Origin: Penicillus capitatus
Lineage: Eukaryota > Plantae > Chlorophyta
Length of the DNA: 64,000 bases
NCBI GenBank assembly: GCA_965649825.1
Contig: OZ287703.1
Coordinates: 987,722-1,051,721 of the forward strand
Reading direction: 5' to 3'
Notes under the pieces: model-generated
Told to the model about the DNA's origin: nothing
Seen by the model: only the letters and a program-made list of their open reading frames with translations
The model's database searches: none
Made by a program: the position numbers and the translations under genes
In this document: positions 1-64,000 of the stretch, one piece after another
Layout of the letters: each line of letters opens with the position of its first letter
Position numbering within the stretch: position 1 is the stretch's first letter

Positions 1-16
1 AGGGATTTGTCTCCAG

Positions 17-2972
<2,956 letters not shown>

Positions 2973-3145
2973 ACGATCTTTCTTTTGCACCAGGCAACCA
3001 GTTTCATTGTTTATTATTCTATTCTAATCTGGACTCGCACTATTTCACAATTGGTGTGTGGTTAGCAGCCGAACTATTTGTTTCCAATGTTGAATGGGAC
3101 ATTGATTCAGTCTTTGCTGCGTTCCATTTGTCTGGAAAAAGGTTC

Positions 3146-3351
3146 TGACAGGTACGCGATAACGGTTGCGGCCCCGCGGACCGGACAGGCTGTCCGCTGC
3201 TTGACATGACAGCGGTCCGCGGGCGCCGGGGCTATAAAGCTGACTGGGCTCACCATGTAATCAGTCTCAGCTTTGGCTCTTTACGGTTCCTCCGCTTCTG
3301 CACACGCGTTGGCGCGTTCGCGTCGCGCCGAAGTCAGACGCATCCCCGTCA
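3146..3351. mobile_element. 206-bp solo-LTR-like insertion (family X, copy 1)
   Basis: Starts TGAC and ends GTCA, flanked by 5-bp direct repeat GGTTC (3141-3145, 3352-3356). Absent from the homologous 3' flank of ABCC copy B. Contains a GC hairpin followed by TATAAA. Confidence 0.8.
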
Positions 3352-3444
3352 GGTTCCGTTTCCGTGGATCTCTGATTAACTTTAGAGATCTTTCACCATT
3401 CAAACCGTTATGTCAGATTCTCAGATTTACGGTTCAAGTGCACA

Positions 3445-3804
3445 GGAAAGCATGTAAATGAATGGGTCAATTAATGATGGACGTAGCTGCAGTCCTGTTG
3501 TCACTATCAAGACACTAAAGAAGGAAGAAAGACTGAAGAAGAAGATGACATCATGACATGAAGCATGACGCGATCATAACGTCATGCTGTGAAAACGTAT
3601 AAAAAAGGGGGTTCTGATACACTCGATATCTTTTTGAAAAAGAAACGCCTGTCTGTTTAAGAACGCATTTTCACACGCTACACTGTCCTACATATAAGGA
3701 CTTGATTTCATCAAAGACATTCCGTTTGCTGACGCGTCCACATCTGTATCTCGGCCACACTCGCGCCTCGTCCGTCTCCCGCTGAGATGCGGGCGCGTAC
3801 GGCC
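3445..3804. mobile_element. About 360-bp insertion relative to the ABCC copy B flank
   Basis: Homology to the copy B flank (about 17050-17095) stops near 3444 and resumes near 3805. CACA lies on both sides. No convincing terminal repeats. Confidence 0.35.
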
Positions 3805-3836
3805 CACATCTATACGAGACAAAGAAGTTTCACCTG

Positions 3837-4055
3837 TATGAAATGCCGAATCGGGCCCAGGACGAAGCGACCGCTTCGACGCCCAGACGACATCAATGGT
3901 GATCGCGGGTTACAGGGAAGAAGTTCTCAGACAAGCAGCCAATGATGTTTTTTATGCTTATGCCGCATGCGCAAATAATGCCGTCGACTCATTCACTCCG
4001 CGTCATTCGAATCGTCACCTGATTGACTCAGGGCAGTCAATCCGTCACTTTAACA
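3837..4055. mobile_element. 219-bp insertion with 5-bp direct repeat
   Basis: ACCTG at 3832-3836 and 4056-4060; single copy (CACCTGG) in the copy B flank. Ends TA..CA. An 8-bp hairpin GATTGACT/AGTCAATC lies at 4021-4042. Confidence 0.5.
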
Positions 4056-5022
4056 ACCTGGTAACAGGTGCATAGATGTGCTTGTGTTCAATACCTTAAA
4101 AAACACACAGAAGTCTTTCTATGCCAACATCTCCGATCGGCTAAAGGAGTGACCTCGATTGATAGCACCATCTTCAGTGCCTTCAGAATCGCTGGACCTC
4201 ACCACAAGATCCTTTGCTCTCTGATGTCGACAATAGGATTTCCTTTTCGATGACGATTTCAGGCAATGAACAACTCACACTGCAATGCGGTGAGCTTTTC
4301 TGTTGTTTTATAAAGGATTTACTCCTCATCGTTTTCGGCCAAATGTACACTATCAAATGGATCGCTAAATTCCTACAAGACGCACGCCAGTTTTTTAAAG
4401 GCGTAGTCTCCGTTTTCATGGCAATATTCGGCGTAAACTTGAGGCCGATATGGATTTACTGAAGAGATTCTAGATACAACGGAACGTCGCTGTTTTTCCT
4501 TCTTACCACGACTTGACTTCAGCAGTCCTTGAAGACAGTCGTGTCTGGGTATGTTGATCTCGCAACTCATTTACACAAAACCGTTTCGAGTTTCTTTTAC
4601 CCGGACTTCAATACGGCTAACTTCATCGTTGTGTTGCAAGTAAGTCCTTTTCGATACACTCATAACTTGTCGCGTTTGAAGGTGAGTCTCTGACCTGAAT
4701 CATTCAGCTGAAATACAATTTCTGTTCGGCACTGAAGAAAGGGTTTTGTCCTTCATAAGATGTCTTGTCATTCTTTTGGATGATGACGATTTGATGCATC
4801 TGGCGACGACACCCGTATCACATTCGCCACAGAATAGGGATAATGAGCTTTGTTCAGATCTCAGTTTTAAGATCGTCGTCACTTACGTTCGTCTGAACGT
4901 CGAGAGCGTGACATCCCGGAATTCCTCTGGAGGTGGTTTCGGCCATCTCGAGAACGGTTTTGCCTTCAATTCACCGTGAAGTTTGCCGCGGACGTTGACG
5001 TTCTGAGCGTTTCAGACGCGCA

Positions 5023-5865
5023 ATGGCCAAATCCTACGCGCATCACTCTGCGAAGTCTTGGAAAGAAAAACGTTTATACTTTCCGTTTAACGGGACCTGC
5101 AAGTGCAGCAGCGGTGGTGACATCAAGCTCACATTTGAAAGTAGTTCGTCGTTGAGAACGCACTCCTCGTTGCTGAAGATGGCGTCTCCCGTCTTCGATT
5201 CGATGCTGACGGATTGCGCGGAAACGAAAACAGTTTCACTGGGACGCGCATCGCGAGAGGTATGGGTGCAGATCTTGAACAACCTCCATCCGTCTGGTCC
5301 TTCTTTCTTTCCCGATTTCGATCCGTTTCGAAACGTGAATAGACTTGTAAGCAGACAGTAGTATTATAAAGAATGAGAGACCGAGTGAATCTAGGCTGAG
5401 CTTCTGGACCAGGCAAGGAAGTTCGAACTGAAATCCGTGACCGATGTTATGGATGAAGTGATCTCGACGAGGATCCCAGAAGAAGTGTTCAACGCCGAAG
5501 TTTATAAGAAATGGGGAAAGTTCATCGAAGTGCAAGATATCGGAAATGACTTTGCTCACGTGTACAGCATTGTCCTTCAGTTCGAGCCCGAATTGCCTAA
5601 AAGTTCAGAGAGAGTTCGAGCGCATACGGTCAAGATTTTGGAGTTCGCCTGCAGACCGGGTGTCGCTTACAAGAATACTAATAGAACTCACGGGAATACA
5701 TCATGGCAATGCGTGTGCCATTTGTTAAAAAACGAAAATCGAAACGAAGCTCCATACGAAGCTCCCTCGTCAAAAAAGGAAGCCTTAAAGAACATGCTTA
5801 ACAACGCCAGCTTGGACTTCTGTAGAAAGTTGCTGGAAGAACTGTTAGACAAGTGTTTTTTCTGA
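5023..5865 (+). CDS. BTB/POZ-like family protein B1 (exons 5023-5346, 5395-5865)
   Basis: YFPFNG..GDIKLTF...LRTHSSLLKMASPVFDSMLTDC..WVQILNNLHP. Phase-0 48-bp GT-AG intron; exon 2 begins AELLDQARKF. Confidence 0.8.
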
Positions 5866-7362
5866 CATCGTCTCTCTACTTAGCGAGCTTTGTTCCCTGC
5901 TTGGCTGTCTGTTCAAAAGCCTTTCGAAGTACTAAGTCAGCGTTCGATTTAAAGTGAATTAGTGAATTACCCACCTGTCGATACATCTGCAGTATCATAA
6001 CAACCTAGAGGGCCCGGCGACACAGACAAAAAACCTAATGATCATGTTGCTCATCTCCGTTGCTGCTCTTTGTCTTTTGCGTTTTTGATCTGGCGAATAT
6101 TGGTTTGAAATCGCTTTACTGCTGCCAAGAGAATCCACGATGGAATAGTACGGAATCACATGTACCGCTGCACTACTTTTATCGTGTTTTGTCGTTTGGA
6201 TGAGACGAAACGAATGCAAGTCGCGCAGTTAGGTCCTCTGACGGTGGTTTACTCAATGCAAAACAATCGAGTAACACTGCGATTGGCCGCCGCTCAGGAA
6301 CTCAGTCTGGTGATGTTTTACAGATGCGTTGTCAATCGATGCTTCAATGGTTTGCCCCTGAAAGTAAAAACGGCGGCGTCAAAAAGGATATGTACGATAA
6401 CTGAAACAATCATAAGGACGGCGCCCTAACGGACGTAGTAGCTCCGTTCGAAAATTCGTCGCAGGGATCAGGGCAGTTTTATGTGTGTATGCACGCGTCC
6501 TGATTCCGTCTAGTTGGAGACTCGTCCATGTCTCCTCGCCAAACTAAGTTCTGTAATGTGTTACTAATGCTCACAGAGATCGCGCGTTCTTCAGTCGAGA
6601 AAGCACAGTGGACCGCGCATTTGATTCTCTGGATCATACAAAATGATAACCGTCCGGATGTTACCAGGATTCGCATCTCGAAAGTTGTTTCCTGACGCAT
6701 AAATACCGAATAAAAAAGACATCCACATTCCGACGCATTACCGGCACCTCGAGATCAGCCGCAGAAGGACGCGTCTGTTTTGCGAACCTATGGCGACGAA
6801 TCGTTTACCCGCCTTCGATGTCACGTCATTGTTTGACCGGATGGTCTTTTTATTCGACGCATGGTTGCCTCGTATAACGAGTTCTGCTTATTCCTACGTC
6901 TATTGCTATTGTCCTAACGCAGATCGTGTTTTAGAAGTCGTTTCTTCGGTGTCGTGGCTCTCTAAAGCTTGCCGCGCAGCTAGAAAGTCCAACAGTCGAG
7001 ATGACAGACAGTGACTCGAACTCCAAAACGAGTTCTTGGCTTTCAAACTATTTTCCTTTCGACAGCACGTGTAAACGCAGCCGCGACGGAGACCTTGCAC
7101 TAAAGGTTGCTGACGGGTCATCTTTGAAGACCCACGCTGCTCTGCTAAAAATGGCGTTTGAGATGTTCAATGTGAATGCTGACGGACTGCGAAGAAACTG
7201 AGATGGTGACGCTAGAAGAGACATCGAGGGAGGCACGGATTCTCATCTTAAACCGTCTCCATTCAGCTAGTCGATTGTCCTTCATTGATTTCAATCTGTT
7301 TGAGAATGTGAAACTACTCGTAAGTTAGTTCACGGATTGTGTGCATCGATCAAAGGAAAAGT

Positions 7363-7567
7363 TGACGGGTGCGCGTTTACGGTTGCGTCTCCGCGGACCG
7401 GACACGCTGTCCGCTTCCTGATGGGACGGCGGTTCGCGGAGACCGAGGACTATATAGCTGACGTCACCCCTCACCTGTAGCATTTGCATTCGCTCAGGTC
7501 GTGTTCCTCCGTCCGACGTCGCGCGTTCGCGCTGACCGCGACGCGCAAGTCGTATGCGATTCCCATA
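7363..7567. mobile_element. 205-bp solo-LTR-like insertion (family X, copy 2) in the B2 intron
   Basis: Homologous to 3146-3351 over its length. Begins TGAC, ends CCCATA. 5-bp direct repeat AAAGT at 7358-7362 and 7568-7572. Removing it restores an intron of about 52 bp. Confidence 0.8.
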
Positions 7568-7593
7568 AAAGTTGATTCTAGGCTGATGTTCTG

Positions 7594-8032
7594 TGTGGGT
7601 ACCACGCGGGAAGCGCCGCTTTAAACAACAATGCAGCGGAAGGCTTTGCAGCTCACAGAGCAAGGTTTTTGTTCAAAGGATGCGCCCATTTATATGATGA
7701 ATGTGACACGACTTCACAGGTCAAGTGAGTCAACTAACGCTCAGGGCAATAGGAAAGTGCCTTGACAAGACGTTGAGTGCATCTTTAAGAACAGAACCCC
7801 TCAAAATCGAGGCAGATGATGTGACTTCCACGCGAGAGCGTGACAGTAGGCGTATGCAAACGTCGCGTCGGACGATGGGACTGCATGACTATCAACTGTC
7901 GCGTCAAACGCGTACAGTAGATGCGTCTGACGCAATGTGAGCTTTCCCGTATTAGCGCGATTCATCCGTCTCGTTCTCCGCAGCTTTGAGCTCCGCGTCG
8001 TGGACGGCCCCACTGCATGACGTGGGCCCAGA
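7594..8032. mobile_element. 439-bp insertion in B2 exon 2 (solo LTR or MITE)
   Basis: 5-bp direct repeat TTCTG (7589-7593, 8033-8037). Imperfect terminal inverted repeat TGTGGGTACCACG / CGTGGGCCCAGA. Removal restores GCT GAT GTT CTG GAA CAG (ADVLEQ). Confidence 0.8.
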
Positions 8033-9311
8033 TTCTGGAACAGTCCAAAAAGTACAAGTTTGATAGGGTGTTCGAATCTGTGGAAAATGAAGTTTCCACC
8101 GAGATCTCAATGCAAATTACCCGTCGAGGACTGCCAAGTGCCCTCATCGAAGGCAATGTTTCGTAGGCGAATCTCTACATACAGTCTCGCACTACATTTC
8201 GAAACCGAGATGCCGAGAACCGTTGTTACAGTATGTGTACACATTATCAAGCTTCTTCGTTTAGTCAACGGCCAGCGCAAATGTGTCTCATCGCAACAAG
8301 CCTTCAAAGTAGTTTTTGCCCAGTTAAAGCAGAGTTGGATTATATTGATGGACGTGTTAGAGAATGTGAGTACCGATCTCATCCAGAAACTTGTGGCATA
8401 TCCGACACCGAATTGTTATAGTCGTTTCACGGATTTAATCCAAATTCTTGAACACCAACTACGATGACGTACTCAATTCTCGAGTTGCCTGTGGCGAGTG
8501 AAAAACTGTTCTGTCTTTAAAAGCATTCACAATTTCTGTTTTACAATGCACAACGCGTGCTGTCAATGAGTCACGTTTTGCTTATCGTTTGCAGAAGAGA
8601 GAGCTCAAAACACTGCAATCTGTAGAGGAACGCCGATGATCACCACAGTCGGCGATGTTACCGTCTATCGTAACCGCCTGTCGGAGGAGGACTCCATGGT
8701 GAAAAGCTCGCAACATTGCAATACTCAATCTTAGAAGTACCTACATAGCCGACGGAGATTCCTATCTGTTTAATCAGGTGGCGACGGCGACAACAGTTTC
8801 TCGTCATATCTGTCTATGATCTGATGTCTATGATCGACTCGCAGTTTTCTCCTGCTTGTCTCTCATCTAAATCAGACATTTTTCGACAGATACCTTATTC
8901 AAGTCGGGTTCTCATGCATCATCTCCTCCCATTGTCTGGATTGACGTCATTTTGAAACCATTGGAGAGAGTTGTTTGCGCAAACAGCTTTCCACGCGCGT
9001 CAAAAGACCTATCATCCAAGAAGAGAGCAGAACCGGCGTAACTGTTGCATGTCCAACGGCCGCTCCTGGGAAACTCGAACATTGCCAAGTGAGAGTTTTC
9101 TCTCTGGCTGAGCGCAAATCGCATAAGCCATTTGACGGCGCAGGGGGTTTACATATCCGGACGCTTTTCAGACAGACGATAACAGCACGTCTTTTTGCGC
9201 TACGTCTTGATAAGAACGACTCTGAACAGTTCGTTCACAACGATAGATCAGATATCCATTCGTCAGGAAATATGGATGTGACGTGTAGAAACCTTTGCCA
9301 CATGCACCAAC

Positions 9312-10290
9312 ATGCGGTTGGTCTGCCAAGCCCTTCGCGTCATCCGTATTCTCCATCGCCCGACGCTGACGAGACTTCAATGCTCCGTGAATGGACGACG
9401 TGTGTCTGAGCGCTCAGTCGCACCTCCTCTCGACGGAAGCATCGAGTCCAGTCCGGACGGAGATCTTACGCTGAAGTTTGATGACGGCACTTCTTCAAAG
9501 ACCCACGCATTCCTGCTTAAGCTCGCCTCTCCTGTCTTCAACACGCTGTTTACTGAATGGAACAAAAACAAACTATGGCATTAGAAGGCACGTCCAAAGA
9601 GACGTGGACGAGGATTCTGAATCGCCTGCATCCCGGCGTTCAATCTCTGTTTCTGGGGTTTGACCCGATGCAAGATACCAAACAACTGGTAAAAGGAGGC
9701 TTATGAATGGATCACGTCTGAGAGCAGAGTGCCCATCTAGGCGGTGTCAGTGGACAGCTGTCCACCTTCGTGCAGCTGTCCAAAGAATCGCTTAAATTCT
9801 TACAATTACTGTTCGAACAGTCTTTGTAATCCTTACGCCTTCGTCGTTAACCCGTTGTCCTTTGACAAACACGACAGCGGATATATTGGAGCAGTCGAGG
9901 AAGTTTGAGCTGCATTCCATGTTCCGGCTGATGGACGTCATCATCTCCGACAGAATCACTGAGAACATGAACGAAGCTCGAAATCTGCCGAGTAGCTTCG
10001 GCAGTAGAGGAGATCGACATTTGATTCTCTATCGCATAGTACTGCAGTTTGAGTCTGAACTTCCGAAGAGCAACGAAATCTTTTATGCACACTTAATCGA
10101 GGTCATCCAGGCCTTTGCTAAACCAGGATCATGGAGCAAGAAGTTTTATTCTCGCAATGATGTCGGTATGGAGCGTTCTCCTCTAATTAAGGCGGCGTTG
10201 ATGGACGTTATTGAAAGCGGCAGTTCCACATTTCACAAAAAAATCTTGGAGGCGTTGATCGAGAAATGTGTTGATACGACTTCATGGTGA
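9312..10290 (+). pseudogene. BTB family pseudogene B3 (paralog of B10)
   Basis: 1-nt deletion near 9560-9575 relative to B10 gives TAG at 9582-9584. A 132-bp insertion sits 4 nt into exon 2. Confidence 0.8.
9745..9876. mobile_element. 132-bp TGTC..GACA insertion with 4-bp TSD
   Basis: GCGG at 9741-9744 and 9877-9880. Empty site CTAG|GCGGATATA at 43463-43475. Contains the perfect 16-bp palindrome GTGGACAGCTGTCCAC (9750-9765). Confidence 0.8.
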
Positions 10291-10464
10291 TCGATAAATG
10301 CAAAAGCCATTGTCTGTGACGTTTACGCATCCAGTTGTATTGTATTGCGGAGACAGGCTGTGCACTTAATGATGCTCTTCTTTATGTTCTTGATGCTCAC
10401 GAACTACTTCATTTCGCTGAATGAAAGCTCCTGTGTGTGAATGCTCGTCATTGCAGAACCAGAC

Positions 10465-10580
10465 TGTCGAACAATAGATGTCACATCAGACTACATGACA
10501 AAAAAGATCGCTTGTACTGCATTCTTCTGAATTTTAAGGGTTTCGCAGTTCAACGTTTAAAACAACGGCTACACCGTGCA
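10465..10580. mobile_element. 116-bp TG..CA insertion with 4-bp TSD
   Basis: AGAC at 10461-10464 and 10581-10584. Empty site CCAGACAAACAAGG at about 44050-44063. Confidence 0.75.
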
Positions 10581-10865
10581 AGACAAACAAGGATTTCTGT
10601 AAGGATTAGCGTTCTATCGATTTCGAGTGTCGATGTCAGAGCTCTGGACGCCAGGCGATTCAGAGCTTCTGCAAATTAGACCACCACATCGAGTACATGG
10701 CAGGACAAAGAGGCGGCAGTCGACCCTTCCACCGACCGTCTGACGACGCATCTGATGAATGAGTGGACCGGGAAGCGGAAGAGGTGCGTTGACTGTGCCG
10801 AAACGACACTTAGTGGGAACGACGTTTCGCTTCACCGCCCAAACTGAGATTGTCCGAGACACGCG

Positions 10866-11595
10866 ATGACATGCAACGGCCTGCCGTCGAACTACTTTCC
10901 CTTCGATGGCAGCTGCGACTGCAGTCGCGATTGGGACTTCGCCCTCGAATTCGAGGACGCGTCGCTGAAGACGCACACCACTCTGCTCAAGCTGGCGTCG
11001 CCGGTCTTCGCCTCGATGCTGACAGACTGCAAACGAGCGAAAGCGCTGTGCCTCGAGGAAACGTCTCAAGAAGCGTGGATCGTCATCCTGAATCACATCC
11101 ATCCATCCGCCCCGTCCTTTTCCTCGCGCTTTAATATCCTCCAGAACATTGAGCTGGTGGTACGGACATTCTTGTCTCGCCGAATGCGAACGAGAATGGA
11201 CTTGTGCACAGGAAGACGTTTTGGAACAGGCAAGGAAGTTCCAGATGGACTTCTTGCTTGTGGCCATTGACGAGGCCATCCTGTCAAAGCTGCCGAAGGA
11301 ATCTCACGTCAACAGCGCTCCCTGTTTCAGTCATCTCCAAGATCGACACATCCCTCTGTACAGCCTTGCGGTTCGATACGAGTCAGAACTGCCTCAGACC
11401 ATCAATGGCATTCTGGCTCATCTCGTCAAGATTCTGCAATTCTGCTCCAATCAAAGCGCGGCTGATCTCAAAAGAAATCGGCAAAATGGCCATCTTCCCA
11501 AGAAACAGGCACTGATGAATGCTATCAAGGACGGGAGTGTCGATTTCTACAAAAGACTAACAGAGAACCTGCTGGAGAAGTTCTTCTTTCTCTGA
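10866..11595 (+). CDS. BTB family protein B4 (exons 10866-11159, 11212-11595)
   Basis: YFPFDGSCDCSRD..LKTHTTLLKLASPVFASMLTDC. Phase-0 52-bp intron; exon 2 begins EDVLEQARKF. Confidence 0.8.
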
Positions 11596-11904
11596 CCATG
11601 CGTTTTCATTGAACATGCCTTGAAAGAAGACAATCTGAACGATTAAAATAACGCGCTTTGTTGCTTAACGCAGGTGCATTCCTTATTATTCAACAGTGTG
11701 AGGCCTAAAACATGTTGACGTCTTTTCACAAAGTCTGCACACGTGGCTATCTATCATCAGAAGAAATGCTCCATCAATTCATCAAACTGATTCCGCTTTA
11801 TCGATTCGTGCGTTGCTGCAGAGCGTATTCACAACGTACGATTTGTGCAGCTGACGCGACGGGCGGACTGTCTTTGCGTCGCTTAGGACTCGCAGCCAGA
11901 CACG

Positions 11905-14900
11905 ATGGCGAAACCGACCGGCTGTTCCAGCCCCTTCTGGAAGGAGTTGCGTCGACAGTTGTGGTCTTTCTACTGCGCCGTGACGTTTTCCCACGTCAAC
12001 AAACTGCTGAACAAGGGAAAGGCGCAGCAGATTGACTGCGACTCTGCTCGCGAATTCCGCCCTGCAAATCTGCATCCTAGATGTCTTGCCGCCGAATTCG
12101 ATGCCATCTACAACCCTCTAAAGGTCGCATTCCTGTCATCTCAATGGTCTGTCTTGGCGTCAACGTTAGCTGTCGACCCTTTGCCAGGCAAAGAGTCAGA
12201 AGCAGGCTTCTAACGACGTCTTGTGGGCACTTCTTCGGCAAGAACGATGGTTGATCTGCCGTATCTGGTTCTGGGTGATTATCGAGTGTACTATCAGGTA
12301 AGAAAATCATATGTCTACTGAAATCGAGGAATGCATGTTCTCTAGGCTGAGCACTCCTTTTCTGCTGAGGGAGTTTCTCATCTGGATCGAGGATTACAAA
12401 GAGGGAGACGCAGAGTTTTCCAGAGGATTATTATGGGGAGGTCTACTGATTGCATCTCCATGTGCTTATATGCCTGCCCACCACCAGAAGTTCTGGTGCG
12501 TTTTCGAGAGAAGGCTTAACATTTCGAAAGAGCGAGGTGCATATGCAGGACTGGCACTCTCTCGGGTTATCGAATGAAAATGACGCTAATGGCTGTACTC
12601 CATTCAAAGCTCCTGAGATTGAACTCTTCGTCCATTGGTCGAATCACGACAGGTTCAACTTTGTGGCAACCTCGGTCTTTTGGATCTGAGAGAAATGTGC
12701 ACAGGACATGTGGTGAATCTCATGAGCAACGATCTGAAGAGATCGGAGTATGCAATAGCAGTGTCTTCCAACTTGATCATCGGTCCATTCGAAACAATCT
12801 TTGTCCTGGTAGCTGTTTCTCTATATCTGGGATTTACTCCGGCCGTTGTTGGAACGAGTTGTTACCTCCTCATCATCCCTGTTCAGGTACGAGGTCCTGA
12901 TTTGACAAGCAGGTGTTGTCAGAGTGCTCTGCAGTCCTTTCTATCGAAGTATATTCGGAAATGCCGTCAGAAGACAGCTGTTGTGACAGATCGAAGAATT
13001 AGTTTGACGGGGGAGTTGATTACTGGAAATTTGGCCATCAAGATGTTGGGATGGGAAGATCCTTTGAGGGAAGGTGTGGAAGACATCAGACAGAAGGAAC
13101 AAAGATGGTTGCTCTACAAAAGCTGCATGAAGGCGCTGCATGCTATGTCGCCCGGTGTCACACGTGCTCTCGTCGTGTGTGCCACGTTCATCACAGTTAG
13201 GCCTTTTTTCTTTGCAGAACTGTTCTCATTCTGTATGTTCTGCATTTGCAGTACAGGCTGACGAACGGCGAGTTCAATGTTCCTGATGTGTTCCTGGCGC
13301 TGAGCTTGCTGATGCTGCCGAAACTGACTATGGCACATCTCTTTGTTCTGGCAGTTGAACTAGCGAATGAGGCCCACGTTGCTGCCAAACGCGTGGATGC
13401 ATTCCTTAAGATTCCAGAACCAGGAAGAACGAACGTAATGGATGGGAGTGTCGTTGGTGAAGTTAAAGTAGAGCAGGGAAACTTCAGTTGGTATGTGCAG
13501 AGAACACAGACAAAGAGAAGTGCGAAGAAAGAAGCCATCCGTGTCTTCTCCGAGGTGAATGCTCGCCGCTTTTGTTTTTGAATCTAAACATGTATTTTTC
13601 TGTCCAGTCAACGAGTGGAAAAGTCAAGAAGGAAACAGTACCAGAGTTGAGACAAGCCTTAGCCGATGTGGACCTCTCTGTTAACCAGGGAGAGCTCGTC
13701 GGCGTGGCGGGAATAGTGGGCAGCGGAAAGAGCTCCCTTCTTGCAGCGCTGCTGAACGACATGGAGAACCTCTCAGACACGCAGAGTGGGACACGCTTCG
13801 CAGAACTGCCACCACAACAGTGTCTTTAGGTGCTCGGCTGCACGGCAGAGTGTCCTACTGCCCACAGACACCATGGATCATGGCTGGGACTGTCCGGGAG
13901 AACATCACGTTCGGTCAGCCATTCGACGAAGGCCTCTATCAGCAAGTGGTCAGCAGCTGCGCGTTGGAAGTCGATTTCGAGCAGTTCCCTGACGGCGATG
14001 CAACGGAACTCGGAGAGAGGGGTATCAACATCTCGGGTGCGAGTCACACACTCCTTCTGAGTTTTCGGCGATTCAGTCTCTCTTCGTTTCCAGGCGGACA
14101 GAAAGCAAGAGTCGCATTGGCGAGGGCGGCCTACAGCCAGGCAGACATCCACCTGCTCGACGATCCCCTCAGTGCTGTCGATCCACGAGTGGCCAGAGTT
14201 CTGTTCGACAGGTGACAGATCTCCTGTCGCTTTCGATCTCCTGCACTCTTCATCTCCTGAATGTGACAGGTGTATCGGACCGGCTGGCCTGATGAAGAGC
14301 TCGACGAGACTGCTTGTGACCCACCAGAGGCAGTTCCTCCCTCTTTGCGATCGCATTGTTCTCATGAACGAGGGCAAAGTCGAAACAGAGGGCACCTGGA
14401 AAGACGTTGAGAGCCATCCCATACTGAAAGTGGTCGAACAGAGCAGAGAACACGAAGAGGTGATCCATCGATATCATAGTCTGCGCGCTTTTCAAAACGG
14501 CGGCATTGCAGGTAAGCTTAGATGCGGTTGGGAAAGCTGCGAAGAGAGCAAAGACAAGCTCAAAGAATGAAGAAGGCGGTCACAGCGAGACAGAAGGAGA
14601 AACTGGTGCACCGAACAACGGCGATTCGAGTTCGACTCCTGGTAGCTTCTCGCGTCATGTCCCTTTCTAATTCGATATGGTTCTGTCAGATGGCAAGGGG
14701 CTTGTAGAAAAGGAAACAAAAGAGATTGGCAAAGTGTCTCTCGGCGTCTACTGGGGATACGTCTGCCACGTGGGCGTTCTACCGATGTTAGGTGCTCTAT
14801 CTGTTTTGGCCGTCGCAGTGGCCTTCTATGTTCTGATCGAGTGGTGGATTGCCCACTGGGCTTCGTCGGACGTAAGCGATCAAGACGATCTGCACTGGAT

Positions 14901-16797
14901 CTGGGTCCTTGTCACATTTACATGCTCGGGCATCAGTTCAAACGTCATCAGTGTCGTCGCCCTCTTCATTCTTCTGCTGTCGGGATCGACTCGATTACAT
15001 ACAAGCATGTTGAAGACGGTTCTGCACTCCCCCCTGAAGTTCTTCCACACCAATCCGACTGGCAGAATCCTCAACAGATTCTCCAAGGACATGGGTATGC
15101 AGGACGAAGATCTGCCGTGGTTTTCCGTGGAAGTTATCACAGTGAGTCAGCTCAATTGCAGTTTTCGTCTCGTCACGTTTTCATTGCTGCAGAATGTTTT
15201 CGTGGCTGTGAGTACAGTGTGTTTGGTATGCATCGCTCTGCCATACATGCTGATTTTCTTCGTTGCCATTTCTTTCATTTTCCGTTATTATTTGCGTCGC
15301 TACGTTGTGACATCGAGAGAAGTCAAAAGATTCGATGGCGTCACACGCTCACCGGTCTATGCCATGTTTTCTGAAAACATAAAAGGACTCTCAACGATAA
15401 GAGCATACAACTGTCAGGAAGATTTTCACAACCGTTTCATGGAGAGTCTGGATCTCAATGGGTCTTGGTTAATGGCTTTCTTGCTGACATCTCGATGGAT
15501 TGGCTATCGATTAGATGGCATCAGTGCGTCAGTCATGCTGTTCTCCGTTACCTCTGCCATCATCCTTGCCAAATCAGTGGGCTCAGTCGCAATAACTAAC
15601 TAGTCGTGCATCATCCGAAATGTTTGCAGGTGTCACCGGAAGTGCTGGGTCTAGCATTGACATACGTAATATCGTTGAGTGGCATGCTTCAGTACACAAT
15701 GCGACAAGCAGCGGAACTGGAGAATACAATGACAGCTGTCGAGAGGAACATGGAGTACACTCAACTCGAACAGGAACCGCCAAGGTAAGCAGCCTCCATC
15801 ATTCATCTCGAGACGTGAAAGCGAATCCGTGACCAGGGCATCAGAGGGAGGCGGACAGGCGCCAGAGGAGTGGCCGACCGTGGGGAGCATCGAGTACCTC
15901 TCCGTGACGGCGTCCTACAGACCTGGACTGGATCCCGTTCTGAAGAACCTCTCGTTCGTCATCCCAGGAGGCAGCTCGGTCGGCATCGTCGGCAGAACCG
16001 GCTCAGGAAAATCCTCCCTGCTGCTGACGCTGTTCAGGTCTCCTGCTTGGACACATCTTTGATCTCTGCATCGAGAAGACTTCTGTGTGCAGGCTGATCG
16101 ACGTAAACGAGGGGGAGATCAGGATCGACGGCGTGGACACGTCCAGCATCGGCATCGACGTTCTGAGGAAGCAGCTGGCAGTGATCCCACAGGACCCGGT
16201 GCTCTTCGGAGGTGATCATCTCTGATGTCTCTGCCGGCCACTGACTCGATGCGACGCAGGAACGCTGAGGTCGAACCTGGATCCGTGGAGCGAGCACAGC
16301 GACGCCAGGGTCTGGGACGTGCTGCAGAAGGTCTGCCTCGGTGCAGTGGTCAGGGACATCGGCGGACTGGAGGCACTCATCTCGGAGAACGGAGGCAACC
16401 TGAGTGTCGGGCAGCGCCAGCTTCTCTGTCTAGCCAGGTGATCTTCCATCTGTCTGCTTTCCGTTTCCTCTCATCACTGTTCTTTGACAGGGTCCTCCTC
16501 TCGGATGCCAAGATCGTTGCGCTGGACGAGGCCACAGCGAATGTGGACAGAGGCACCGACTCCTTGATACAGAACTCTCTGCACTCGCTCATCACTAAGA
16601 ACGACAAGACTCTCCTCATCATCGCCCACCGGATAGACACCGTCATGGACTGCGATCTGCTGCTCGTCTTGGAGGACGGAGAGCTGGTCGAGTTTGACGC
16701 CCCGGGAACTTTGATGGCGAAGGAAGGCGGAGTCTTCGCCGGAATGGTTAAAGCAGCAAAAAAGTCTTCCGGAATTGGGTTAGCCGAAATCAGATGA
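11905..16797 (+). CDS. ABCC/MRP-type ABC transporter, copy B (full length, short form without an obvious TMD0), multi-exon
   Basis: TMD1 ([21 protein letters not shown]), NBD1 ([23 protein letters not shown]), TMD2 and NBD2 ([23 protein letters not shown]) reconstructed across short GT-AG introns. Confidence 0.93.
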
Positions 16798-16960
16798 ATG
16801 ATCTTTCTTTAGCGCCAGGCAACCAGTTTCATTGTTTATTATTCTATTCTATTCTAATCTGGACTCACACTATTTCACAATCGGTGTGTGGTTAGCAGCC
16901 GAACTATTTGTTTCCAATGTCGAATGGGATATCGATTCAGAAAGACTCTTGCTGTATTAC
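13830..16960 (+). repeat. Tandem duplicate of about 17-3136 (offset about 13.8 kb), continuing with indels to about 17170 vs 4140
   Basis: Near-identical exons, several introns and the 3' UTR; visible by direct comparison. Confidence 0.92.
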
Positions 16961-18581
16961 ACTTGTTTGGAATGTGAGGTTTCGTTTCTGTGGATTTCTA
17001 TTCAAATCTGGAGAGTTTGCACTGTTCGAGCTTTTGTTGAATTCTTACTCTTACCTTTGAATTGCGATGTCTATGCAAAACAAAGAAGTTTCACCTGGCA
17101 ACTTTTGTCTAGACGTGCTTGTTTGCACTACCTTTAAACACACAGTCGTTTCTCTACGCCAACATCTCTGGTATGCCGGCGAGCCGTGAATTCATTTAGG
17201 ACGCTACAAACGCAGAAGAACGGTATCATACAGCGTCTGACATCTTCATCCTTGCCAATTCTAAGAGAGCATAAGAGAGATCCTCGCACTAAGAGGTCTT
17301 CTGATATGACGTCTTCTGCCCTGTTTCTCTGGCTACAGGTCTTGAGCAGCATCGCAGACGGTAGCAGGCAACTGAAGACTCGATTCGATCACCGGACAGA
17401 CGTGCGAACAGGTTCGTTGGCTAATGACATTGAAAACACGTGACGTTTACTCTTGGATTGAGTTGCGTCTCGGCACTGAACGCGAGTGCGTGCGCTGTGT
17501 AGAAGAGTAAGTTAGTTCCCTCTTTTTTGGCTGATCATCGCCTGTTATCTATCATTCAGACTTCGTCGACGACGATCGTCAACAATTCTAGTGACGGTGG
17601 CTCATGTGTGAAATACCTTTAATCAGAATCTGTCAAATCACATATCTCGTCTACTGGCATGAACTGCCTCAACACTTTTTACAACAGTATCTTAATCACT
17701 TGGACAAGCAACGCAAAACAACGAACTGCAGCACAGCCGGTGCCCAAGCACACGTATACAACTGCAATATCACTTGAGGGCTCATGCTTCTAACGCAGAA
17801 GCTGCTAAATCTAGTTGCTGACACTATAACAGGATCCAGAACCACTTTGTATCTTGGTCTAATTTGACAAAGCATACTTCCACGTCGTTTGACATCGAAG
17901 AAAGCAACTTGAGAAAGGAATGGCATGATGCATGACGCGACGATGAACGAAGAAGGTCTGTGATGGACGAATCGACTTTTCCCGTCTAATAAGAGTCATT
18001 CAACGTGTCTTCGCCGAATTCAACTGGACAACAAACAGTAAGTAGGTGATCGGAACGTTCGAACGCATCGAACCCTACGGCAGCGCCGTGCAGTTAATAC
18101 CTCCAGTAGTGAACGAGCTTCTACGTAGACATGAAAAGTTCTGCATACCGCAAATCCCTTTGAAGAGTGAGCGTGTCGATGCTGCAAATGCTGTCCGTCA
18201 CTGCTGCGAGATCGTGTTGTTCGCTACAAGGACTGCTGCTATCTTCATTCATGCAACAGGTCTTACAGCTACCCTCCTTACAATGCGATGATCTCAGACA
18301 CAGGTATCCAGCTTTTTGGCACAAGGTATTGAGAACGGCACACAGCTAAGGATACAACCAAGTGTAACGGCTTGTGTTCTCCACACAACGATTCAATCCA
18401 ACACAGGGTTCATGCAAAAGTCGTTCCTCGATCCATAACCGACCTTGCTGCTAAGAACAAAAAAATAACATCGTCTACAACGAAGTGCAAGCTGATGGTT
18501 GTCAGCGACAGACTCTTCAAAGCGTTCGTTTGTTGAGACGGGACGACGGCCATTTGTCTCGGCTGAATAATAGATGACGCC

Positions 18582-19277
18582 TCAGAGAGGAACGACATGG
18601 ATGACCAACGTTACCCAACTCTTGCCGTCATTCACACCACTGTGGTACTCGAATCCATCTTTGTCTCCCGCTCTGCTCTCCCCTCTGATGCGCAACTTCT
18701 CGTCATGCTGATAGCCTTGATACGTATAGTGGCATAGATGGAACCCACAGGACACGATGGAATCTGGGTCCATCAACTCTTTGCAAAGGGGACATGGTGT
18801 GTTGTGCAGCAATGCGCCCATGTTGAAGCCCCGCGATCTTAAAGTCGAACTGGCTCTGTCAAAGGAGCCGGAGAAGCCGAGAGGACTCCATGCCAATTGC
18901 TTATAAGCTTCGCAGTTCGCATTCATGCATCGACCCTCCAGATTGAAGCCCTGTCCAATGACTCTGTAACTTGGCGCGTTCTCTGTGAATCCTCTCTTGT
19001 TTCCATCTTTCATACTGGCGAAGTTGAAACCCAGATCGAAGACAGGGCCGCCTCCCCGCAACCTGAGAACCAGATGAATGCAGCTCTCATCTTCAATGCC
19101 GTAGTCCTTTAGACAGCGACTGTCATCCAGTTGTCGCCCTGCGTAAATTAAGCGCTGCTGATTGTATGGGATCTGCTCTGCTTCTTCTATTTTGTCTTTG
19201 ATATTGTCGACGGTGTCTTCAAGAGAGCAAGAGATAGAAATGGTGTTCTGAGTCAACGTCTTGATGAAGATCTTCAT
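18582..19277 (-). CDS. Ubiquitin-like domain (exactly 76 aa ending LRLRGG) fused to a 155-aa Cys-rich domain; single exon
   Basis: MKIFIKTLT...[11 protein letters not shown]...[17 protein letters not shown], then CMNANC, CPLC and CGFHLC motifs. Confidence 0.92.
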
Positions 19278-20773
19278 CGTTTGTCTCGCGTACTGAGATG
19301 GATAAACGACAGCACTCTCAAACGCCGTTACCCGTTTGTTGCGACGTCGACCGTCACGGGGCAGTTACGCGAACTCGAGCGAATAAGAAAGCTGCTGTGA
19401 CCGCTTCGCCTAAAAACACCAGCGAGCGGCAGTTTAGAGGCTGTTGCTGCATTAAGGCGTTGTTCTTATCGCGACGGGTCGGTCCAGTTCGAAACGACGG
19501 AGAGAAAATGGCAGAGGTCCCGTGGCGGCGCAAAAGTGCGGCAACGATACCTGGAAGTTGTCGCACAGCAGCGACGGACGCGAGTGCTCTGGATGTGGCC
19601 ACGGAAGCGACAAGCCTTGCAAATGCAAAAAGCGGCTTAACGTAAAGGGATGACGAACATTTCCGCTTTCATATGTGCGACGATTCTGCGCGAGGCGAAC
19701 GTCAGTTTCGTCCATGCCGCCGCTGCCGTCTGTCACTTTACGTGTCGTGTGCTATCTCGTCATGCATCTTCGTTCGCGTGACAAACTGGCCAGCGTAACC
19801 CGGCAACGTGTGACCAGCCTTTCACTTCCACATGGAAGAAGCATAGACTGATGGTATGAGCACCTCTGCAATGTTACGTCCGACTTGTGAAAACAAGTGA
19901 CGGACTCGATCCGTTTCTCCAGTGGCTTGATTTGACGATTGTGCCGCTTCGCCGGCAGCTGCATGTTAACCTCCAGGTGCATCCAAACAGCAGTTAACAA
20001 TGACATCATCATGGCGAGAAAAGAGTGATCCATCATGCCAATCAGGAGGAGTCTCCTGCGAAACAAGAACGGTTGATGAGTGTTGGAACGATGTCCAACA
20101 TCGATGGAGACGAGATTTTACCGCTCCATTCACCACGCCGCCATCTACAGTGTCCCAAACTTTGGATGGTACGTGTGGCATGGATGTGCGGAGAGCGATG
20201 CCGCTGCGCTTTCGTATTGCGTGGCTTGAGACGGTCAGGTCCACCGTCCTGTCGCTGTCTTTCAGTGTCGAGCCAGTTCGAAAGCGACGGCTTTCATTGC
20301 AGAGCTGCATGGGCAGGGCATGCACAGCATCTGGCGCCTTCCAAAAGACATCCCTTCCGTTTGCATCAATGCCTTGTGGCACAGAAGAGAATCCAACCTC
20401 CAGGCGGTCTCTCTGAGATCCTTCTCACAGAGCGGGACACATCCGTCTCTTTACTTTCTTTGAACCCGTCCTCATTGGAAAGCCATCCATCCACGTCACC
20501 CTTAAATAAACGGTCGCTTTTAGGTCAGGAGAAACCGCGCGTCTCTTATCCAAAAGTGGACAGCTTGTTGCTGAGTACTGTCGATCCCGTACTCTGCAAA
20601 AGTGACATCCACCAGATCGTCACAACACGTTGCATCTCCGACGTCGTTGGCAGAAGCAGTGAAAGCGACGCGGCATGGATTGCCTTACAAATGCTGACGT
20701 GTATCCGACCGTGTCCAGCAGTATTCTTCAAAAACGGCCCTTGGCACCCGTCTTCGCGCGTTTGCGTCTCGAG

Positions 20774-21553
20774 ATGTCGGACAACACGTCACCTTCCTCC
20801 GAGAGTTCTTCCCCGTCGAGCTATTTCCCATTTGACGGCAGCTGCGACTGCAGCCGCGACGGGGACCTTACGCTCAACTTCGCTGACGGATCTTTTCTGA
20901 AGACTCACGCCGCGCTACTGAAGATGGCGTCGCCCACTTTCAAAGCGATGCTCACGGACTGCGCAGAGACTGGAACGGTGGCTTTGGAAAACACATCAAG
21001 AGAGGCATGGGTTCTCATCTTGAACTGCCTTCATCCAGGCACTCGACATCTCTTCTCGAACTTCGATCCAATCGCGCAGACAGACTTATTGGTACGAACC
21101 TTGTAAACGGGTCGACTTGTACAGCGATTGTCTTCACAGGCTGATGTACTGGAACAATGTCGAAAGTTCACGTTCGTCCACGTGCTCGAAGGACTCGACT
21201 ACATGATCGCCGCGGAGATTCCTATAAATATGAGGAACGACTATCTAAAATGTCCGACTGGTTTCGGTGATCCCGATGCTCAACACTTGCGTCTGTACAC
21301 TCTTGCACTTGAGCGTGCGAAGGTATTGCCTAGAACCGTTGACAGTATAAGTGAACATATTGGACGAGTTTTGAGTTTTGTCGCCGGATATGGACATAAG
21401 ACCTCCGGCTCGAAGGTTACAAACACTCCTCCTCCGTTTGGTATGATGCCGCGTAGGAGTATTCTAATGAACCTTTATACAAAAGGAAATAGTCGTTTTC
21501 GAGACAAACTCGTCAGACAGATGATGGAGAACAGTAATTACATGAGGGACTGA
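20774..21553 (+). CDS. BTB family protein B5 (exons 20774-21091, 21140-21553)
   Basis: Family motifs; phase-0 48-bp intron; exon 2 begins ADVLEQCRKF. Confidence 0.82.
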
Positions 21554-21939
21554 ATTCACATTCCTTCATCTATTAGCCTGGTATTCGATTCTCAAGTTGT
21601 GTGCGGTTTATGAACATAAATTCAAGCTGTGAAAGGCATTTGCAGTTCAAGTCCACATCGCACAACGCGTGACATCGTCGAAGACATGTCTGACTAGTCG
21701 TTTGCAGAGAATAGAGAATCCAATACATTGAAATCTGTAGGAAACGATGATGATCGCCGCAGTTGGTGATGTGACTGTCGACCGTGCCTGTGTGTAGGTA
21801 CAACAGTCCATCATGGAAATCCCAGAACGTCGCAACAGCTAATGTCAGAACTGTCATGTCATCGACGGGGACGCCTCTCTCGATCAGGCAGGCATAAACG
21901 CGGCCGCGTTTTTTCGTTCATCTGAGCTAACCGTAATGC

Positions 21940-22628
21940 ATGATGTCTGAGGCTGGCAAGACTTCTATAACGACTGCTTCCGAGATGACCTACTTCCCAT
22001 TCGTCGATGGCAACTGCGATTGCAGCCGTGATGGATATCGTTCTCTTATTCTCCAAGGGTTCCTCTCAGAAGACGCACGCCACGCCGCTCTCCTCGAGAT
22101 GGCGTTTCAGACTTTCCGAAGTATCTTGGGTGGGTGTTTGCGAGGACGGCGGTTCATTTTGGTGGAAGAACGTAAAGAGATATGTGGTTTGATATTTTCA
22201 GTCCTTTGCATCCGGCAGCATCCCTTACCGACGAACGAGCGCGTCGTCGGTTTAAACGATGTCGATCAGATGGTACGCATAACCTCTGCACCACTAAAGC
22301 TGTCAACTATTTGTAACTTGGTCTTTAGGCGGCTCTCCTGGGTCAAGCAAGAAGAGTCGCGCTCAATTTTCTCTTGAATTCTATAAATGCCGGAGGTGAA
22401 CGCGGCTTGTCAGCCCACGTTTATCTTACCGATTGTGAACGATCCATTAGAGGCAAACGTACGCAGAACGCAGTTTTGACTTGCCGAAGCAGAAAGTGTC
22501 TCCATGACGCGACGTCTTTGTCACATCCGAATCCGTTCTTGGTTTGCAGTTCAACTCAGTCCTCTGTTTGCAGTATCGCGTGTCGTAGGGGCGTCTGGTC
22601 ACTTCTTCTTGACATACGCGGCCAATAA
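21940..22628 (+). pseudogene. Degenerate BTB family copy B6 (intron 22273-22328)
   Basis: YFPFVDGNCDCSRDG and HAALLEMA survive, and exon 2 starts AALLGQARR. The intervening sequence is scrambled by frameshifts. Confidence 0.65.
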
Positions 22629-23113
22629 ACGGACGACTACTTTACGACAAGGATTGAAAGAACAGTGAGAAAGAGCGACGCAAAAGAGCAGAGTTCGACG
22701 AGACCTTGTCGGCGAAGCTTCAAACGGCTGTTGCGCTATCCCCGGCGATGATGGGACTTGAGGTTGCTGAGATATTGGCCAAACGTCTGGATACAGAACC
22801 GTTTTGCGCACGAATGTGAAGAACTTCTGTCGGACAAAGCCGCCCGCACGTAATCTCGTTGACGACGGTGTTTAAGTCCTTCCTCGTTGTTCGGTTTTCG
22901 CGAAGAAAGACGAAAGGCGCGGCGTTTCGTCACGTCATATACTTAAAAACTCTCGCAGCGAAAGCCTATTGCTCTCACCATCGGTCGCAAAATGCTTGTC
23001 GCTCGTTCCATACTAGAAAATGAAGACAAGTCCCGTCACAGCGTCGAACATTGAGCCCGTCCAGGACTCAGCATAAAAGGAAAAGATCATCTGGCCGACG
23101 GAGGAAGGTCCGT

Positions 23114-26100
23114 TCAGGCTTCGACGTCCGGAGGGTCGGAGATCTCCGGCTCTTCGGGCGTCGGACGTAACTTTCCAATCAGATGTTTAACTTTGTAGTC
23201 AATCCAGTGCATCAGAACGCAGAACATACCAGCATCGGCTGCAAAGCGCTCGTCTCGCTCCCTCATCTCGTATCTCAGGAACTTAGCTGCGAACCTGATA
23301 ATGTAGAAAACGAAAACAAAAAACAAGATAACATTCAGCAAAGCACACGCGACGGTAAGCAGCACACGAGTGAAGTTCTTTGGGTAGCTCTCGTCCTTGA
23401 GCATAGACGCTGCCAACGTCGTCGACAGTGACACGAAGAGAGACGCCAGTTCCATTCTGTTAAGGTCTTTGAAGTCCTCTCGGTACGGCTTCGCCAGAAT
23501 CTGAGCCAGGATAGCAAGCATGATGATGTATGCGACACCAGTGATCGGCAATCCGCTGTCAAACAGATGGGCGCAGAACACAAAGAAGGCGATGGTAACC
23601 TTCCTTGTTACGATAGCGATTTCCCAGTACACACGAAGATCCATTCTGTAAGAGCGGTAAAGGAATCCAGCGATCTGGTAAGCCCAGCCACGCTTGTAGA
23701 CGAGGTGCTGGAATGGACTCTTGAGGACGGAGATGAAGAGCACGATAAGGCCACCGTATACTGGACACACGAACGCAACGACCACTCCATAAACGAGTTT
23801 CCTGTGGTCGCCTGCGTAGCACTCCATCCTCGTGTCGACTGCCCAGTGCGTGTGCGTCACGTTAACTTTCGAGAAGTCTGCCAAGTCGTGCACGTCGACG
23901 CACAGGAAGACGCTCAGAGCAGTCTTTAGCACTGGCACGAGAGTGATATACCAGATGACCATCGCCGTAAGCAGACATCTCTTCGACACATAGCGGGGAA
24001 GTCTGTCGCTCTCGGGTCTCGCCGACTTCGTCGCCCAGAACAGGATCCAACAGAGAAACACGGCACAGGGGATGATGCACACGCTGACGACGAGCGCCAA
24101 CGCCGTCGGTTGCAAGGACAGGTCCTTTGAAGATAGACAAACGACGGAGCGTCGAATGCCGTCGGATGCGAGACCGCTAAACAATTCTGGAAAAAACACA
24201 ATAGTCGACAATCCTGGACTTTCGAGATTACGACCTCACCTCCGATTGTTGCCATAACGACGACCGGAAGCGCCCATTCGACGTCAAGGGAAGCCAGTAG
24301 AACAGTCGTTTGAACGTAACTTAGAGTGATCTGGAGAACAACGCGTTCAGTGCGAGATGAACGTACGGACTTGTTTGTACCTTAAACATCTCGACCGCCT
24401 TCCATTTTGCCAAGGTTTTTTCGGATGCGGGCAGTCCGAGGGCTTGAACCTATGGCACAATCATTCAGTAGGCGAGAAGTCGACGGTGTTCTGTGCCCAC
24501 TTCCGTCCGCGCGAGTGAAGACTCTCCTTCCGCCGATGAAGATGCCGTGCTCCGGTCACGAATCTGATGAGTGTTTCCGCGCAGAGCGCCGAGCGTGTCG
24601 TGCAGCGTGCCGTGGATCGTGGTGCTCGTCATCGCCAAGAGGATGATCGCCGAAGTCAGAATGTAGGAGACGTTGAAGAATCCCGTCAAGCACTCTTCGC
24701 ATTTCGATGACAGACCAGAGCCGAAGTCTTCTTCACAGGATCCACAAAGCGGACCCGTATGACCCTGTTGGAACAGAAAAGGAGAGATGATAAAACATTC
24801 GGAGACTGGAGAATGCGTTTTACTTCGGCACACTGAGCTTGTGCGTAGACTTCGATCCATTCTTCGTCAAAATCGCAGCTCGAGACCTCTTTGACCATGG
24901 CCTTCAAGTTCTCGGACCGGTCTTCAAACTCACAGGCAGAAGCTGGCAGGCATCTGTGAAGTTGATCCGAACAGGGCGTCATTTGCCAGTGGCCGTCGTT
25001 TGGCGTGATCGCGAGAGACTCGCAGTTGCCATTTTCGGGGCAGGGGAGGCAAACCTCCGCTTGTGGATGTAAGTTGTATGCCGTGGTGCCGCACTCCACA
25101 CAAGTTCCAAGTGTCGACATAATCTCGCCAACATAACAGCTTCGGACTTCGACGGTGACATCGACGTTTTCGATGGCCCCTTCTCCAAATTCTACCGTCA
25201 GCTTGTACTCTCCTGGAGGGGCGAAGCTTGTGACGGATCGAAAAGTGCCGGTCCATCGTTCCATTGGAACGATGATGGAACTGGACAAGAATGGCCCCGA
25301 TGGCGAGGACACGTTGGCTGCGACGGGGAGGTAGCTGATGGCAGGTCCCTGTCCTAGATCATCCAACAGTCTCACTCTTGCGGATGGTAATTCCGTGCCA
25401 CTGCTATATCCTTGTATCACACAGTTCTCGCCTCCGCTTATGCAAACAGAGTTGTTGGCATCCTCAATCGTCAGCTCTGCAGTTGCGGCGTATGTCGCGA
25501 CATCATGCCCGTAAGAGACAGCGGTATTGGCTTTCCACGACGAGCAGATGTCGTCAACTGATTCAAGGTAACCGAGGGCACGCCATTCCTTCTCCGCGTA
25601 GAAGCTCAGATCGGAATCTGGCGAAGCGTCGTTGCAGCGAAATCGAATAGCTTCTTTGTAGCCGGCGAAGACTGCTCCTCCTCCGACCCTCGCTTCATTG
25701 TCGCGGAACTGTGTTTCTACAAGAGCCATAGTGGGACAGTCGGTGCTGTTTGTCAAACATTCTTTGTTCTTTTCGCTGCAGACGAAGAAGAGTCCACCTA
25801 AAACCAAGTGTTGACAGAAGTATCATTCTTGCAAATCGATTGCCTACCTCCCAGATCAGCCGCATTATTCTCAAAGCGGCTACGGACGAACTGCAAGGCC
25901 AGACTCTGCTCGAATTTGGCGTCTAAGAGAACTGCACCACCATTGCCTCTCTTGGCCGAGTTCTTGCGGAACACACAGTTGGAGCACAGAATTGACGAGG
26001 ACCCGAGGCCAAGCACGCCACCGCCGTCGACTTCTGCCTCACAATGTGTTATGGAAAGATTGATCCCCTTCAAATGAGATCCATCCAACCAGATCGCTCC

Positions 26101-28882
26101 CCCGTTCATCGATCTTCCTTGAACAATGCTGGCGTCATTCACAATGATCGAGCTGTTTCCTGATGCCGATGCAAAACCGCCTGTGGCACCTGCGGAGCTC
26201 AAGGAGAAGTACGACTGTGTGATTCTGACAGTCGAGTTCACCGCGTACACGAAACCGCCGCTTGTGAGTGCGCCGCTGATAGTCGCATTCGTGCGCTTCA
26301 GCTTCACGCGCGAGTCCTCCGAGTACACGAAACCGCCGCTTGTGAGTGCTCGGTTGTTTCGTGCATCCGTGTCGACTGCCTTGACCACAGATCTCGACAC
26401 GAACATGAATCCACCCAACGTTGCGCTGTTATTGGTCGCGGTCGTGTGGTCCGCTTTGACCTTCGCGTCCCTTGCGAATATCAATCCACCTTGGTTCTTG
26501 GCGACATTTCCCATCGCACGGATGCTCGTTAGCGACACCGTCGATTTCTGTGCGTCCATAAATCCACCGTCGCCTGCTGCTTCGTTGTTGATGACGTCCG
26601 TGATCTCTAGGACCACGTTTGATCCAGCTGCATACATGACGCCGCCGTCACTCGTTGCGTTGTTGCGCATTGCACTTGTATACTTCAGGCTGACATTTGA
26701 GCTCTCAGCCCGCAAGAACGCGCCATACGATGCACTGTTGGCCGTGGCGTTCGTGTGCGCCAGCATCACATTCGAGCTAACTGCCATCAGAAATCCGCCG
26801 CTGATCTGAGCGTCGTTGTTAATCGCGTTTGTGTGCCTGAGCGTCACGTTCGATGCTTGAACCCATACGCATCCACCATCCGTTTCTGCGATATTGGCGA
26901 TCGCGTTTGTGTGCTCGATCGTTGCGATTGAGTCCTCCACGTACAAGAACGCGCCAGACGATGCTCTGTTGGCCGTCGCGTTCGTGTGCGCCAGCGTCAG
27001 TCTCGAGTTCTCTGTCTGAAGGAATCCGCCGTTTGATGTTGCGCGATTGCCAATCGCATCCGTGTGCTCCAGCTTCAGGTCAGAATTTCGTGCATACATG
27101 AACGAGATCCACTGCGCCTCGTTGTCGATCGCGTACGTTTCGGTTAGCTTCACCGTCGAGTTGTCTGCGTAGATGAAGCCGCCAGATCTTTTCGCGCTAT
27201 TGGCGGTCGCGCTTGTGTGGTCTAACGTCACATTTGAGACCCTGACGTCCAAGAACGCGCCATAGGCAGCTCTGTTGGCCGTCGCGTTCGTGTTCTTCAG
27301 CATCACTTTCGAGTTCTCTGCGCCGAGGAATCCGCCACGGCCATGTGCCGTATTGTTCAGTGCTATTGTGTGCTTGAACTCCAGCTCTGAGCCTTCCGCG
27401 TAAACGCAGCCACCCTCATCAGACGCGACATTGTCGTTGAACTCGGAGCGGAACACGGAAATCTTCGACGCTTCGGCGAGGATCACGGGTCCTGTAAGGC
27501 CTTCGTTTGCAACGAACGTGCACTTCTCCACTTTGACTGACGACTTTGTCGAATGAACACAGTGATGCTTCGTCTCTTCGTCGATTCTTGTACTCAGAAC
27601 ATTCCTTCGGAACGATGCATTCGACAGTGAAATGTCGCCTTCTAGGATACGAATAATGGTGAGGTTGTTTCCGGAAGCGGCGAATCCTCGCAGCTTGGTA
27701 CTTGACGAGATGTGTCCATAGAACAAGGAAGAATGCTGCTCATCCGCGTCGGTGACTCTGTTCCAGTAGCAGGTGCAATTATCCAGTCGGTTTTTTTGTG
27801 CAAGGTAAACACCGCAGGCTTCGCCTGAGCAGACATTCTCGGAGATCTCAACTTCGACCATCTTCAGTTCGGAACAGGATGGGGAAGACATTCGGAGTGC
27901 CGACGCTGCAGTCAGGTCGTTTTGTCGAAACGCTAAACGGCGCAAAGCCACGAGACCAGGAGTATCTTCAGTGTGGCACGCTGTCACCTTGATTATCGAC
28001 TGGGCTTCGTATGTGCCGTCGAATGCGCACCTCTCGATGATGAGATCGACAAAAGTAACGTTCATGGACCTACGAGCGAACAGAGAATAACTATCTATCT
28101 CACTCAAAGTTGTCTTACTCTACGAGAAAGAGTCCGGAGTTCTCGTAAGGACATGTGAATCTTGTCTTTGTGGTCGATCTAGAGAGGACGTCGTCAGGAG
28201 AGTCGGTGCTTTCGACTTGGGTGGCGAGGGTCAGTTGCCGCGGAATGGTGACACGCGACGACGGGCGCACAACGTCTGTCACGTTGAAAGAGATGATGTC
28301 TCCCTCTTTGGTGCAGTCGACGATCTTCTGCAAGTCGTTGTCAATTTCTCTTAGGACAACGCTGCTGACGAGCCACGTCTTGCCGTCTTCAGACGTGTAT
28401 CTGTCTTTGGCGTTTCTCGACAAGGTACATTTGGAACCTAACATATTCAGAAGCCATTTGAATGCGGCGTCTGCGCGAGACGTAAGAAGAGCCGAACCTT
28501 TAGCGGTTTCTCGTCTGGATGTGTCAGACTGCGACGGCGCGTGCTCTTCGCTGACCCTCTATAGACAGAAGACACGATGGTAAATGTCCGTGCCGCTGAA
28601 TGGCAGCAGGCGAATTCGAGACTTACATCTTGAGGGAGTTTTGTAGCGAGGTCGGCTGGCGATTCAGACGGTGCAGCTGGTGTGTTATCGTTCATTTCGC
28701 CTAAAACACAAGACAGCATAGTTGATGTGATGCGACGGAGCCAGCGTTGGAAAACCGTCCACAGCAGAAGCGGCATCTGGCGTACGCAGCAACGCGCGTT
28801 GAACAGCGCGCGTATGTCCGACTCCCTGCGCAAACGAGCAGAAGAGCAGACAGAGCTTGAGGCAAGAAAGAGAAGTTCGCAT
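23114..28882 (-). CDS. Large surface/membrane protein: signal peptide, Pmp-like/pectin-lyase-type GGA..N beta-helix repeats, Cys-rich region, multi-pass TM C-terminus; multi-exon
   Basis: Signal-like MRTSLSCLKLCLLFCSFAQG. A 769-aa ORF with about 17 GG(F/A)xxxxxSxVxLxxTxAxxNxA repeats. CVECG..CLPCPENGNC..C..GHTGPLCGSC. KITLSYVQ motif and several hydrophobic helices in 23114-24190. 5' exon boundaries are approximate. Confidence 0.8.
26120..27430 (-). repeat. Intragenic 75-78-nt coding tandem repeat array
   Basis: TGTTGGCCGT(C/G)GCGTTCGTG recurs near 26737, 26968 and 27273. GTACACGAAACCGCCGCTTGTGAGTGC recurs near 26245 and 26323. Confidence 0.85.
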
Positions 28883-30663
28883 CGTGTGGACGTAAAACGA
28901 TCGCAGAAGGAAACGTGCAGAATGATACGTTCGTTTTTGTCGATCATCATCAGACGACTGCTGCGACGACTGAAAAGACGGACGGATCTTATTCTCTCTA
29001 CAGACATGACGCGTCATGGATAGTCTGAGAGACGGAAACGTCTTCGCCGAACCGACTAGCGATGTCAACAGAATGACGACAGTCGAGGCATCAAGATCGA
29101 AGACGCTGTGATCTTTATCCTGTCTGTCCTTTCCTTTCGCAGAGGTTGCAAGCATAACGACGAATGCCTCGTCCAATGTACTCAGCTACGCTAGATGACG
29201 TTTCCTGTAACACACTGATTGGACTGACAGATGCCGTTCTGCAGAGGACTGAGTGCAACGAAGCTATCTTCGTCGCTTCTCAGCTGACCAAAGACTCCGT
29301 ACTGCACAAGGACGTGCGATGTCTTTAGATTTTCCTCGGCGATGATGCCGTCAGAGGTGTGTCGCGAGGCTGAAGGCTACAGAACAGATTGCATGCCGTA
29401 TCCGCAAGCTCCGATGCGCATCGACACATTCTTCTTATGATTGCCTCAAAAGTGAGTCATCGTGTTCAAAATTCTGCATCCGTTTCTCACTCTCCGTTGT
29501 ACTGATGGTTCAGATACTGGAAATCGAAGAATCGAGTCGGTTTGAGTCTCTCAACCGTAGCTGACGTGCAGCTTGTAGTTAACTGTCTAAGATCCGAATG
29601 TAGTTTGAAGTGACAGTGGCGATGATCAGAAGCTGTGGTTAAGCCAAGTTGGATCTCAATGATTTCACACCGATGGACACAGAAAACTCGATGTCGGCCA
29701 GTTCAGAGAGGGGTATTATCGGATGTGATATCGTCAGGGTTGTCGCCTAAAGCGGTGAAGAGCACCGGAGCAATGAAGACATCAATGCGGAGACATACTC
29801 TTCAAGCACTAGACAATAGAAGCAGCCAGCGACCGTCGTTTTGTTCAGAAGAGTAGGATGAAGACCTTTGGTCTTCGATGATGAGCTCGGCATCAGATGA
29901 GGTTCCACTGAGGAATAAATGCACACTGTACCATGCTTTGTGTGGCCGAGAGGCCGTGGTGGAAGCACACCTTTCTAAACTGTGTTCTCTGATCTTATGG
30001 GTACAGCACCGGACGTCTTTGGACACAGTGTCTTGACCGGATGGCGTTGCTTTAGGTACTTCGTCTGTTGCGTCGTACGCCGAGAGTCGTTTCGGACGAG
30101 AGCGGAGCAAGCAAATGACGCAAACAGACAAAGGCTCGATACGGAGAGAGATATCGCCGCCGCCGAAGCAACGGCAGAGGAAGAAGACACGGGAGAGTAT
30201 GATGCGAGGCGTCATTTCTATGTGCTGCCTGCGGCTTCTAAACGCGTGAAGTGACTTGTGCTTTCTTTCTCATGCCCTGGTATTTACAGGACACTGGACA
30301 GCTGGTATAAACAACAGAAAGTACACGTTCAGCGAATGCATCAACGATCAAGCATTGGACGCTGGTACTTAAGCTTCGAGCGTGTTAGGTGCCAATGTGC
30401 CGCCACGTTCTGTGTTTTATGCTACCTGTGGCGACGCTAAGCCAGAAACACGCGTCATTCCAAACAATCAACATTCTGAATTGGATCAGCACTACACGAC
30501 GTTTCCAGTTCTTCTTGGCATTTAGGAAACAGGTCGCCAGGTTTCAGTTCGATGCAAATGATAAATGAAATTTGGTCAGATAGTGAAGGAATCGTCAAAG
30601 ACTTATTCAAAGCTGGGCGTTTAGATAAATTGCGTAGTCACGGGGAACTTTTATTGGCGTAAC

Positions 30664-33600
30664 TCACGGACGTAAGAGTTTCTTGAGGACCCTTCGCGTC
30701 GACTTGGAACATGAAAGAGCACTTGCAACACAAACAAGGTCAAAAGGCGTTTCTCCACTGTCGTTTGTTATGGTCTTCGAGGCCCCGGCATCCACCAGAA
30801 CCTGAAAATGCACTATTACACTATAAGATGCTGTTTCTGACGTGCCTTGGCTGTCTCTAACGCGCCGTTCGTCGATGCATCGTGAAGTGGAGTATCTCCA
30901 AACGCATCCGTTGCGTCGAGATAGGCATCTTTTTTGAGTAACAACTGTAGAAGGCAAAGTGAAAGAGAAGACGAGAGGGAATAGGCAAAAGCACCTTTGT
31001 AACCTTTGGGCTCGTTCTGGTTACGGCAATGTGAAGCGGTGTCTGTCCGATACTGCTCGCGCCGTCAACGTCGGCTCCGTGTTTGAGGATAATCTGCCAG
31101 TCGACAGTTTACGCCAATGCGGCAAGGACGTATATGTGCAACAAACCTCGACAACTTCGGCGTCCGAATAACGTGTTGCAAACAGCAGAGGCGTCCATCC
31201 AATGATATTGGCATGGTTGACTTTAGCTCCGTGCTTAAGGAGGATCTGGCGATCGAAACGTTCTGCCGAAAGGCAACGAAGCGGATGCGATACTCACCTC
31301 GATCATTTCGGCGTCTGCTTTACGCGCTGCAAAAAGCAGAGGCGTCCATCCTTCGTCTATGGCCTCGTTGACTTTAGCTCCGTGCTTGAGGAGAATCTGG
31401 CAAACGACAGACAGCTTCTGCCAATGAGGCAACGACGATGTTTGGTGCGCGACCCGACCTTGACCATTTCGGCTCCTGCGTAACGCGCTGCAAAATTCAG
31501 CGGCGTCCATCCATCGTTTATAGCTTGGTTGACTTTAGCTCCGTGCTTGAGGAGAATCTGACAGTGAACAGACGACTTCTGCCAATGAGGAAACGACGGT
31601 AAGTGTACAACAGACCTCGACAACTTCGGCGTCCGAGTAACGTGCTGCAGAAACCAGAGGAGTCCATCCATTGTCCTTGGCCTGGTTGACTTTAGCTCCG
31701 TGCTCGAGGAGAGTCTGACAGTCGACAGTTCTGTCATCGAGGCGACGAAGTGAATGCGTTACTCGCCTCGACCACTTCGGCATTCGAATGACGCGTTGCC
31801 AAAAGCAGAGGCGTCCATCCATCGTCTATGGGCTGATTGACTTTAGCTCCGTGCTCGAGGAGGATCTGGCAAACAAGAGACAGTTTCTCTCATCAAGGCA
31901 ACGACGTTTAATGCGTAACCGACCTCGACCACTTCGGTTTCTGCGTAACGTGCGGCAATATGCAAAGCAGTCCATCCATCGTCTATGGGCTGATTGACTT
32001 TGACTTCGTGCTCGAGGAGGATCTGGAAAACGCCAGACGGCTTTTGTCATCGAAGCAATGGCGTTTAATGCGTAACCGACCTCGACCACTTCGGTTTCTG
32101 CGTACCGTGCTGCAATATGTAGAGCCGTCCATTCATCGCCGTTAACTGATTTGACGTCTGCTCCGTACTCGAGAAGGATCTGGCAAAAGATAGACAGTTT
32201 CTACCTATAAGGCAACCAAATGAACGCGTTACGCACCTCCACCATTTCGGCGCCTGCATAACGTGCCGCAGAATGCAGAGGAGCCCATCCGATGTCGTTC
32301 TTTTGGTTGACATCCGCTCCGTGTTCGAGGAGGATCTAAGAACCAACGCTTGAGCACACGATCAAAATCGCTTTGTAGATTCACCTTCGCCACCTTCGCA
32401 TGTCCTTTCCCCGCTGCCAGGTGCAAAGGAGTCCATCCATCTTCGTTGACTGCATCGACGAATGCCTCATATTCCAGAAGAACCTTCAAGGCGTGAACAG
32501 AGAAATTTGATGGACAGAGACGAAGCATCTAGACTCTGTCATCCAGAGTGGATTCAGCCCAGAATAATACCTCAGTGCATTCTGACGTGTTGTAAAGCGC
32601 CGACCAGTGCAACAGAGCGAACCGTTCCGATTTCCAGTACCATGGCATTCGAACGAAGGACTTGTAGACGGAATCTGGATCCAGTGCCTGCAGAAGAGCT
32701 GCTTCTAGCTTCGGGGCATCGTCATCTTTTATACAGTGATATGCTTCCTACAGAACCGTAGCGCAGTCCAGAATGATCTTTATTGTCAATTCAACCTTAT
32801 TCAGCTCTTTCTGAGATAGCTCCGTCAGCTGTTTGCGTTCCTCTTCGATTCCCTGCCGTTCGGACTTCTCGTTTTGCGGTTTATCATCCACAGGCTCATC
32901 CGCTGCTGAAAATCCCACGCCATCTTCGTCATCGTGCGAAGGTTCGTTCATAACTTCCGACGAATCTGGCACCTGCACTAAGAGATCAGGACAATAGAAG
33001 GAGATTGATCGAATGGTTCACCTCTTCTTCGTCGATTATTTCGAGAATCCAATCTCTGAACGCGTCTATTCTTGTGTAGACAGAAGGCGATGCATCATCG
33101 CAGTCTTTGGATCTCACGGACGTCACACCGATGAGCAGGTCGCGTTCTGGACTCCCCTCCGATACGTCTCCCTCCGATCTGTCAGGAATCAACAACAGAC
33201 CGCCGGAATCTCCTACGACAAGGGTAAATCAGCAGAAAGCGTCATCTCATGCCATTCAGAACCTTCGCATGCGGTTTCTCGCGAAAATCCGGCACAAATC
33301 GAGTGACGGTTGACGGAGTGTCCCAGAAGCTTCTTGCAGACATGATGCTTCACATGTACCAGGCCATTCGTCATCTGCAAAGAACTTGGATGCTTTCCGT
33401 TGTTGCTCAGTCCCCAACCGAGTGCGGCGAAGAGTTTGCCATTACGGAATTCGCCTCGCTGAGTGTCCATCGACGGCAGCGAGCGATTCGCTTCCTTGTT
33501 TAATTTGACGACGGCGATATCGTATCCGTCGTTCACGTCGCCCGTCCAAGATTCAGGCCAATAGCTTTTCTCTCCCTTCAGTACCTAGCAACACGCATTT

Positions 33601-34095
33601 CGGCAGGAGAGTAAACAAACGTGGACATGTGTTACTTTATTGGAGTCGTTTGCATCAAGCGTGTGGACACCGCAGCGAACAATCGGATGTCGGCCGACAC
33701 TGTGCGGAGAGGCGGGGTCGACACAGTGTGCTGCAGTAATGACCCATTGCTGTCGAATGAGCACTCCGCCACAGCGGCGAAGTCCATCGTCTTGTGCAGA
33801 GAGAATACAAATATAGGGGAACCGTCCCTCAGGTGCCACTTCCGCATCCTGCAAAACGAAAAGGCTACGACACTACTGGAGAGACGTACGTGTTTACGAT
33901 AGTGGAGGGACTTGTTTCCCATTCGGAGTCTAGCTTTCCCGACTTTTCTGAACAATCGCCCGTGTCGGACTGGAGTGCTAACCGATAGTCGTTCTTACTC
34001 TGGATATGCGGATTGGCGTCGGCGTAGAAGAGCAGCACGGATGGCAAGAGGAGCAGAAGTGCAGTAGCTTTGGTCGGCAACGAGGAGAGCGACAT
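30664..34095 (-). CDS. Signal peptide + trypsin-like (S1) serine protease + acidic linker + about 12-13 ankyrin repeats, one spliced gene
   Basis: Catalytic motifs TAAHC, DIAVVKL and spliced G|DSGG. In-frame GT-AG splicing links WILEIIDEEE to VPDSSEV..ELNK, then EAYHC..SECTE, then VLLEYEA..GWTPLHLAA. Stop TGA at 30664-30666. Confidence 0.82.
30846..32483 (-). repeat. Tandem array of 11 exon+intron units (99-nt phase-0 ankyrin exons, about 150-157-bp period)
   Basis: Each exon reads xLLxHGAxVN....GWTPL..AARY..AEVVE. Central introns resemble each other. Confidence 0.9.
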
Positions 34096-34249
34096 GTTTT
34101 GAAGAATGCGAAGGCGACGGCTGTTGAGGCATCAACAGCCGTTTAAATAGACCCAGCTCCCGCCATTCGTCACGATGGCTTTGCAGTAACCACCGCGACG
34201 ATTGGCTGGACAACGCACCAAGAGAGTAACCACCACGCGTCTATTATGG

Positions 34250-35030
34250 TTTTGCATCAAGTGCCTCCAGTTCTGTCAAAAATCTTCTAAACAGAGGTTT
34301 GCTAGAAGAGGCTCTGTGCTTCATTGAATGCGTTCTCACATTAGCATTCCCAAAACGCCTTCACATCTACTTTCTTCGGACATCGTCCAATCTTTGCTAA
34401 TACCAATCGCTTTGCAGTCCCAACGTTTCCCACTATGATCAAACGCAAGGGAGGATGTTAGGAATGTGAAGGCACAGTGTGGTACTCATCTAGCAGGTAA
34501 CGTTCTGCAGGACAGTCATGGGAAAAAAGATACGACTCCAAGATTCCATTCACTGCCTGAAACGAAGTTCTGAAAACCTAAAGACTGGGAATCCGTGTTC
34601 ATCGTGTCCCGGCAGAATATAGAGCAGAAGGAATAAGAGCAAAGAAACAAGGCTCGGCCAGAAGAACCAGCCCAATCGAAACTGTCAGACCGGATATTCA
34701 CAAAGTGAATGGCAGACAAAGCCACAACAAAATCCCAAGCGCCTCTCGTTCTGGTTAAGTACATCGTTGTCGTACGGCGTTGGGCCGAACAGATTTCCAC
34801 AAAATTGCCCAAGAATCGTTGCGATGCTGTGGAGGCATTTCACTCCTCTCTTCGGAGCACCAAACAGAAAGAGTGCTCGTAGTCCAGTTTCTCCAGACGA
34901 TGCCCGTTGGAAATCGAGACCAGGTCTGACAACTGCCCGCTGTAGCATTCGTTGAACGAGAGCTCCTTCACCTCGTGACAGGTTTGCTGAAGACAGTCTC
35001 CAGGAGCGCAACGAGCTGCTCCAATTGAGG
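34250..35030 (-). pseudogene. Decayed coding-like sequence of unknown family
   Basis: Long near-open frame interrupted by scattered stops and a frameshift (e.g. EVKELSFNECYSGQLSDLVSISNGHRLEKLDY). No family recognised with confidence. Confidence 0.25.
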
Positions 35031-35065
35031 ATCAGTCGCCAACCTTCCGTCTTAAACAACTAAAC

Positions 35066-35180
35066 GTTCGGTGGACGAGAGCCTTGTCTTCGTATAGCGG
35101 AGACCGTACGTGCCGTTAACGGCGTGCGCCCAAAAGCACAAAGAAACGAAAACGACACTTGTGCAAAACTTCATCATCAT
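35066..35180 (-). pseudogene. Orphan copy of the patatin signal-peptide exon
   Basis: MMMKFCTSVVFVSLCFWAHAVN matches MATKFCTVVVFVSLCLSAHAVN at 49291-49176. The splice donor is deleted and patatin exon 2 is absent. Confidence 0.75.
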
Positions 35181-35891
35181 ACTGCTCGCTGAAACGACAG
35201 CGACGACAGGTGGATGCAAGACGTATAGGCGACGGTGCCAGTACGCGCTGCGTCCGGCGTCTTCTGTTCTGTGAATCGTTCAGCATGACGATGTCTGCCT
35301 TCATGGAAGATTCCTCATTTGGAACCAGAAACCAGCTAACCGCGAAATAAACCTTCTTCCTGGGGTCGGTTGAGACGTACCTGTGGCGTTTGCCGCTGTC
35401 TATACCCGTCTAAGGACCTGGAGAATACAGGTATACCTGATGAGGCAAAGCTCCGACGTTGTATCGCGCTTAAACGATGCCCAGTCGCAAGAGGGAAGTG
35501 CAGACCATGCATGCATGGATGTATGATCCTCAGACACAGCCATGACAGGTTTGTCTACCGAAGACTGAAGCATCACGTTTCGTGTGATATGTATGTGTGA
35601 GAAATGGACTGGTGGGTCATCATTGTAGATGGACGTATCATGAAGTCATTCCTGAACATCTGACAAGACATCCCGGCCGTGTTGATCACGATCAGATGTC
35701 GCTGCCCTACGATGTGATTGATGCGTTGTCATCTTATTCCGCACCGCGTCGCAACAGTTTAGGTAGCTGACGTTTGTCGCCAGAAGAAATAAAAACGAGT
35801 ACAAAAACGAAAACGATTTCACGTTCCTTTGATTTTTGACCTACCCGTAGTACTCTGCCGAACGATTTTTTCGGTTTGCTCGAGTGGCGCC

Positions 35892-36684
35892 ATGGCAGAC
35901 AACAGCTTTACTTTGGCTTCTTTTCCCTTCGATGGCACCTGCAAGTACAGTCGCAACGGCGACACGATACTCAAGTTCAGTGACGGCTCTTACTTAAAAA
36001 CGCACGCCGCTCTACTGAAGATGGCATCTCCTGTCTTCGATTCGATGCTGACTGACTGTACAAACACGAAGACACTTGTGTTGGAGAAGACCTCTCGTAA
36101 AACATGGGTTCACATCCTGAACCATCTCCATCCAGCAGGATCACTCGTTTTTTCCAACTTTGATCGCGTCAATGGATTCGCCACGGATCTGCAAGAGGAT
36201 CACACATACGAGATAAAAGCGAAGTGCGACGCTTTGTCCGATATCCTCGAACAGGCAAGAAAGTTCAAGCTGGATTCTCTGTTTGCTTTCATGGACGATC
36301 TGTTGTTTTCTCTTTTCCCCAAAGAACTGGATTCCAACCTTGCACAGAGGCTTGCTAATAACAACCGCTCTCACGGCCGTCTCTATAACCTTGCACTCCG
36401 ATTTGAGTCAGAATTGCCTAAGACCAGTGAGAAAGTCCGTGGTAACATTATTAAGTACCTGCAGAATACCAGCCAATGCCGCAGCTGTGGAGCAAGACGC
36501 TTCCAAAGTTCATCATATCGTCAAAGAGTAAGAATAATAATCTACTCTTCTCGTTTTAGGATGTTTTGTTTAGAATCAGTCCAGTGAGGCCGAGAAGAAT
36601 TTTGCAGTGAACCTCATCGATGAAGGAAGTCAGGAATTCCACAAGAAGCTGATCAAGGATCTCATAAGCTCTATTCTGTTTTGA
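35892..36684 (+). CDS. BTB family protein B7 (exons 35892-36527, 36574-36684)
   Basis: Family motifs. No intron at the canonical position; a 46-bp phase-0 intron near the 3' end restores the C-terminal LIDEGSQEFHKKLIKDL motif. Confidence 0.78.
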
Positions 36685-39084
36685 CTTGTGTTTCGAACCT
36701 CTCCTGAGTGAATCTCGCAATTGCGTCGACACTTTAGATGCATCGTTTGTCGAAAATTAAGTTTCTGTGAGTTTTCTGAAGTGCGGGTTTTGCAGAAACA
36801 TGATCGAATACAATTCACATTGATAAGACGTGTTAGCAATCTGTGTCTGCGCTTTTGAACGTAATAGCTGTTGGTTGCCATTGCCAGGAATTGACAGGTC
36901 ACTTGATAGGAGGTTCCTACAAGCTGCTCCTACTTATGTCCAAGATTAGAGATCATCCGGCGTAGAGTGGATTTCGGAGAAGGCCCTAGCCGTCGTGTCC
37001 ACCTATCTTCATAGCCACAGTGCTTCATCGCACAGCGGTTTTGAGCACCTATGCTATCTCTTTAGTAATCTGTCATTTCTGGAAGTGAGCTGTAGCAATA
37101 CCAAAAATCGTCCAAGCGGTCGAACAAGTGATTTCAGATTGTCGTATGTGTGAAGAGCTTACTTGCACTAGTGATCGTTTAATGGAGTAGATAAGAAATG
37201 GCATCAAATAGATAACAAAGTGCAAAACTCTTTCCTCTCGTATGAGTTGAAGACGGCGTGTTCCTGGATCACTCGTGAGAACTTTCGTTGTTGATTGAAT
37301 TCGACTGAAAGATTTGTTGTGTGTTTTAAAGTCGTCAACGGGTTTATGATCATCTTTGAGATGTGCTGACTCGCAGGTGTCAGAGACGCAGAGAGTGGCA
37401 ATACATGTGTGAGGTACCTTCAGAATTGCAGTAGTCTTCTCGATAAACAAGTTTTGGATCAGTGCCATCAAGAACGGCAGTGTCATCTTTTTAGGGAAAC
37501 AGAGGAAGACATACTGGAAGGCCTGTTCTCCCCTCAGGCGTTTCTCTATAGGTGATATCGTCTTGTCGTTGTCCAGAAATCACACAGTCTGTTCTGAGCA
37601 AAGACGATCTGAAGTAAGGAAACGGATGATGCATTCTGTCGAATCGAGTGTTGCGCCATCAGGCAGACAACAACCAGTAGTATTCACGATACGGTGAGAG
37701 CGAGGCAATCAACAGATCCCAAACCCTAATACTAAAAGCTGCAAGACACCTAAAGTTCTTTTCAGACCACGAGGGCTCGACGTGCCAAGACTTGATCGAA
37801 CGAGACTATCAATCCTTAAACGCAGCAACGATACATCTGTTTAGAAAGATGCCATTAAGGGTGGTTTCTGGGCAGTGCTTTGTTCTTTGAGATATGTGGG
37901 AGACTATTGCGACGCTTCAGACCAAGATGGCCATCGATTCTATCTTGACACATAGATGAACCCATTCCGACCATACAAACGGTAAGAACACGGTCATTGC
38001 CAGATTGGGTCTTATCGATCCACACGTCCCTTGCGATCTGGACGTTCTGTTTGGCCTGACGGATCACAAATTTAAAGAGACAACGAAGCACGAAGCAAGT
38101 CTCGTAAACAAACGAGTAATTATACGTTGAACCCGAGGAGTCACCTTAAATACTTAACCCATGTGAACCTCTATCGTGCATGTGATCATCGGTCACTCGT
38201 CCTGGAGCGAATTGTTTCTAATACGACAATGGTACTAGCCACTAGGGGACCACTAGAGTCCCAATCCACTTCGAAAACCATATGTAAATTTAGCCACTAT
38301 AAGAGGCATGAGGAGACAGAAAGCTCTTACGTCGTCTATTACAAATAGCGTTCTTCTTTCATTAGCAACGATTTTCATCCTTCACGGTTCACGTCACATC
38401 CGTCCCCGTCGAAAGCACCTGTCGCTTACACAAGGACAGTTGCTGAGTGAAGAAACGACGTCCGGCATGAAACGAGATGAATGTTCCGTCCACCACGCCA
38501 CTATCCCATCTGTCCCAAACTTCGAATGTCGTACATGGCATGAATGGATGTGTAGAACGATGCAGCTACGCCATCAGCTGCGTGACCCCAGACGGACAGG
38601 TCACCACTTCTGTCGTTGTCTTCCACTGTCGAGCCAGTTAGCAAAAAGACAGACTTCGGTTGAAAGCCGAATGGGCGTGTACAACGTCTGGCACGTTCCA
38701 AAGAATATTCGTCCACTTTGCGATGACGCCTCGTATCGTACTAGAGAATAAAACTTGCAGGCAGTTTCGTTGCGATCTTTTTCAGACAGTGAGGCCCGTG
38801 CGTCTATGTATCTTCTCGGAACCCGTCCTTTCTCTTAACCTAAAAGTAAGAACCATTCATCTTTCCACGTTGACTGTTCAAATGGACGGTTGCTTTTAGG
38901 TCAAGAGAGACCGCACGTCTCTTATCCCAAAGGGGACAGCGTGTCATGTGCGGCTGACCTCGGACTCAGCAAGTCATGACAGTAACTAGAACGTCACAGC
39001 ACATCGCACCTCCGACGTCGTTGGCAGAAACAATAAAGCGACGCGATAGGGGAATTGATAACCTATCAAATGCTGACGTGTATC

Positions 39085-39105
39085 CGACCTTGTCCATAAA
39101 TACTC
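39085..39105 (+). promoter_or_regulatory. TATA-like CATAAATA about 65 bp upstream of the B8 start (also upstream of B9 near 41292), preceded by TGACGT
   Basis: Position and conservation between the B8 and B9 promoters only. Confidence 0.3.
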
Positions 39106-39158
39106 TTAGGAAACGGCGGTTGATATTTGTCAGCTGCCCGAGTTGTTCGAGTCCTACG

Positions 39159-39926
39159 ATGACGGACAACACGTCGACTGCCGAGAAGAGTTCTCTTCCG
39201 GACTATTTCCCATTTGACGGCACCTGCGACTACAGCCGCGACGGCGACCTTACGCTCAATTTTGCCGACGGTTCTTTTCTGAAGACTCACGCCGCGCTAC
39301 TGAAGATGGCGTCGCCCACTTTCAAAGCGATGCTCACGGACTGCACAGAGACTGGAACGGTGACTCTTGAAGAGACATCGAGAGAGGCATGGGTTCTCAT
39401 CTTGAACTGCCTTCATCCAGGCACTCGAAATCCCTTCTCGAAGTTCGATCCTTTCAGACAGACGGACTTATTGGTAAACGAAACTAGTGGTCTCAGTCAT
39501 TACAGAGATATTCTATAGGCTGAGGTGTTGGGACAATCGAGAAAGTTCAAGTTCATCCCTGTGTTTGAACAAGTGGATTACCTTATTTCCACGAATGTTT
39601 CGAAGAAATTGCCTCATAGTCAAAGCCTTCCAACTGGTTTTAGCGATCCCAATGCTGTGCACCTGCGTCTTTACAGCCTTGTACTACAGTTTGGGACGGA
39701 GTTGACGACAGCCGCTGATGATATACTTAAACATGTCGGGGCAGTTCTGCACTGTTTTATCACCAAACGTGGATATGATGTTTTCGGCTCGCAGTTTTCC
39801 TCAAACTCTTATCATATGCTGCCGAGGAAGGATGTTCTGATGAACCTTTTAGAGAAGGCCGATGTTGGTTTTCACCAAAAGCTCTTAGCATATCTGATGA
39901 AGGACTGTAGTTACATAAGGGGCTGA
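39159..39926 (+). CDS. BTB family protein B8 (exons 39159-39473, 39519-39926)
   Basis: Family motifs; 45-bp phase-0 intron; exon 2 begins AEVLGQSRKF. Confidence 0.82.
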
Positions 39927-41355
39927 ATACATATTCGTACACGAGTTGTCTTGACTTTTGCTATTTTCTCGTTGCATGTTATAGATGAGGATTATCTGGG
40001 CTGCTCAGAATATTATCAAGTTCTTATCCGCATCGACAACGCACGAACTTCGACAAAGACATGTTTTACGAATCGTTTGAAGAAGAAGAGAGTTCAAAGC
40101 GTTGAAATCTGAAGGCGAGCGCTAGTCAACGTCCATCTAACCGTTCGCAGTTCCCACTACTTTTTCATCGTGAAAAAGTAGTGTCGCGATGGCAACGTCA
40201 AATCTGCTTACAAATACAAGTGAGATTCACAGAGTGAAGATGTTCTGTGTTTTCGAAGGGCTTATTTTCCCAGCCTCAGTAGCCGGGAGAGTGATGGGGC
40301 TACTAAAGTCGTCTCTGCAGCTTCGGCGATCTTGCCAATTTAAGCTATGCGAGTAGTTGTACACAGAGTGGAAAATGAGAAACATGACGTTCGACAGTCG
40401 GTAGTTTTGTGCTTCGTTAGAGTCTTTCAAGTTTGACAAGTATAACTCAATCATGCGTTTACTTTTTGAATGAGCGTCGCGTTGTCTAACGAGCAATCGA
40501 CTTGTTTGCTATAGTGCACGCCGAATGGAAGAAACAGAAGGACAAGGCAGTTGCGTCATCTTTTTCACCAAATGAGCCTATTATCTTAGGAAGGAGTTTC
40601 GTGTCGCGTCGATGTTTCTGGCGACGTCCGGTTTGAGAATACTCAGTCTTACATCCAACACAACCGACGAAACTTTTCTGCACAACAACTTACTCAGAGA
40701 TTCCAATACACTTCTCTGAAAAACGTTTCGCCTAAATTCCAGTCCACATATAGCACAGCTTACAATGATTAGTCACAGATATCCATTGCCTTTGGTTCGT
40801 TTTTCCGTTCACAAAGCAGGTATAGTGTTATAAAATGAAGGGATGGTGTCATATACAGCAATTCCGTCCAAAGTTTGTACTTTTTGATAGAAGGAAAAAG
40901 GACGACCTTCAAAAATAGCCATCCGTCACAGCAAGATACGACGCATACCAAAAAAGATCAACAGGCTTCACCTTCTCGAACGACGATTCAACAGGAAGAT
41001 GTTCGAACGAAATATATCTCTGTAAATCTTTTGAAACTCGTCTATTCGGAGAACGGTCCTTCCATATCGCCCCGCTTCGTGGACCGACGCCTTTGACGCA
41101 GTGGAAACCACACGTCTTTTATCAGGGAGGGGGTAGCTCTCGCCGTGTGCTGCTGATCTCAGACTACAACAAGTAACAGTGTCCAAGTAGGTCATAACAA
41201 ATCACGTCCGCCGTCGTTGGCGGCGTCAATGAAAGCAACGCGATACGGAAGTTGATTACCTATCAAATGTTGACGTGTGTCCGACCTTATCCATAAATAC
41301 TCTTAGGAAACGGCGGTTGTTCTTTGTCACCTACCCCACTTGTTCGAGTTTTAAG

Positions 41356-42153
41356 ATGACGGACGACGAGTCGACTGCCTCCGAGAGTTCTTCCCCGTCG
41401 AGCTATTTCCCATTTGACGGCAGCTGCGACTACAGCCGCGACGGCGACCTTACGCTCAATTTTGCCGACGGTTCTTCTCTGAAGACTCACGCCGCGCTAC
41501 TGAAGATGGCGTCGCCCACTTTCAAAGCGATGCTCACGGACTGCACAGAGACTGGAACGGTGGCTTTGGAAAACACATCGAGAGAAGCGTGGATTCTTAT
41601 CTTGAACCGCCTTCATCCTGCTGTTCAGTCATCCTTCCCCGATTTCGATCCGTTTTTGCATATGGAATTCCTGGTAAGCGAGCTTACGGATTATGTACAT
41701 CAATATAAGAAAACCTGATCCTAGGGTGATGTTCTGAAACAGTGCAGAAAATTTAAATTTGATGCAGTGTTTGCACCTATGGACTATGTCGTTTCTACGA
41801 GAATCTCGGAGCGAATTGCAATTGGAGGGCTTCCAAGTGCTTTCAACGAAGAAGATGTTTCGTGCGCAAGTCTCTACCGTCTTGCACTGCAATTCGAGAC
41901 GGAAATGCCGAGAACCATTGATAAAATACGTGCACATATTGTCAAGATTCTTCATCCAATCAGCGGCCTAGACGGATATGTCGATTCGAAGAAAAGCTTT
42001 AAAGTCGACGGGGACAAATTCTTGAGAACATATACTCGCTACACAAAGCCACGTAAGAGTAAACTTCTGGAAGTTGTCAAGAATGCTAGTGTCGATTTCT
42101 ACCACAAACTCTTGGCAGATTTGATGCAGAGGTATTCTCATTTGGCGGATTAA
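41356..42153 (+). CDS. BTB family protein B9 (exons 41356-41673, 41725-42153)
   Basis: Family motifs; 51-bp phase-0 intron; exon 2 begins GDVLKQCRKF. Confidence 0.82.
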
Positions 42154-43032
42154 ATTGAAATTTTTGTGTCAACCACGATGACGCAATCGATTCTCGGGTT
42201 GCATATTGTGAATGGAGATTATTTCGGCTGTTAAAAGCATTCGCAAGATCTGTTCCGCTTCGCACAACGCGTGACTTTAACAATGACATGTTTTTCTAAT
42301 CGTCGCAGAGAAGAGAGAAAAGTTAGAGCTCTGCAATCTGTAGAGGAGCACTACTGGCGATATCCCCAGTCAGCGATGTGACCGTCTATCGTAGCCGTAT
42401 ATGGACGCAATAGTCCATCATGAAAACACATACGTCACGACCGTCGACACCAGACCTCCCATGCAGCTGACCGAGATTCCTGTCTGTTTTATCAGACAGC
42501 GACGGCGACAACACTTTCTCGGCATATCTGTCTATCCTCTGGTCATAATCGGTTTGCGGTTTTCGCCTGTTTGCCTCATGACTGTGTCAGACAATCTTTC
42601 TACAGATTCCTTTTTCAAGTCGGGTTCTCATGCATCATCTTCTCTCATTGTCTTGATTGACGTAATTTTGAAACCATTGGAGAGAACTGTTTGCGCAATC
42701 AGCTTTCCACGCGCGTCAAAAGACCTATCACCCAAGAAGAGAGCAGAATTGGCGCGACTGTCGCATGTCCAACGGCCGCTCCTGGGAAACACAAACATTG
42801 TCACGTGAGAGTTTTCTCTCCAGTGAGCGCAAATCGCATAAGCCATTTGACGGCGCACAGGTTTACATTTACGTATCCGGACGCTTTTCTGACAGACGAT
42901 AACAGCACGTCTTTTTTGCGCCACGTCCTGGTAAGCACGACTCTGAACAGTTCGTTAACAACGACAGATCAGATATCCATTCGTCAGGAAACGTGGATGT
43001 GACGTGCACAAACCTCTGCCTCACGTTTCAAC

Positions 43033-43880
43033 ATGATGTCGGTTCGCATTCCCTTTCGCGTCGTCCGCATATGCCGTCGCCCGACGGCGACGAGATTTCG
43101 ACGCTCCGCGAATGGACGACGTGTGTCTGTGCGTTCGGCGATACCTCCTCTGGACGGAAACATTGAGTCCAGCCCGGACGGAGACCTTACGCTCACGTTC
43201 GACGACGGCTCCACTCTGAGAACGCACTCCTTTTTACTCAAGCTCGCCTCTCCAGTCTTTAACACGTTGTTTAGTGAATGCGAAAAGATCGAAGCTCTGG
43301 CATTAGAAGGCACGTCCAAAGAGACGTGGACGAGGATTCTGAATCGCCTGCATCCCGCCGTCCAATCTCTGTTTCTGGACTTCGACCCGATGCGCGATAC
43401 CAAACAACTGGTACGACGGAGGAGGCTTATGAATGGATCATGTCTGAGAGCAGTGTGCCCATCTAGGCGGATATATTGGAGCAGTCAAGGAAGTTCGAGC
43501 TGCATTCCATGTTCCGGCTGATGGACGTCATTATCTCCGACAGAATCACTGAGGAGATGAACGAAGCTCAGAATCTGCCGAACGGCTTTCGAAAGAAAGG
43601 AGATCGACATTTGGTTCTGTACAGCATAGCTCTCCAGTTCGAGTCTGAATTGCCGAAAAGCAATGATATCATCCATACACACTTGGTCGAAGTCATCCAA
43701 GCATTTGCCAAACCAGGAGCGTGGAGCGAGAAGTTCTATAAACGCAACGATGTCGGTATGGAGCGTTCTCCTCTAATTAAGGCGGCGTTGATGGACGTCA
43801 TCGATAGTGGCAGTGCATCGTTACACAAAAAGCTCTTGGAGGCGCTGATCGAGAAATGTGTTGATACGACTTCATGGTGA
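43033..43880 (+). CDS. BTB family protein B10 (exons 43033-43410, 43467-43880) with an Arg-rich N-terminal extension
   Basis: DGDLTLTFDDGSTLRTHSFLLKLASPVF; 56-bp phase-0 intron; exon 2 begins ADILEQSRKF. Confidence 0.8.
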
Positions 43881-44336
43881 TCGATAAATGCAAAAGCCAT
43901 CGTCTGTGACGTTTACGCATCCAGTTGTATTGTATTGCGGAGACAGGCTGTGCGCTTAATGATGCTCTTCTTTATACTTTTGATGCTCACGAACTACTTC
44001 ATTTCGCTGAATGAAATCTCCTGTGTGTGAAATGCTCGTCATTACAGTACCAGACAAACAAGGATTCCTGTAAGGCTTAGCGTTCTATCGATTTCGAGTG
44101 TCGATGTCAGGGCTCTGGACGCCAGGCGATTCGGAACTTCTGCAAATTAGACCGCCACATCGAGTGCATGGCAGGAAAAAGAGGCGACAGTCGACCCTTC
44201 CGCCGACCGTCTGACGACGCATCTGAATAATGAATGAACCGGGAAGCGGAAGAGGTGCGTTGACTGTGCCGAAACGACACTTAGTGGGAACGACGTTTCA
44301 CTTCACCGCCCAAACTGAGATTGTCCGAGACACGCG

Positions 44337-45066
44337 ATGACATGCAACGGCCTGCCGTCGAACTACTTTCCCTTCGATGGCAGCTGCGACTGCAGTCGTG
44401 ACTGGGACTTCGCCCTCGAATTCGAGGACGCGTCGCTGAAGACGCACACCACTCTGCTCAAGCTGGCGTCGCCGGTCTTCGCCTCGATGCTGACAGACTG
44501 CAAACGAGCGAAAGCGCTGTGCCTCGAGGAAACGTCTCAAGAAGCGTGGATCGTCATCCTGAATCACATCCATCCATCCGCCCCGTCCTTTTCCTCGCGC
44601 TTTAATATCCTCCAGAACATTGAGCTGGTGGTACGGACATTCTTGTCTCGCCGAATGCGAACGAGAATGGACTTGTGCACAGGAAGACGTTTTGGAACAG
44701 GCAAGGAAGTTCCAGATGGACTTCTTGCTTGTGGCCATTGACGAGGCCATCCTGTCAAAGCTGCCGAAGGAATCTCACGTCAACAGCGCTCCCTGTTTCA
44801 GTCATCTCCAAGATCGACACATCCCTCTGTACAGCCTTGCGGTTCGATACGAGTCAGAACTGCCTCAGGCCATCAATGGCATTCTGGCTCATCTCGTCAA
44901 GATTCTGCAATTCTGCTCCAATCAAAGCGCGGCTGATCTCAAAAGAAATCGGCAAAATGGCCATCTTCCCAAGAAACAGGCACTGATGAATGCTATCAAG
45001 GACGGGAGTGTCGATTTCTTCAAGAGACTAACAGAGAACCTGCTGGAGAAGTTCTTCTTTCTCTGA
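44337..45066 (+). CDS. BTB family protein B11 (near-identical to B4)
   Basis: Same exon structure as B4; only two amino-acid differences seen (T/A and Y/F in exon 2). Confidence 0.8.
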
Positions 45067-45817
45067 CCATGCGTTTTCATTGAACATGCCTTGAAAGAAG
45101 ACAATCTGAACGATTAAAATAACGTGCACGTTCTTCGATCTCTCTGAGCTTTTATTCTAACAGTAGACTGAATCCTGGTCATATACGTCTCTTCTTCACT
45201 GCCCTGTCTGCATTTCGCACAGAATGAAGGATGAGAAGAGATTCATTAGACAAACAAACGCTCGCCGGTGAACGGTTAAGTGGCGGCCGGGACATTTGAC
45301 ACGCGATCTGGACAACCTGATGGAATGGTAGCAACGAATGAGTGAGCATGGCTTCGAGCAAGCCATCAACCGGAGATCCCTTGCATGCAAGAAGAGCGCT
45401 GAATGTCCTGCGCCATGCCACTAGAGCGACAACGAACCCACCTTTTGGCTGTCAAAGGCCATAGTCGATGGAGGAATTCGATGAACGCATGGATCCATCC
45501 ATCTCTTGGTTACCGGGGACCAGTGAAGCTGTTTCTGAGTCTCGTGGCTTTATCTGGCTTGTCCTTCTCGTCCACGTCCTTGGACCGCACCCCTGTCGGT
45601 AACCGTTCGACCAAACAGTGCCGGTCGAAGAGTGAATCTAACGTCACTTGCTCGTTCTTCCATGCTTTTAAACTCTGACGTGACGTTGTCACTCTGCAAA
45701 ACAAATCGCACGGCAATGTTGTTCTGACATATCATCCAAACGCCCCTATACCTTCTCAACTCTCCTCCTTACGTCACTCTCTTTTGTTCCATGTCCGTCT
45801 CGACCTTCTAACCGAAG

Positions 45818-47441
45818 ATGGCGGCGAATGAAAAGCTGGCGGATCTCTTGTCGCAAAAACAGTTCTTGTGGAAGGTCCTCGTCCACCTCATCGACAGCGG
45901 ACTCCATGAATGCCGTCGCGTTTGCCGCAAATGGTACGAAGTATGCGACAAGCTCCCAGCGAAACTCAGCCTCAGTACATGCGTCGATCGCTGCGTCGAG
46001 TCGGACGTGTTTCCAAATGCCGTTTCACTCAAATTCGATGCTGGCGTCTTTTTGACCCATGACTCTGTGGAAAACCATCTTCTGCCATGCCTGTCTAAAC
46101 TGAATCGTATCGCGCGCCACGAGTTCTGCACAAAGGAATGGCCACTTGTCCACTTTCGGCCGAATTGTCTGACGTCCTTCAACGCTGTGCGATCTCTCTC
46201 GGTCACTGGACGGGACGAGTCTGCTTTTTTCGATTTTCTGGAGACGCTGAGATGTCTAACGGGCTTGACGGAACTGGAATTGCGCACGGAGGCAATATAC
46301 ATCAATGCCACGGATTTGGCTCCAATTACAGAGATCGAAGAACTCAGAACTCTCAAAGCAAGCTCATGTTTCATTGTCGATCGAAACGACGACTTCATCT
46401 TCGGCACCCAACAACAATTGACAAAACTCGAGGTTCGGCACGAATTCTTTTCTGCTTCCCAAAGCACAACACTGCAAGTAATGCCTGTGCACCCCCTTTC
46501 CATTTTTGGACTGTATTTTTTTCTAGTCGCTCTATCCGCACGCTTCAAATCTGCGCTCTCTGGCACTTAATGAAGCATTGAACGGAGGATTGAGCATCGA
46601 AGACTATGACACGCTGAGACACCTCTCACAGTTGGAGCATCTTTTGCTGGAAAGCATTTTTGTGGAAACAAAAGGCTTTGTCAGTGTCTTGGAAAATTTG
46701 AGTAGACTGACCGCATTGGAGATCATTCATACGGTCGTTTCGGAGCTTCCACTCGTACTGGATTGCATTTTCGCGATGTCAAAGCTGAGGACGCTTACAC
46801 TCAAACCACGTCGCCTGCACCTTGATCACATCTGCGCACCGACCCACACGAGCCGGATGCAGCTGACAAAGCTATCTTGGCAGTTTGATGCCTCCTTACT
46901 CAAGCTGATGGACCTAACCAGAATAGCGCACTTCGACATTGAGCTTGGAAAACAGACCTGTCATGAGGACCTCGTTCGCGCATTGGATTCGATGCCGGAT
47001 CTTCAGTTTCTCTGCATCTACAGCGAGGCGAAAGGACAGCTCGTGCCAAGCCATGTCTTAGCGCGGATGACAAAACTGAAGGTGCTGGAAGTCGGAGGAG
47101 TGTACACGGACGAGGCCATCTACCAAACCTTAGCCACGTTGCCAGAATTGACCGATCTCAGTTTAGACTTTCATTCTCGAAAGTTCTTGATCCCGACCTT
47201 CATGTATCTCCATACCCAGATCAATCTGCTCACGAATCTGAGGTCTCTGAGGTTTATGAAGGCTTACCCTATAAAACCTTACGCTCTGTTGGAGAGTCTT
47301 TCGGGAGAGCACCTGAAAAGACTCCAAACACTCTATGTATCCTCTGCAAACTTGAACGATGATCGTCGTGCAGTCCTATTCAGAAGGTTTCAATCGCTCC
47401 GCTGTTTGTCCGACGGCCGTGCGAGCGGTTTTGTCCTATAA
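45818..47441 (+). CDS. F-box-like + leucine-rich-repeat protein (exons 45818-46477, 46527-47441)
   Basis: N-terminal FLWKVLVHL..ECRRVCRKWYEV resembles an F-box. Repeated LxxLxxLxL motifs (LTGLTELEL, LSQLEHLLL, LSRLTALEI, LTNLRSLRF). 49-bp phase-0 intron. Confidence 0.72.
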
Positions 47442-47853
47442 GTGAATACCGGCTTGATATTGTGAAGGACAGATCTGTTGTTCTGATGAAAAACGATCAT
47501 AAGCATCTGGAAATGAACGTTAAAAACGGACACACACGATCACAGATTTGTAACCACGAGGATCAGCGATTTTTTTGCAAACGAACAGTAAACCTCAAAC
47601 GTGCACTATTTCAGCATTCGGAGCGAATCTCTCGACACTGTACCTTCTATGGAACGTGTCCAAAGATATGGTAATCTGAGTGGGTTTGAAAGTTCCTGTT
47701 CTTGTTGGCATATATTGTATAACCGCATCCGCTTCCGACGCCGCCGGCGTGGAGCCATTCCTGCACTGCCCATATCTGTCTGTCTATTCTGACGGGGAGT
47801 TAGTGTCACGCGAGCTCTACAGGTTACGAGAAAATGGGAACACGACGGAAACC

Positions 47854-49291
47854 CTAACCGAAAATGAATCGTTGGACATAAGAATCAATCGATTTACGAT
47901 ATTCCTGTGCAACCTTCTTGGCAATTTCTTCGACAACAGTTACGAACGTCGCATCATGAAATCTCGTGAACGCCCTGCCCTCTTCTGATGTGATCGGGGC
48001 AATCTTTTGCACTCTGAGATACTGATTCGGTTGGACGTTGGGATTCGAATAGTAGATATAATCTGTTAAAGCTGACATTCCATCGATTCCACTATCTAGG
48101 GTCAGCCCCAGCCATGCGTTCTCGTCAAGCCAACGGACTGCCCCTTCATTCGCCAGCCCAAGGCGACTAAACGAGGCACGTCCATTACCGATCGAGAGCA
48201 AAGCACTGCTTCCGATACCTGGAGCTCCAGTCTCGGCCGCGACAAAATTACTCGCCAGCAATTCCGTCGTTGCTAGTGGATTAACTCCATCGATCATGAT
48301 GAACTCGCCAATGTCATTGCCGACTCGGGATACAATCTTTGCCGCATTGAGTGCAGGTACTGAGCTCGTGACCACGCCAATGTCTTTGAGATAGTAATTC
48401 TTGCCTTCCTCGAATGTAAAATCCGGTGCGAAGCGTCCATTACTGGCAGGAAGCGGTCTCGGCCCGGAACGCACCATCAATCGAGCGGCAAACGTCACTG
48501 ACGGCTCTCTGAACTTATTCTGAATGAAATAGACTCCCTCTGATGCGATCAGGTCATAGGCAGGAAGGATAACAGAGGTGTCGCAGTCCTCCAACGTTGT
48601 ATTTCCATAGAAAGCCTCGAGGGTGCGTTCCAATCCGTCTGACAGATACAGAGGCGTCAGGACACCTAGTGCGCTGGGATTTGTGACATCCAGTGGCGTC
48701 TCTGCTTTGAGATTGATGGATTCCGTCGGATAGATGGTGCTGCCGAATTCGATAAAGAGGATGCGAAGGGCCTCAGCGCCGCCGGCGACTATCACCCCGT
48801 ACTTAGCCACAATGTCGGGTTCTTCGAGGACAGCACGTACAGCACCCTGACCGCCACGCGAGGCGAGATACAGAGTCGTCCAGCCACCGGCCGAGATACT
48901 GGTCATACAGTCGAAATAGTCAGCGAGGTTGATATCGAAAGCATTGATGTTGTGGATGTGAGTGACAGGGAGCAGTAGGTGTGGGTGCTGAACGAGATAT
49001 TTTTTTATGGACTGTTCGACTTCGATGAGAATCGTCACCGAGAAAATGGTACAGAGAGCGCCTCCGCCCACGGAGAGAATCGTTTTAAAAGTACGGCCAG
49101 GCGGTCTGCCGATGAGCGGCCTGCGACGGAAAACCCAAAGTCACTCAACCTTCTGTCTTAGACCGTTAAACGCACTTTCCGGTGGATGAGAGCCTTATCT
49201 GCATATGATAACGACCGTTCGCGTCATTAACGGCATGCGCCGAAAGGCACAAAGAAACAAAAACAACAACCGTGCAGAACTTCGTTGCCAT
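47854..49291 (-). CDS. Secreted patatin-like protein with degenerate catalytic motifs (exons 49291-49176, 49120-47854)
   Basis: Signal peptide exon spliced via a 55-bp phase-2 intron. ILSVGGGALC, LADYFDCMTSISAG, GLERTLEAFYGNTTL, MIDGV and LLSIGNG align with patatin blocks. Confidence 0.85.
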
Positions 49292-50002
49292 AATGCTCGC
49301 CGAAATGACAGCGACGACAGGTGGATGCAAGACACATAGGCGACGGTGCCAGTACGCGCTGCGTCTGGTGTCCTCTGTTCTGTAAATCGTTCAGCGTGAC
49401 GATGTCTGCCTTCATGGAAGATTCCTCGTTTGGAACCATAAACCAGCTAACCGTGAAACAAACCTTCCTCCTGCGGTCGGTTGAGACGTACCTGCGGCGT
49501 TTGTCGCTGTCTATACCCGTCTAAGGACCTGTAGAATACAGGTATACCTGATGAGGGAAGGCTTCGACATTGTATCGCTCTCAAACGACGCCCAACCGCA
49601 AGAAAGAAGTGCAGACCATCCATGCATGGATGTATGATCCTCAAAAACAGCCATGACAGGTTTGTCTACCGAAGACTGAAGCATCACGTTTCGTGTGATA
49701 TGAATGTGTGAGAAATGGACTGGTGGGTCATCATTGTAGATGGACGTATCATGAAGTCATTCCTGAACATCTGACAAGACATCCCGGCCGTGTTGATCAC
49801 GATCAGATGTCGCTGCCCTACGATGTGATTGATGCGTTGTCATCTTATTCCGCACCGCGTCGCAACAGTCTAGGTAGCTGACGTTTGTCGCCAGAAAAAA
49901 TAAAAACGAGTACAAAAACGAAAACGATTTCGCGTTCCTTTGATTTTTGACCTACCCGTAGTACTCTGCCGAACGATTTTTTCGGTTTGCTCGAGTCGCG
50001 CC

Positions 50003-50823
50003 ATGGCAGACAACAGCTTTACTTTGGCTTCTTTTCCCTTCGACGGCACCTGCAAGTGCAGTCGCAACGGCGACACGATACTCAAGTTCAGTGACGGCTC
50101 TTACTTAAAAACGCACGCCGCTCTACTGAAGATGGCATCTCCTGTCTTCGATTCGATGCTGACAGACTGTACGGAGACAAAGACACTTGTGATGGAGAAG
50201 ACCTCTCGTACGACGTGGGTTCATATCCTCAACCATCTCCATCCCGGCGGAACACTCTCTTTTTCAAACCTCGACTGCGTTAATGGATTTGCTATGAATC
50301 TCTCTTTTGGTATGCAAATCCCAGGGAAGAACGCCAACGAGACTGACAAGATGAAAGCGAAATGTGACACTCTGTCCGATCTGCTCGAGCAGTCGCGAAA
50401 ATTCGAGTTTGACTCGCTGTTTACCTTCCTGGACGATCTATTGTTTTCGATTTTTCCCAAGCAACTGGATCGAGCTTGCCTTACACACATGGCTGCTGAT
50501 GTCAACCGTCTGCACAGCCGTCTCTATATCCTTGCACTCCGATATGAGTCCAAACTTCCCAAGACCGGCGGTATAGTCCGTAGAAACATCATCATGTACC
50601 TGCAGAATCCTGGCCAGTGGTGCAATAGTGCAACAAGACACAGCACGTGGACCCCGATCTCTCAACAAGTAAGAATAATCTACTGTTCCAGGCTTAGGAT
50701 CATGGTTTATTGTAGAATCAGTCCAATCCCGAAAAGAATTTTTTAGTCGGTCTCATTGACGAAGGAAGTCATGAATTCCACAAGAAGCTGATTAAGGATC
50801 TCATAAACTCGACTCTGCTTTGA
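50003..50823 (+). CDS. BTB family protein B12 (exons 50003-50668, 50716-50823), paralog of B7
   Basis: Family motifs; 47-bp phase-0 intron near the 3' end. Confidence 0.78.
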
Positions 50824-52271
50824 CTTGTGTTTGGAACCTCTCCTGAATATATCACACAATTGAGTCAGCAGTTTGGATGCATCGTTTCTGGAGCATTAGG
50901 TTTGTGTGAATGTTCTGAAGTGTGGAACTGTTTGCTGAAACTTGGTTGAATGCGATTCACGTTGATGAAACAATGGGTTCGGAATCCGCGTCCACGCCTC
51001 CGAACGGAATCATTACTGTTTGCCAGCTTCTATACAATATTGATTGAATTGACAGATTCATTGCAGATGTTGACAGACGACAACGCAGTGATTATTATCT
51101 TTTTTATGTGGAGATTGACAGAGGCCAAAGACACAGAGAGCGCAGTATGACTACCACGATTTAGAGCAGCAGACACCAACCGATGTCCAACATCATCACG
51201 TGCTACGAAGGCAGAAGAAATTTAAACAGTATCGCTTGCAGTTCGTCGAGGAGCTGTAACATAGATGTTGGCTGCGCGTGGAAGTGCTGCTGAATTGTAA
51301 CCGTATGTGCACGAACCTACATGCACAGAAACAACCTCCCTGTATTACTGTCTTTAGGAGAGAGAGAGTTCAAACCTGATATGCCCAAACAAAAGACGCT
51401 TCGCAGACTTCCAGAAGAAAGCCGATCTCAAGAACCAGAGGCATACCAGTGCTTTTCCATTTTAGTCTTTGGTCAATGGATCAAAGCACAATGCCAAGAC
51501 CAGCTGAGTGACGGGCATTCGCACGTAGTATCACCATCTCATGTTATAATCGACCAGTTTAACGAATGCTATTATTGATGATTGGTCGTTGTGCCGATTA
51601 GACGATATACGTTGCAAGAAACGCCATGTCCACTCGGTACCCACTCTCTGTCTTCCATGCACGATGTCCAGTGTGCTTGCCAACTTCTACCGCGATGTTC
51701 ATTTGAATCATTCCTGCGCAGAAGTCAACTCTTAATAAGGATAACAGATTCGGTCTTCTGATCATGCATCTATCTGTTTATGCATCAGCCTAATCAGAAG
51801 TCGTAAGCGTCGGTGCGCAAGGCTACACGTAGCAGGCCTGCTAACAGAGAAGAAAAAAGTGGTAGTCACACCGCATGACGATCACGGATGCCCCACAGTC
51901 AAGAATGGAGTCCACGTCATTCTGCAGAGTTATGATTAAGGGTGAGTGCTAGCCACAGAGTCCGCGTTTGGTGGTCTTTTCGTGAGGCAGGTAGCCTGCG
52001 GTCTTCGGCATGGAAGGTGATGTCTTGCTCCGAAACATCTACCCAACGGTCGAGTACGTAATTGCAACACATCCTTATTAGTGTTTAATCGATGCCATGT
52101 GTTGCGTTAAGAACATTAGGTTTTTCTTTGCGCCTCCGTTCGCCTCCGTTCATTACGAACTGTAGACGAACGTTGTTGACCTTCTGCGCTACTGAACTCG
52201 ACAGCAAACGCGGACGCTCAAAGGGCGAAGAATGGAAAGCGAAGACGATCATTCACTTCCTCTTCTAGACA

Positions 52272-55200
52272 ATGGGCACGCAGAGGGACTCTCAGCGACT
52301 TGCAGTACCCGAATTGAGTCGACGACAGCGACGGCGCTCAGACGTAAGTAAAACAATCCAACGTCTCAAATTGAAGGTTCTCTTTGCCGTTCTTGCTTCC
52401 GTCTAGTTTTCTATCTTCGTTACCAAATCTCTGTTAAACGCATCGAAAAACAAATGACTCTGTTTGGTGGCGGCGCGAAATTTCCTTCGGTGGCTTTTCT
52501 TGTGCTGTTACGTGGCGAATGGTATCTCTGACATTTGCTATGTTCTTATAGGCGCGCCACGTTTTTCACTCATCGACTATAAACCTCTGAACGGAATCCC
52601 CTATCGAGTGCTTGAACCATCGAAAGACGGCATACTCTTCAGTTGTCGTGCATTTTCAGCAAACGGGACTTACTTAGCCACAGGAGATGTGGGCGGTTGT
52701 GTAAGGTGCGCGTCACATCTGTTGGCACGATTTTGTTCAATGACAAGACGGTAGGGTGTGGAGAGCTGCAGACTACAAGCTGGTCGCCGAAAAGAGTGAG
52801 GTTTTCGAGTACGCCGTCGATGGCTTGAGCTTCGAGCTAAATCAGAACGATAGACTTATTGCCATCGACAGTAGAGGACACTACTGTCGCATGAAGCTGC
52901 TATGGTCCGATGATGAGAACCAGTTAAGTAGAGGAGACGCATCCGCGAGAGAGTGTGAGCGCTGTTGGTTGTCGACTGAAATGATTGGCGAGTTTCAAAG
53001 CACCATTAAAATGGAACCTTCGGTCGGTACAGTTCTCAAGCATCAGTTTTCAAGAGACGGACAGATCTTGCTTCGTATCCAATCCAAGGGTACTTACTTC
53101 GAACCAGAATACGAAATCCTTGCGATCGAGGTCATATCGTTGGAAGACAGTGTACCGTTGATCATCCAGCTCGATGCAGACAGGAGATATCGAAATGGTC
53201 TCCCCTTGCTTGCCGAAAATGGTGAAAGTGTTCTCGTGTGCTCCATATCGACAACAGAGGTATACAAGGCAACCACTAACGCGCATGTCGACCATTTTGT
53301 TTAGGTATGGCCAAAGTTGGATCTCAACGCTGGGATGGGACAGCAATATTCGATAACACTGGAAGGCACTTATGCTGTCTGGGGATTACAGGGTCAGTAT
53401 TTGCTTCTATGGAGGACAACAGATAGCAAACAGTCAACGATCTCTGTGTACGAAACAAGAGACCTGCTGCGTCTTCATCAGAGGGACCGCCCCAAACCAT
53501 TAAGAGAAAGAGGATTTCGTCCTGGAGATTATCGCTATGAAGCGCAGATGTTAGAACCCCTCTCTTGGTCAGACGAAAGCGTCGAAGTGCTCATTGCAGA
53601 AACAGATGCGCAAGGAAACCGAAGAGTATTGATCTGGGATGTTATCAACAATACCATAAAAAACCAGTTAATGATTCCAGCAGAAAGAGAGACAAGACTG
53701 ATCAAAACACATCCAATATTGAGAAGGATCCCAACAGAAAAAAGAGTGAAGGATCATCTACAATCCGGTCTAGATGATGCGTCTTTTAAGTTCCGCATTG
53801 TCGAAGCTGTCCATCCAAAGCTTTGCATTTCCAAAAATATGCAGTGGCTCGGTACATTCTCGCAAAAGTTTCAGTCGTGTTCCATTGTGTCTGTCAAATG
53901 TGGAGCAACAGTATGGAGTTCTGGCTTTGCACAACCCTTACAGATGGGTCCGTTTGACGTGCCTGCTCAGCCGATGTTTGATTCAAATGGAGATCATTTT
54001 TTAGTCATGGGCGAATGCGCCATCATGGTCTGCGCTCCAGAATTTATCGATGATAAGCCACATACCGAGGAACGCGACCAACCCTTTCTCGAAGCATACG
54101 CTTGTCTGCCAAGCCAGTCTCTCGCAAGTGCCTTGGAGGACAGAGAACACAACTGTGGCGTTTCAAGTTGGATTGATGGTCTTACCAGTAGTATTGACCA
54201 TACCACTTGTATATCTGACGCCACTCAATCTGCTGACGGAAGAAGGCTTGCCTCTATTGTTTCCATTCGTGAGACGTCGTCCCAGCCAGTCAGATCCACA
54301 AGAATCGTCTGCCTCGAAGAAGGGGAAGGCGAAGCGCTTCTGGATCTGGCATTCGAAGAAGACAATGGAACAGAGGCAGATTCAGAATCATTCATCCCTA
54401 ATCGGTTGTTCCTCTACGACAATGGTAATGGACCAGATCAGGGGCTTGTCGCTTTCTCTGAACTTCAGAAGCCGATAGCGATGTTCATCGACATTCCGAC
54501 CAAGAATAAACGAGAAAAGAAGCTAGAGAACATCGACAGATGCCTTCGGATATCTCAGACAGCGGATCGGAAGAAAGTGACAATCCTCGACATCAGGAAA
54601 GTGGTCATCATCAACCTAAGAAGCGAGACAACGTCCGAGATAATAGAATACCAGGTCGACTTTACAAACCTGCTGGCAGTAATGATCGCCGATGCGAAGT
54701 GGAAACGCAAGAGAAGGGACGGCGACATGAAAGACACCCAGAAACGAGTCTCTGACAATGGTCGTTGCGTCCTGCTCTCGTGGGATCAGGGAAGGCAAGA
54801 GAGTATTGTCGTCCGTCCTTCCAGTGGGCTGCAAGATGTGAAAGGCCTTTTGAAGCAACCAAACAGAGTGCTGTCGGATTACTGCACTCTGTCAAGCGAC
54901 GGCAGAGCGACCTGCTTCATTGACATGGGCGAGATTCCTAACAGCCGAATAACGATTGGAATCTTCAACGAATCAGGTAACCTTATCCTGATCTTCACAC
55001 TCTCGTTCTGTAGCTGTTTTCACAGATCGAAGAGTCTTCCATCGCATTCACGTTCCATTCGATTCTGATCCATTCCTAGATGGCACTTTCTTCGACAAGT
55101 TTGAAAAGAATGGCAATACGGAAGGAACGTCAAACAACATCAATGAGTCGATTTCTCGTACTGCCTTCTCTTCTTTCTTCTCTTATGACACCATTCTCCA

Positions 55201-58016
55201 GGTGATCTGGAGCGTCGGAAGACGGTCGCCTTCTATCGTAAACCGACGATTAAAAGCCAGAAACCCGAATTCTCAGCCGATGAACTGTTGTCGGGTGTTT
55301 TTGGTGGAGTATCCGATGACGGCTCAGAGATTTTCTTCGACGGCGGGCATTTGCACTTTCACTTCTCCTCCGAACAAGACAGGCATCGAATCCGATGCCT
55401 TACATTTAAGAATACAGAAGATAGTACCACTGAGTACAAGAAGCTCGATGCCAAAGATCGTGAAGACATCGACAAGTGCATTGAGAAGTGAGTGCATTCA
55501 TTGAATCCACAACTGCTAGATGCCGTCCTGCAGATTAGCAGAGAAGAACGGTCCTTTCTTTGTCAACACGCCTTACGGATCTGGACTGTCGTTTTTTCGC
55601 GAAGCCCTGAAGAATGGGGACAAAAGCGTTATGAAGTGTTGCGTTGCTCATGCCGAAAGGAGTTGCATTCTACTGGACGTGGGAGACGTTCCTTGCTTCG
55701 ACGATGTGAAAGAGGAAGTACTCGAGCCTCTCAATCGCAATGTCATTGTGAGTACATCTCGCACACTTTTTGTTTCAAGATGTACTAACTGTTTACTATC
55801 CAGAAAATGATCAAAGACTTTCTGTGTCTCTGCTTCAGCAGCACACCCACAAGCAATCGTACATCGCGAAGGGAAGAGCCGTTCAACATTCTGAGCGCAG
55901 CCTTGAACGAAAGGTCAAAGGAACGGGTCAAAGAGGCAGTCGAGTTGATATGTTCTCCGATCATACCGTTTAGAAGTGCAGCATGGCTTATGAAAACGTA
56001 TTACAAGCAACTGTTAAAGGATTACCCCGAGGTTGTGATGAGCATTCTTTCCCAAGAATCATTGTTTTTCGAAACTTGCCAACCCAGAATTTACGATGAC
56101 TTCTTGTTGAGTTCAGCATCTAGGGAAGATAGATTGCGTCCGGGTACATCGGACTCAGTGCTGAACTGGGAGGATGTCGACATTCGGCATCTTTTTGAGA
56201 AACATCGTGAAAGGACGGTACACGATACGGATACACCAACCGTGCAGACATCCGTGAAGTTCCTTCGTATTGAGGATGCGGCCAGGATTGGAATGGATGG
56301 AATCATTCGGCCATTGTTGATGCAGAATACGCCAATGGACGTCTTCCACAGCAAAGCCATTAAAGCTGTCATTCAGTACAAATGGTTAACGTTCTGGAGG
56401 ATAAAATGTTGTGCTGATGTCGTCTCTTATGCAATTTTTCTGGGTGTGTTTACTTTATATTCCGTTGTTGTTGCCAAATTCTCATCCATTTTGAAAGGAG
56501 ACAGTACAGATGAATTTCTTAAACTTTACTGTCCCATTGTGATGGCTATCTTTGGTCTGATAATGTTTTGCGAACAGCTTATTCGACTTTGTACATTCAT
56601 GAAGGATGGAAAAGAGTATTTTGGTAGCCGAATGAAAGGAGTGACCTACTTTTTCAAATCTGCGTCGAATTGGCTGGATCTCGTCTCTTGCATGTTTTTG
56701 CTACTGTGTATCCCAACCCTGCATATATTGGCCAGCTGTACATCAGATTCAAGGACAGCGTCATCTAACAAAAGCCAGGAAAGTTACGGTACTGCAATGG
56801 AACAAGCACTTTCGGCGACTCTGGCGGTGGAAGCCATACTCGTTTACACCAAGGTCATCTCAACCTTGCCAGATCCTCAATGAGATCTGCTGTCATTACA
56901 GGTTTGGTACTTTGCACAACCATTTCGAAAGTCCGGCGGCCTGGTGTTGATGGTTCAGAATATTGTTAGAGACTGCATCGCCTTTTTGGTGTTGTCCTTC
57001 TCGGTTGTCGTCGGATTCGGACTTGCCCTGCACATCCTCCATCGACACGCGCCCGAAGAGGCAGAAGCTAGTGCAGACGAGCCTAATGATGACCACGATT
57101 ACCGCGGCGATTATGGCTCCTTAGTCAAGAGTTTGCAGACCCTTTTCTATGCTCTTTTTGGGTTGTTTGATCCTGAGGTGCGTCTCATTCAGCAGTCGTC
57201 ATGGCTCAGTGTTCTCTTTTGCAGTTCCCTGACGTGAACGGTTTCATCACTCCGCTCTTTGCCATCTTCTTCTCTTTATATTTGATCGTTGCAGTCATCC
57301 TGCTGTTGAATCTTCTCATTGCTATTATGGGAGACACCTTTGACAAGGTGAAGAACCCAGAAGAGTCCCAGGTGCTGATGGCGAGGGCGCGTTTCATTGA
57401 CGCTGCGGAGGCGACGCAAAAGGGCAAGAATCGCGAGATGATTGAGTGAGATGTTGCACTATGACAGGACACTTGACATTCACTCCCTTGCACTGGCTGT
57501 AGGAAACAGACAAAGAAGTACCTGTACATTTTGGAGCGCAAGGATAACGATGCCGTTAGCAAGACATCTTCGTCATGGATGGAAGAGCTGCACATGATGA
57601 AGGAACAGTTCAGGTAGGTCGGCTGAAGGAGATGTTCTCTTCACTTGAAGCGAAAGGCGTGTCTATTAATGATCACGAGTATTGTTCTCTTTAGGTCGTG
57701 CATCAAGGAGGAATTGCAAAAACAGAATGAGACTCTGAAAGAGGAAACAAAAGAAGAAAATGCGATCCTGAAGGAGGAATTGAGAAAACAGAATGAGAAG
57801 CTAGATATTCTGCATCAACAAATCAATCAGATGATTAAACAAGGGAGCAAGATCTCGAAGGCGCAAGCGTCGACAGCAGAACGCGGTGTCGAACTGGACG
57901 ACACCGATATCTTGGCAACGAAGACATGTGATAGAAAACAAGAAGATACTGCAAGTCGTACAGAGCATGGCTCAGAATCAGAAAAAGCCAGTGACGAAGG
58001 ACCGTCGAACCTCTAG
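52272..58016 (+). CDS. TRP-family cation channel with a long N-terminal region containing WD40-like segments; multi-exon
   Basis: KAVIQYKW pre-S1, NWLDLVS, spliced TKVWYFAQPF..VQNIVRD..FLV..VVVGFGLAL, pore SLQTLFYALFG, S6 LLLNLLIAIMGDTFDKV, TRP-box-like ARARFI and a coiled coil. Spliced YLATGDVGGCVRVW near the start. 5' exons are approximate. Confidence 0.8.
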
Positions 58017-60136
58017 CATCAACCACAAGAGAAGGGGGTGAACATGTAAGCGGAGATGAGAGGGACCGGGCTGCAGCAGACAGATTAACAAGATCTGATG
58101 ATTCTGGGGTTGCAAACACAGCACCGAGATCGTTGAGGTGGACCTACAAGAACAAGACAGTAGATTCTTTGACAGATTCAAGCAGCATTCGACGCAGCAA
58201 AGACCGCCGGACTCACAAGGTCCAGAAATCTGGTCTTTTCCACCCTGGATGCTCGAACCGTTGAGCGACATTTTTTCTTGATCTTCTCTTTTTCTCTTTA
58301 TAAGGCGTCAAAGTGGAATACAAACAACCTTACCAGAAAGACAAACAACCTGGATGTGGGGATAAAAGCATCGATTTTGTGCATCGATTAACGTAAGATA
58401 CAGATTGCCAGAAGCGGGAACTTTCCTTTTTGTGACATACAATTGCGAAGAATAGAGAAACGCTTTGGTGTGGAATCTGGAGACGAAATATCGTTTGGCG
58501 ATCGTGAGGGAACATACATTACTCGGGTAGATTGAAGGGGAAGACCACAAGCGAATCTCATTGACACCGGCCATGCGGCTTTGGACACATTTGATCAATG
58601 CTCATCTATTTTCTGGCTTTTTTATGATTTGATGCTTTCGATCTTCTAGAAGAAAAAAAATTAAGTCGACTAAGCAAAAACCTCCTTGTGTTTGACGCTC
58701 AACCGAGAACGACTGTTAAATCTCCGAGTCTATTAAGACTGGCTCTGATCACTGTAGCGTAGAAGAAATCTTAGCCACAGGTCTCTCTGGCCTTGATACC
58801 TTCGGGAAGGAGTGACCGTGTGTGATCACTACTGGCCTTGGTCATCATTATTCACGTTGGCACGAATCTCGAAAGCTCTCCGACAAGCGTAGTCGTATTT
58901 GGCAACAGAACGTTGAAACTGTTGAACACATCAGATAGTTAGTCTGCTGTCCATCTTTATGCGTTTGCGGGTGTTCTGCTCGGGAGATGTCAGTAAATGT
59001 AAACCGGGCCATGAAGAAGCTCTTAATGCCTGTGACGCTCTCTTCTGTTGTGTCTGTCCATCACATGTCCATGGCAGTCTGAGAGATTCAAGCTTGGTTA
59101 GGCGTCGTTCTCATTCGTTGGAGACGTCTCGATCTCGTCACACCTGCTATCTGGATTCTAAGTCTTCTTACGACGTGAATGCCTTAAGATACGCACCGAT
59201 GCGATTCGGTACAGCGAGCAGGTTAAGGTTGCCGTTATCGCCAGAGGCTGCTGTTTCTTTGATCAGATTCTCGAACCTGCCTCTGCCCATCGAACTCTCG
59301 CTTTTGAATCGCGGAAGACATCCAGCGACTTCGCTGTCACATCACAATTCAAATATGTGGAAGTAAGTCCGTTGTACTCGTTCTCTGGCCGTGTTCCTTC
59401 GTAACCCTTTTACGTTATCGGTTCTAACAGTCTTCTTCCGATCGATGAGTCCCATAGCGTACACATCTGACAGAACAACAGACATTTCGCGATCGGCAAT
59501 GATCGTCGATCTGACAGAAGATCGGCGAGATTTCATGATACTGAATACTGCAGAGCTTGACACTGGAATCTATCCGTGTCCATTTCTCCATGAAAGAAGA
59601 GACAGGCCTTAATGGAACAGAAGAAAGAGTGACTGCTTCTCAAGGAGAGTGGTCAAACACTGCCGAGAGGTACACGTGTGTTGACCTTTGGTTACCTACT
59701 TGCATTCGTCGTTCACTTACGCATACTCTTATTCGGTCACAGGTCCGCATCGGAGGAATCCGAACAAAACTACCCAAAAGCGTCTTCGCGTCGCAGCGAC
59801 TTGGGATCTATGGTTTCCGGCAGATGTTCAATATCCGTTTCCGAGGCGCTAGATAGAGTCTTTCGCGTTCAACGGCGATTCCCTTTCGTCCAATACGTCT
59901 ACCGAAGGACTGTTTTCTATTTTGACGCCGTGGCAGGACATTTTGTCCTGCCTAATATGTCTTGTCGTCTTCCGGATCAGAGCCTCCGTATTGCTGTATT
60001 TGATGTATTTCTGAGCCGTGGTCGAAGGTCTGTTGCGATCGTTGTTCGATACGCGTCAAGTGGTTCTGAGTCTTTTCTGCGTTCGCCTTCAAAGCGAGGT
60101 CTAATACAGACGCCTTCTCGATTGTTTCGCAGTGCG

Positions 60137-60898
60137 ATGGTGCGTAGAACTAGCTCTCAAGCGAAGTGTCGACAAGGAATGTATTTTCCGTTCGACGGTA
60201 ACTGCGACTGTAGTCGCGACGGAGACATTGTGCTCACGTTCAGCGATGGCTCTCAACTCAAAACGCACTCCATGCTGCTGAAAATGGCTTCCCCCGTCTT
60301 CGCTTTGATGCTGACGGAATGCACAGACGCGGCGACAATTGCCCTTGAAGATACGTCTCCAGAAGTGTGGCTGCATATCCTGAATCATATCCACCCAGCG
60401 CCGCCGTCTCTGTCCCCCGGATTGGAACTCTTCAATGATGCAAACAAGATTGTAAGCCATTCTCTGTCTCGAGTGCCTTCGAAGCGCAATGGAATCTAGG
60501 TCGCGCTCCTGCATCAAGCAGTTAAGTACGATTTCAAGAACCTGACGGATTCTATAGATGAGGCTATCAAGACGATGGTCCCTGGACCATCGCCCAACGA
60601 AATGGCGAGTGCAAAGTTCTATAAACTAATTGAAGATTACAGTTTCGACGAAGAGAGAGTTAACCTATTTAAAGCTGCGTTTGAGTTCGAAGCTTTTCTG
60701 CCGAAGAGTGTCGAGAAAATCCGGAAACATGTTGTTGAGTATTTCAAGTTTTTCGCCGGAGTCAAAGCAGGGAAGTACAGGGGTCATCAGAATCCCGTCT
60801 TTCAAAGAGAAGCTTTGCAAGAGATGTTGCAGAGAGCCAGCATCGAATTTCACAAGCAACTCTTAGAAGATTTGATAGCGGAAGGGGGTATCTTCTGA
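60137..60898 (+). CDS. BTB family protein B13 (exons 60137-60451, 60500-60898)
   Basis: YFPFDGNCDCSRDGDIVLTFSDGSQLKTHSMLLKMASPVF; 48-bp phase-0 intron; exon 2 begins VALLHQAVKY. Confidence 0.8.
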
Positions 60899-61864
60899 CA
60901 TTGGCCTTGTGTCGATTAACGTCGATTTCTATTGAACGATCTGTTCGAACGCCTGTTTTGCTGTCAAAGACGTTTTAACTGTCCACCCAATCGCCCACAC
61001 ATCTGCAGGGTCACGATAGACTGCGGTGTTGATCACAGAGACAAGTCTGGACACGTTGCAGTCGTAGCTCAGTCGCCGAACTCAGTCATAGCCAAGGGTT
61101 GGCGATCGATGGTTGGCATCGCGGTCCTGCTGGCGACAGAATCTAGGATGGAATGGTACAGACTCGCATGTTCGGTCACGTAACGTTTCAAGAGGTTTTG
61201 TTTATAGGATGAGGCGAAACAAATGCAGGTCCGGATGGCAAGCTGCCTGAGAGCTGGAAAGTAGGACAGCCGAGTCTAGAGAACCAACTGGTAGTGAGTA
61301 TGAGTGTCGGTCATTGCTCAGGTGGCTCGGCCTCTTGACATTCTTCTGTGTGTCGCCCTTCCACGGATCAGAACACTATCCCATCTGAAATCCAGGGACT
61401 TAAGCAATCCAGCTCTTCTTTTGATTGCGGAATTCGCCGATCCACGCACTTACGTTAAAGCGTTTTCTCTGGCGATGACACGACAGGCCGATCCAAAATC
61501 GCCGAGATGATAGATGATTTAATTTACCCAACAGCGAGTGGGCTGCAATGTCAAACATCAAACCGCACGTCTACTTGTCTATCCGCCAGATCCTTTCGTC
61601 AAACGAGCTTTCCCGAAACGGCCTCAGTTATCGCAGTTCGAGACTCAAGAATCCACCGGGAACGACCAACAAAGGCAGAAACGCTGTCGCCGACTGACTG
61701 GTCTTCAGCATGAATACTGTTTCAATCGCCCACCTGTCCTCTCAGCCGTCTACCGGGCAAAAAAAGTCGAACCGAAGCAGCAGCTCCTCGCAAATATGCT
61801 CTCCGCGCAGTGACGATTCGCTCAGCCTTCTTTCTTCTGTACAACGGTGAGTGTCTGAGCGCAT

Positions 61865-62899
61865 GTGCTTCTGCGCAAGACAGCGCCGTTCGTTCGTCTC
61901 GCTTCCAGGAGCCATTCGTTCGCCAGACGAAGATTCTCGTCGCTTGCGCTGTACTTCACCGGTACCTTCGACACCCGAAGACGTTCAATCCTGGCTCATG
62001 AACATGATTGTCGGAGTTGTAGCGTTTCAGGACACTCGACAATCCAGACGTGGCAGTTCGTCTGGGGTCTGGAGAAGACTTTGAAACTGTTCTACGGAGA
62101 CACGAAGCTCAGCCAGATGGACACCGCTACCGCCGTCTATGCCTTTGATGTCGATCTCAGAAATCCAGTTCTCTTCGTCTACAACACGAGCCAACCGGAG
62201 CCGCACAGCGACGCCATCCTAATCCAGTCGCAGGACACTTTTTTCATTCCGGACAGAGCCCGAAGCTTCCAAACACACATAAGGAGGTCGAGGGACGAAC
62301 GCTACCTGGAGGCCCGTCGACAAGACTTCTATATTCGCGACCTCGGTCGCGCCAGCAGCGCCTTGCCTGCAGTCCATGCCGCGAAGAGATTTACTGCCGT
62401 CAATAACAAGACCGCACAGTACGACTGCATCGACGGAGGGTTGGTTGCGCCAAATCCGACGCTGAATTCGTTGATGTTCATGCTGAGCATGAACACGATC
62501 AGTGAGGTCGACAGAATTGCGACTCTGTCGCTCGGAACAGGCGCCGTGGTTGGCGATTACGCGTTGAATGCAGACAGCCCCTGGCGTTGGCTGACTTCCT
62601 TAGACCTTTTCAGAGTCGTCATCGATTGCGGCAGCAAAGTCCCGCAGACCAATCTGTATGACATGTTCTATGATCAATTGCATGTCAGAGACAAACAGTT
62701 TCTGAGAATTCAGCCACTCACAAACGACACCTCCAACTATGCAGAGGCTCTCAACTCAATCACAGATGTCAGTCAGCTGGATATGTTGAAGACGATTGGT
62801 GAACTGGTTGCGAGGGACTACACGGATGATCTCGACGATTTTATTGAGGAGTTCATTTTCGGAACCGAAGAGAAGGACCCGGAGATGAAGAAGGCTTGA
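61865..62899 (+). CDS. Patatin-like protein 2 (C-terminal two-thirds clear from about 62065; 5' structure unresolved, possibly decayed)
   Basis: GLEKTLKLFYGDTKL, RASSALP, CIDGGLVAPNP and LSLGTG. No GxSxG or DGGG exon could be reconstructed upstream. Confidence 0.7.
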   Translation: MLLRKTAPFVRLASRSHSFARRRFSSLALYFTGTFDTRRRSILAHEHDCRSCSVSGHSTIQTWQFVWGLEKTLKLFYGDTKLSQMDTATAVYAFDVDLRNPVLFVYNTSQPEPHSDAILIQSQDTFFIPDRARSFQTHIRRSRDERYLEARRQDFYIRDLGRASSALPAVHAAKRFTAVNNKTAQYDCIDGGLVAPNPTLNSLMFMLSMNTISEVDRIATLSLGTGAVVGDYALNADSPWRWLTSLDLFRVVIDCGSKVPQTNLYDMFYDQLHVRDKQFLRIQPLTNDTSNYAEALNSITDVSQLDMLKTIGELVARDYTDDLDDFIEEFIFGTEEKDPEMKKA

Positions 62900-63509
62900 G
62901 GTCTTTCTTTATTCTTTAATGGAACGAATCCATCCTGTACACAAACGGAAGGCACAGGCATCTTGCGACTGAATTCATAATTCAGGGGGAGTTCAGATTG
63001 GAAAACTGACAAGGTTTTTAAAGGGAGTCCTCTGTTATAGAGCACGAGCAGACTGCGTCTTTACGCATCGTCGGATGATCTACTACTCTATGGGTCTCCG
63101 GTCGCGACAGGTGGTTTTTTTCTTAGCTCGCATCTCAAGATACATGGGACACCGGAACCGTCAGTAGTAGGGACGTCTTTTTCAAGAAGTGTTCACGGAA
63201 AGAGCGTTCCGAGATGGTCACCTGTGTCTCCTGCCTTACGAATAGACCCGTTGCCACGCGCATCTGGCTGTGGGCTATCGAATTCTGAACACGAGTTCAG
63301 CAAAATCACAATTCCCACGTGAGGTGTACAGCCGCGAGGAACCGTTCTCTGCATCCGAAGATTTATCTGCGCATGTGAAATGACGTTGACGGATAGTGAG
63401 GCGCTCGCACCACAAGGTCTCCTGTGCCAATCGTCGCCTTTTTCGCGCGTTTGCTGTGGATTACGCGTTCGTCGCGGTAGATTTATTCGGCACCCGCAGA
63501 GCTTGCCCA

Positions 63510-63948
63510 ATGATTCAAGAATCTTCGACTTACTTCCCCTTCGACGGCACCTGCAAATGCAGTCGCGACGGGGACACGACGCTCATATTCGATTCCGGCA
63601 CGTCCTTGAAAACGCATTCCGCTGTGCTAAAGATCTCCTCTTCCGTCTTCGATTCGATGCTGACAGACCGTATTGGGCTGAAGCAACTGACGCTTACAGA
63701 AACTTCTCGCGAGACGTGGGTACACATCCTGAACCATCTTCATCCGGCCGCAACACTCGTTTTTGGACCCTTCAATCCTGTTTATTATGTCGGTCAACTG
63801 GTGAGGGTTGTGTTTTTGAACGCGGAAAGTCATGTGTGGTGTCCAGACCGATTTGTTGGAACAAGCAAAGGTGTTCTCGTTGGCATCACTATTCACCCTA
63901 GTTGATGATGCACTGTGTCGCGAGAAGATTCTACTGAGCCAAGATTGA
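63510..63948 (+). pseudogene. BTB family copy B14 (exons 63510-63800, 63847-63948), apparently truncated
   Basis: Family exon 1 is intact. Exon 2 (TDLLEQAKVF) stops after 33 codons, versus about 130 in paralogs. Confidence 0.6.
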
Positions 63949-64000
63949 ACCATAATCGCTGTCACATCACATGCATAAAATGGACAGGCGCGTTTATCTA

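Follow-up and report, generated by a model that had tools for sequence, protein, structure and literature searches.

A tandem array of genes for putative BTB and BACK-like CUL3 adaptors in the nuclear genome of Penicillus capitatus

The window analysed here is a 64,000-nucleotide stretch of Penicillus capitatus DNA, which contains an array of co-oriented paralogous genes that spans about 59 kb. A tblastn search with an intact copy matched exon 1 at 14 places and no more, every one of them on the + strand, as an earlier sequence-only reading of this DNA had counted. The matches start at positions 5047, 7049, 9426, 10893, 20822, 21991 and 35922 for copies A to G and at 39159, 41404, 43147, 44364, 50033, 60137 and 63531 for copies H to N. 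Splicing of the gene models yielded open frames of 224-264 aa for ten copies (A, D, E, G, H, I, J, K, L and M) and left four (B, C, F and N) disrupted by frameshifts, insertions or truncation, which is the split of about ten to four proposed earlier; the length given there for the intact copies was about 240-270 aa. The introns are spliceosomal, with GT..AG borders, a length of 45-56 nt and phase 0, and their positions are conserved in nearly all copies.

Copy A (5023-5865, 264 aa) comprises exons 5023-5346 and 5395-5865, which flank a 48-nt GTAAGC..CTAG intron, and encodes a Pfam BTB domain. Two exons also make up copies D (10866-11595, 224 aa; exons 10866-11156 and 11212-11595), E (20774-21553, 243 aa; 20774-21091 and 21140-21553), H (39159-39926, 240 aa; 39159-39473 and 39519-39926), I (41356-42153, 248 aa; 41356-41673 and 41725-42153) and M (60137-60898, 237 aa; 60137-60451 and 60500-60898), as well as copy J (43033-43880, 263 aa with an uncertain start codon; 43033-43410 and 43467-43880) and copy K (44337-45066, 224 aa; 44337-44627 and 44683-45066), which is a recent duplicate of D. 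Copy G (35892-36684, 248 aa) has no spliceable intron 1 and carries an in-frame 54-nt coding segment in its place, followed by an intron 2 at 36528-36573 (46 nt). In its paralogue L (50003-50823, 257 aa), intron 1 is replaced by an in-frame 81-nt segment, and intron 2 lies at 50669-50715 (47 nt). Twelve of the 14 copies carry the leader YFPFDGxCxxSRDGD in this or a closely similar form; the other two, C (PPLDGSIESSPDGD) and J (PPLDGNIESSPDGD), read PPLDGxIESSPDGD.

Four copies are disrupted. Pseudogene B (7001-8467) has a frameshift in exon 1 at about 7169-7176, 706 nt (7320-8025) where an intron of about 48 nt is expected, and a second frameshift at about 8150-8180 in the remnant of exon 2. 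Pseudogene C (9312-10290), a paralogue of J, is frameshifted at about 9560-9575, and an insertion of 136 nt (9741-9876) interrupts it at the opening codons of exon 2. Copy F (21940-22377) is a degenerate relic with a 145-aa ORF that consists of exon 1 only; its leader and BTB N-terminus have decayed, and exon 2 was not detectable. Copy N occupies 63510-64000 and continues past the window end to about 64456; position 63948, previously taken as the end of the array, is its premature stop. Its intron 1 lies at 63801-63846 and its intron 2 past the window end, and an insertion of about 150 nt in exon 2 creates the in-frame stop at 63946-63948. This insertion is absent from the orthologue in the sister organism, and we found no canonical intron able to remove it from copy N.

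We compared the copies with one another and with public contigs. Self-similarity blocks within the window revealed that a block containing C and D was duplicated as J and K, with identity between the two climbing from 81% to 98% along the block and a dS of 0.01-0.03 between D and K. Copies E, H and I share 81-92% nucleotide identity that is restricted to the upstream region and exon 1, and their dS is 0.20-0.33 in the 5' half versus 0.77-2.0 in the 3' half. This pattern, together with the rising identity between C+D and J+K, indicates gene conversion, which homogenises the promoter and exon 1, and the array grows by segmental duplication through unequal crossing-over. The window also matches contigs of the ENA metagenome assembly ERZ25074695: parts of two contigs agree with it at 100% identity, the figure elsewhere is 97.5-99.6%, and no single contig is identical to it throughout, so that copy number depends on the haplotype or the assembly. 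A 33.5-kb unit present once in the window occurs twice in a public contig, where the distance from A to M is 88.1 kb versus 54.7 kb in the window, and where a K-like copy is followed by an ABC gene. In the sister organism, gene order differs and two N-like copies each lie beside a patatin-like gene. L006 holds four further co-oriented copies. Taken together, the duplication, the four pseudogenes and the copy-number differences fit birth-and-death evolution, as had been proposed, although not in pure form, given that gene conversion has affected the 5' half in each of E, H and I. A single locus records unequal crossing-over, gene conversion restricted to exon 1, and intron loss or exonisation together.

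The encoded proteins were assigned a BTB/POZ domain on three lines of evidence, which upholds the assignment made from sequence motifs. First, Pfam PF00651 (BTB) scored above its gathering threshold in all ten intact models; the best match, that of copy M (E 3e-9, with 37.5 bits where the cut-off is 20.5), places residues 30-130 on model positions 12-108 of 110. Second, the family profile matched SPOP (E 6e-5, positions 26-142) and KBTBD4 (E 7e-5, positions 31-166), the latter match extending into the KBTBD4 BACK domain. Third, an AlphaFold2 model of copy D, built from a 62-sequence alignment (pLDDT 89.1, pTM 0.85), matched SPOP, KLHL3, ZBTB8A and other BTB structures with a Foldseek probability of 1.00. 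The model contains strands at 25-28, 33-36 and 60-62 followed by helices up to residue 222, with the three strands and the helices of residues 38-123 supplying the three-stranded sheet and the helical cluster that define a BTB fold. The BTB fold had been ascribed to exon 1 alone, but the intron of copy M falls after residue 105, inside the BTB match, and about 25-30 residues from the start of exon 2 are required, besides exon 1, to complete the fold.

The family had also been described as BTB-only with a short variable tail. The proteins end 100-130 residues past the BTB core, and in the copy D model this tail folds as a helical extension resembling a 3-box and BACK. The top Foldseek match in the PDB was the vaccinia A55 BTB-BACK protein bound to Cul3 (6i2m_A, E 2e-5, 207 columns), followed by SPOP, KBTBD4, KBTBD2-CUL3, KLHL3-Cul3 and NPR1, mostly over 200-230 aligned columns. 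Helices 137-152 and 158-176, which follow the BTB core, lie within the columns aligned to A55, SPOP, KLHL3 and KBTBD proteins, at TM-scores of only 0.45-0.54 and with high rmsd. In view of these scores, and of the lack of any match to BACK (PF07707) at E<=0.01 in the ten intact models, we call the tail BACK-like and do not assign it a BACK domain. We also found no second Pfam domain in any of the ten, which confirms the reported absence of a MATH, Kelch or ankyrin partner and extends it to PHR-type substrate domains. Each intact gene encodes an N-terminal leader (F-D/N-G-x-C-x-x-S-x-x-x-D), which is conserved and structured and has no regular secondary structure in the copy D model, then a BTB/POZ core, then five helices predicted to fold like a 3-box and shortened BACK. 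Judged by this predicted fold, the helical tail is not a novel recognition domain, since it matches the BTB-3-box/BACK modules of CUL3 adaptors.

We also considered where the array resides. The neighbours include genes for ABC transporters and a TRP-like channel, with DEP, CBM20 and legumain genes at flanking loci; one neighbouring ABC transporter is 42% identical to a protein of the siphonous green alga Caulerpa lentillifera, the sole source of its named relatives. The named relatives of this transporter and of the BTB family, although distant, suggest a bryopsidalean-like green alga. Patatin-like, F-box/LRR, ankyrin and ubiquitin genes also occur nearby; at 31.0-32.5 kb, the opposite strand carries a separate gene with ankyrin repeats. 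A Foldseek comparison with viral models returned many BTB(-BACK)-only proteins of 200-290 aa from Klosneuvirus-like viruses, Orpheovirus and Medusavirus at similar scores, and these families, like truncated poxvirus BTB-Kelch genes, share the size, the two-part architecture and the abundance of paralogues per genome. Such matches, along with the patatin-like, F-box/LRR, ankyrin and ubiquitin genes close by, would be expected if the cluster were an endogenised giant-virus element, which we regard as very improbable. The viral genes are intronless and lack the leader motif, and their likeness to the window family is at the level of fold only (9-19% identity). In contrast, nearly all window copies carry conserved spliceosomal introns, GC content is uniform across the window, the neighbours are ordinary cellular genes, no ORF scanned encodes a viral hallmark domain, synteny is kept with a second organism, and homologues occur in the Caulerpa nuclear proteome. 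The cluster resides in the nuclear genome.

Paralogues differ mainly in the half encoded by exon 2, as the sequence-only reading had proposed. Their identity is 40-84% in the N-terminal half and 21-38% in the C-terminal half, apart from G/L (61%) and D/K (98%). Among orthologues, dN/dS was 0.14 both for D and its sister-organism orthologue P0002 (dS 0.43) and for J and its orthologue (dS 1.0), with similar values in the two halves (0.12-0.13 in the C-terminal half). The intact members are under purifying selection. Decay of the whole family, with the "intact" frames open by chance or recency, is a reading to which we give almost no credence: four of the 14 copies are broken, but the other ten retain open frames of 224-264 codons and intact splice sites despite saturated synonymous divergence, and the orthologue dN/dS speaks against it as well.

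The same data bear on the suggested link to defence. Nematode and grass MATH-BTB families are lineage-specific tandem expansions of BTB adaptors, and the window family resembles them in its clustered co-oriented paralogues, pseudogenes and copy-number change. By analogy, the array could be a fast-evolving set of adaptors shaped by diversifying selection, in which the exon-2 domain would serve as the recognition surface of an arms race. Tandem expansion, pseudogenes and variation in copy number across haplotypes and species are consistent with this idea, as are the far greater divergence of the exon-2 half among paralogues and the dN/dS of recent paralogue pairs (0.25-0.71), which exceeds that of orthologues. 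Nevertheless, we consider it improbable. An arms race is unsupported given an orthologue dN/dS of 0.14 in both halves, no paralogue pair among all those compared had a dN/dS above 1, and divergence from the sister organism is no greater for the BTB genes (77-87% nucleotide identity) than for the genes around them (76-88%). Furthermore, dS between most paralogues is saturated (>1), which indicates a largely ancient repertoire rather than a rapidly renewing one. The window family thus departs from the MATH-BTB families in lacking MATH and in showing no positive-selection signal in simple pairwise dN/dS tests.

BTB and 3-box together form a module for CUL3 assembly (Canning et al., 2013, PMC3597819), and the predicted fold suggests that the intact proteins most likely dock on cullin-3 ubiquitin ligases. 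We lean towards regarding the genes overall as an array-evolving family of putative CUL3 adaptors with a leader, a BTB domain and a BACK-like tail. Such proteins would dimerise through the BTB domain and dock the CUL3 N-terminal domain on a BTB/3-box surface, while paralogue-specific function would lie in the divergent C-terminal helices and loops (residues of about 121-140 and 171-190 in copy D), which could either contact substrates themselves or bring in further proteins. The adaptors SPOP, KLHL3, KLHL11, KBTBD2, KBTBD4 and vaccinia A55 likewise combine a BTB core with a helical extension across 200-230 Foldseek columns. Relative to SPOP, KLHL and KBTBD adaptors, with which it shares 13-20% sequence identity, the window family lacks a MATH or Kelch substrate domain and has its own leader in place of the alpha1 helix, and its BACK-like part has three helices after the putative 3-box versus six in KLHL11. 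In known adaptors, the 3-box/BACK part serves CUL3 contact and assembly rather than substrate binding, and the alpha3-beta4 loop clamps Cul3 helix H2 (Met-233 in SPOP, Phe-130 in KLHL11). Profile alignment placed this loop about three residues shorter in the window family than in SPOP and KBTBD4; its Cys is invariant, and the following acidic residue, and with it the C-x-E triplet, is kept in only about six of the ten intact paralogues.

The short, poorly conserved clamp loop and the absence of a substrate-recognition domain would also suit BTB-BACK modules that are regulatory or independent of CUL3, acting as dimerisation partners of other BTB proteins, decoys, CUL3 caps that deliver no substrate, or oligomeric scaffolds unrelated to ubiquitination. 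Btbd6-Plzf (bioRxiv 10.1101/575910) offers a precedent, in which substrate is recruited by BTB heterodimerisation, and the 40-84% identity of the BTB half among paralogues would permit heteromers. We judge this alternative unlikely, though less so than a defence repertoire, since the whole-length fold matches are all CUL3 adaptors, 3-box included, and since the divergent C-terminal half of each paralogue is conserved between species, as would be expected of a specific binding role more than of a generic cap. The family also lends itself to asking whether a BTB-BACK module with no added substrate domain is sufficient as a CUL3 receptor in its own right. A stronger version, that these are minimal CUL3 receptors specific to siphonous green algae, in which the BACK-like half, in place of an added MATH or Kelch domain, is a paralogue-specific substrate surface, the leader replaces the alpha1 dimerisation element, and giant multinucleate cells might use the family in responding to wounds, viruses or self/non-self encounters, is in our estimate rather doubtful.

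Finally, we assessed how widely the family occurs. It matched 155 representative sequence clusters at E<=1e-3, of which 64 reached E<=1e-10, and estimates of how many clusters contain the leader motif range from about 45 to about 60-80. The suggestion that the family is undescribed held for the literature searched; it is not private to this organism, since members also occur in Caulerpa lentillifera and among numerous metagenomic sequences. BTB expansions restricted to one lineage are frequent, which makes the cluster unsurprising in itself, and we place the family as a lineage-restricted branch, undescribed in that literature, of a widespread type of gene-family expansion rather than as a new type of system. 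The analysis defines an unannotated family of about 230 aa, with a leader, a BTB domain and a short BACK-like tail, that occurs in Caulerpa lentillifera as well as in several uncultured relatives. Some of the expansion of "ubiquitination" genes in Caulerpa may be due to this family; on this subject, the Caulerpa genome paper reports only expanded ubiquitination GO terms and neither annotates nor discusses the Caulerpa members. The sole named members are the Caulerpa lentillifera proteins g1008, g1009, g3198, g3200, g3222, g7471 and g7523 (EukProt EP00210), which have the same length as the window copies (226-265 aa), carry the leader FDG/FNG-x-C-x-x-S/C-x-D-x-D and match the profile over the whole protein (e.g., P0018, E 2.9e-30, positions 17-234), with only 21-30% identity to copy D. 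Their neighbouring gene numbers suggest that the genes are clustered in Caulerpa too.

Using a motif scan and a tblastn search with one intact copy, we found exactly 14 matches to the exon-1 segment in the window, all on the plus strand and spanning 5047 to 63531. Ten of these copies, which are labeled A to N in their order along the window, yielded open spliced models of 224-264 aa on the plus strand: A (5023-5865), D (10866-11595), E (20774-21553), G (35892-36684), H (39159-39926), I (41356-42153), J (43033-43880), K (44337-45066), L (50003-50823) and M (60137-60898). The other four are broken. Copy B contains two frameshifts and 706 nt at the intron site, C contains one frameshift and, where exon 2 begins, an insertion of 136 nt (9741-9876), F is a decayed relic of exon 1 only, and N carries an insertion of about 146-150 nt in exon 2 (63917-64062) with a stop at 63946-63948. 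This last insertion is absent from the orthologue of a related organism, and no canonical donor/acceptor pair that could serve as a rescuing intron restores a sensible frame in N or removes the insertion. The tblastn, splicing and disruption calls thus bear out the sequence-only reading, which had counted 14 copies with about 10 intact and 4 disrupted, and the leader that it described at the N-terminus, YFPFDGxCxxSRDGD, is indeed carried by 12 of the 14, C and J having a variant form. The introns are GT..AG and very short (45-56 nt), and intron 1 is conserved in position, in phase 0.

Several copies depart from this gene structure. Copies G and L are without a spliceable intron 1 and instead have an in-frame coding segment of 54 nt (36180-36233) and 81 nt (50291-50371), respectively. 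The segment in G starts with GCCACGGA, similar to the donor GTACGGA in D and K, and the in-frame segments are possibly exonized introns; N, the nearest relative of G and L, retains intron 1. Only the G/L/N subgroup has a second intron near the C-terminus (46-47 nt, phase 0, GTAAGA..TTAG/GTAG), at 36528-36573 in G, 50669-50715 in L and ~64302-64348, beyond the window, in N, and the reading frame of the other copies is uninterrupted at this site. The insertions in N (~146 nt) and C (136 nt) are unrelated to each other and each is single-copy, with that of N flanked by an imperfect target repeat (TTGATGATGCACTGT / CTTGACACACTGT). We also considered the insertions in C, N and B as MITE or introner copies and rejected this idea: those of C and N have no further copy in any sequence compared, and that of B has partial matches only, at window 3146-3244 and in the public contig locus L006.

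The Pfam BTB model matched all ten intact proteins above the gathering score, with the best match in copy M (E 3e-9, 37.5 bits against a cut-off of 20.5) covering residues 30-130. The intron in M falls after residue 105, which indicates that the BTB fold needs exon 1 together with the first ~25-30 residues of exon 2. An initial AlphaFold model, made from an alignment of the ten paralogues only, was poor (pLDDT 63) and was left out of the fold search. After public family members were added, the model of copy D reached a pLDDT of 89.1 and a pTM of 0.85, with a leader that is well placed yet irregular (pLDDT 96 for residues 11-20), a BTB core made of three strands (25-28, 33-36 and 60-62) and of helices that extend to residue 123, and five further helices (137-152, 158-176, 180-188, 195-201 and 207-222). 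Foldseek against the PDB aligned nearly the whole model (200-230 columns) to the BTB-3-box/BACK modules of CUL3 adaptors. The top match was 6i2m_A, the vaccinia A55 BTB-BACK in complex with Cul3 (E 2e-5), followed by SPOP, KBTBD4, KBTBD2-CUL3, KLHL3-Cul3 and NPR1, with moderate TM-scores of 0.45-0.54. By sequence alone, the family profile matched SPOP (E 6e-5) and KBTBD4 (E 7e-5), the latter into the BACK region, and the Pfam BACK model matched none of the ten intact models. Taken together, the fold and profile matches indicate that what had been described as a short variable helical tail is a 3-box/BACK-like extension rather than a novel recognition domain, and that the family is a clustered set of BTB plus 3-box/BACK-like proteins. 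A candidate zinc site formed by the leader Cys, the LKTH His, the TDC Cys and the LHP His was dropped because only the leader Cys (45/51) and the first His (41/49) are conserved across the wider family.

In known adaptors the 3-box/BACK part helps bind CUL3, and the alpha3-beta4 loop of SPOP and KLHL11 bears the Cul3-clamping residue (Canning et al., 2013, PMC3597819). The family's alpha3-beta4 loop is ~3 residues shorter and conserved only in part. The proteins are putative dimeric CUL3-docking modules, and the family represents a lineage-restricted case of a well-known kind, the tandemly expanded BTB adaptor-like family, from which it is distinguished by its leader and by the lack of an appended substrate domain. 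This lack and the altered Cul3 loop make an alternative plausible, in which the proteins have a regulatory, decoy or heterodimerizing role without substrate delivery. As CUL3-docking modules, they would take their specificity from C-terminal helices and loops that are particular to each paralogue.

The window matches contigs of the ENA metagenome assembly ERZ25074695, and syntenic orthologues with 75-87% nucleotide identity are present in a related organism of ERZ26696514. An exhaustive HMMER profile search of 1.84 billion representative proteins returned 155 matches at E<=1e-3, of which 64 reached E<=1e-10, with the leader F[DN]GxCxxSxxxD in ~45 clusters; many matches are single-exon metagenome fragments, and the weaker ones are generic BTB proteins. 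A word-indexed protein search, which underestimates the family, recovered 3 proteins with a single copy and 8 with a 62-sequence profile. Among 30 clusters looked up, only seven were named, and all came from Caulerpa lentillifera, a siphonous green alga with which the family is shared (226-265 aa; g1008, g1009, g3198, g3200, g3222, g7471 and g7523); the gene numbers g1008/g1009 and g3198/g3200/g3222 suggest that its members are clustered there as well. The ABC transporter next to the array likewise has its nearest named relative in Caulerpa (42% identity). With moderate confidence, the source is a bryopsidalean-like green alga; the GC content of the window (~49%), no more than a hint, is nearer the value reported for Ostreobium (52.4%) than that for Caulerpa (40.4%). 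The bryopsidalean genome papers examined make no mention of BTB or POZ, the Caulerpa genome paper reports only ubiquitination GO terms as expanded, and literature searches on Caulerpa with BTB and on the ENA assembly accessions gave no relevant result. In architecture, the window family is closest to the compact BTB families of viruses; an origin from giant viruses is disfavored by the introns, the cellular neighbors and the synteny.

We also compared the copies with one another. The C+D block (8456-11653) matches J+K (42170-45124) with identity climbing from 81% to 98% along the block, and G and L share 91% identity in the upstream region and 5' part and 76% in the 3' part. In copies E, H and I, nucleotide identity of 81-92% is confined to exon 1 and the region upstream of it (20484-21094, 38858-39476 and 41146-41618), and blastn detects no similarity past the intron. 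Among these three, the 5' half has a dS of 0.20-0.33 and the 3' half one of 0.77-2.0, a 4-6-fold difference that is a signature of gene conversion limited to the promoter and exon 1. For D/K, dS is 0.03 in the 5' half and 0.01 in the 3' half, and most other pairs are saturated (dS >1) in both halves; dN/dS is <1 for E/H/I and for these other pairs. Shuffling of exons 1 and 2 was rejected, as the groupings E/H/I, G/L and D/K are the same in both halves, and the discordant dS is attributed to gene conversion instead. Birth-and-death dynamics are real and go together with concerted evolution in the 5' halves.

Paralogue identity is 40-84% in the N-terminal half and 21-38% in the C-terminal half, with G/L (61%) and D/K (98%) as exceptions in the latter, and the least conserved stretches are D residues 121-140 and 171-190. 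Against their orthologues, D (dS 0.43) and J (dS 1.0) each gave a whole-gene dN/dS of 0.14, with equal dN/dS in the N- and C-terminal halves. By these substitution ratios the intact genes are under ordinary purifying selection and the family is functional by evolutionary criteria, and a dN/dS of 0.14 disfavors the alternative of a non-functional family. The divergent C-terminal half of each paralogue is conserved between species, which lends some support to the earlier proposal that specificity lies in the exon-2 half and none to an arms race.

The cluster exceeds 14 copies, since four more co-oriented copies lie 28-48 kb past the window end; these four, which include the intact P0006, are located in L006 at ~1150, ~7192, ~8626 and ~10025 (contig 163-184 kb). 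The distance from A to M is 54.7 kb in the window and 88.1 kb in a public 945-kb contig, where an ABC gene comes after a K-like copy just as one comes after D in the window; this implies a second 33.5-kb D..K unit. The window and this contig are 100% identical over 49678-64000, 1-5921 and 8507-13702, 99.6% identical overall for 1-15374 and only 97.5% identical over 25879-45124. Window 32248-39421 is 100% identical to a separate 7.2-kb contig with 10x coverage, and no single public contig among L004, L005, L007 and L008 is identical to the window. The window and the 945-kb contig look like different haplotypes or strains, one having one more D..K repeat unit than the other.

Among the neighboring genes, a 157-nt tandem periodicity (31074-32290, minus strand, 7.8 copies) coincides with ankyrin-repeat ORFs, as would be expected if each unit consisted of a 33-aa repeat (99 nt) and an intron of ~58 nt. 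Just upstream on the same strand is a trypsin-like protease segment (33213-33536), and the ankyrin-repeat gene is separate and not a BTB partner. Ubiquitin-system genes occur within the cluster at 45818-47441 (plus strand) and 18582-19277 (minus strand); they comprise an F-box-like and LRR gene, which is a weak match below the Pfam cut-off, and a gene for a 231-aa protein that has a ubiquitin domain at its N-terminus (E 6e-26). A large minus-strand gene at 22494-29600, with ORFs of 365, 373 and 769 aa and internal ~150-nt repeats, has no Pfam match; a second copy with 87% identity lies past the window end (~65655-70500), and the gene is also conserved, at 79%, in the sister organism. Rfam and tRNA scans found no RNA genes in the window. 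ABC-transporter segments are duplicated (8-3110 and 13821-16940, 91.5% identity), and these genes lie on either side of the first BTB sub-cluster (A-D). Patatin-like phospholipase ORFs, weak and below the Pfam cut-off, adjoin BTB copies at 47854-49071 (minus strand), 61865-62899 (plus strand) and 8021-9499 of the public contig locus L002. In the sister organism two N-like copies each adjoin a patatin-like gene, the gene order differs, and the patatin-like gene and N-like BTB copy form a pair that is duplicated in tandem with a period of ~9 kb.

Follow-up and report, generated by a model that had tools for sequence, protein, structure and literature searches.

The window, by which we mean the whole stretch of 64,000 nucleotides analysed here, contains a gene in which a ubiquitin-like (Ubl) domain is followed directly by a tail domain. 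The reading that we prefer, with a rough probability of 55%, is that this gene encodes a cleavable Ubl-fusion precursor with a new cargo domain, comparable to FUBI-eS30 or Ub-eL40. The textbook cases of ubiquitin (Ub) fusion genes have two or three ribosomal partners. The gene in the window points to a further partner domain, which is common and also occurs in giant viruses of amoebae, for which no related structure has been solved, and whose one constant is its position directly behind a Ub-like GG. Precursors with a Ub-like fusion are a known kind of protein; the partner domain here appears to be unnamed, structurally new and common. In the literature we found no prior description of the tail as a Ub fusion partner, although such an absence is not proof.

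The gene and its ubiquitin-like domain

The gene is an uninterrupted, ATG-started open reading frame of 231 codons, identified from the list of open reading frames and their translations, with its stop codon at 18582-18584. The features referred to below are the following:

18582..19277, minus strand: coding sequence for the Ub-like domain, the GG junction and the tail domain; 231 aa plus stop, intronless, complete
19050..19277, minus strand: ubiquitin-like beta-grasp domain, residues 1-76, with the C-terminal end LVLRLRGG (Pfam PF00240, 6e-26)
19050..19055, minus strand: G75-G76 (G77-P78 come next), predicted to be the site of processing; both Gly invariant in 6/6 close homologs
18585..19049, minus strand: tail domain, residues 77-231, all-beta, probably zinc-binding, absent from Pfam (profile search and AF2)
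18912..18929, minus strand: first Cys knuckle, C117-x4-C122 (CMNANC); both Cys invariant in the 82- and 67-member sets
18783..18794, minus strand: second Cys knuckle, C162-P-L-C165 (CPLC); C162, P163 and C165 invariant or nearly so
18732..18749, minus strand: C177-G-F-H-L-C182 hairpin (CGFxxC); C182 nearly invariant, C177 replaceable
20675..21106, plus strand: BTB-domain open reading frame, head-to-head with the Ubl-tail gene, context only (Pfam BTB 1.9e-5)
12635-15603, plus strand: ABC transporter (ABC_membrane) in several open reading frames that are presumably its exons; found also downstream of the ortholog in locus L003

The N-terminal domain matched Pfam PF00240 over the whole model (model positions 1-72) with 90.4 bits against a cut-off of 25.4 (E 6e-26). 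The original prediction had described a gapless alignment of the first 76 residues to ubiquitin, and this was borne out with ubiquitin chains from the PDB (E about 1e-24). In the AF2 model residues 1-70 have a pLDDT of 76-95 and the beta-beta-alpha-beta-beta order of a beta-grasp fold, with strands at 2-6, 12-16, 41-45 and 66-71 and a helix at 23-34. Canonical ubiquitin is a near-invariant protein of 76 aa with all seven lysines; the domain in the window is identical to it at 44/76 positions (58%) and has four of the lysines replaced. Its identity to NEDD8 is 38/76, and the domain is about as distant from ubiquitin as NEDD8 is. It has three Cys and ubiquitin has none.

The residue list given in the original prediction was correct throughout. 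L8, I44, V70, R42, R72, R74 and G75-G76 are kept, as are H68 and L73; the replacements are K11N, K33A, K48R and K63D, and K6, K27 and K29 are still Lys. Judged by the alignment, the residues relevant to E1 (L8, I44, V70, R42, R72 and the GG) are present in the domain.

The tail domain

The tail of the window protein has 155 aa, including six Cys. In the 82- and 67-member sets of the family, G110, C117, C122, C162 and C165 are invariant, P163 is invariant among the 67 sequences and almost so among the 82, and P102, R105, G115, C182, G188, W221 and L224 are nearly invariant. The first knuckle closes the motif AP-x-[WY]-R-x-[VI]-x-x-G-[LF]-N-L-x-G-x-C-x-N-x-x-C. C182 of the hairpin is retained in at least 90% of the members, C177 in a majority only. 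No conserved His, Asp or Glu was found among the members of either set, and the Cys pattern without such residues points to a structural four-Cys zinc site formed by C-x4-C and C-P-x-C.

The tail had no match in Pfam, NCBIfam, PHROGs or PADLOC, and no Pfam family covered it in any of the 82 members that were scanned. Searches of PDB sequences with the single sequence and with the profile gave only sub-threshold matches to half-RING and zinc-ribbon motifs, such as a zinc-ribbon-like match of the second knuckle to eL43/L37Ae (E 0.04). An identity as a RING or U-box E3 was rejected: zf-RING_UBOX, at E 0.11, lay below the threshold, TRIM RINGs reached E 0.27-0.9 over half a motif, six Cys stand against the eight ligands of a cross-brace, and the all-beta AF2 fold has no RING match in the PDB.

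A full-length AF2 model made with six sequences gave a pLDDT below 50 in the tail, which was then modelled from an alignment of 67 sequences. This second model has a pLDDT of 92 and a pTM of 0.86, with nine strands and one short helix. No neighbour was found by Foldseek in the PDB (best E 0.15, TM <0.3), and cupins and Siah were dismissed as noise (E >0.1, TM <0.3). The predicted fold of the tail is confident in the model and, by this comparison, novel.

Two giant-virus proteins were the only structural neighbours of the tail when the PDB and the viral predicted structures of BFVD were searched. They are the Pandoravirus salinus 'Ubiquitin' S4W648 (E 2e-12, TM 0.78) and the Barrevirus 'Ring and ubiquitin domain protein' A0A3G4ZQ93 (E 6e-11, TM 0.75, rmsd 1.9), the TM values being normalised to the query and the identity being 18-20%. 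Viral membership in the tail family is read from BFVD structures only. Based on these structural matches the modelled fold is shared by protists and giant viruses of amoebae, and it accompanies ubiquitin in both.

Close relatives and selection

A search with the tail alone led to six full-length relatives of 229-256 aa, every one with a Ub domain and the tail. They originate from contigs of 0.06-6.9 Mb in two ENA long-read metagenome assemblies (ERZ25074695 and ERZ26696514). The window gene has an intact allele, P0001 (locus L002), with a single E-to-K change; the flanks of the two are 97.9% identical (2.1% differences) over 16.7 kb, and the coding sequences have about two differences (about 0.3%). 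P0002 (locus L003, from the other sample) is the syntenic ortholog: the ABC transporter follows downstream, and upstream lies a BTB gene in head-to-head orientation. The paralogs P0003 and P0012 lie 42 kb apart on one other contig (ctg340412_28x; L009 8001-9173, L004 8001-8690), and P0005 and P0006 form a third pair, which is syntenic. Three contigs with family members had read depths of 28x, 38x and 344x in one sample, and depths in the other were 148-173x; from the unequal depths, two related eukaryotes may coexist in the first sample.

We calculated dN/dS by the Nei-Gojobori method for the Ub and tail halves separately, and obtained 0.2-0.4 in both halves for every pair. The Ubl-tail gene is real and intact, and these ratios place it under purifying selection. 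Between the window gene and its ortholog P0002 the ratio was 0.38 in the Ub half (dN 0.24, dS 0.64) and 0.31 in the tail, at a dS of about 0.64. The Ub halves of the two differ in 34% of their residues and by a one-residue insertion beside G47, and this half evolves much faster than true ubiquitin does.

In the tails of the six close homologs the mean column identity is 75% and 58 positions are invariant; conservation is lower in the Ub part. The invariant positions there are, in ubiquitin numbering, M1, D21, K27, K29, R42, L50, L56, D58, I61, L69, G75 and G76. The window protein, P0002 and P0003 have LRLRGG at the end of the Ub domain. In P0004-P0006 the corresponding motifs are IIMRGG, FRGVGG and YRAIGG, with L71, L73 and R74 lost and the GG retained.

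Family survey and the GG junction

The tail profile was searched with HMMER against 1.84 billion representative proteins (clusters at 50% identity). At least 936 proteins matched at E<=1e-3, 126 at <=1e-10 and 9 at <=1e-30, with the tail domain almost always at the C terminus. In a Pfam scan of 82 members PF00240 was found upstream of the tail in 47, and a few members had RING, caspase or Hint domains. Cellular members are often rich in N/K/I or contain poly-Asn tracts, a composition that suggests AT-rich protists.

Of 120 members whose sequence extends upstream of the tail, 84 have the GG in the stretch examined around the junction, and so do 59 of the 68 in which a Ub domain was detected. 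Most members have 0±2 residues between the Ub C terminus and the start of the tail. When 56 near-complete adjoining Ub domains, 26-80% identical to ubiquitin, were compared, the sole invariant positions were G75 (53/53) and G76 (52/52). A set of 147 members with Ub and tail was assembled from this first profile search and a second one; 137 of them have the GG, and LRLRGG is found in 69/137. The residue that follows the GG in these 137 is Gly in 101 (74%), Ala in 10 and Ser in 6, and Pro in none. From G76 to the first conserved Phe of the tail there are 4-8 residues in the family and 8 aa in the window protein. In P0012, which has three Ubl repeats, only the repeat that adjoins the tail carries a GG, and the first two end in LLPSELET. 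By these comparisons the unit under selection is Ub(l)-GG-tail and not the lysine pattern.

Other architectures were also found. P0053 has several Ub units ahead of the tail, P0087 and P0125 have the layout X-Ub-tail-RING, and in P0023 a caspase domain is flanked by truncated tails. P0075 has the layout Ub (80% identical)-RGG|Cys...Hint...HisAsn|tail, in which an intein-like or BUBL-like insert sits exactly at the junction of Ub and tail, with the tail in the position of a C-extein.

Genomic neighbourhood

The window contains 14-15 BTB-like open reading frames between 4999 and 63902, all on the plus strand and belonging to a tandemly expanded family; six of them were compared with Pfam BTB, and each scored just above the cut-off. 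The nearest (20675-21106) lies about 1.4 kb from the Ubl-tail gene in head-to-head orientation, and the same arrangement is found in the ortholog locus L003. The original prediction had placed the gene among cullin adaptors. As a description of the surroundings this holds, whereas the identity of the BTB proteins as cullin adaptors is something that we infer. A functional link between the Ubl-tail gene and the BTB array was rejected since the array, although syntenic in the ortholog, is absent from three of the four paralog loci (L001, L005 and L006).

Duplicated segments of 81-98% identity were detected inside the window (8-3110 and 13821-16940; 8456-11653 and 42170-45124; 35034-36178 and 49139-50289), which indicates that the region was recently rearranged. 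They include part of the ABC transporter region and several BTB genes. A tandem array at 31074-32290 on the minus strand has a period of 157 bp, each unit consisting of a 99-nt ankyrin-repeat exon (ILLEHGAKVN...DGWTPL...) and an intron of about 58 nt with the donor GTNNGT (once GCGAGT) and the acceptor CAG. Introns of this length in the array indicate that the window comes from a short-intron eukaryote. The single-strand BTB array had raised the possibility of a dinoflagellate source, which was discarded in view of the short and mostly canonical introns. Pfam matches below the cut-off were a patatin-like domain at 61865-62899 (plus strand, E 1e-4), LRR at 46578-47441 (plus strand, 1.4e-8) and an ion-transport domain at 55807-56883 (plus strand, 5e-3). 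The Rfam and tRNA scans found nothing within the window.

A proposed cleavable precursor and its alternatives

As in carboxyl-extension proteins, the Ub(l) ends in GG and abuts its partner without a linker domain, which favours a cleavable precursor. The N-terminal Ub-like domain would be made first and fold fast, helping the tail as a chaperone in cis or by promoting its expression, and a protease of the deubiquitinase type would then cut after G76. Fusions of the type Ub-X are cut rapidly in cells when X is other than Pro, as is known from the ubiquitin-fusion technique. By analogy general DUBs are likely to cut the window protein, in which the patch of L8, I44, H68 and V70, the LRLRGG and the Gly that follows make such a cut plausible; the sequence supports the original prediction in that the features for cleavage after LRLRGG are kept. 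The cut would yield the tail domain as a product of 17 kDa and, separately, a fast-evolving Ubl that is free and has its GG exposed. As the better conserved of the two, the tail is presumably the main functional product. It is most likely a protein-interaction module in ubiquitin signalling, since in other members it adjoins RING fingers or tandem Ubls. N-myristoylation of the N-terminal Gly of the released tail was considered and rejected: the residue after it is often Pro or Phe, either of which is unfavourable for the N-myristoyltransferase motif.

The evidence for cleavage is entirely comparative, with the invariance of the GG and the lack of Pro after it (0/137) pointing to it indirectly; that the protein is cut, that the tail binds zinc and what either product does are our reading of the sequences. 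Some observations speak against a precursor. The Gly after the GG in 74% of the members (GGG or GGGG) is more than a DUB site needs, and the run of Gly could have been selected as the flexible hinge of an uncleaved protein. Generic Ub-specific DUBs may be inactive on P0004-P0006, in which LRLR is no longer intact. Members with a RING behind the tail, or with domains ahead of the Ub, look like integral multi-domain proteins.

These observations lead to the strongest alternative, which we regard as possible rather than probable: an integral Ubl protein of the Rad23 or Parkin type that stays uncleaved, in which the Ubl would dock the tail to the proteasome or to Ub receptors, or dock to the tail, and the Gly would form a hinge. 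The Gly after the GG is often followed by further Gly, as in a linker, and the GG itself persists where the LRLR is gone. An integral Ubl also agrees with the X-Ub-tail-RING members, with the 'RING and ubiquitin domain' proteins in which giant viruses have this tail fold, and with the similar dN/dS of the two halves, which evolve as one unit. Integral UBL domains, however, normally lose the GG. The window protein has LRLRGG, the GG is invariant in its homologs, and in Ub domains down to 26% identity it is the sole invariant feature. A hinge would also have no need for the full LRLRGG that half of the members carry, Pro never follows the GG, and the repeats of P0012 that lie away from the tail have no GG. 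These points argue against an uncleaved Ubl. If the protein is cleaved, it would represent a new class of carboxyl-extension proteins, and many free Ubls that evolve fast would arise in this way; an uncleaved protein would be an unusual integral Ubl that has retained its GG.

We consider it unlikely that Ub(l)-GG-tail is an unrecognised, widespread module of protists and giant viruses in which the tail, as a new zinc-containing beta fold, would be functionally coupled to the C-terminal end of the Ubl that precedes it, serving as a dedicated receptor, acceptor or processing partner and not as passive cargo. If true, this would amount to a self-contained Ubl system of a new kind beside E1-E2-E3 and BUBL.

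The original prediction had drawn attention to the lysines and proposed that the Ubl, once released and charged by the ubiquitin E1, may be a natural chain terminator by its K11N, K33A, K48R and K63D replacements, or an atypical-linkage modifier through K6, K27 and K29. The window protein does have L8, I44, H68, V70, R42, R72, L73, R74 and the GG, K27 and K29 are invariant in the six closest homologs, and K63 is missing from all eight closest relatives, in four of which K48 is Arg. The two features that were expected to be conserved fared differently among the homologs. The GG is conserved (6/6 close homologs, G75 53/53, G76 52/52, 137/147 in the larger set), but the lysine loss is not: the ortholog P0002 retains K11 and K33, the paralogs P0004, P0005, P0006 and P0012 retain K48, and in the 56 Ub domains of the family K48 is kept in 31/56, K63 in 17/56 and K11 in 24/55, with 0 to 7 canonical lysines retained. 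Nor is the surface around I44 well kept in the family (L8 40/56, I44 28/56, V70 22/56). With 58% identity to ubiquitin, a dN/dS of 0.38 and the insertion beside G47 in the ortholog, the domain diverges quickly, unlike a modifier that has to be recognised by E1, E2s, E3s, DUBs and receptors, and capping of chains does not explain the obligate fusion to a conserved tail. The variable lysine pattern and the fast divergence of the Ub domain thus leave a dedicated chain terminator unsupported. The idea would be compatible with cleavage, but the conservation that it predicts is missing, and we hold it to be improbable.

The least probable reading, which we take to be very doubtful, is that the tail acts in cis on the Ubl C terminus as an acceptor, receptor or processing module, independently of E1 and loosely like BUBL; the strict coupling to a GG 4-8 residues upstream across hundreds of proteins, the BUBL-like layout of P0075 with the tail as C-extein, and the near invariance of C182 despite its being dispensable for a four-Cys site speak for it, but a catalytic Cys would have no conserved His, Asp or Glu as partner, the invariant Gly, Pro and four Cys fit a structural zinc site, the fold comparison brought up no proteases, Hint domains or E2s, and the support comes mainly from the tight coupling and from one Hint-containing member.

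Comparison with known systems

In protists many non-ribosomal Ub fusions exist and are often missed by annotation (PMC6332867). Ub-actin, Ub-NiSOD, Ub-P1 and Ub-'hypothetical' resemble the window gene in having a single N-terminal Ub in frame with an unrelated partner (PMC6332867), but their partners are lineage-restricted or of known function, whereas here one unnamed domain recurs in at least 936 clusters. The viral proteins S4W648 and A0A3G4ZQ93 have both the tail fold and ubiquitin domains; they differ in being larger (626 and 434 aa), in having extra RING or other regions, and in being uncharacterised.

BIL domains need no ATP to join the Ubl that precedes them to downstream partners (PMC8616854, section 2.4). 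The ciliate BUBL proteins (Ubl-BIL/Hint) are similar in that a Ubl-GG is followed directly by a downstream domain, and P0075 has a Hint domain between Ub and tail. In contrast, the window protein has no Hint match, and the residue after its GG is Gly and not Cys or Ser.

The ribosomal fusions are closer. In Ub-eL40 the Ub is cleaved off fast and acts as a cis chaperone, and in Ub-eS31 it is likewise cut off quickly as a cis chaperone (PMC11499249). Both share with the window protein an N-terminal Ub that ends in LRLRGG and is followed at once by a partner with a Cys4 zinc-binding site, which in the tail is a predicted one. In these two fusions the Ub is canonical and supplies the Ub pool, whereas the domain described here is 58% identical with four lysines replaced, and the tail, having no Pfam or NCBIfam match, is not identified as eL40, eS31 or eS30. 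FUBI-eS30 is a divergent Ubl-GG fusion that is processed by USP36 (PMC8354635, PMC10611586). Its cargo is eS30, whereas ours is a 155-aa domain, beta by prediction and probably zinc-binding, whose ribosomal likeness is a zinc-ribbon motif at E 0.04; with a divergent and fast-evolving Ubl that has retained its GG and carries a small cargo immediately behind it, FUBI-eS30 is the best functional analogue of the gene in the window.

Follow-up and report, generated by a model that had tools for sequence, protein, structure and literature searches.

Repeated short-tract interlocus (ectopic) gene conversion of 5′ ends, to which we assign a probability of about 85%, best explains the sequence pattern of three tandemly clustered BTB-domain genes, B5, B8, and B9. 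After the split from a related species (species 2), repeated conversion would have copied 5′ sequence among these genes, from the proximal promoter through the 5′ UTR and across most of exon 1, so that near-identical exon-1 cores now stand next to introns, second exons, and flanks that have diverged deeply.

The window (the whole stretch of DNA analyzed, 64,000 nt) contains a tandem cluster with 14 copies of a two-exon BTB-domain family. Annotated relatives of the family are found only among Caulerpa gene models, the closest in Caulerpa lentillifera, and the family is evidently lineage-restricted. The closest annotated relatives of an ABC ORF are likewise from Caulerpa lentillifera. A fungal origin, which 50-nt introns and F-box-LRR and YVC1-like genes had suggested, was rejected on these two grounds, and the DNA is probably that of a Caulerpa-related green alga. 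B5 aligns colinearly and over its full length with spliced Caulerpa gene models. The introns of B5, B8, and B9 are all GT..AG, 45–51 nt long, and in phase 0, because exon 1 measures 318, 315, and 318 nt, respectively (Table 1). B2 is a pseudogene, with one frameshift in exon 1 (~7001–7319), ~670 bp of extra sequence in the intron (7360–8032), and a stop and a frameshift in exon 2 (~8032–8440). Along the segmental duplication that relates B2–B4 to B9–B11, identity climbs from 76% to 88% to 98%.

Table 1. Positions in the window of genes, introns, and homogenized or duplicated segments.
Feature	Position	Strand	Details
B5 gene	20774..21553	+	exon 1 20774–21091, exon 2 21140–21553 including stop; 243 aa
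B5 intron	21092–21139	+	48 nt, phase 0, GTACGA..CACAG
B8 gene	39159..39926	+	exon 1 39159–39473, exon 2 39519–39926; 240 aa
B8 intron	39474–39518	+	45 nt
B9 gene	41356..42153	+	exon 1 41356–41673, exon 2 41725–42153; 248 aa
B9 intron	41674–41724	+	51 nt
B2 pseudogene	7001..8440	+	paralogue of the 3′ part of B9
B9 exon 2–B10–B11	41732..45127	+	copy of old segmental duplication (B2 exon 2–B3–B4, 8033–11656)
Upstream motif AAATGCTGACGTGTATCCGACC	39068..39089 (B8)	+	22 nt, ~85–90 nt before the ATG
66-nt identical run	20897–20962 (B5), 39279–39344 (B8), 41479–41544 (B9)	+	exact, three occurrences only
B5/B8 homogenized tract, B5 side	20817..21104	+	at least 90% identity, partner 39199–39488
B5/B8 homogenized tract, B8 side	39199..39488	+	at least 90% identity, partner 20817–21104
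Putative donor-type tract in B9	minimal 41186..41590, maximal 41080–41613	+	~400–530 bp, apparently overwritten with B8/B5-type sequence
Recipient-type (B2/S2c) remnant of B9	41614..41724	+	exon-1 tail plus intron
B7 promoter and first ~208 nt of CDS	35486..36099	+	at least 97% identical to B12 (49597–50210)

All three proteins passed the curated cutoff of the Pfam BTB profile (PF00651; 20.5 bits), with scores of 25.6 for B5 (residues 31–117), 26.2 for B8, and 21.3 for B9. Weak profile-search matches in the PDB were to the BTB domains of CP190 and KEAP1 only (E 0.03–0.2). An AF2 (AlphaFold) model has three strands and then helices, as a BTB fold would have, but is mediocre (residues 53–72 below a pLDDT of 50), and a Foldseek comparison of this model (pLDDT 68.7) to the PDB found nothing with E < 1. 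The Pfam BTB match of B5 and a confidently predicted helix (residues 103–115) both span the exon junction (residue 106/107), and the exon border appears not to be a domain border, the predicted BTB fold continuing into exon 2. Pfam scans of the exon-2 peptides at E values up to 10 gave no credible domain, and no MATH, Kelch, BACK, or other recognizable second domain was found in the C-terminal helical region of ~110 aa. We infer that the proteins work as BTB proteins, possibly Cul3-adaptor-like, with the C-terminal helical half giving specificity; a constant scaffold joined to a variable specificity module may serve as a putative functional reading.

A preliminary description of this DNA had noted long identical runs in exon 1 of the three genes and strongly divergent exon-2 proteins with indel-rich loops, and both observations were borne out. 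The shared string that it quoted, 66 nt, is exact in all three genes (0 chance matches expected). Exon-1 DNA is 84–89% identical (0.89 for B5–B8, 0.84 for B8–B9, and 0.85 for B5–B9), and a core of 160–210 bp reaches 95–99%: at least 95% over 162 bp for B5/B8 (20885–21046 and 39267–39428), at least 97% over 169 bp for B8/B9 (39203–39371 and 41403–41571), and at least 95% over 211 bp for B5/B9. By contrast, intron identity is 0.44–0.49, exon-2 nucleotide identity is 0.51–0.62, and the exon-2 proteins are 38, 37, and 32% identical, with indels in two loops. For B5 and B8, homology reaches ~700 bp upstream. Their upstream identity is 0.68–0.72; exon 1 reaches 0.89, whereas the intron is at 0.49, exon 2 at 0.62, and the 3′ flank at 0.63, and the flanks of the homogenized tract are 49–72% identical on both sides. 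The upstream motif AAATGCTGACGTGTATCCGACC is exact at B8 and B5 (20689–20710), has two mismatches at B9 (41265–41286), and is absent from the rest of the window.

Neighbor-joining trees with bootstrap, built from short alignments of each exon separately and including species-2 genes, were incongruent. In exon 1, B9 grouped with B5 and B8 (81%), B2 grouped with S2c, the species-2 orthologue of B9 (99.8%), and a B9, B2, and S2c group received 0.8%. In exon 2, B9 grouped with B2 and S2c (100%), and B5 and B8 grouped with S2a, the species-2 orthologue of B8 at L003:10112-10884 (99.8%; 85% for B8 with S2a), whereas the group of B5, B8, and B9 received 0%. B5/B8 with S2a and B9 with B2 and S2c thus appear to represent two old lineages, which evidently parted before or around the split from the related species.

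Judged from its sequence, B9 is a chimeric B2-lineage gene, of B8/B5 type in its 5′ part and of B2/S2c type in its 3′ part. The mosaic structure reported earlier was recovered: 41104–41618 matches B8 (38907–39418) at 83.8% and B5 at 82.3%, and 41732–43470 matches B2 exon 2 and its 3′ flank (8033–9744) at 75.9% over 1760 bp. The donor-type tract comprises ~170–280 bp upstream of the ATG and the first 235–258 nt of exon 1, and contains the proximal promoter, 5′ UTR, and most of exon 1. Inside the tract, 129 of 141 informative sites were B8-like and not B2-like, and 149 of 177 were B8-like and not S2c-like, compared to only 36–41% B8-like sites outside it, and none of 200 permutations reached the observed likelihood of the breakpoint fit. 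The 5′ UTR is 80–94% identical between B8 and B9 but 45% identical between B9 and S2c. On the 3′ side, the sequence is of S2c/B2 type, as seen in the exon-1 tail (pS 0.08 to S2c and 0.65 to B8) and the intron (identity 0.73 to S2c and 0.44 to B8); on the 5′ side, no B8 or B2 homology is found. Within the tract, the 5′ UTR is B8-like, codons 8–25 are B5-like, the next stretch is B8-like, and B5-like sequence then returns; this alternation is a signature of repeated short conversion tracts. B9 would thus have taken ~400–530 bp of B8/B5-type sequence, and everything from the exon-1 tail through the intron and exon 2 to the 3′ flank would have remained its own.

An alternative origin of B9 is a single non-allelic homologous crossover or partial duplication that fused a B8-like to a B2-like copy, with conversion only polishing the product later. 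The reading frame is kept across the B9 junction, which sits in exon-1 sequence that is homologous, unequal exchange is evident from a 33.5-kb B4-to-B10 unit that occurs twice in another assembly, and no B2-type homology remains 5′ of the tract to prove two-sided conversion. Nevertheless, B8 homology ends ~170–280 bp upstream of the B9 ATG rather than running into the B8 flank, whereas B5/B8 homology extends ~700 bp; donor patches alternate inside the B9 tract; short allelic tracts are present in B8; and a crossover leaves unexplained how B5 and B8 were homogenized with both flanks still diverged. We therefore regard this origin as unlikely.

The preliminary description also placed the boundary close to the phase-0 intron and proposed exon swapping or conversion. 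The boundary is indeed near the intron, but the best 3′ breakpoint of B9 falls between 41590 and 41621, 60–80 nt upstream of the end of exon 1 (41673); recombination or conversion is supported, and a clean swap at the intron is not. Trading of whole exons inside the intron, giving new module combinations, could draw on the phase-0 intron present in all copies and on the drop in identity within ~80 nt of it. This intron-mediated shuffling is nonetheless very improbable, as the breakpoint is inside exon 1, the intron and exon-1 tail of B9 are of recipient type, the predicted BTB fold is split by the exon border, and the exon-1/exon-2 combinations are identical in all three haplotype copies, among which none of the new combinations that had been anticipated was seen. 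A breakpoint within exon 1, a B2-type tail and intron, and a BTB fold that apparently extends into exon 2 therefore argue for short-tract conversion instead. Capture of the 5′ module by a transposon was rejected because of the in-frame 3′ junction within homologous coding sequence, which points to homologous recombination.

Synonymous divergence separates the two exons. Across the whole of exon 1, dS was 0.196 (B5–B8), 0.226 (B8–B9), and 0.325 (B5–B9) for the paralogues compared to 0.905 (B8–S2a) and 0.970 (B9–S2c) for the orthologues. In the 72-codon core, the paralogue values were 0.156, 0.107, and 0.234, respectively, whereas core values against related-species orthologues were 0.7–1.4 (0.89 and 1.43 in the 72-codon core). 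Fisher p was 1e-4 for B5–B8, 2e-8 for B8–B9, and 1.5e-5 for B5–B9, on a small number of synonymous sites, 50–90 per comparison. Exon 2 showed the opposite, with dS of 0.73 (B8–S2a) and 0.76 (B9–S2c) for orthologues versus 0.82–1.94 for paralogues, and protein identities of 58% and 55%, respectively, versus 32–38%. In species 2, exon 1 of S2a and S2c differs at a dS of 1.13, with no homogenization; the events are therefore specific to the species lineage that carries B5, B8, and B9. GC3 is 0.65 in exon 1 and 0.42–0.48 in exon 2, which is compatible with GC-biased conversion but is weak evidence for it, because the unconverted species-2 genes are also elevated in exon 1 (0.57–0.58).

Could B5, B8, and B9 be recent duplicates whose second exons raced apart under positive selection or local hypermutation? 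The non-synonymous rate of B5 exon 2 is ~2.4 times that of B8 or S2a, and B8 exon 2 is hypervariable, differing by 5.7–8.5% between haplotype copies with pN/pS of 0.73–1.65. Overall exon-2 dN/dS, at 0.4–0.6, does not exceed 1. With exon-2 dS of 0.82 for B5–B8 versus 0.73 for B8–S2a, the B5–B8 duplication and the species split are poorly ordered, and part of the divergence of B5 exon 2 is therefore lineage-specific acceleration rather than greater age. Recent duplication is nevertheless highly improbable: the non-coding intron and 3′ flank have diverged as much as exon 2, the second exons of B8 and B9 are each nearer their own species-2 orthologue, and B9 exon 2 and its 3′ flank run into a 3.4-kb duplicated block common to B2–B4. 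Plain purifying selection, in which the C-terminal exon drifts, the BTB exon stays conserved, and recombination plays no part, fits the tighter constraint on orthologue exon 1 (dN/dS 0.13–0.26 and dN 0.12–0.25, versus 0.40–0.41 and 0.29–0.31 in exon 2) but has a negligible chance of being correct, given exon-1 synonymous divergence 4–13 times lower in paralogues than in orthologues, homogenization of the non-coding 5′ UTR of B8/B9, and conflicting exon trees. Homogenized synonymous sites, together with the B8/B9 5′ UTR and proximal promoter and the conflict between trees, therefore indicate recombination and not selection as the source of exon-1 identity, as first proposed; the trees were not congruent, and identity was not confined to non-synonymous sites.

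The B5/B8/B9 structure is also found in a second, independent assembly, from the same organism or one very close to it (L001, L002, L006, and L008; ~98% identical), and is therefore not an assembly artifact. Public assemblies contained no exact match to the B8 exon-1 ORF, and a neighboring 147-aa ORF was used instead. In the independent assembly, the whole duplicated 33.5-kb unit is bounded by 97.8%-identical B4/B11 repeats. Six sites that distinguish B8 of the window from its counterparts in L006 and L008 cluster in 39363–39380, where the other copies have the B5 state at six of six sites and also the B9 state at five of six; several allelic differences in B5 equal paralogue states as well. 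Among only three haplotype copies, allelic variants match paralogue states, as expected of ongoing conversion. Dense differences between the window and L001 upstream of B5 (20443–20568) gave mixed B8/B9 matches and no clear tract from a conversion donor, and for a patch of 36 bp in which B9 of L008 is divergent, no donor was found among the sequences compared. B7 and B12, whose loci are 83.5% identical overall and ~70% identical in the 3′ half, are by their matching 5′ ends (Table 1) evidently a second case of 5′ homogenization.

Under the conversion mechanism, the 5′ centering of the tracts would reflect the breaks that initiate recombination, which are most frequent at promoters, and tracts would end where similarity is too low to maintain heteroduplex, given that protein evolution is about threefold faster in the rear half. 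A constant front and variable rear would thereby be self-reinforcing.

Interlocus conversion and partial concerted evolution have classic cases in the globins, opsins, MHC, KIR, and resistance-gene clusters. As in those cases, we observe a bounded tract in which paralogues are closer than orthologues and synonymous and non-coding sites are homogenized, mosaic gene trees, polymorphism common to paralogues, and tracts of a few hundred bp that end where similarity drops. The mechanism is the same, and only the gene family and the organism are new, together with the fact that the tracts in both B5/B8/B9 and B7/B12 consistently lie at the 5′ end; this is a known, textbook process in a new lineage-restricted family. 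Transcripts of the Drosophila genes lola and mod(mdg4) share a BTB-encoding 5′ part, to which one of many 3′ exons is attached by alternative splicing or trans-splicing. The B genes similarly form one cluster whose products are constant in the BTB N-terminus and variable in the C-terminus, but each has its own promoter and exon 1, and constancy would come from DNA conversion rather than RNA splicing. The MATH-BTB genes of grasses and nematodes are lineage-specific expansions of BTB adaptors with a fast-evolving recognition domain (PMC4091423; BTB survey PMC1257465). Like them, the family described here is clustered and lineage-specific, with a conserved BTB part and another half that evolves several times faster; unlike them, B5, B8, and B9 have no recognizable second domain, and their BTB conservation among paralogues would stem from conversion as well as selection. 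A literature search on BTB expansions in Caulerpa or on BTB gene conversion found nothing specific.

The cluster is a clear and well-delimited case of partial concerted evolution, with orthologous outgroups and several haplotype copies. Trees based on the BTB domain alone would give the wrong orthology in this family. The locus is recombinationally active, as seen in conversion, the 33.5-kb copy-number difference, and pseudogenization. It is conceivable, although improbable, that the family is an adaptive constant–variable recognition system of a siphonous (coenocytic) green alga, in which conversion is favored for keeping the BTB half, with its dimerization and ligase-docking roles, interchangeable, which would allow heterodimers among paralogues, and in which diversifying or balancing selection on targets such as viral, endosymbiont, or non-self proteins drives the C-terminal halves apart and maintains their polymorphism; the haplotype divergence of B8 exon 2, with pN/pS of about 1 or more, is a hint in this direction. 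Should the variable halves turn out to be recognition modules, one could regard the cluster as a candidate for a fast-evolving ubiquitin-adaptor system in a lineage of algae that has been little studied.

We compared B5, B8 and B9, members of a two-exon BTB-domain gene family in the window, with sequences of two kinds taken from ENA metagenome assemblies. ERZ25074695:ctg340476 (944 kb), ~98% identical to the window, carries extra copies of B5 (loci L001 and L002) and of B7–B11 (L006 and L008), and contigs of a second species (L003 and L004), ~75% identical, carry the BTB genes S2a, S2b and S2c. Exon 2, the intron and synteny identify S2a as the orthologue of B8, S2b as that of B1 and S2c as that of B2/B9. 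L003 and L004 are two different large contigs with identical gene order. Between their B1-like and B2-like genes they differ in the retroelements present (ORFs for reverse-transcriptase/endonuclease and integrase), and the pair probably represents two haplotypes or else a segmental duplication of recent date.

That B5, B8 and B9 join a near-identical exon 1 to a divergent exon 2, as the preliminary description had observed, was confirmed: the 66-mer cited there matches exactly in all three genes, and identity is lower outside exon 1. For B5 and B8 it was 0.68–0.72 upstream, 0.89 in exon 1, 0.49 in the intron, 0.62 in exon 2 and 0.63 in the 3′ flank; for B8 and B9 it was 0.80 in the last 200 bp upstream, 0.84 in exon 1, 0.44 in the intron and 0.56 in exon 2. 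The best shared tracts were at least 97% identical over 169 bp (B8/B9), at least 95% over 211 bp (B5/B9) and at least 95% over 162 bp (B5/B8). The exon-2 proteins are 32–38% identical, with indels in two loops that are also low-confidence regions of the structure model.

Exon 2 of B8 and of B9 is nearest to its own orthologue (B8–S2a, dS 0.73 and 58% amino-acid identity; B9–S2c, dS 0.76 and 55%), compared with dS of 0.82–1.94 among B5, B8 and B9. Exon 1 reverses this pattern, with dS of 0.20–0.33 among the three paralogues versus 0.78–0.97 to the orthologues; in a 72-codon core of exon 1 the values were 0.11–0.23 and 0.70–1.43, respectively (Fisher p 1e-4 to 2e-8). Synonymous sites of exon 1 have thus been homogenised, a result that purifying selection on the protein cannot produce. 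Exon-1 dS between S2a and S2c was 1.13, showing no homogenisation in the second species, and the conversion events are therefore specific to the window's lineage. Between orthologues, dN/dS was 0.13–0.26 for exon 1 and 0.40–0.41 for exon 2; the rear half of these genes evolves faster, overall without demonstrable positive selection. GC3 was 0.65 in exon 1 versus 0.42–0.48 in exon 2, which is compatible with GC-biased conversion without proving it.

Separate exon phylogenies had been proposed at the outset, and the neighbor-joining trees of exon 1 and exon 2 (500 bootstraps each) conflict. The exon-1 tree contains (B5,B8,B9) at 81% and (B2,S2c) at 99.8%, whereas the exon-2 tree contains (B9,B2,S2c) at 100%, (B5,B8,S2a) at 99.8% and (B8,S2a) at 85%, with 0% for (B5,B8,B9). 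The exon-1 type common to B5, B8 and B9 is the B8/S2a type (clade (B5,B8,B9,S2a), 84%), and hence B9 was the recipient.

Self-BLAST bore out the proposed mosaic structure of B9: the 500 bp at its 5′ end are matched in B8 and B5, and its exon 2 and 3′ flank run into a 3.4-kb block duplicating B2 exon 2–B3–B4. A two-breakpoint likelihood scan of informative sites placed the B8-like segment of B9 from 41080/41186 to 41590/41613. Within it, 129 of 141 sites were B8-like rather than B2-like and 149 of 177 were B8-like rather than S2c-like, compared with 36–41% of informative sites beyond it, and none of 200 permutations matched the observed breakpoint likelihood. Because exon 1 of B9 ends at 41673, the tract stops 60–80 nt short of that end, so that the boundary is near the phase-0 intron, as first described, but not exactly at it. 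The remaining tail of exon 1 is S2c-like (pS 0.08 to S2c, 0.65 to B8), as is the intron (identity 0.73 to S2c versus 0.44 to B8). Donor patches alternate within the tract, the 5′ UTR corresponding to B8, codons 8–25 to B5, and the following stretches to B8 and then B5.

Haplotype copies of B8 differ at six clustered sites (39363–39380), where the other copies have the B5 state at six of six and also the B9 state at five of six, and several B5 variants between copies are likewise paralogue states. The alternating donors, the internal breakpoint and these paralogue-state alleles point to repeated short conversion tracts rather than a single exchange at the intron. Of the two origins suggested in the preliminary description, conversion is upheld by synonymous homogenisation and tree conflict, and exon-level swapping is not supported, the breakpoint being inside exon 1.

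Other differences between copies were also observed. Exon 2 of B8 (window 39519–39923; L006:11212–11616; L008:11212–11619) differs by 5.7–8.5% when the window is set against the two copies of the other assembly, with flanks that mostly differ by 0–2%; its pN/pS values (1.65, 1.17 and 0.73) are not significant alone, and in one copy a short loop stretch is frame-shifted before the frame is restored. Exon 2 of B9 does not vary between copies. In one B9 haplotype copy (L008:13078–13136), a 36-bp patch contains ~10 substitutions together with a +1 insertion, which disrupts the frame after codon 20; the sequences compared supplied no donor for this patch. A 22-nt motif, AAATGCTGACGTGTATCCGACC, with a TGACGT core, lies ~85–90 nt 5′ of the ATG only at B5, B8 and B9, and S2a conserves the equivalent region, as read from its translation. 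The motif is a candidate element of the promoter or 5′ UTR that may have been brought along by conversion.

The window (GC ~50%, eukaryotic DNA) contains 14 copies of this gene family, all on the + strand, with phase-0, GT..AG introns of 45–56 nt.

Features of the window (nt positions; paired intervals are separated by a slash)
Feature	Position	Strand	Remark
B1	5023–5862	+	
B2	~7001–8440	+	pseudogene; frameshifts, extra sequence in intron
B2 intron extra sequence	7360–8032		~670 bp; 100 bp resembles 3146–3244
B3	~9426–10263	+	pseudogene
B3 extra sequence	9741–9876		~135 bp
B4	10866–11592	+	
B5	20774–21553	+	
B6	~21943	+	relic
B7	~35892	+	
B8	39159–39926	+	
B9	41356–42153	+	
B10	43033–43877	+	
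B11	44337–45063	+	
B12	~50003	+	
B13	60137–60895	+	
B14	~63525	+	truncated
22-nt motif (B5)	20689–20710		
22-nt motif (B8)	39068–39089		
22-nt motif (B9)	41265–41286		
Best B8/B9 tract	39203–39371 / 41403–41571		
B7/B12 tract	35486–36099 / 49597–50210		
B2e2–B3–B4 / B9e2–B10–B11 duplication	8033–11656 / 41732–45127		
B4/B11 direct repeats	10573–11656 / 44044–45127		97.8% identical
ABC-transporter gene segment	8–3137 / 13821–16972		3.1 kb
Tandem repeat	31074–32376		eight copies
769-aa ORF	25798–28107	−	no Pfam match; internal 230–300-nt repeats
F-box-like + LRR gene	45818–47441	+	
583-aa ORF	53317–55068	+	no Pfam match
YVC1/ion-transport-like ORF	55807–56883		
Patatin-like ORF	61865–62899	+	

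Recombination is active in the cluster. A 614-bp tract common to B7 and B12, at least 97% identical, spans −406 to +208 of the ATG and takes in the promoter and the opening ~208 nt of coding sequence, whereas the loci are 83.5% identical overall, 70–85% outside the tract and ~70% in the 3′ half; this pair is a second case of 5′-centred homogenisation. In B7 and B12 there is no intron at the position usual for the family, and both genes seem to have another, C-terminal intron instead. Along the duplication that includes B9 exon 2, identity climbs stepwise from ~76% to 88% to 98–100%, which suggests that conversion was later superimposed on an old duplication, over the whole gene in B4/B11 and over part of it in B3/B10. 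ERZ25074695:ctg340476 carries a 33.5-kb B4-to-B10 unit twice in tandem (L002, L006, L001, L008; copies 33,475 bp apart), and the window carries it once, between the B4/B11 direct repeats, which lie 33,471 bp from each other. Either B4 and B11 have apparently undergone unequal homologous exchange, or the assembler has joined two haplotypes. The extra sequences in pseudogenes B2 and B3, the latter just past the exon-2 start and opening with the palindromic GGACAGCTGTCC, are possibly small mobile-element insertions. The duplicated ABC-transporter segments are 91% identical and 13.8 kb apart, and among annotated relatives the ABC-transporter ORF is closest to Caulerpa lentillifera gene models (41–42% identity). 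The tandem repeat adjoins an ankyrin-repeat ORF and consists of 151–161-bp units, 61–83% identical, whose length is no multiple of 3.

B5, B8 and B9 narrowly passed the Pfam BTB threshold, and the Pfam scan found no family for the part encoded by exon 2. The profile match in B5 (residues 31–117) crosses the exon junction at 106/107, a confidently predicted helix (103–115) spans the junction and is followed by another (119–132), and DVLEQxRKF, conserved at the start of exon 2, is common to the whole family and Caulerpa. From these features, exon 1 would encode approximately the first three quarters of the BTB fold, and exon 2 the remainder plus ~110 aa of predicted helices without a known family. 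The exon border, as judged from the sequence and the structure model, is thus not a domain border, and functional modularity of these exons is wrong, or unproven.

The family is rare. A word-indexed search of 5.8 billion proteins returned only 6 members, an exhaustive representative search returned 64 at E ≤1e-10, and no match came from NCBI or UniRef. Annotated relatives came solely from the green alga C. lentillifera, as spliced gene models (22–28% identity) that align end to end over the exon junction and thus support the window gene models. Judged by the best hits of the BTB family and the ABC-transporter ORF, the source of the window is probably an ulvophyte and may be a bryopsidalean green alga.

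Conversion tracts may start near promoters and 5′ ends and stop where faster-evolving 3′ sequence fails to support heteroduplex formation; together, these two rules would preserve the front of the gene and let the rear diverge freely. Tandem families are already known to undergo partial interlocus gene conversion; what is new here is the family itself, which is lineage-restricted.

Follow-up and report, generated by a model that had tools for sequence, protein, structure and literature searches.

The window, the whole 64-kb stretch of DNA that was analysed, carries on its minus strand a gene of 18 exons and 17 introns encoding a protein of 834 amino acids. The coding sequence (2505 nt) runs from the ATG at 34095, the first ATG downstream of an in-frame stop, to the TGA at 30666-30664, with no internal stops. 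The coordinates originally given for the gene, 30664-34095, are exact; the ATG and the stop codon fall on the two ends. The gene and its parts are as follows.

30664..34095, minus strand: whole gene, 18 exons and 17 introns, 834 aa from ATG to stop; supported by a stop-free spliced model with Pfam Trypsin and Ank matches
33898..34095, minus strand: exon 1, predicted signal peptide (residues 1-27, 34095-34015) and propeptide of about 39 aa with Cys48; recognised by its h-region and A-D-A
33636..33848, minus strand: exon 2, N-terminal part of the protease with Cys92-Cys108 (C42-C58) and His107 (33728-33726); placed by alignment to elastase and chymotrypsin and by invariant family columns
33263..33584, minus strand: exon 3, middle of the protease with Asp159 (33521-33519), Cys220-Cys234 (C168-C182), Thr241 (position 189, 33275-33273) and Cys243 (C191)
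33022..33212, minus strand: exon 4, GDSGG with Ser247 (33207-33205), Leu250 (position 198), Arg278 (position 216, 33114-33112), Cys282 (C220) and the end of the protease domain
32973..33021, minus strand: intron 4, 49 nt, join of the protease to the rest; position matches the paralogs
32796..32972, minus strand: exon 5, acidic linker (residues 309-367), defined by Asp/Glu count and net charge
32571..32747, minus strand: exon 6, helical N-terminal cap and degenerate first ankyrin repeat, kept in 5/5 paralogs
30846..32483, minus strand: eleven 99-nt ankyrin exons, one 33-residue repeat each, with phase-0 introns of 49-62 nt (Pfam Ank E 3.9e-91); the first six at 32483-32385, 32335-32237, 32179-32081, 32022-31924, 31865-31767 and 31714-31616, the other five at 31557-31459, 31396-31298, 31245-31147, 31093-30995 and 30944-30846
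31074..32290, minus strand: tandem DNA repeat, period 157 nt (exon plus intron), 7.8 copies, 74% matches (Tandem Repeats Finder)
30664..30801, minus strand: last exon, final half-repeat, Cys813 and Cys820, ...KKLLRP and stop; matched to the paralog ends

Gene model and splicing

The gene model was built by hand; its exon joins are based on splice-site logic, conservation in paralogs and transcripts of relatives. All 17 introns are short (44-87 nt), with GT-AG borders in 15 and GC-AG borders in two. At the place of the last-intron GC donor, paralogs have GC in 4/6 cases and GT in 2/6. The join of exons 1 and 2 is the least certain of the model. A reading in which the 3' end of intron 1 is coding (...VLQD, similar to LLQD upstream of the protease in the family) was excluded by a frame change and a stop in the window copy; consequently, intron 1 stands.

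The original prediction joined a signal peptide, an S1 protease, an acidic linker and ankyrin repeats in one frame, and the 834-aa frame, free of internal stops, bears this out. The further claim that no stop follows the protease domain holds when the 49-nt intron 33021-32973 is spliced; if it is retained, the frame closes after 11 codons (...EEEVNHSINLLLLS*, a stop after VNHSINLLLLS). No transcript or peptide of the window gene was found in the collections searched, where close matches (47-56% identity) are unspliced ORF calls of paralogs. Neither a second copy of the gene nor any tRNA gene was found within the window. As a gene model, read from DNA, the fusion is real.

Domains of the encoded protein

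The N-terminus has an n-region (MSLSSLPTK) followed by an h-region, ATALLLLLPSVLLFY (mean Kyte-Doolittle 2.8 over 11 residues), and A-D-A precedes the likely signal cleavage site. The predicted signal peptide is assigned by rule of thumb (hydrophobicity and the -3/-1 rule), and on that footing it agrees with the earlier assignment; the pattern is conserved in paralogs. Paralogs A and C keep the hydrophobic N-terminus, as do most full-length relatives. The protein is predicted to enter the secretory pathway. Exon 1 has a dN/dS of 0.9 against paralog A. Over the join of exons 1 and 2, the clade of the window copy reads ...S-T-I followed by D-A-E-V-A-P, with no basic residue ahead of the Ile. The mature chain is predicted to begin with I-D-A-E-V, which does not resemble the usual I-V-G-G and is shorter by one residue; relatives have R/K-I-V/A-G-G at this point.

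Residues 69-300 match Pfam Trypsin (PF00089) at 118.4 bits (cut-off 20.6; E 5e-34) over profile positions 5-220 of 220. In PDB, the domain matches elastase, chymotrypsin and factor D at E 1e-19. Aligned to elastase and chymotrypsin, His107 (TAAHC), Asp159 (YDIA) and Ser247 (GDSGG) correspond to chymotrypsin H57, D102 and S195; among 27 family members H57 and D102 never vary and S195 is kept in at least 90%, so that the intact triad of the original prediction is secure. Oxyanion-hole Gly193 and Asp194 are present. The canonical S1A cysteine pairs Cys92/108, Cys220/234 and Cys243/282 (C42-C58, C168-C182 and C191-C220) are present and conserved in the family. As part of the overall reading given below, and with the same moderate confidence, the protein would be a zymogen-type S1A serine endopeptidase.

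The S1 pocket of the window copy has Thr189, Arg216 and Ser226 in place of the trypsin-type set Asp189/Gly216/Gly226. Gly216 occurs in at least 90% of the family and in paralogs P0001-P0003, whereas the window copy has Arg. Asp189 and Gly216 are present in many relatives; Bryopsis members have Ala or Gly at 189. Leu stands for Pro198 in the window copy, as it does in one Bryopsis relative. The term trypsin-like, used in the original prediction, describes the fold and not the specificity because of Thr189 and Arg216. Activity and activation are uncertain due to these two residues and the I-D-A-E-V N-terminus.

The linker is acidic, as had been proposed: residues 303-366 include 22 Asp/Glu among 64, with a net charge of about -16. 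Met residue 316 lies early in the linker exon. A hydrophobic 19-mer between the domains is found neither in the window model nor in 25 of the 26 relatives. A transmembrane segment at this point, which would leave the ankyrins in the cytosol, was rejected; the model has none, and a strong hydrophobic stretch occurs only in relative P0113. The P0113 stretch is possibly a gene-model artefact.

In the spliced model, Pfam Ank_2 (PF12796) scores 416 bits (E 3e-127) and Ank (PF00023) 294 bits with 11 separate stretches. The G-x-T-P-L motif counts 12 repeats, plus one degenerate N-terminal capping repeat, in agreement with an earlier estimate of 12-13. The net charge of the ankyrin domain is -20. Internal ankyrin exons are mutually 68-86% identical, and array introns 3 and 4 (32080-32023 and 31923-31866) are near-identical over their first half. 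Judged by its repeat structure, 31074..32290 is the core of the array, recently expanded. The ...LLRP* end is found in 5/5 paralogs and the Cys pair ahead of it in 4/5; the family as a whole has a 2-Cys or 4-Cys tail after its last repeat. A further pair in the N-terminal cap, Cys372/Cys424, was dropped as a feature since it is not conserved among paralogs.

A protease-ankyrin family in Bryopsidales

The same assembly contains five paralogs. In each, protease, linker and ankyrin parts follow one another on one strand as they do in the window gene, every repeat has its own exon, and the intron positions match those of the window gene. They have 4-10 ankyrin exons, compared with 12 in the window gene. 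In three of them (P0001-P0003) intron 4 is read through in frame and is stop-free. There are at least 26 distinct relatives, and Pfam Trypsin and Ank both match in 26/26. Named relatives with both domains are all from Bryopsidales (Bryopsis, Caulerpa and Ostreobium), for example Bryopsis sp. KO-2023 GMH36826.1 (742 aa, 11 repeats), Ostreobium quekettii CAD7703549.1 / UniRef100_A0A8S1JBT6 and Caulerpa lentillifera g4815.t1. Their database entries read 'hypothetical protein' or 'Peptidase S1 domain-containing protein'. For the protease as well as for a neighbouring ABC transporter, the best named relatives come from Bryopsis, Ostreobium and Caulerpa.

We refer to these genes as the Bryopsidales Trypsin-Ank family, which is unnamed in databases and is defined in this analysis. 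Its features are a signal peptide (by rule of thumb), an S1A protease, a linker free of transmembrane segments, ankyrins and a Cys tail; all five are found in the window model and in most of the 26 relatives. The protease domains of Bryopsidales relatives are 33-41% identical to that of the window gene. The relatives are multi-copy and clustered; seven Bryopsis members lie on one 7.4-Mb scaffold, and 6/7 have ankyrin repeats. The window gene differs in having the longest array seen (12-13 repeats, against 2-11), an acidic rather than a proline-rich linker, a 2-Cys rather than a 4-Cys tail, and Thr189/Arg216 where relatives have Asp, Ala or Gly at 189 and Gly216. Repeat number thus varies among both paralogs and relatives, as had been suggested for this module. 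Linker type also varies (acidic, proline-rich, or with an extra Cys-rich module) while the protease stays conserved. Some of the proline-rich linkers are extensin-like; such linkers are typical of green-algal secreted proteins.

Transcript-like contigs of relatives carry the fusion as a single ORF. In a contig of 2409 nt (L002) the fused ORF occupies 57-1847 and is followed by 560 nt of non-coding sequence. Another relative is covered by four overlapping full or near-full assemblies with the same fused ORF; a fifth, short assembly covers the ankyrin end alone. Against paralog A, dN/dS is 0.18-0.44 for exons 2-7 (exon 2, 0.27; linker exon 5, 0.32; exon 6, 0.18), with 0.27-0.44 for the protease exons. 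Identity by codon position is 0.75/0.82/0.66. By these estimates purifying selection acts on the exons for protease, linker and ankyrins.

No S1-ankyrin fusion was found described in the literature searched, including the full texts of the Bryopsis genome preprint and a Bryopsidales phylogenomics preprint. A search for other secreted ankyrin fusions with the last three repeats and the tail returned generic ankyrin proteins only. The claim that the architecture is not a characterised family stands in so far as no paper on it was found; it is not a one-off, as a multigene family across Bryopsidales has already been deposited, unnamed.

Several known systems share parts of this design. Proteases of the HtrA/DegP/DegS type (S1C) have a chymotrypsin fold and work outside the cytosol, as is predicted for the window protein, and their C-terminal protein-binding module brings in substrates or controls activity; they differ in having PDZ domains and oligomeric cages and in lacking a zymogen propeptide and S1A disulfides. 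The window protein scores 23.9 bits against Trypsin_2, below the cut-off of 27.6, and has no PDZ match. Animal mosaic S1A proteases of extracellular cascades (C1r/C1s/MASP, clotting factors and insect CLIP proteases) are secreted zymogens, as the window protein is predicted to be; accessory modules set their targets, and their families grow by duplication, often in clusters. The CUB, EGF, Sushi, kringle or CLIP modules, rich in disulfides, lie at the N-terminal side in these proteins, whereas that of the window protein is a C-terminal, alpha-helical ankyrin solenoid.

An AlphaFold2 model of the Bryopsis homolog P0097 (pTM 0.59) has two well-folded domains and a low-confidence linker (pLDDT <50). 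Its ankyrin region consists of paired helices with pLDDT >90; in the model, which is of the homolog and not of the window copy, the ankyrins are not confidently docked to the protease. The best Foldseek matches to it are membrane-binding domains of canonical ankyrins (AnkR D34, AnkB repeats 13-24) and designed ankyrin repeat proteins, and the matches include AnkB/AnkR repeats solved with their own autoinhibitory segments in the groove. These ankyrins resemble the window protein in forming a 12-repeat solenoid, and they bind extended peptides in the concave groove; they differ in being cytosolic, with no protease, signal peptide or cysteine cap. Latrotoxin-type spider venom proteins are also among the structural matches. 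Their long ankyrin array works beyond the cell that makes it, as is predicted for the window protein, but they are pore-forming animal proteins with no protease domain, and homology is limited to the repeats.

Possible roles of the ankyrin module

We consider it moderately likely that the gene, one of a siphonous green alga of Bryopsidales type, encodes a secretory-pathway S1A protease joined through an acidic linker to a 12-13-repeat ankyrin solenoid with a Cys cap, in which the ankyrins form a fast-evolving partner-binding module. The signal peptide would take the whole chain into the ER. Since the model has this predicted signal peptide and no transmembrane segment separating the protease from the ankyrins, the array would work outside the cytosol, in the lumen, vacuole, wall or medium. 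There it may serve as an exosite for partners or substrates that tethers or aims the protease, by analogy with PDZ in HtrA and CUB/Sushi in complement proteases; we infer this partner-binding function. Since each repeat is one symmetric 99-nt phase-0 exon, unequal crossing-over could alter repeat number and keep the frame. This would account for the 4-12 repeats among paralogs and would leave the binding module free to evolve fast.

Alternatively, the ankyrins may act inward, as a latency, autoinhibitory or folding module that keeps the protease latent up to cleavage of the acidic linker. With its length, its acidity and its probable disorder, the linker would be easily cleaved, and pLDDT is low in the homolog linker; the AnkB/AnkR structures with autoinhibitory segments and the degenerate I-V-G-G activation motif of the window-copy clade point the same way. 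However, repeat number (2-12) and linker type vary widely while the protease is conserved, which is hard to reconcile with a single fixed intramolecular docking, and AlphaFold2 gives no confident interdomain packing. An electrostatic version of the autoinhibitory claim, which places the acidic linker in a basic groove of the ankyrins, was given up, since a domain of net charge -20 would exert no pull on the linker. We regard inward action as rather unlikely; with no confident docking in the homolog model, the sensor-effector and autoinhibitory labels of the original prediction are still speculation. It is less likely again that the window copy is an impaired or re-purposed protease, a pseudo-enzyme or an enzyme of very narrow specificity, in a protein that is chiefly a secreted ankyrin scaffold. 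Arg in place of a near-invariant Gly at the mouth of the S1 pocket, Leu198, Thr189 and I-D-A-E-V would fit such a role. Against it, the triad, Gly193, Asp194 and three disulfide pairs are intact, the protease exons show purifying selection, all 17 introns have usable splice sites, Leu198 recurs in a Bryopsis relative, and Bryopsis members also depart from Asp at 189.

Two further readings deny the secreted fusion itself. The gene might yield two products, a protease ending in retained intron 4 and a separate ankyrin protein, with the fusion an artefact of hand splicing. The early stop on retention, Met316 early in the linker exon and the absence of a cDNA of the window gene from the collections searched would allow this. 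Five paralogs in the assembly repeat the order protease-linker-ankyrin and share the intron positions, P0001-P0003 read through intron 4, relatives' contigs hold single fused ORFs, and an ankyrin-only product would have no signal peptide yet would carry the conserved C-terminal Cys motif; we therefore consider two products very unlikely. The final alternative, that the hydrophobic N-terminus is no working signal peptide and the fusion acts in the cytosol, draws on the general observation that ankyrin repeats are overwhelmingly cytosolic or nuclear. It is highly improbable in view of the three S1A disulfide pairs, the conserved C-terminal Cys pair, the n/h/c pattern with A-D-A shared by paralogs and relatives, and the extensin-like linkers.

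Ankyrin repeats are a textbook cytosolic protein-binding scaffold. If the secreted partner-binding reading is true, the family would offer a natural case of an ankyrin binder that works outside cells while linked to an enzyme, the disulfide-bonded S1A protease. To our knowledge, S1A proteases are scarce in green plants; the expanded, clustered Bryopsidales family would accordingly be a lineage-specific invention. Each Bryopsidales alga is one giant cell that withstands wounds, grazers and resident bacteria, which makes the family a reasonable candidate for wound or defence biology. A more specific and doubtful proposal is a clade-specific, fast-evolving extracellular or vacuolar recognition-and-cleavage system of coenocytic algae, an innate-immunity or wound-response module with the ankyrins as sensor and the S1 protease as effector. 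Arrays diversified by exon duplication in tandem gene clusters would then recognise proteins met solely upon compartment mixing or intrusion of foreign cells, as on wounding, attack by a sap-sucking grazer or entry of endophytic microbes, and the protease would act on them. RNAi is workable in Bryopsis (PMC12961179); a wound or defence role is now testable by this route. With one repeat per symmetric exon, the array also illustrates clearly that repeats can be gained or lost while the frame stays intact.

Gene model and domains

The window DNA is eukaryotic nuclear DNA of about 50% G+C, with coding regions interrupted by short introns; no tRNA genes were found in it. On the minus strand between 34095 and 30664, serine-protease fragments and many ankyrin repeats hop among three frames in the frame translation. 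Exons were joined by hand at GT/GC...AG sites, giving 18 exons and a 2505-nt CDS for 834 amino acids with no internal stop. The 17 introns range in length from 44 to 87 nt (15 GT-AG, two GC-AG). The donor of the last intron is GC in four of six gene copies and GT, at the identical position, in the other two; this supports a real GC-AG intron. The start ATG (34095) is the earliest downstream of an in-frame stop and the stop codon ends precisely at 30664; the limits of the original prediction, 30664-34095, are therefore exact.

The N-terminus has the classical n/h/c pattern (MSLSSLPTK, ATALLLLLPSVLLFY, ADA) of the signal peptide originally proposed, also kept in the paralogs, and is followed by a propeptide of about 39 residues. 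Trypsin (PF00089) covers residues 69-300 (118 bits, cut-off 20.6), and the best matches among solved structures are elastases, chymotrypsin and complement factor D (E ~1e-19). The protein clearly belongs to S1A by fold. His107, Asp159 and Ser247 align on H57, D102 and S195 of the solved structures, so the triad is intact, as anticipated. In a 27-member family alignment, H57, D102, C42, C58, C168 and C182 are invariant and C191, C220, S195 and D194 are conserved at 90% or more.

The linker after the protease is acidic, as predicted (22 Asp/Glu in 64 residues, net charge about -16). Beyond it lie a helical cap, one degenerate first repeat and 12 ankyrin registers with the G-x-T-P-L motif, which agrees with the roughly 12-13 repeats first counted; ankyrin families score as high as 416 bits in Pfam, and assignment to this repeat class is clear. 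The C-terminal tail contains Cys813 and Cys820. The model has no hydrophobic segment between protease and ankyrins; consequently, the chain would be wholly luminal or extracellular if the signal peptide works.

Eleven ankyrin repeats are encoded by one 99-nt exon apiece, with phase-0 introns on both sides. Tandem Repeats Finder reports the exon-plus-intron unit as 157 nt in 7.8 copies with 74% matches. The eight internal ankyrin exons are 68-86% identical pairwise and adjacent introns in the array are clearly related; the repeats at either end are divergent caps. Every internal repeat has Trp5 and Arg13, six of the eight have Tyr14, and positions 1-3, 9-10, 14-16 and 32-33 vary among them. The variable positions cover most of what we take to be the concave binding face of designed ankyrin proteins.

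Relatives and the protease-ankyrin join

The protease domain served as query in an exhaustive HMMER search. After clustering at 50% identity, at least 26 distinct relatives among the best 150 matches carry C-terminal ankyrin repeats; Pfam Trypsin and Ank both match all 26 aligned. The named Trypsin+Ank relatives among the matches listed are all Bryopsidales: Bryopsis sp. KO-2023 has six on one shared 7.4-Mb scaffold, Caulerpa lentillifera two and Ostreobium quekettii several. These relatives, together with the Caulerpa match of a neighbouring ABC transporter gene, make a siphonous ulvophyte the most likely source. It is not close to any sequenced member of that group, as protease identity between the window copy and named relatives is only 33-42%. 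Many top-scoring protease-domain relatives (e.g. P0064, P0065, P0068 and P0070) are very long, with 4-14 tandem S1 domains, the highest-scoring being from spotted gar (Lepisosteus oculatus); their high total scores are explained by domain number, not closeness.

Its family proper is a group of Bryopsidales proteins, unnamed and already deposited as hypothetical. The view that the architecture belongs to no characterised family holds in that no publication on these proteins was found in the literature, and the Bryopsis genome preprint mentions neither ankyrin, trypsin nor protease; with this many deposited relatives, however, the architecture is not unique. HtrA-PDZ proteases resemble the protein functionally, but it is not a member, having no PDZ domain and a Trypsin_2 score under threshold. 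The same is true of mosaic S1A proteases from animal cascades, as the accessory module here is C-terminal and not disulfide-rich.

The window gene has the longest ankyrin array among the family members compared. Its linker is acidic, whereas those of other members are proline-rich, extensin-like or carry an added Cys-rich module. In one subfamily (P0006, P0008, P0009, P0011), a proline-rich, extensin-like linker is followed, before the ankyrins, by an additional six-cysteine module some 60 residues long (C.C...G.SG...T.L.GC...L......CY..S...C.......LFPGA.W..C) and no Pfam match. P0113 (Ostreobium quekettii scf_693.4) is the sole member with a strong hydrophobic 19-mer between protease and ankyrins (residues 297-315, VFYLATVVVAVLMVVLVSG, mean hydropathy 2.64); this may be a form that spans the membrane and has its ankyrins in the cytosol, or an artefact of the gene model.

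No transcript of the window gene was found in the databases searched; the closest matches (47-56% identity) are only unspliced ORF calls of paralogs. Support for the join is indirect and comes from several directions. ENA assembly ERZ25074695, in which contig ctg340476_38x_l (944,726 nt) carries the window, contains five further copies: a tandem trio on a contig of 20.9 kb and a pair on one of 614 kb. In each of them the protease, linker and ankyrin exons (4-10 of the latter) have the order, strand and intron positions of the window gene, and all copies end in ...LLRP-stop. Against the closest paralog, identity is 73% in exons and 64% in introns, and 0.75/0.82/0.66 by codon position; dN/dS is 0.18-0.44 for exons 2-7, 0.32 for the linker exon and 0.9 for the signal/propeptide exon. 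The protease exons are under purifying selection. Several relatives lie on 2.2-2.7-kb contigs with one unbroken ORF each, in one case preceded by a leader of 56 nt and followed by 560 nt of non-coding sequence. The fused ORF of one relative recurs in four overlapping assemblies of different origin, each full or near-full; a fifth, short assembly contains only the ankyrin end. Where genomes are as rich in introns as this one, such a pattern points to spliced mRNA. We regard the fusion as real, topologically unusual and now testable in Bryopsis.

One paralog (C, L004 9497-9689) shifts from frame 2 to frame 3 inside its first (signal/propeptide) exon, which may indicate a pseudogene, an extra intron or an assembly error. 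Its contig has 16x coverage versus 38x for the window contig and so is possibly a haplotig or from a related strain.

Possible function

The conserved architecture carries several secretory signatures: a predicted signal peptide, disulfide cysteines, a conserved terminal Cys motif and, in relatives, extensin-like linkers. On balance, we lean towards the ankyrin solenoid being a partner- or substrate-binding exosite which would aim or anchor a secretory-pathway protease, and which would change quickly through gain and loss of symmetric exons. A cytosolic location of the fusion is highly improbable. That the array acts inwards, as a latency or autoinhibitory module, is rather unlikely. An AlphaFold2 model of a 742-aa Bryopsis homolog (26-sequence alignment, mean pLDDT 83, pTM 0.59) shows the protease barrel pair with confidence, the linker (residues 295-306) with low confidence, some twelve helix pairs at pLDDT >90 and the Cys-rich tail with moderate confidence; its solenoid resembles 12-repeat segments of AnkB/AnkR and designed ankyrin proteins (Foldseek), and it gives no indication of fixed ankyrin docking onto the active site.

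Most relatives have Asp (trypsin-type pocket) or Ala/Gly at position 189, together with Gly216, which paralogs P0001-P0003 retain. The window copy has Thr189, Arg216 and Leu198 and a predicted mature N-terminus, I-D-A-E-V, dissimilar to I-V-G-G; its enzyme may have unusual specificity or be impaired. A catalytically impaired protein serving mainly as a scaffold is improbable, given the selection on its protease exons. Two separate products from the locus are very unlikely. The spliced frame stays open after the protease, as originally predicted, but this does not extend to retention of the 49-nt intron 4 (33021-32973), with which the protein would end 11 codons past the protease. Alongside the favoured exosite, an ankyrin-protease system that senses wounds or intruders and is peculiar to giant coenocytic algae is a doubtful proposition.

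Neighbouring genes

The window also contains the following features:
1-3000 and 12600-16800, plus strand: two tandem ABCC-type ABC transporter gene copies (ABC_membrane/ABC_tran pieces with short introns between)
18582-19277, minus strand: intronless ORF of 231 aa beginning with a ubiquitin domain (90 bits)
23114-28107, minus strand: three adjacent long ORFs (769, 373 and 365 aa) without Pfam match
35829-36587, 38976-39518, 49940-50746 and 59678-60499, all plus strand: four paralogous BTB-like ORFs
45818-47441, plus strand: two successive leucine-rich-repeat ORFs (LRR_14, 34 bits, under the cut-off of 40)
47854-49071 (minus) and 61865-62899 (plus): two related ORFs with a common C-terminal ...F(I/V)..FIFG motif

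The transporter copies share long near-identical stretches (ORFs 1367-1966/14677-15603 and 2385-2972/16225-16797); the best named relative is from Caulerpa lentillifera. The BTB-like ORFs share the motif FPFDG(T/N)C..SR.GD..L.F(S/A)DGS.LKTH..LLKMASP(V/T)F, and one of them matches BTB/POZ weakly (22.3 bits, cut-off 20.5); they are a dispersed local family flanking the protease gene. The 769-aa ORF has Asn/Ala/Gly-rich repeats of about 20 residues (...N.TA.AN.A..GGF...) suggestive of a parallel beta-helix, the 373-aa ORF is Cys-rich and the 365-aa ORF contains a number of hydrophobic stretches; taken as a set, the three resemble a single large, repetitive surface or membrane protein. ORF 61865-62899 matches patatin-like phospholipase below threshold (22.9 bits, cut-off 27.7); its relative at 47854-49071 has no Pfam match. 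The ubiquitin domain is fused to a Cys/His-rich C-terminal half without family match. An antisense ORF of equal length overlaps the first leucine-rich-repeat ORF.
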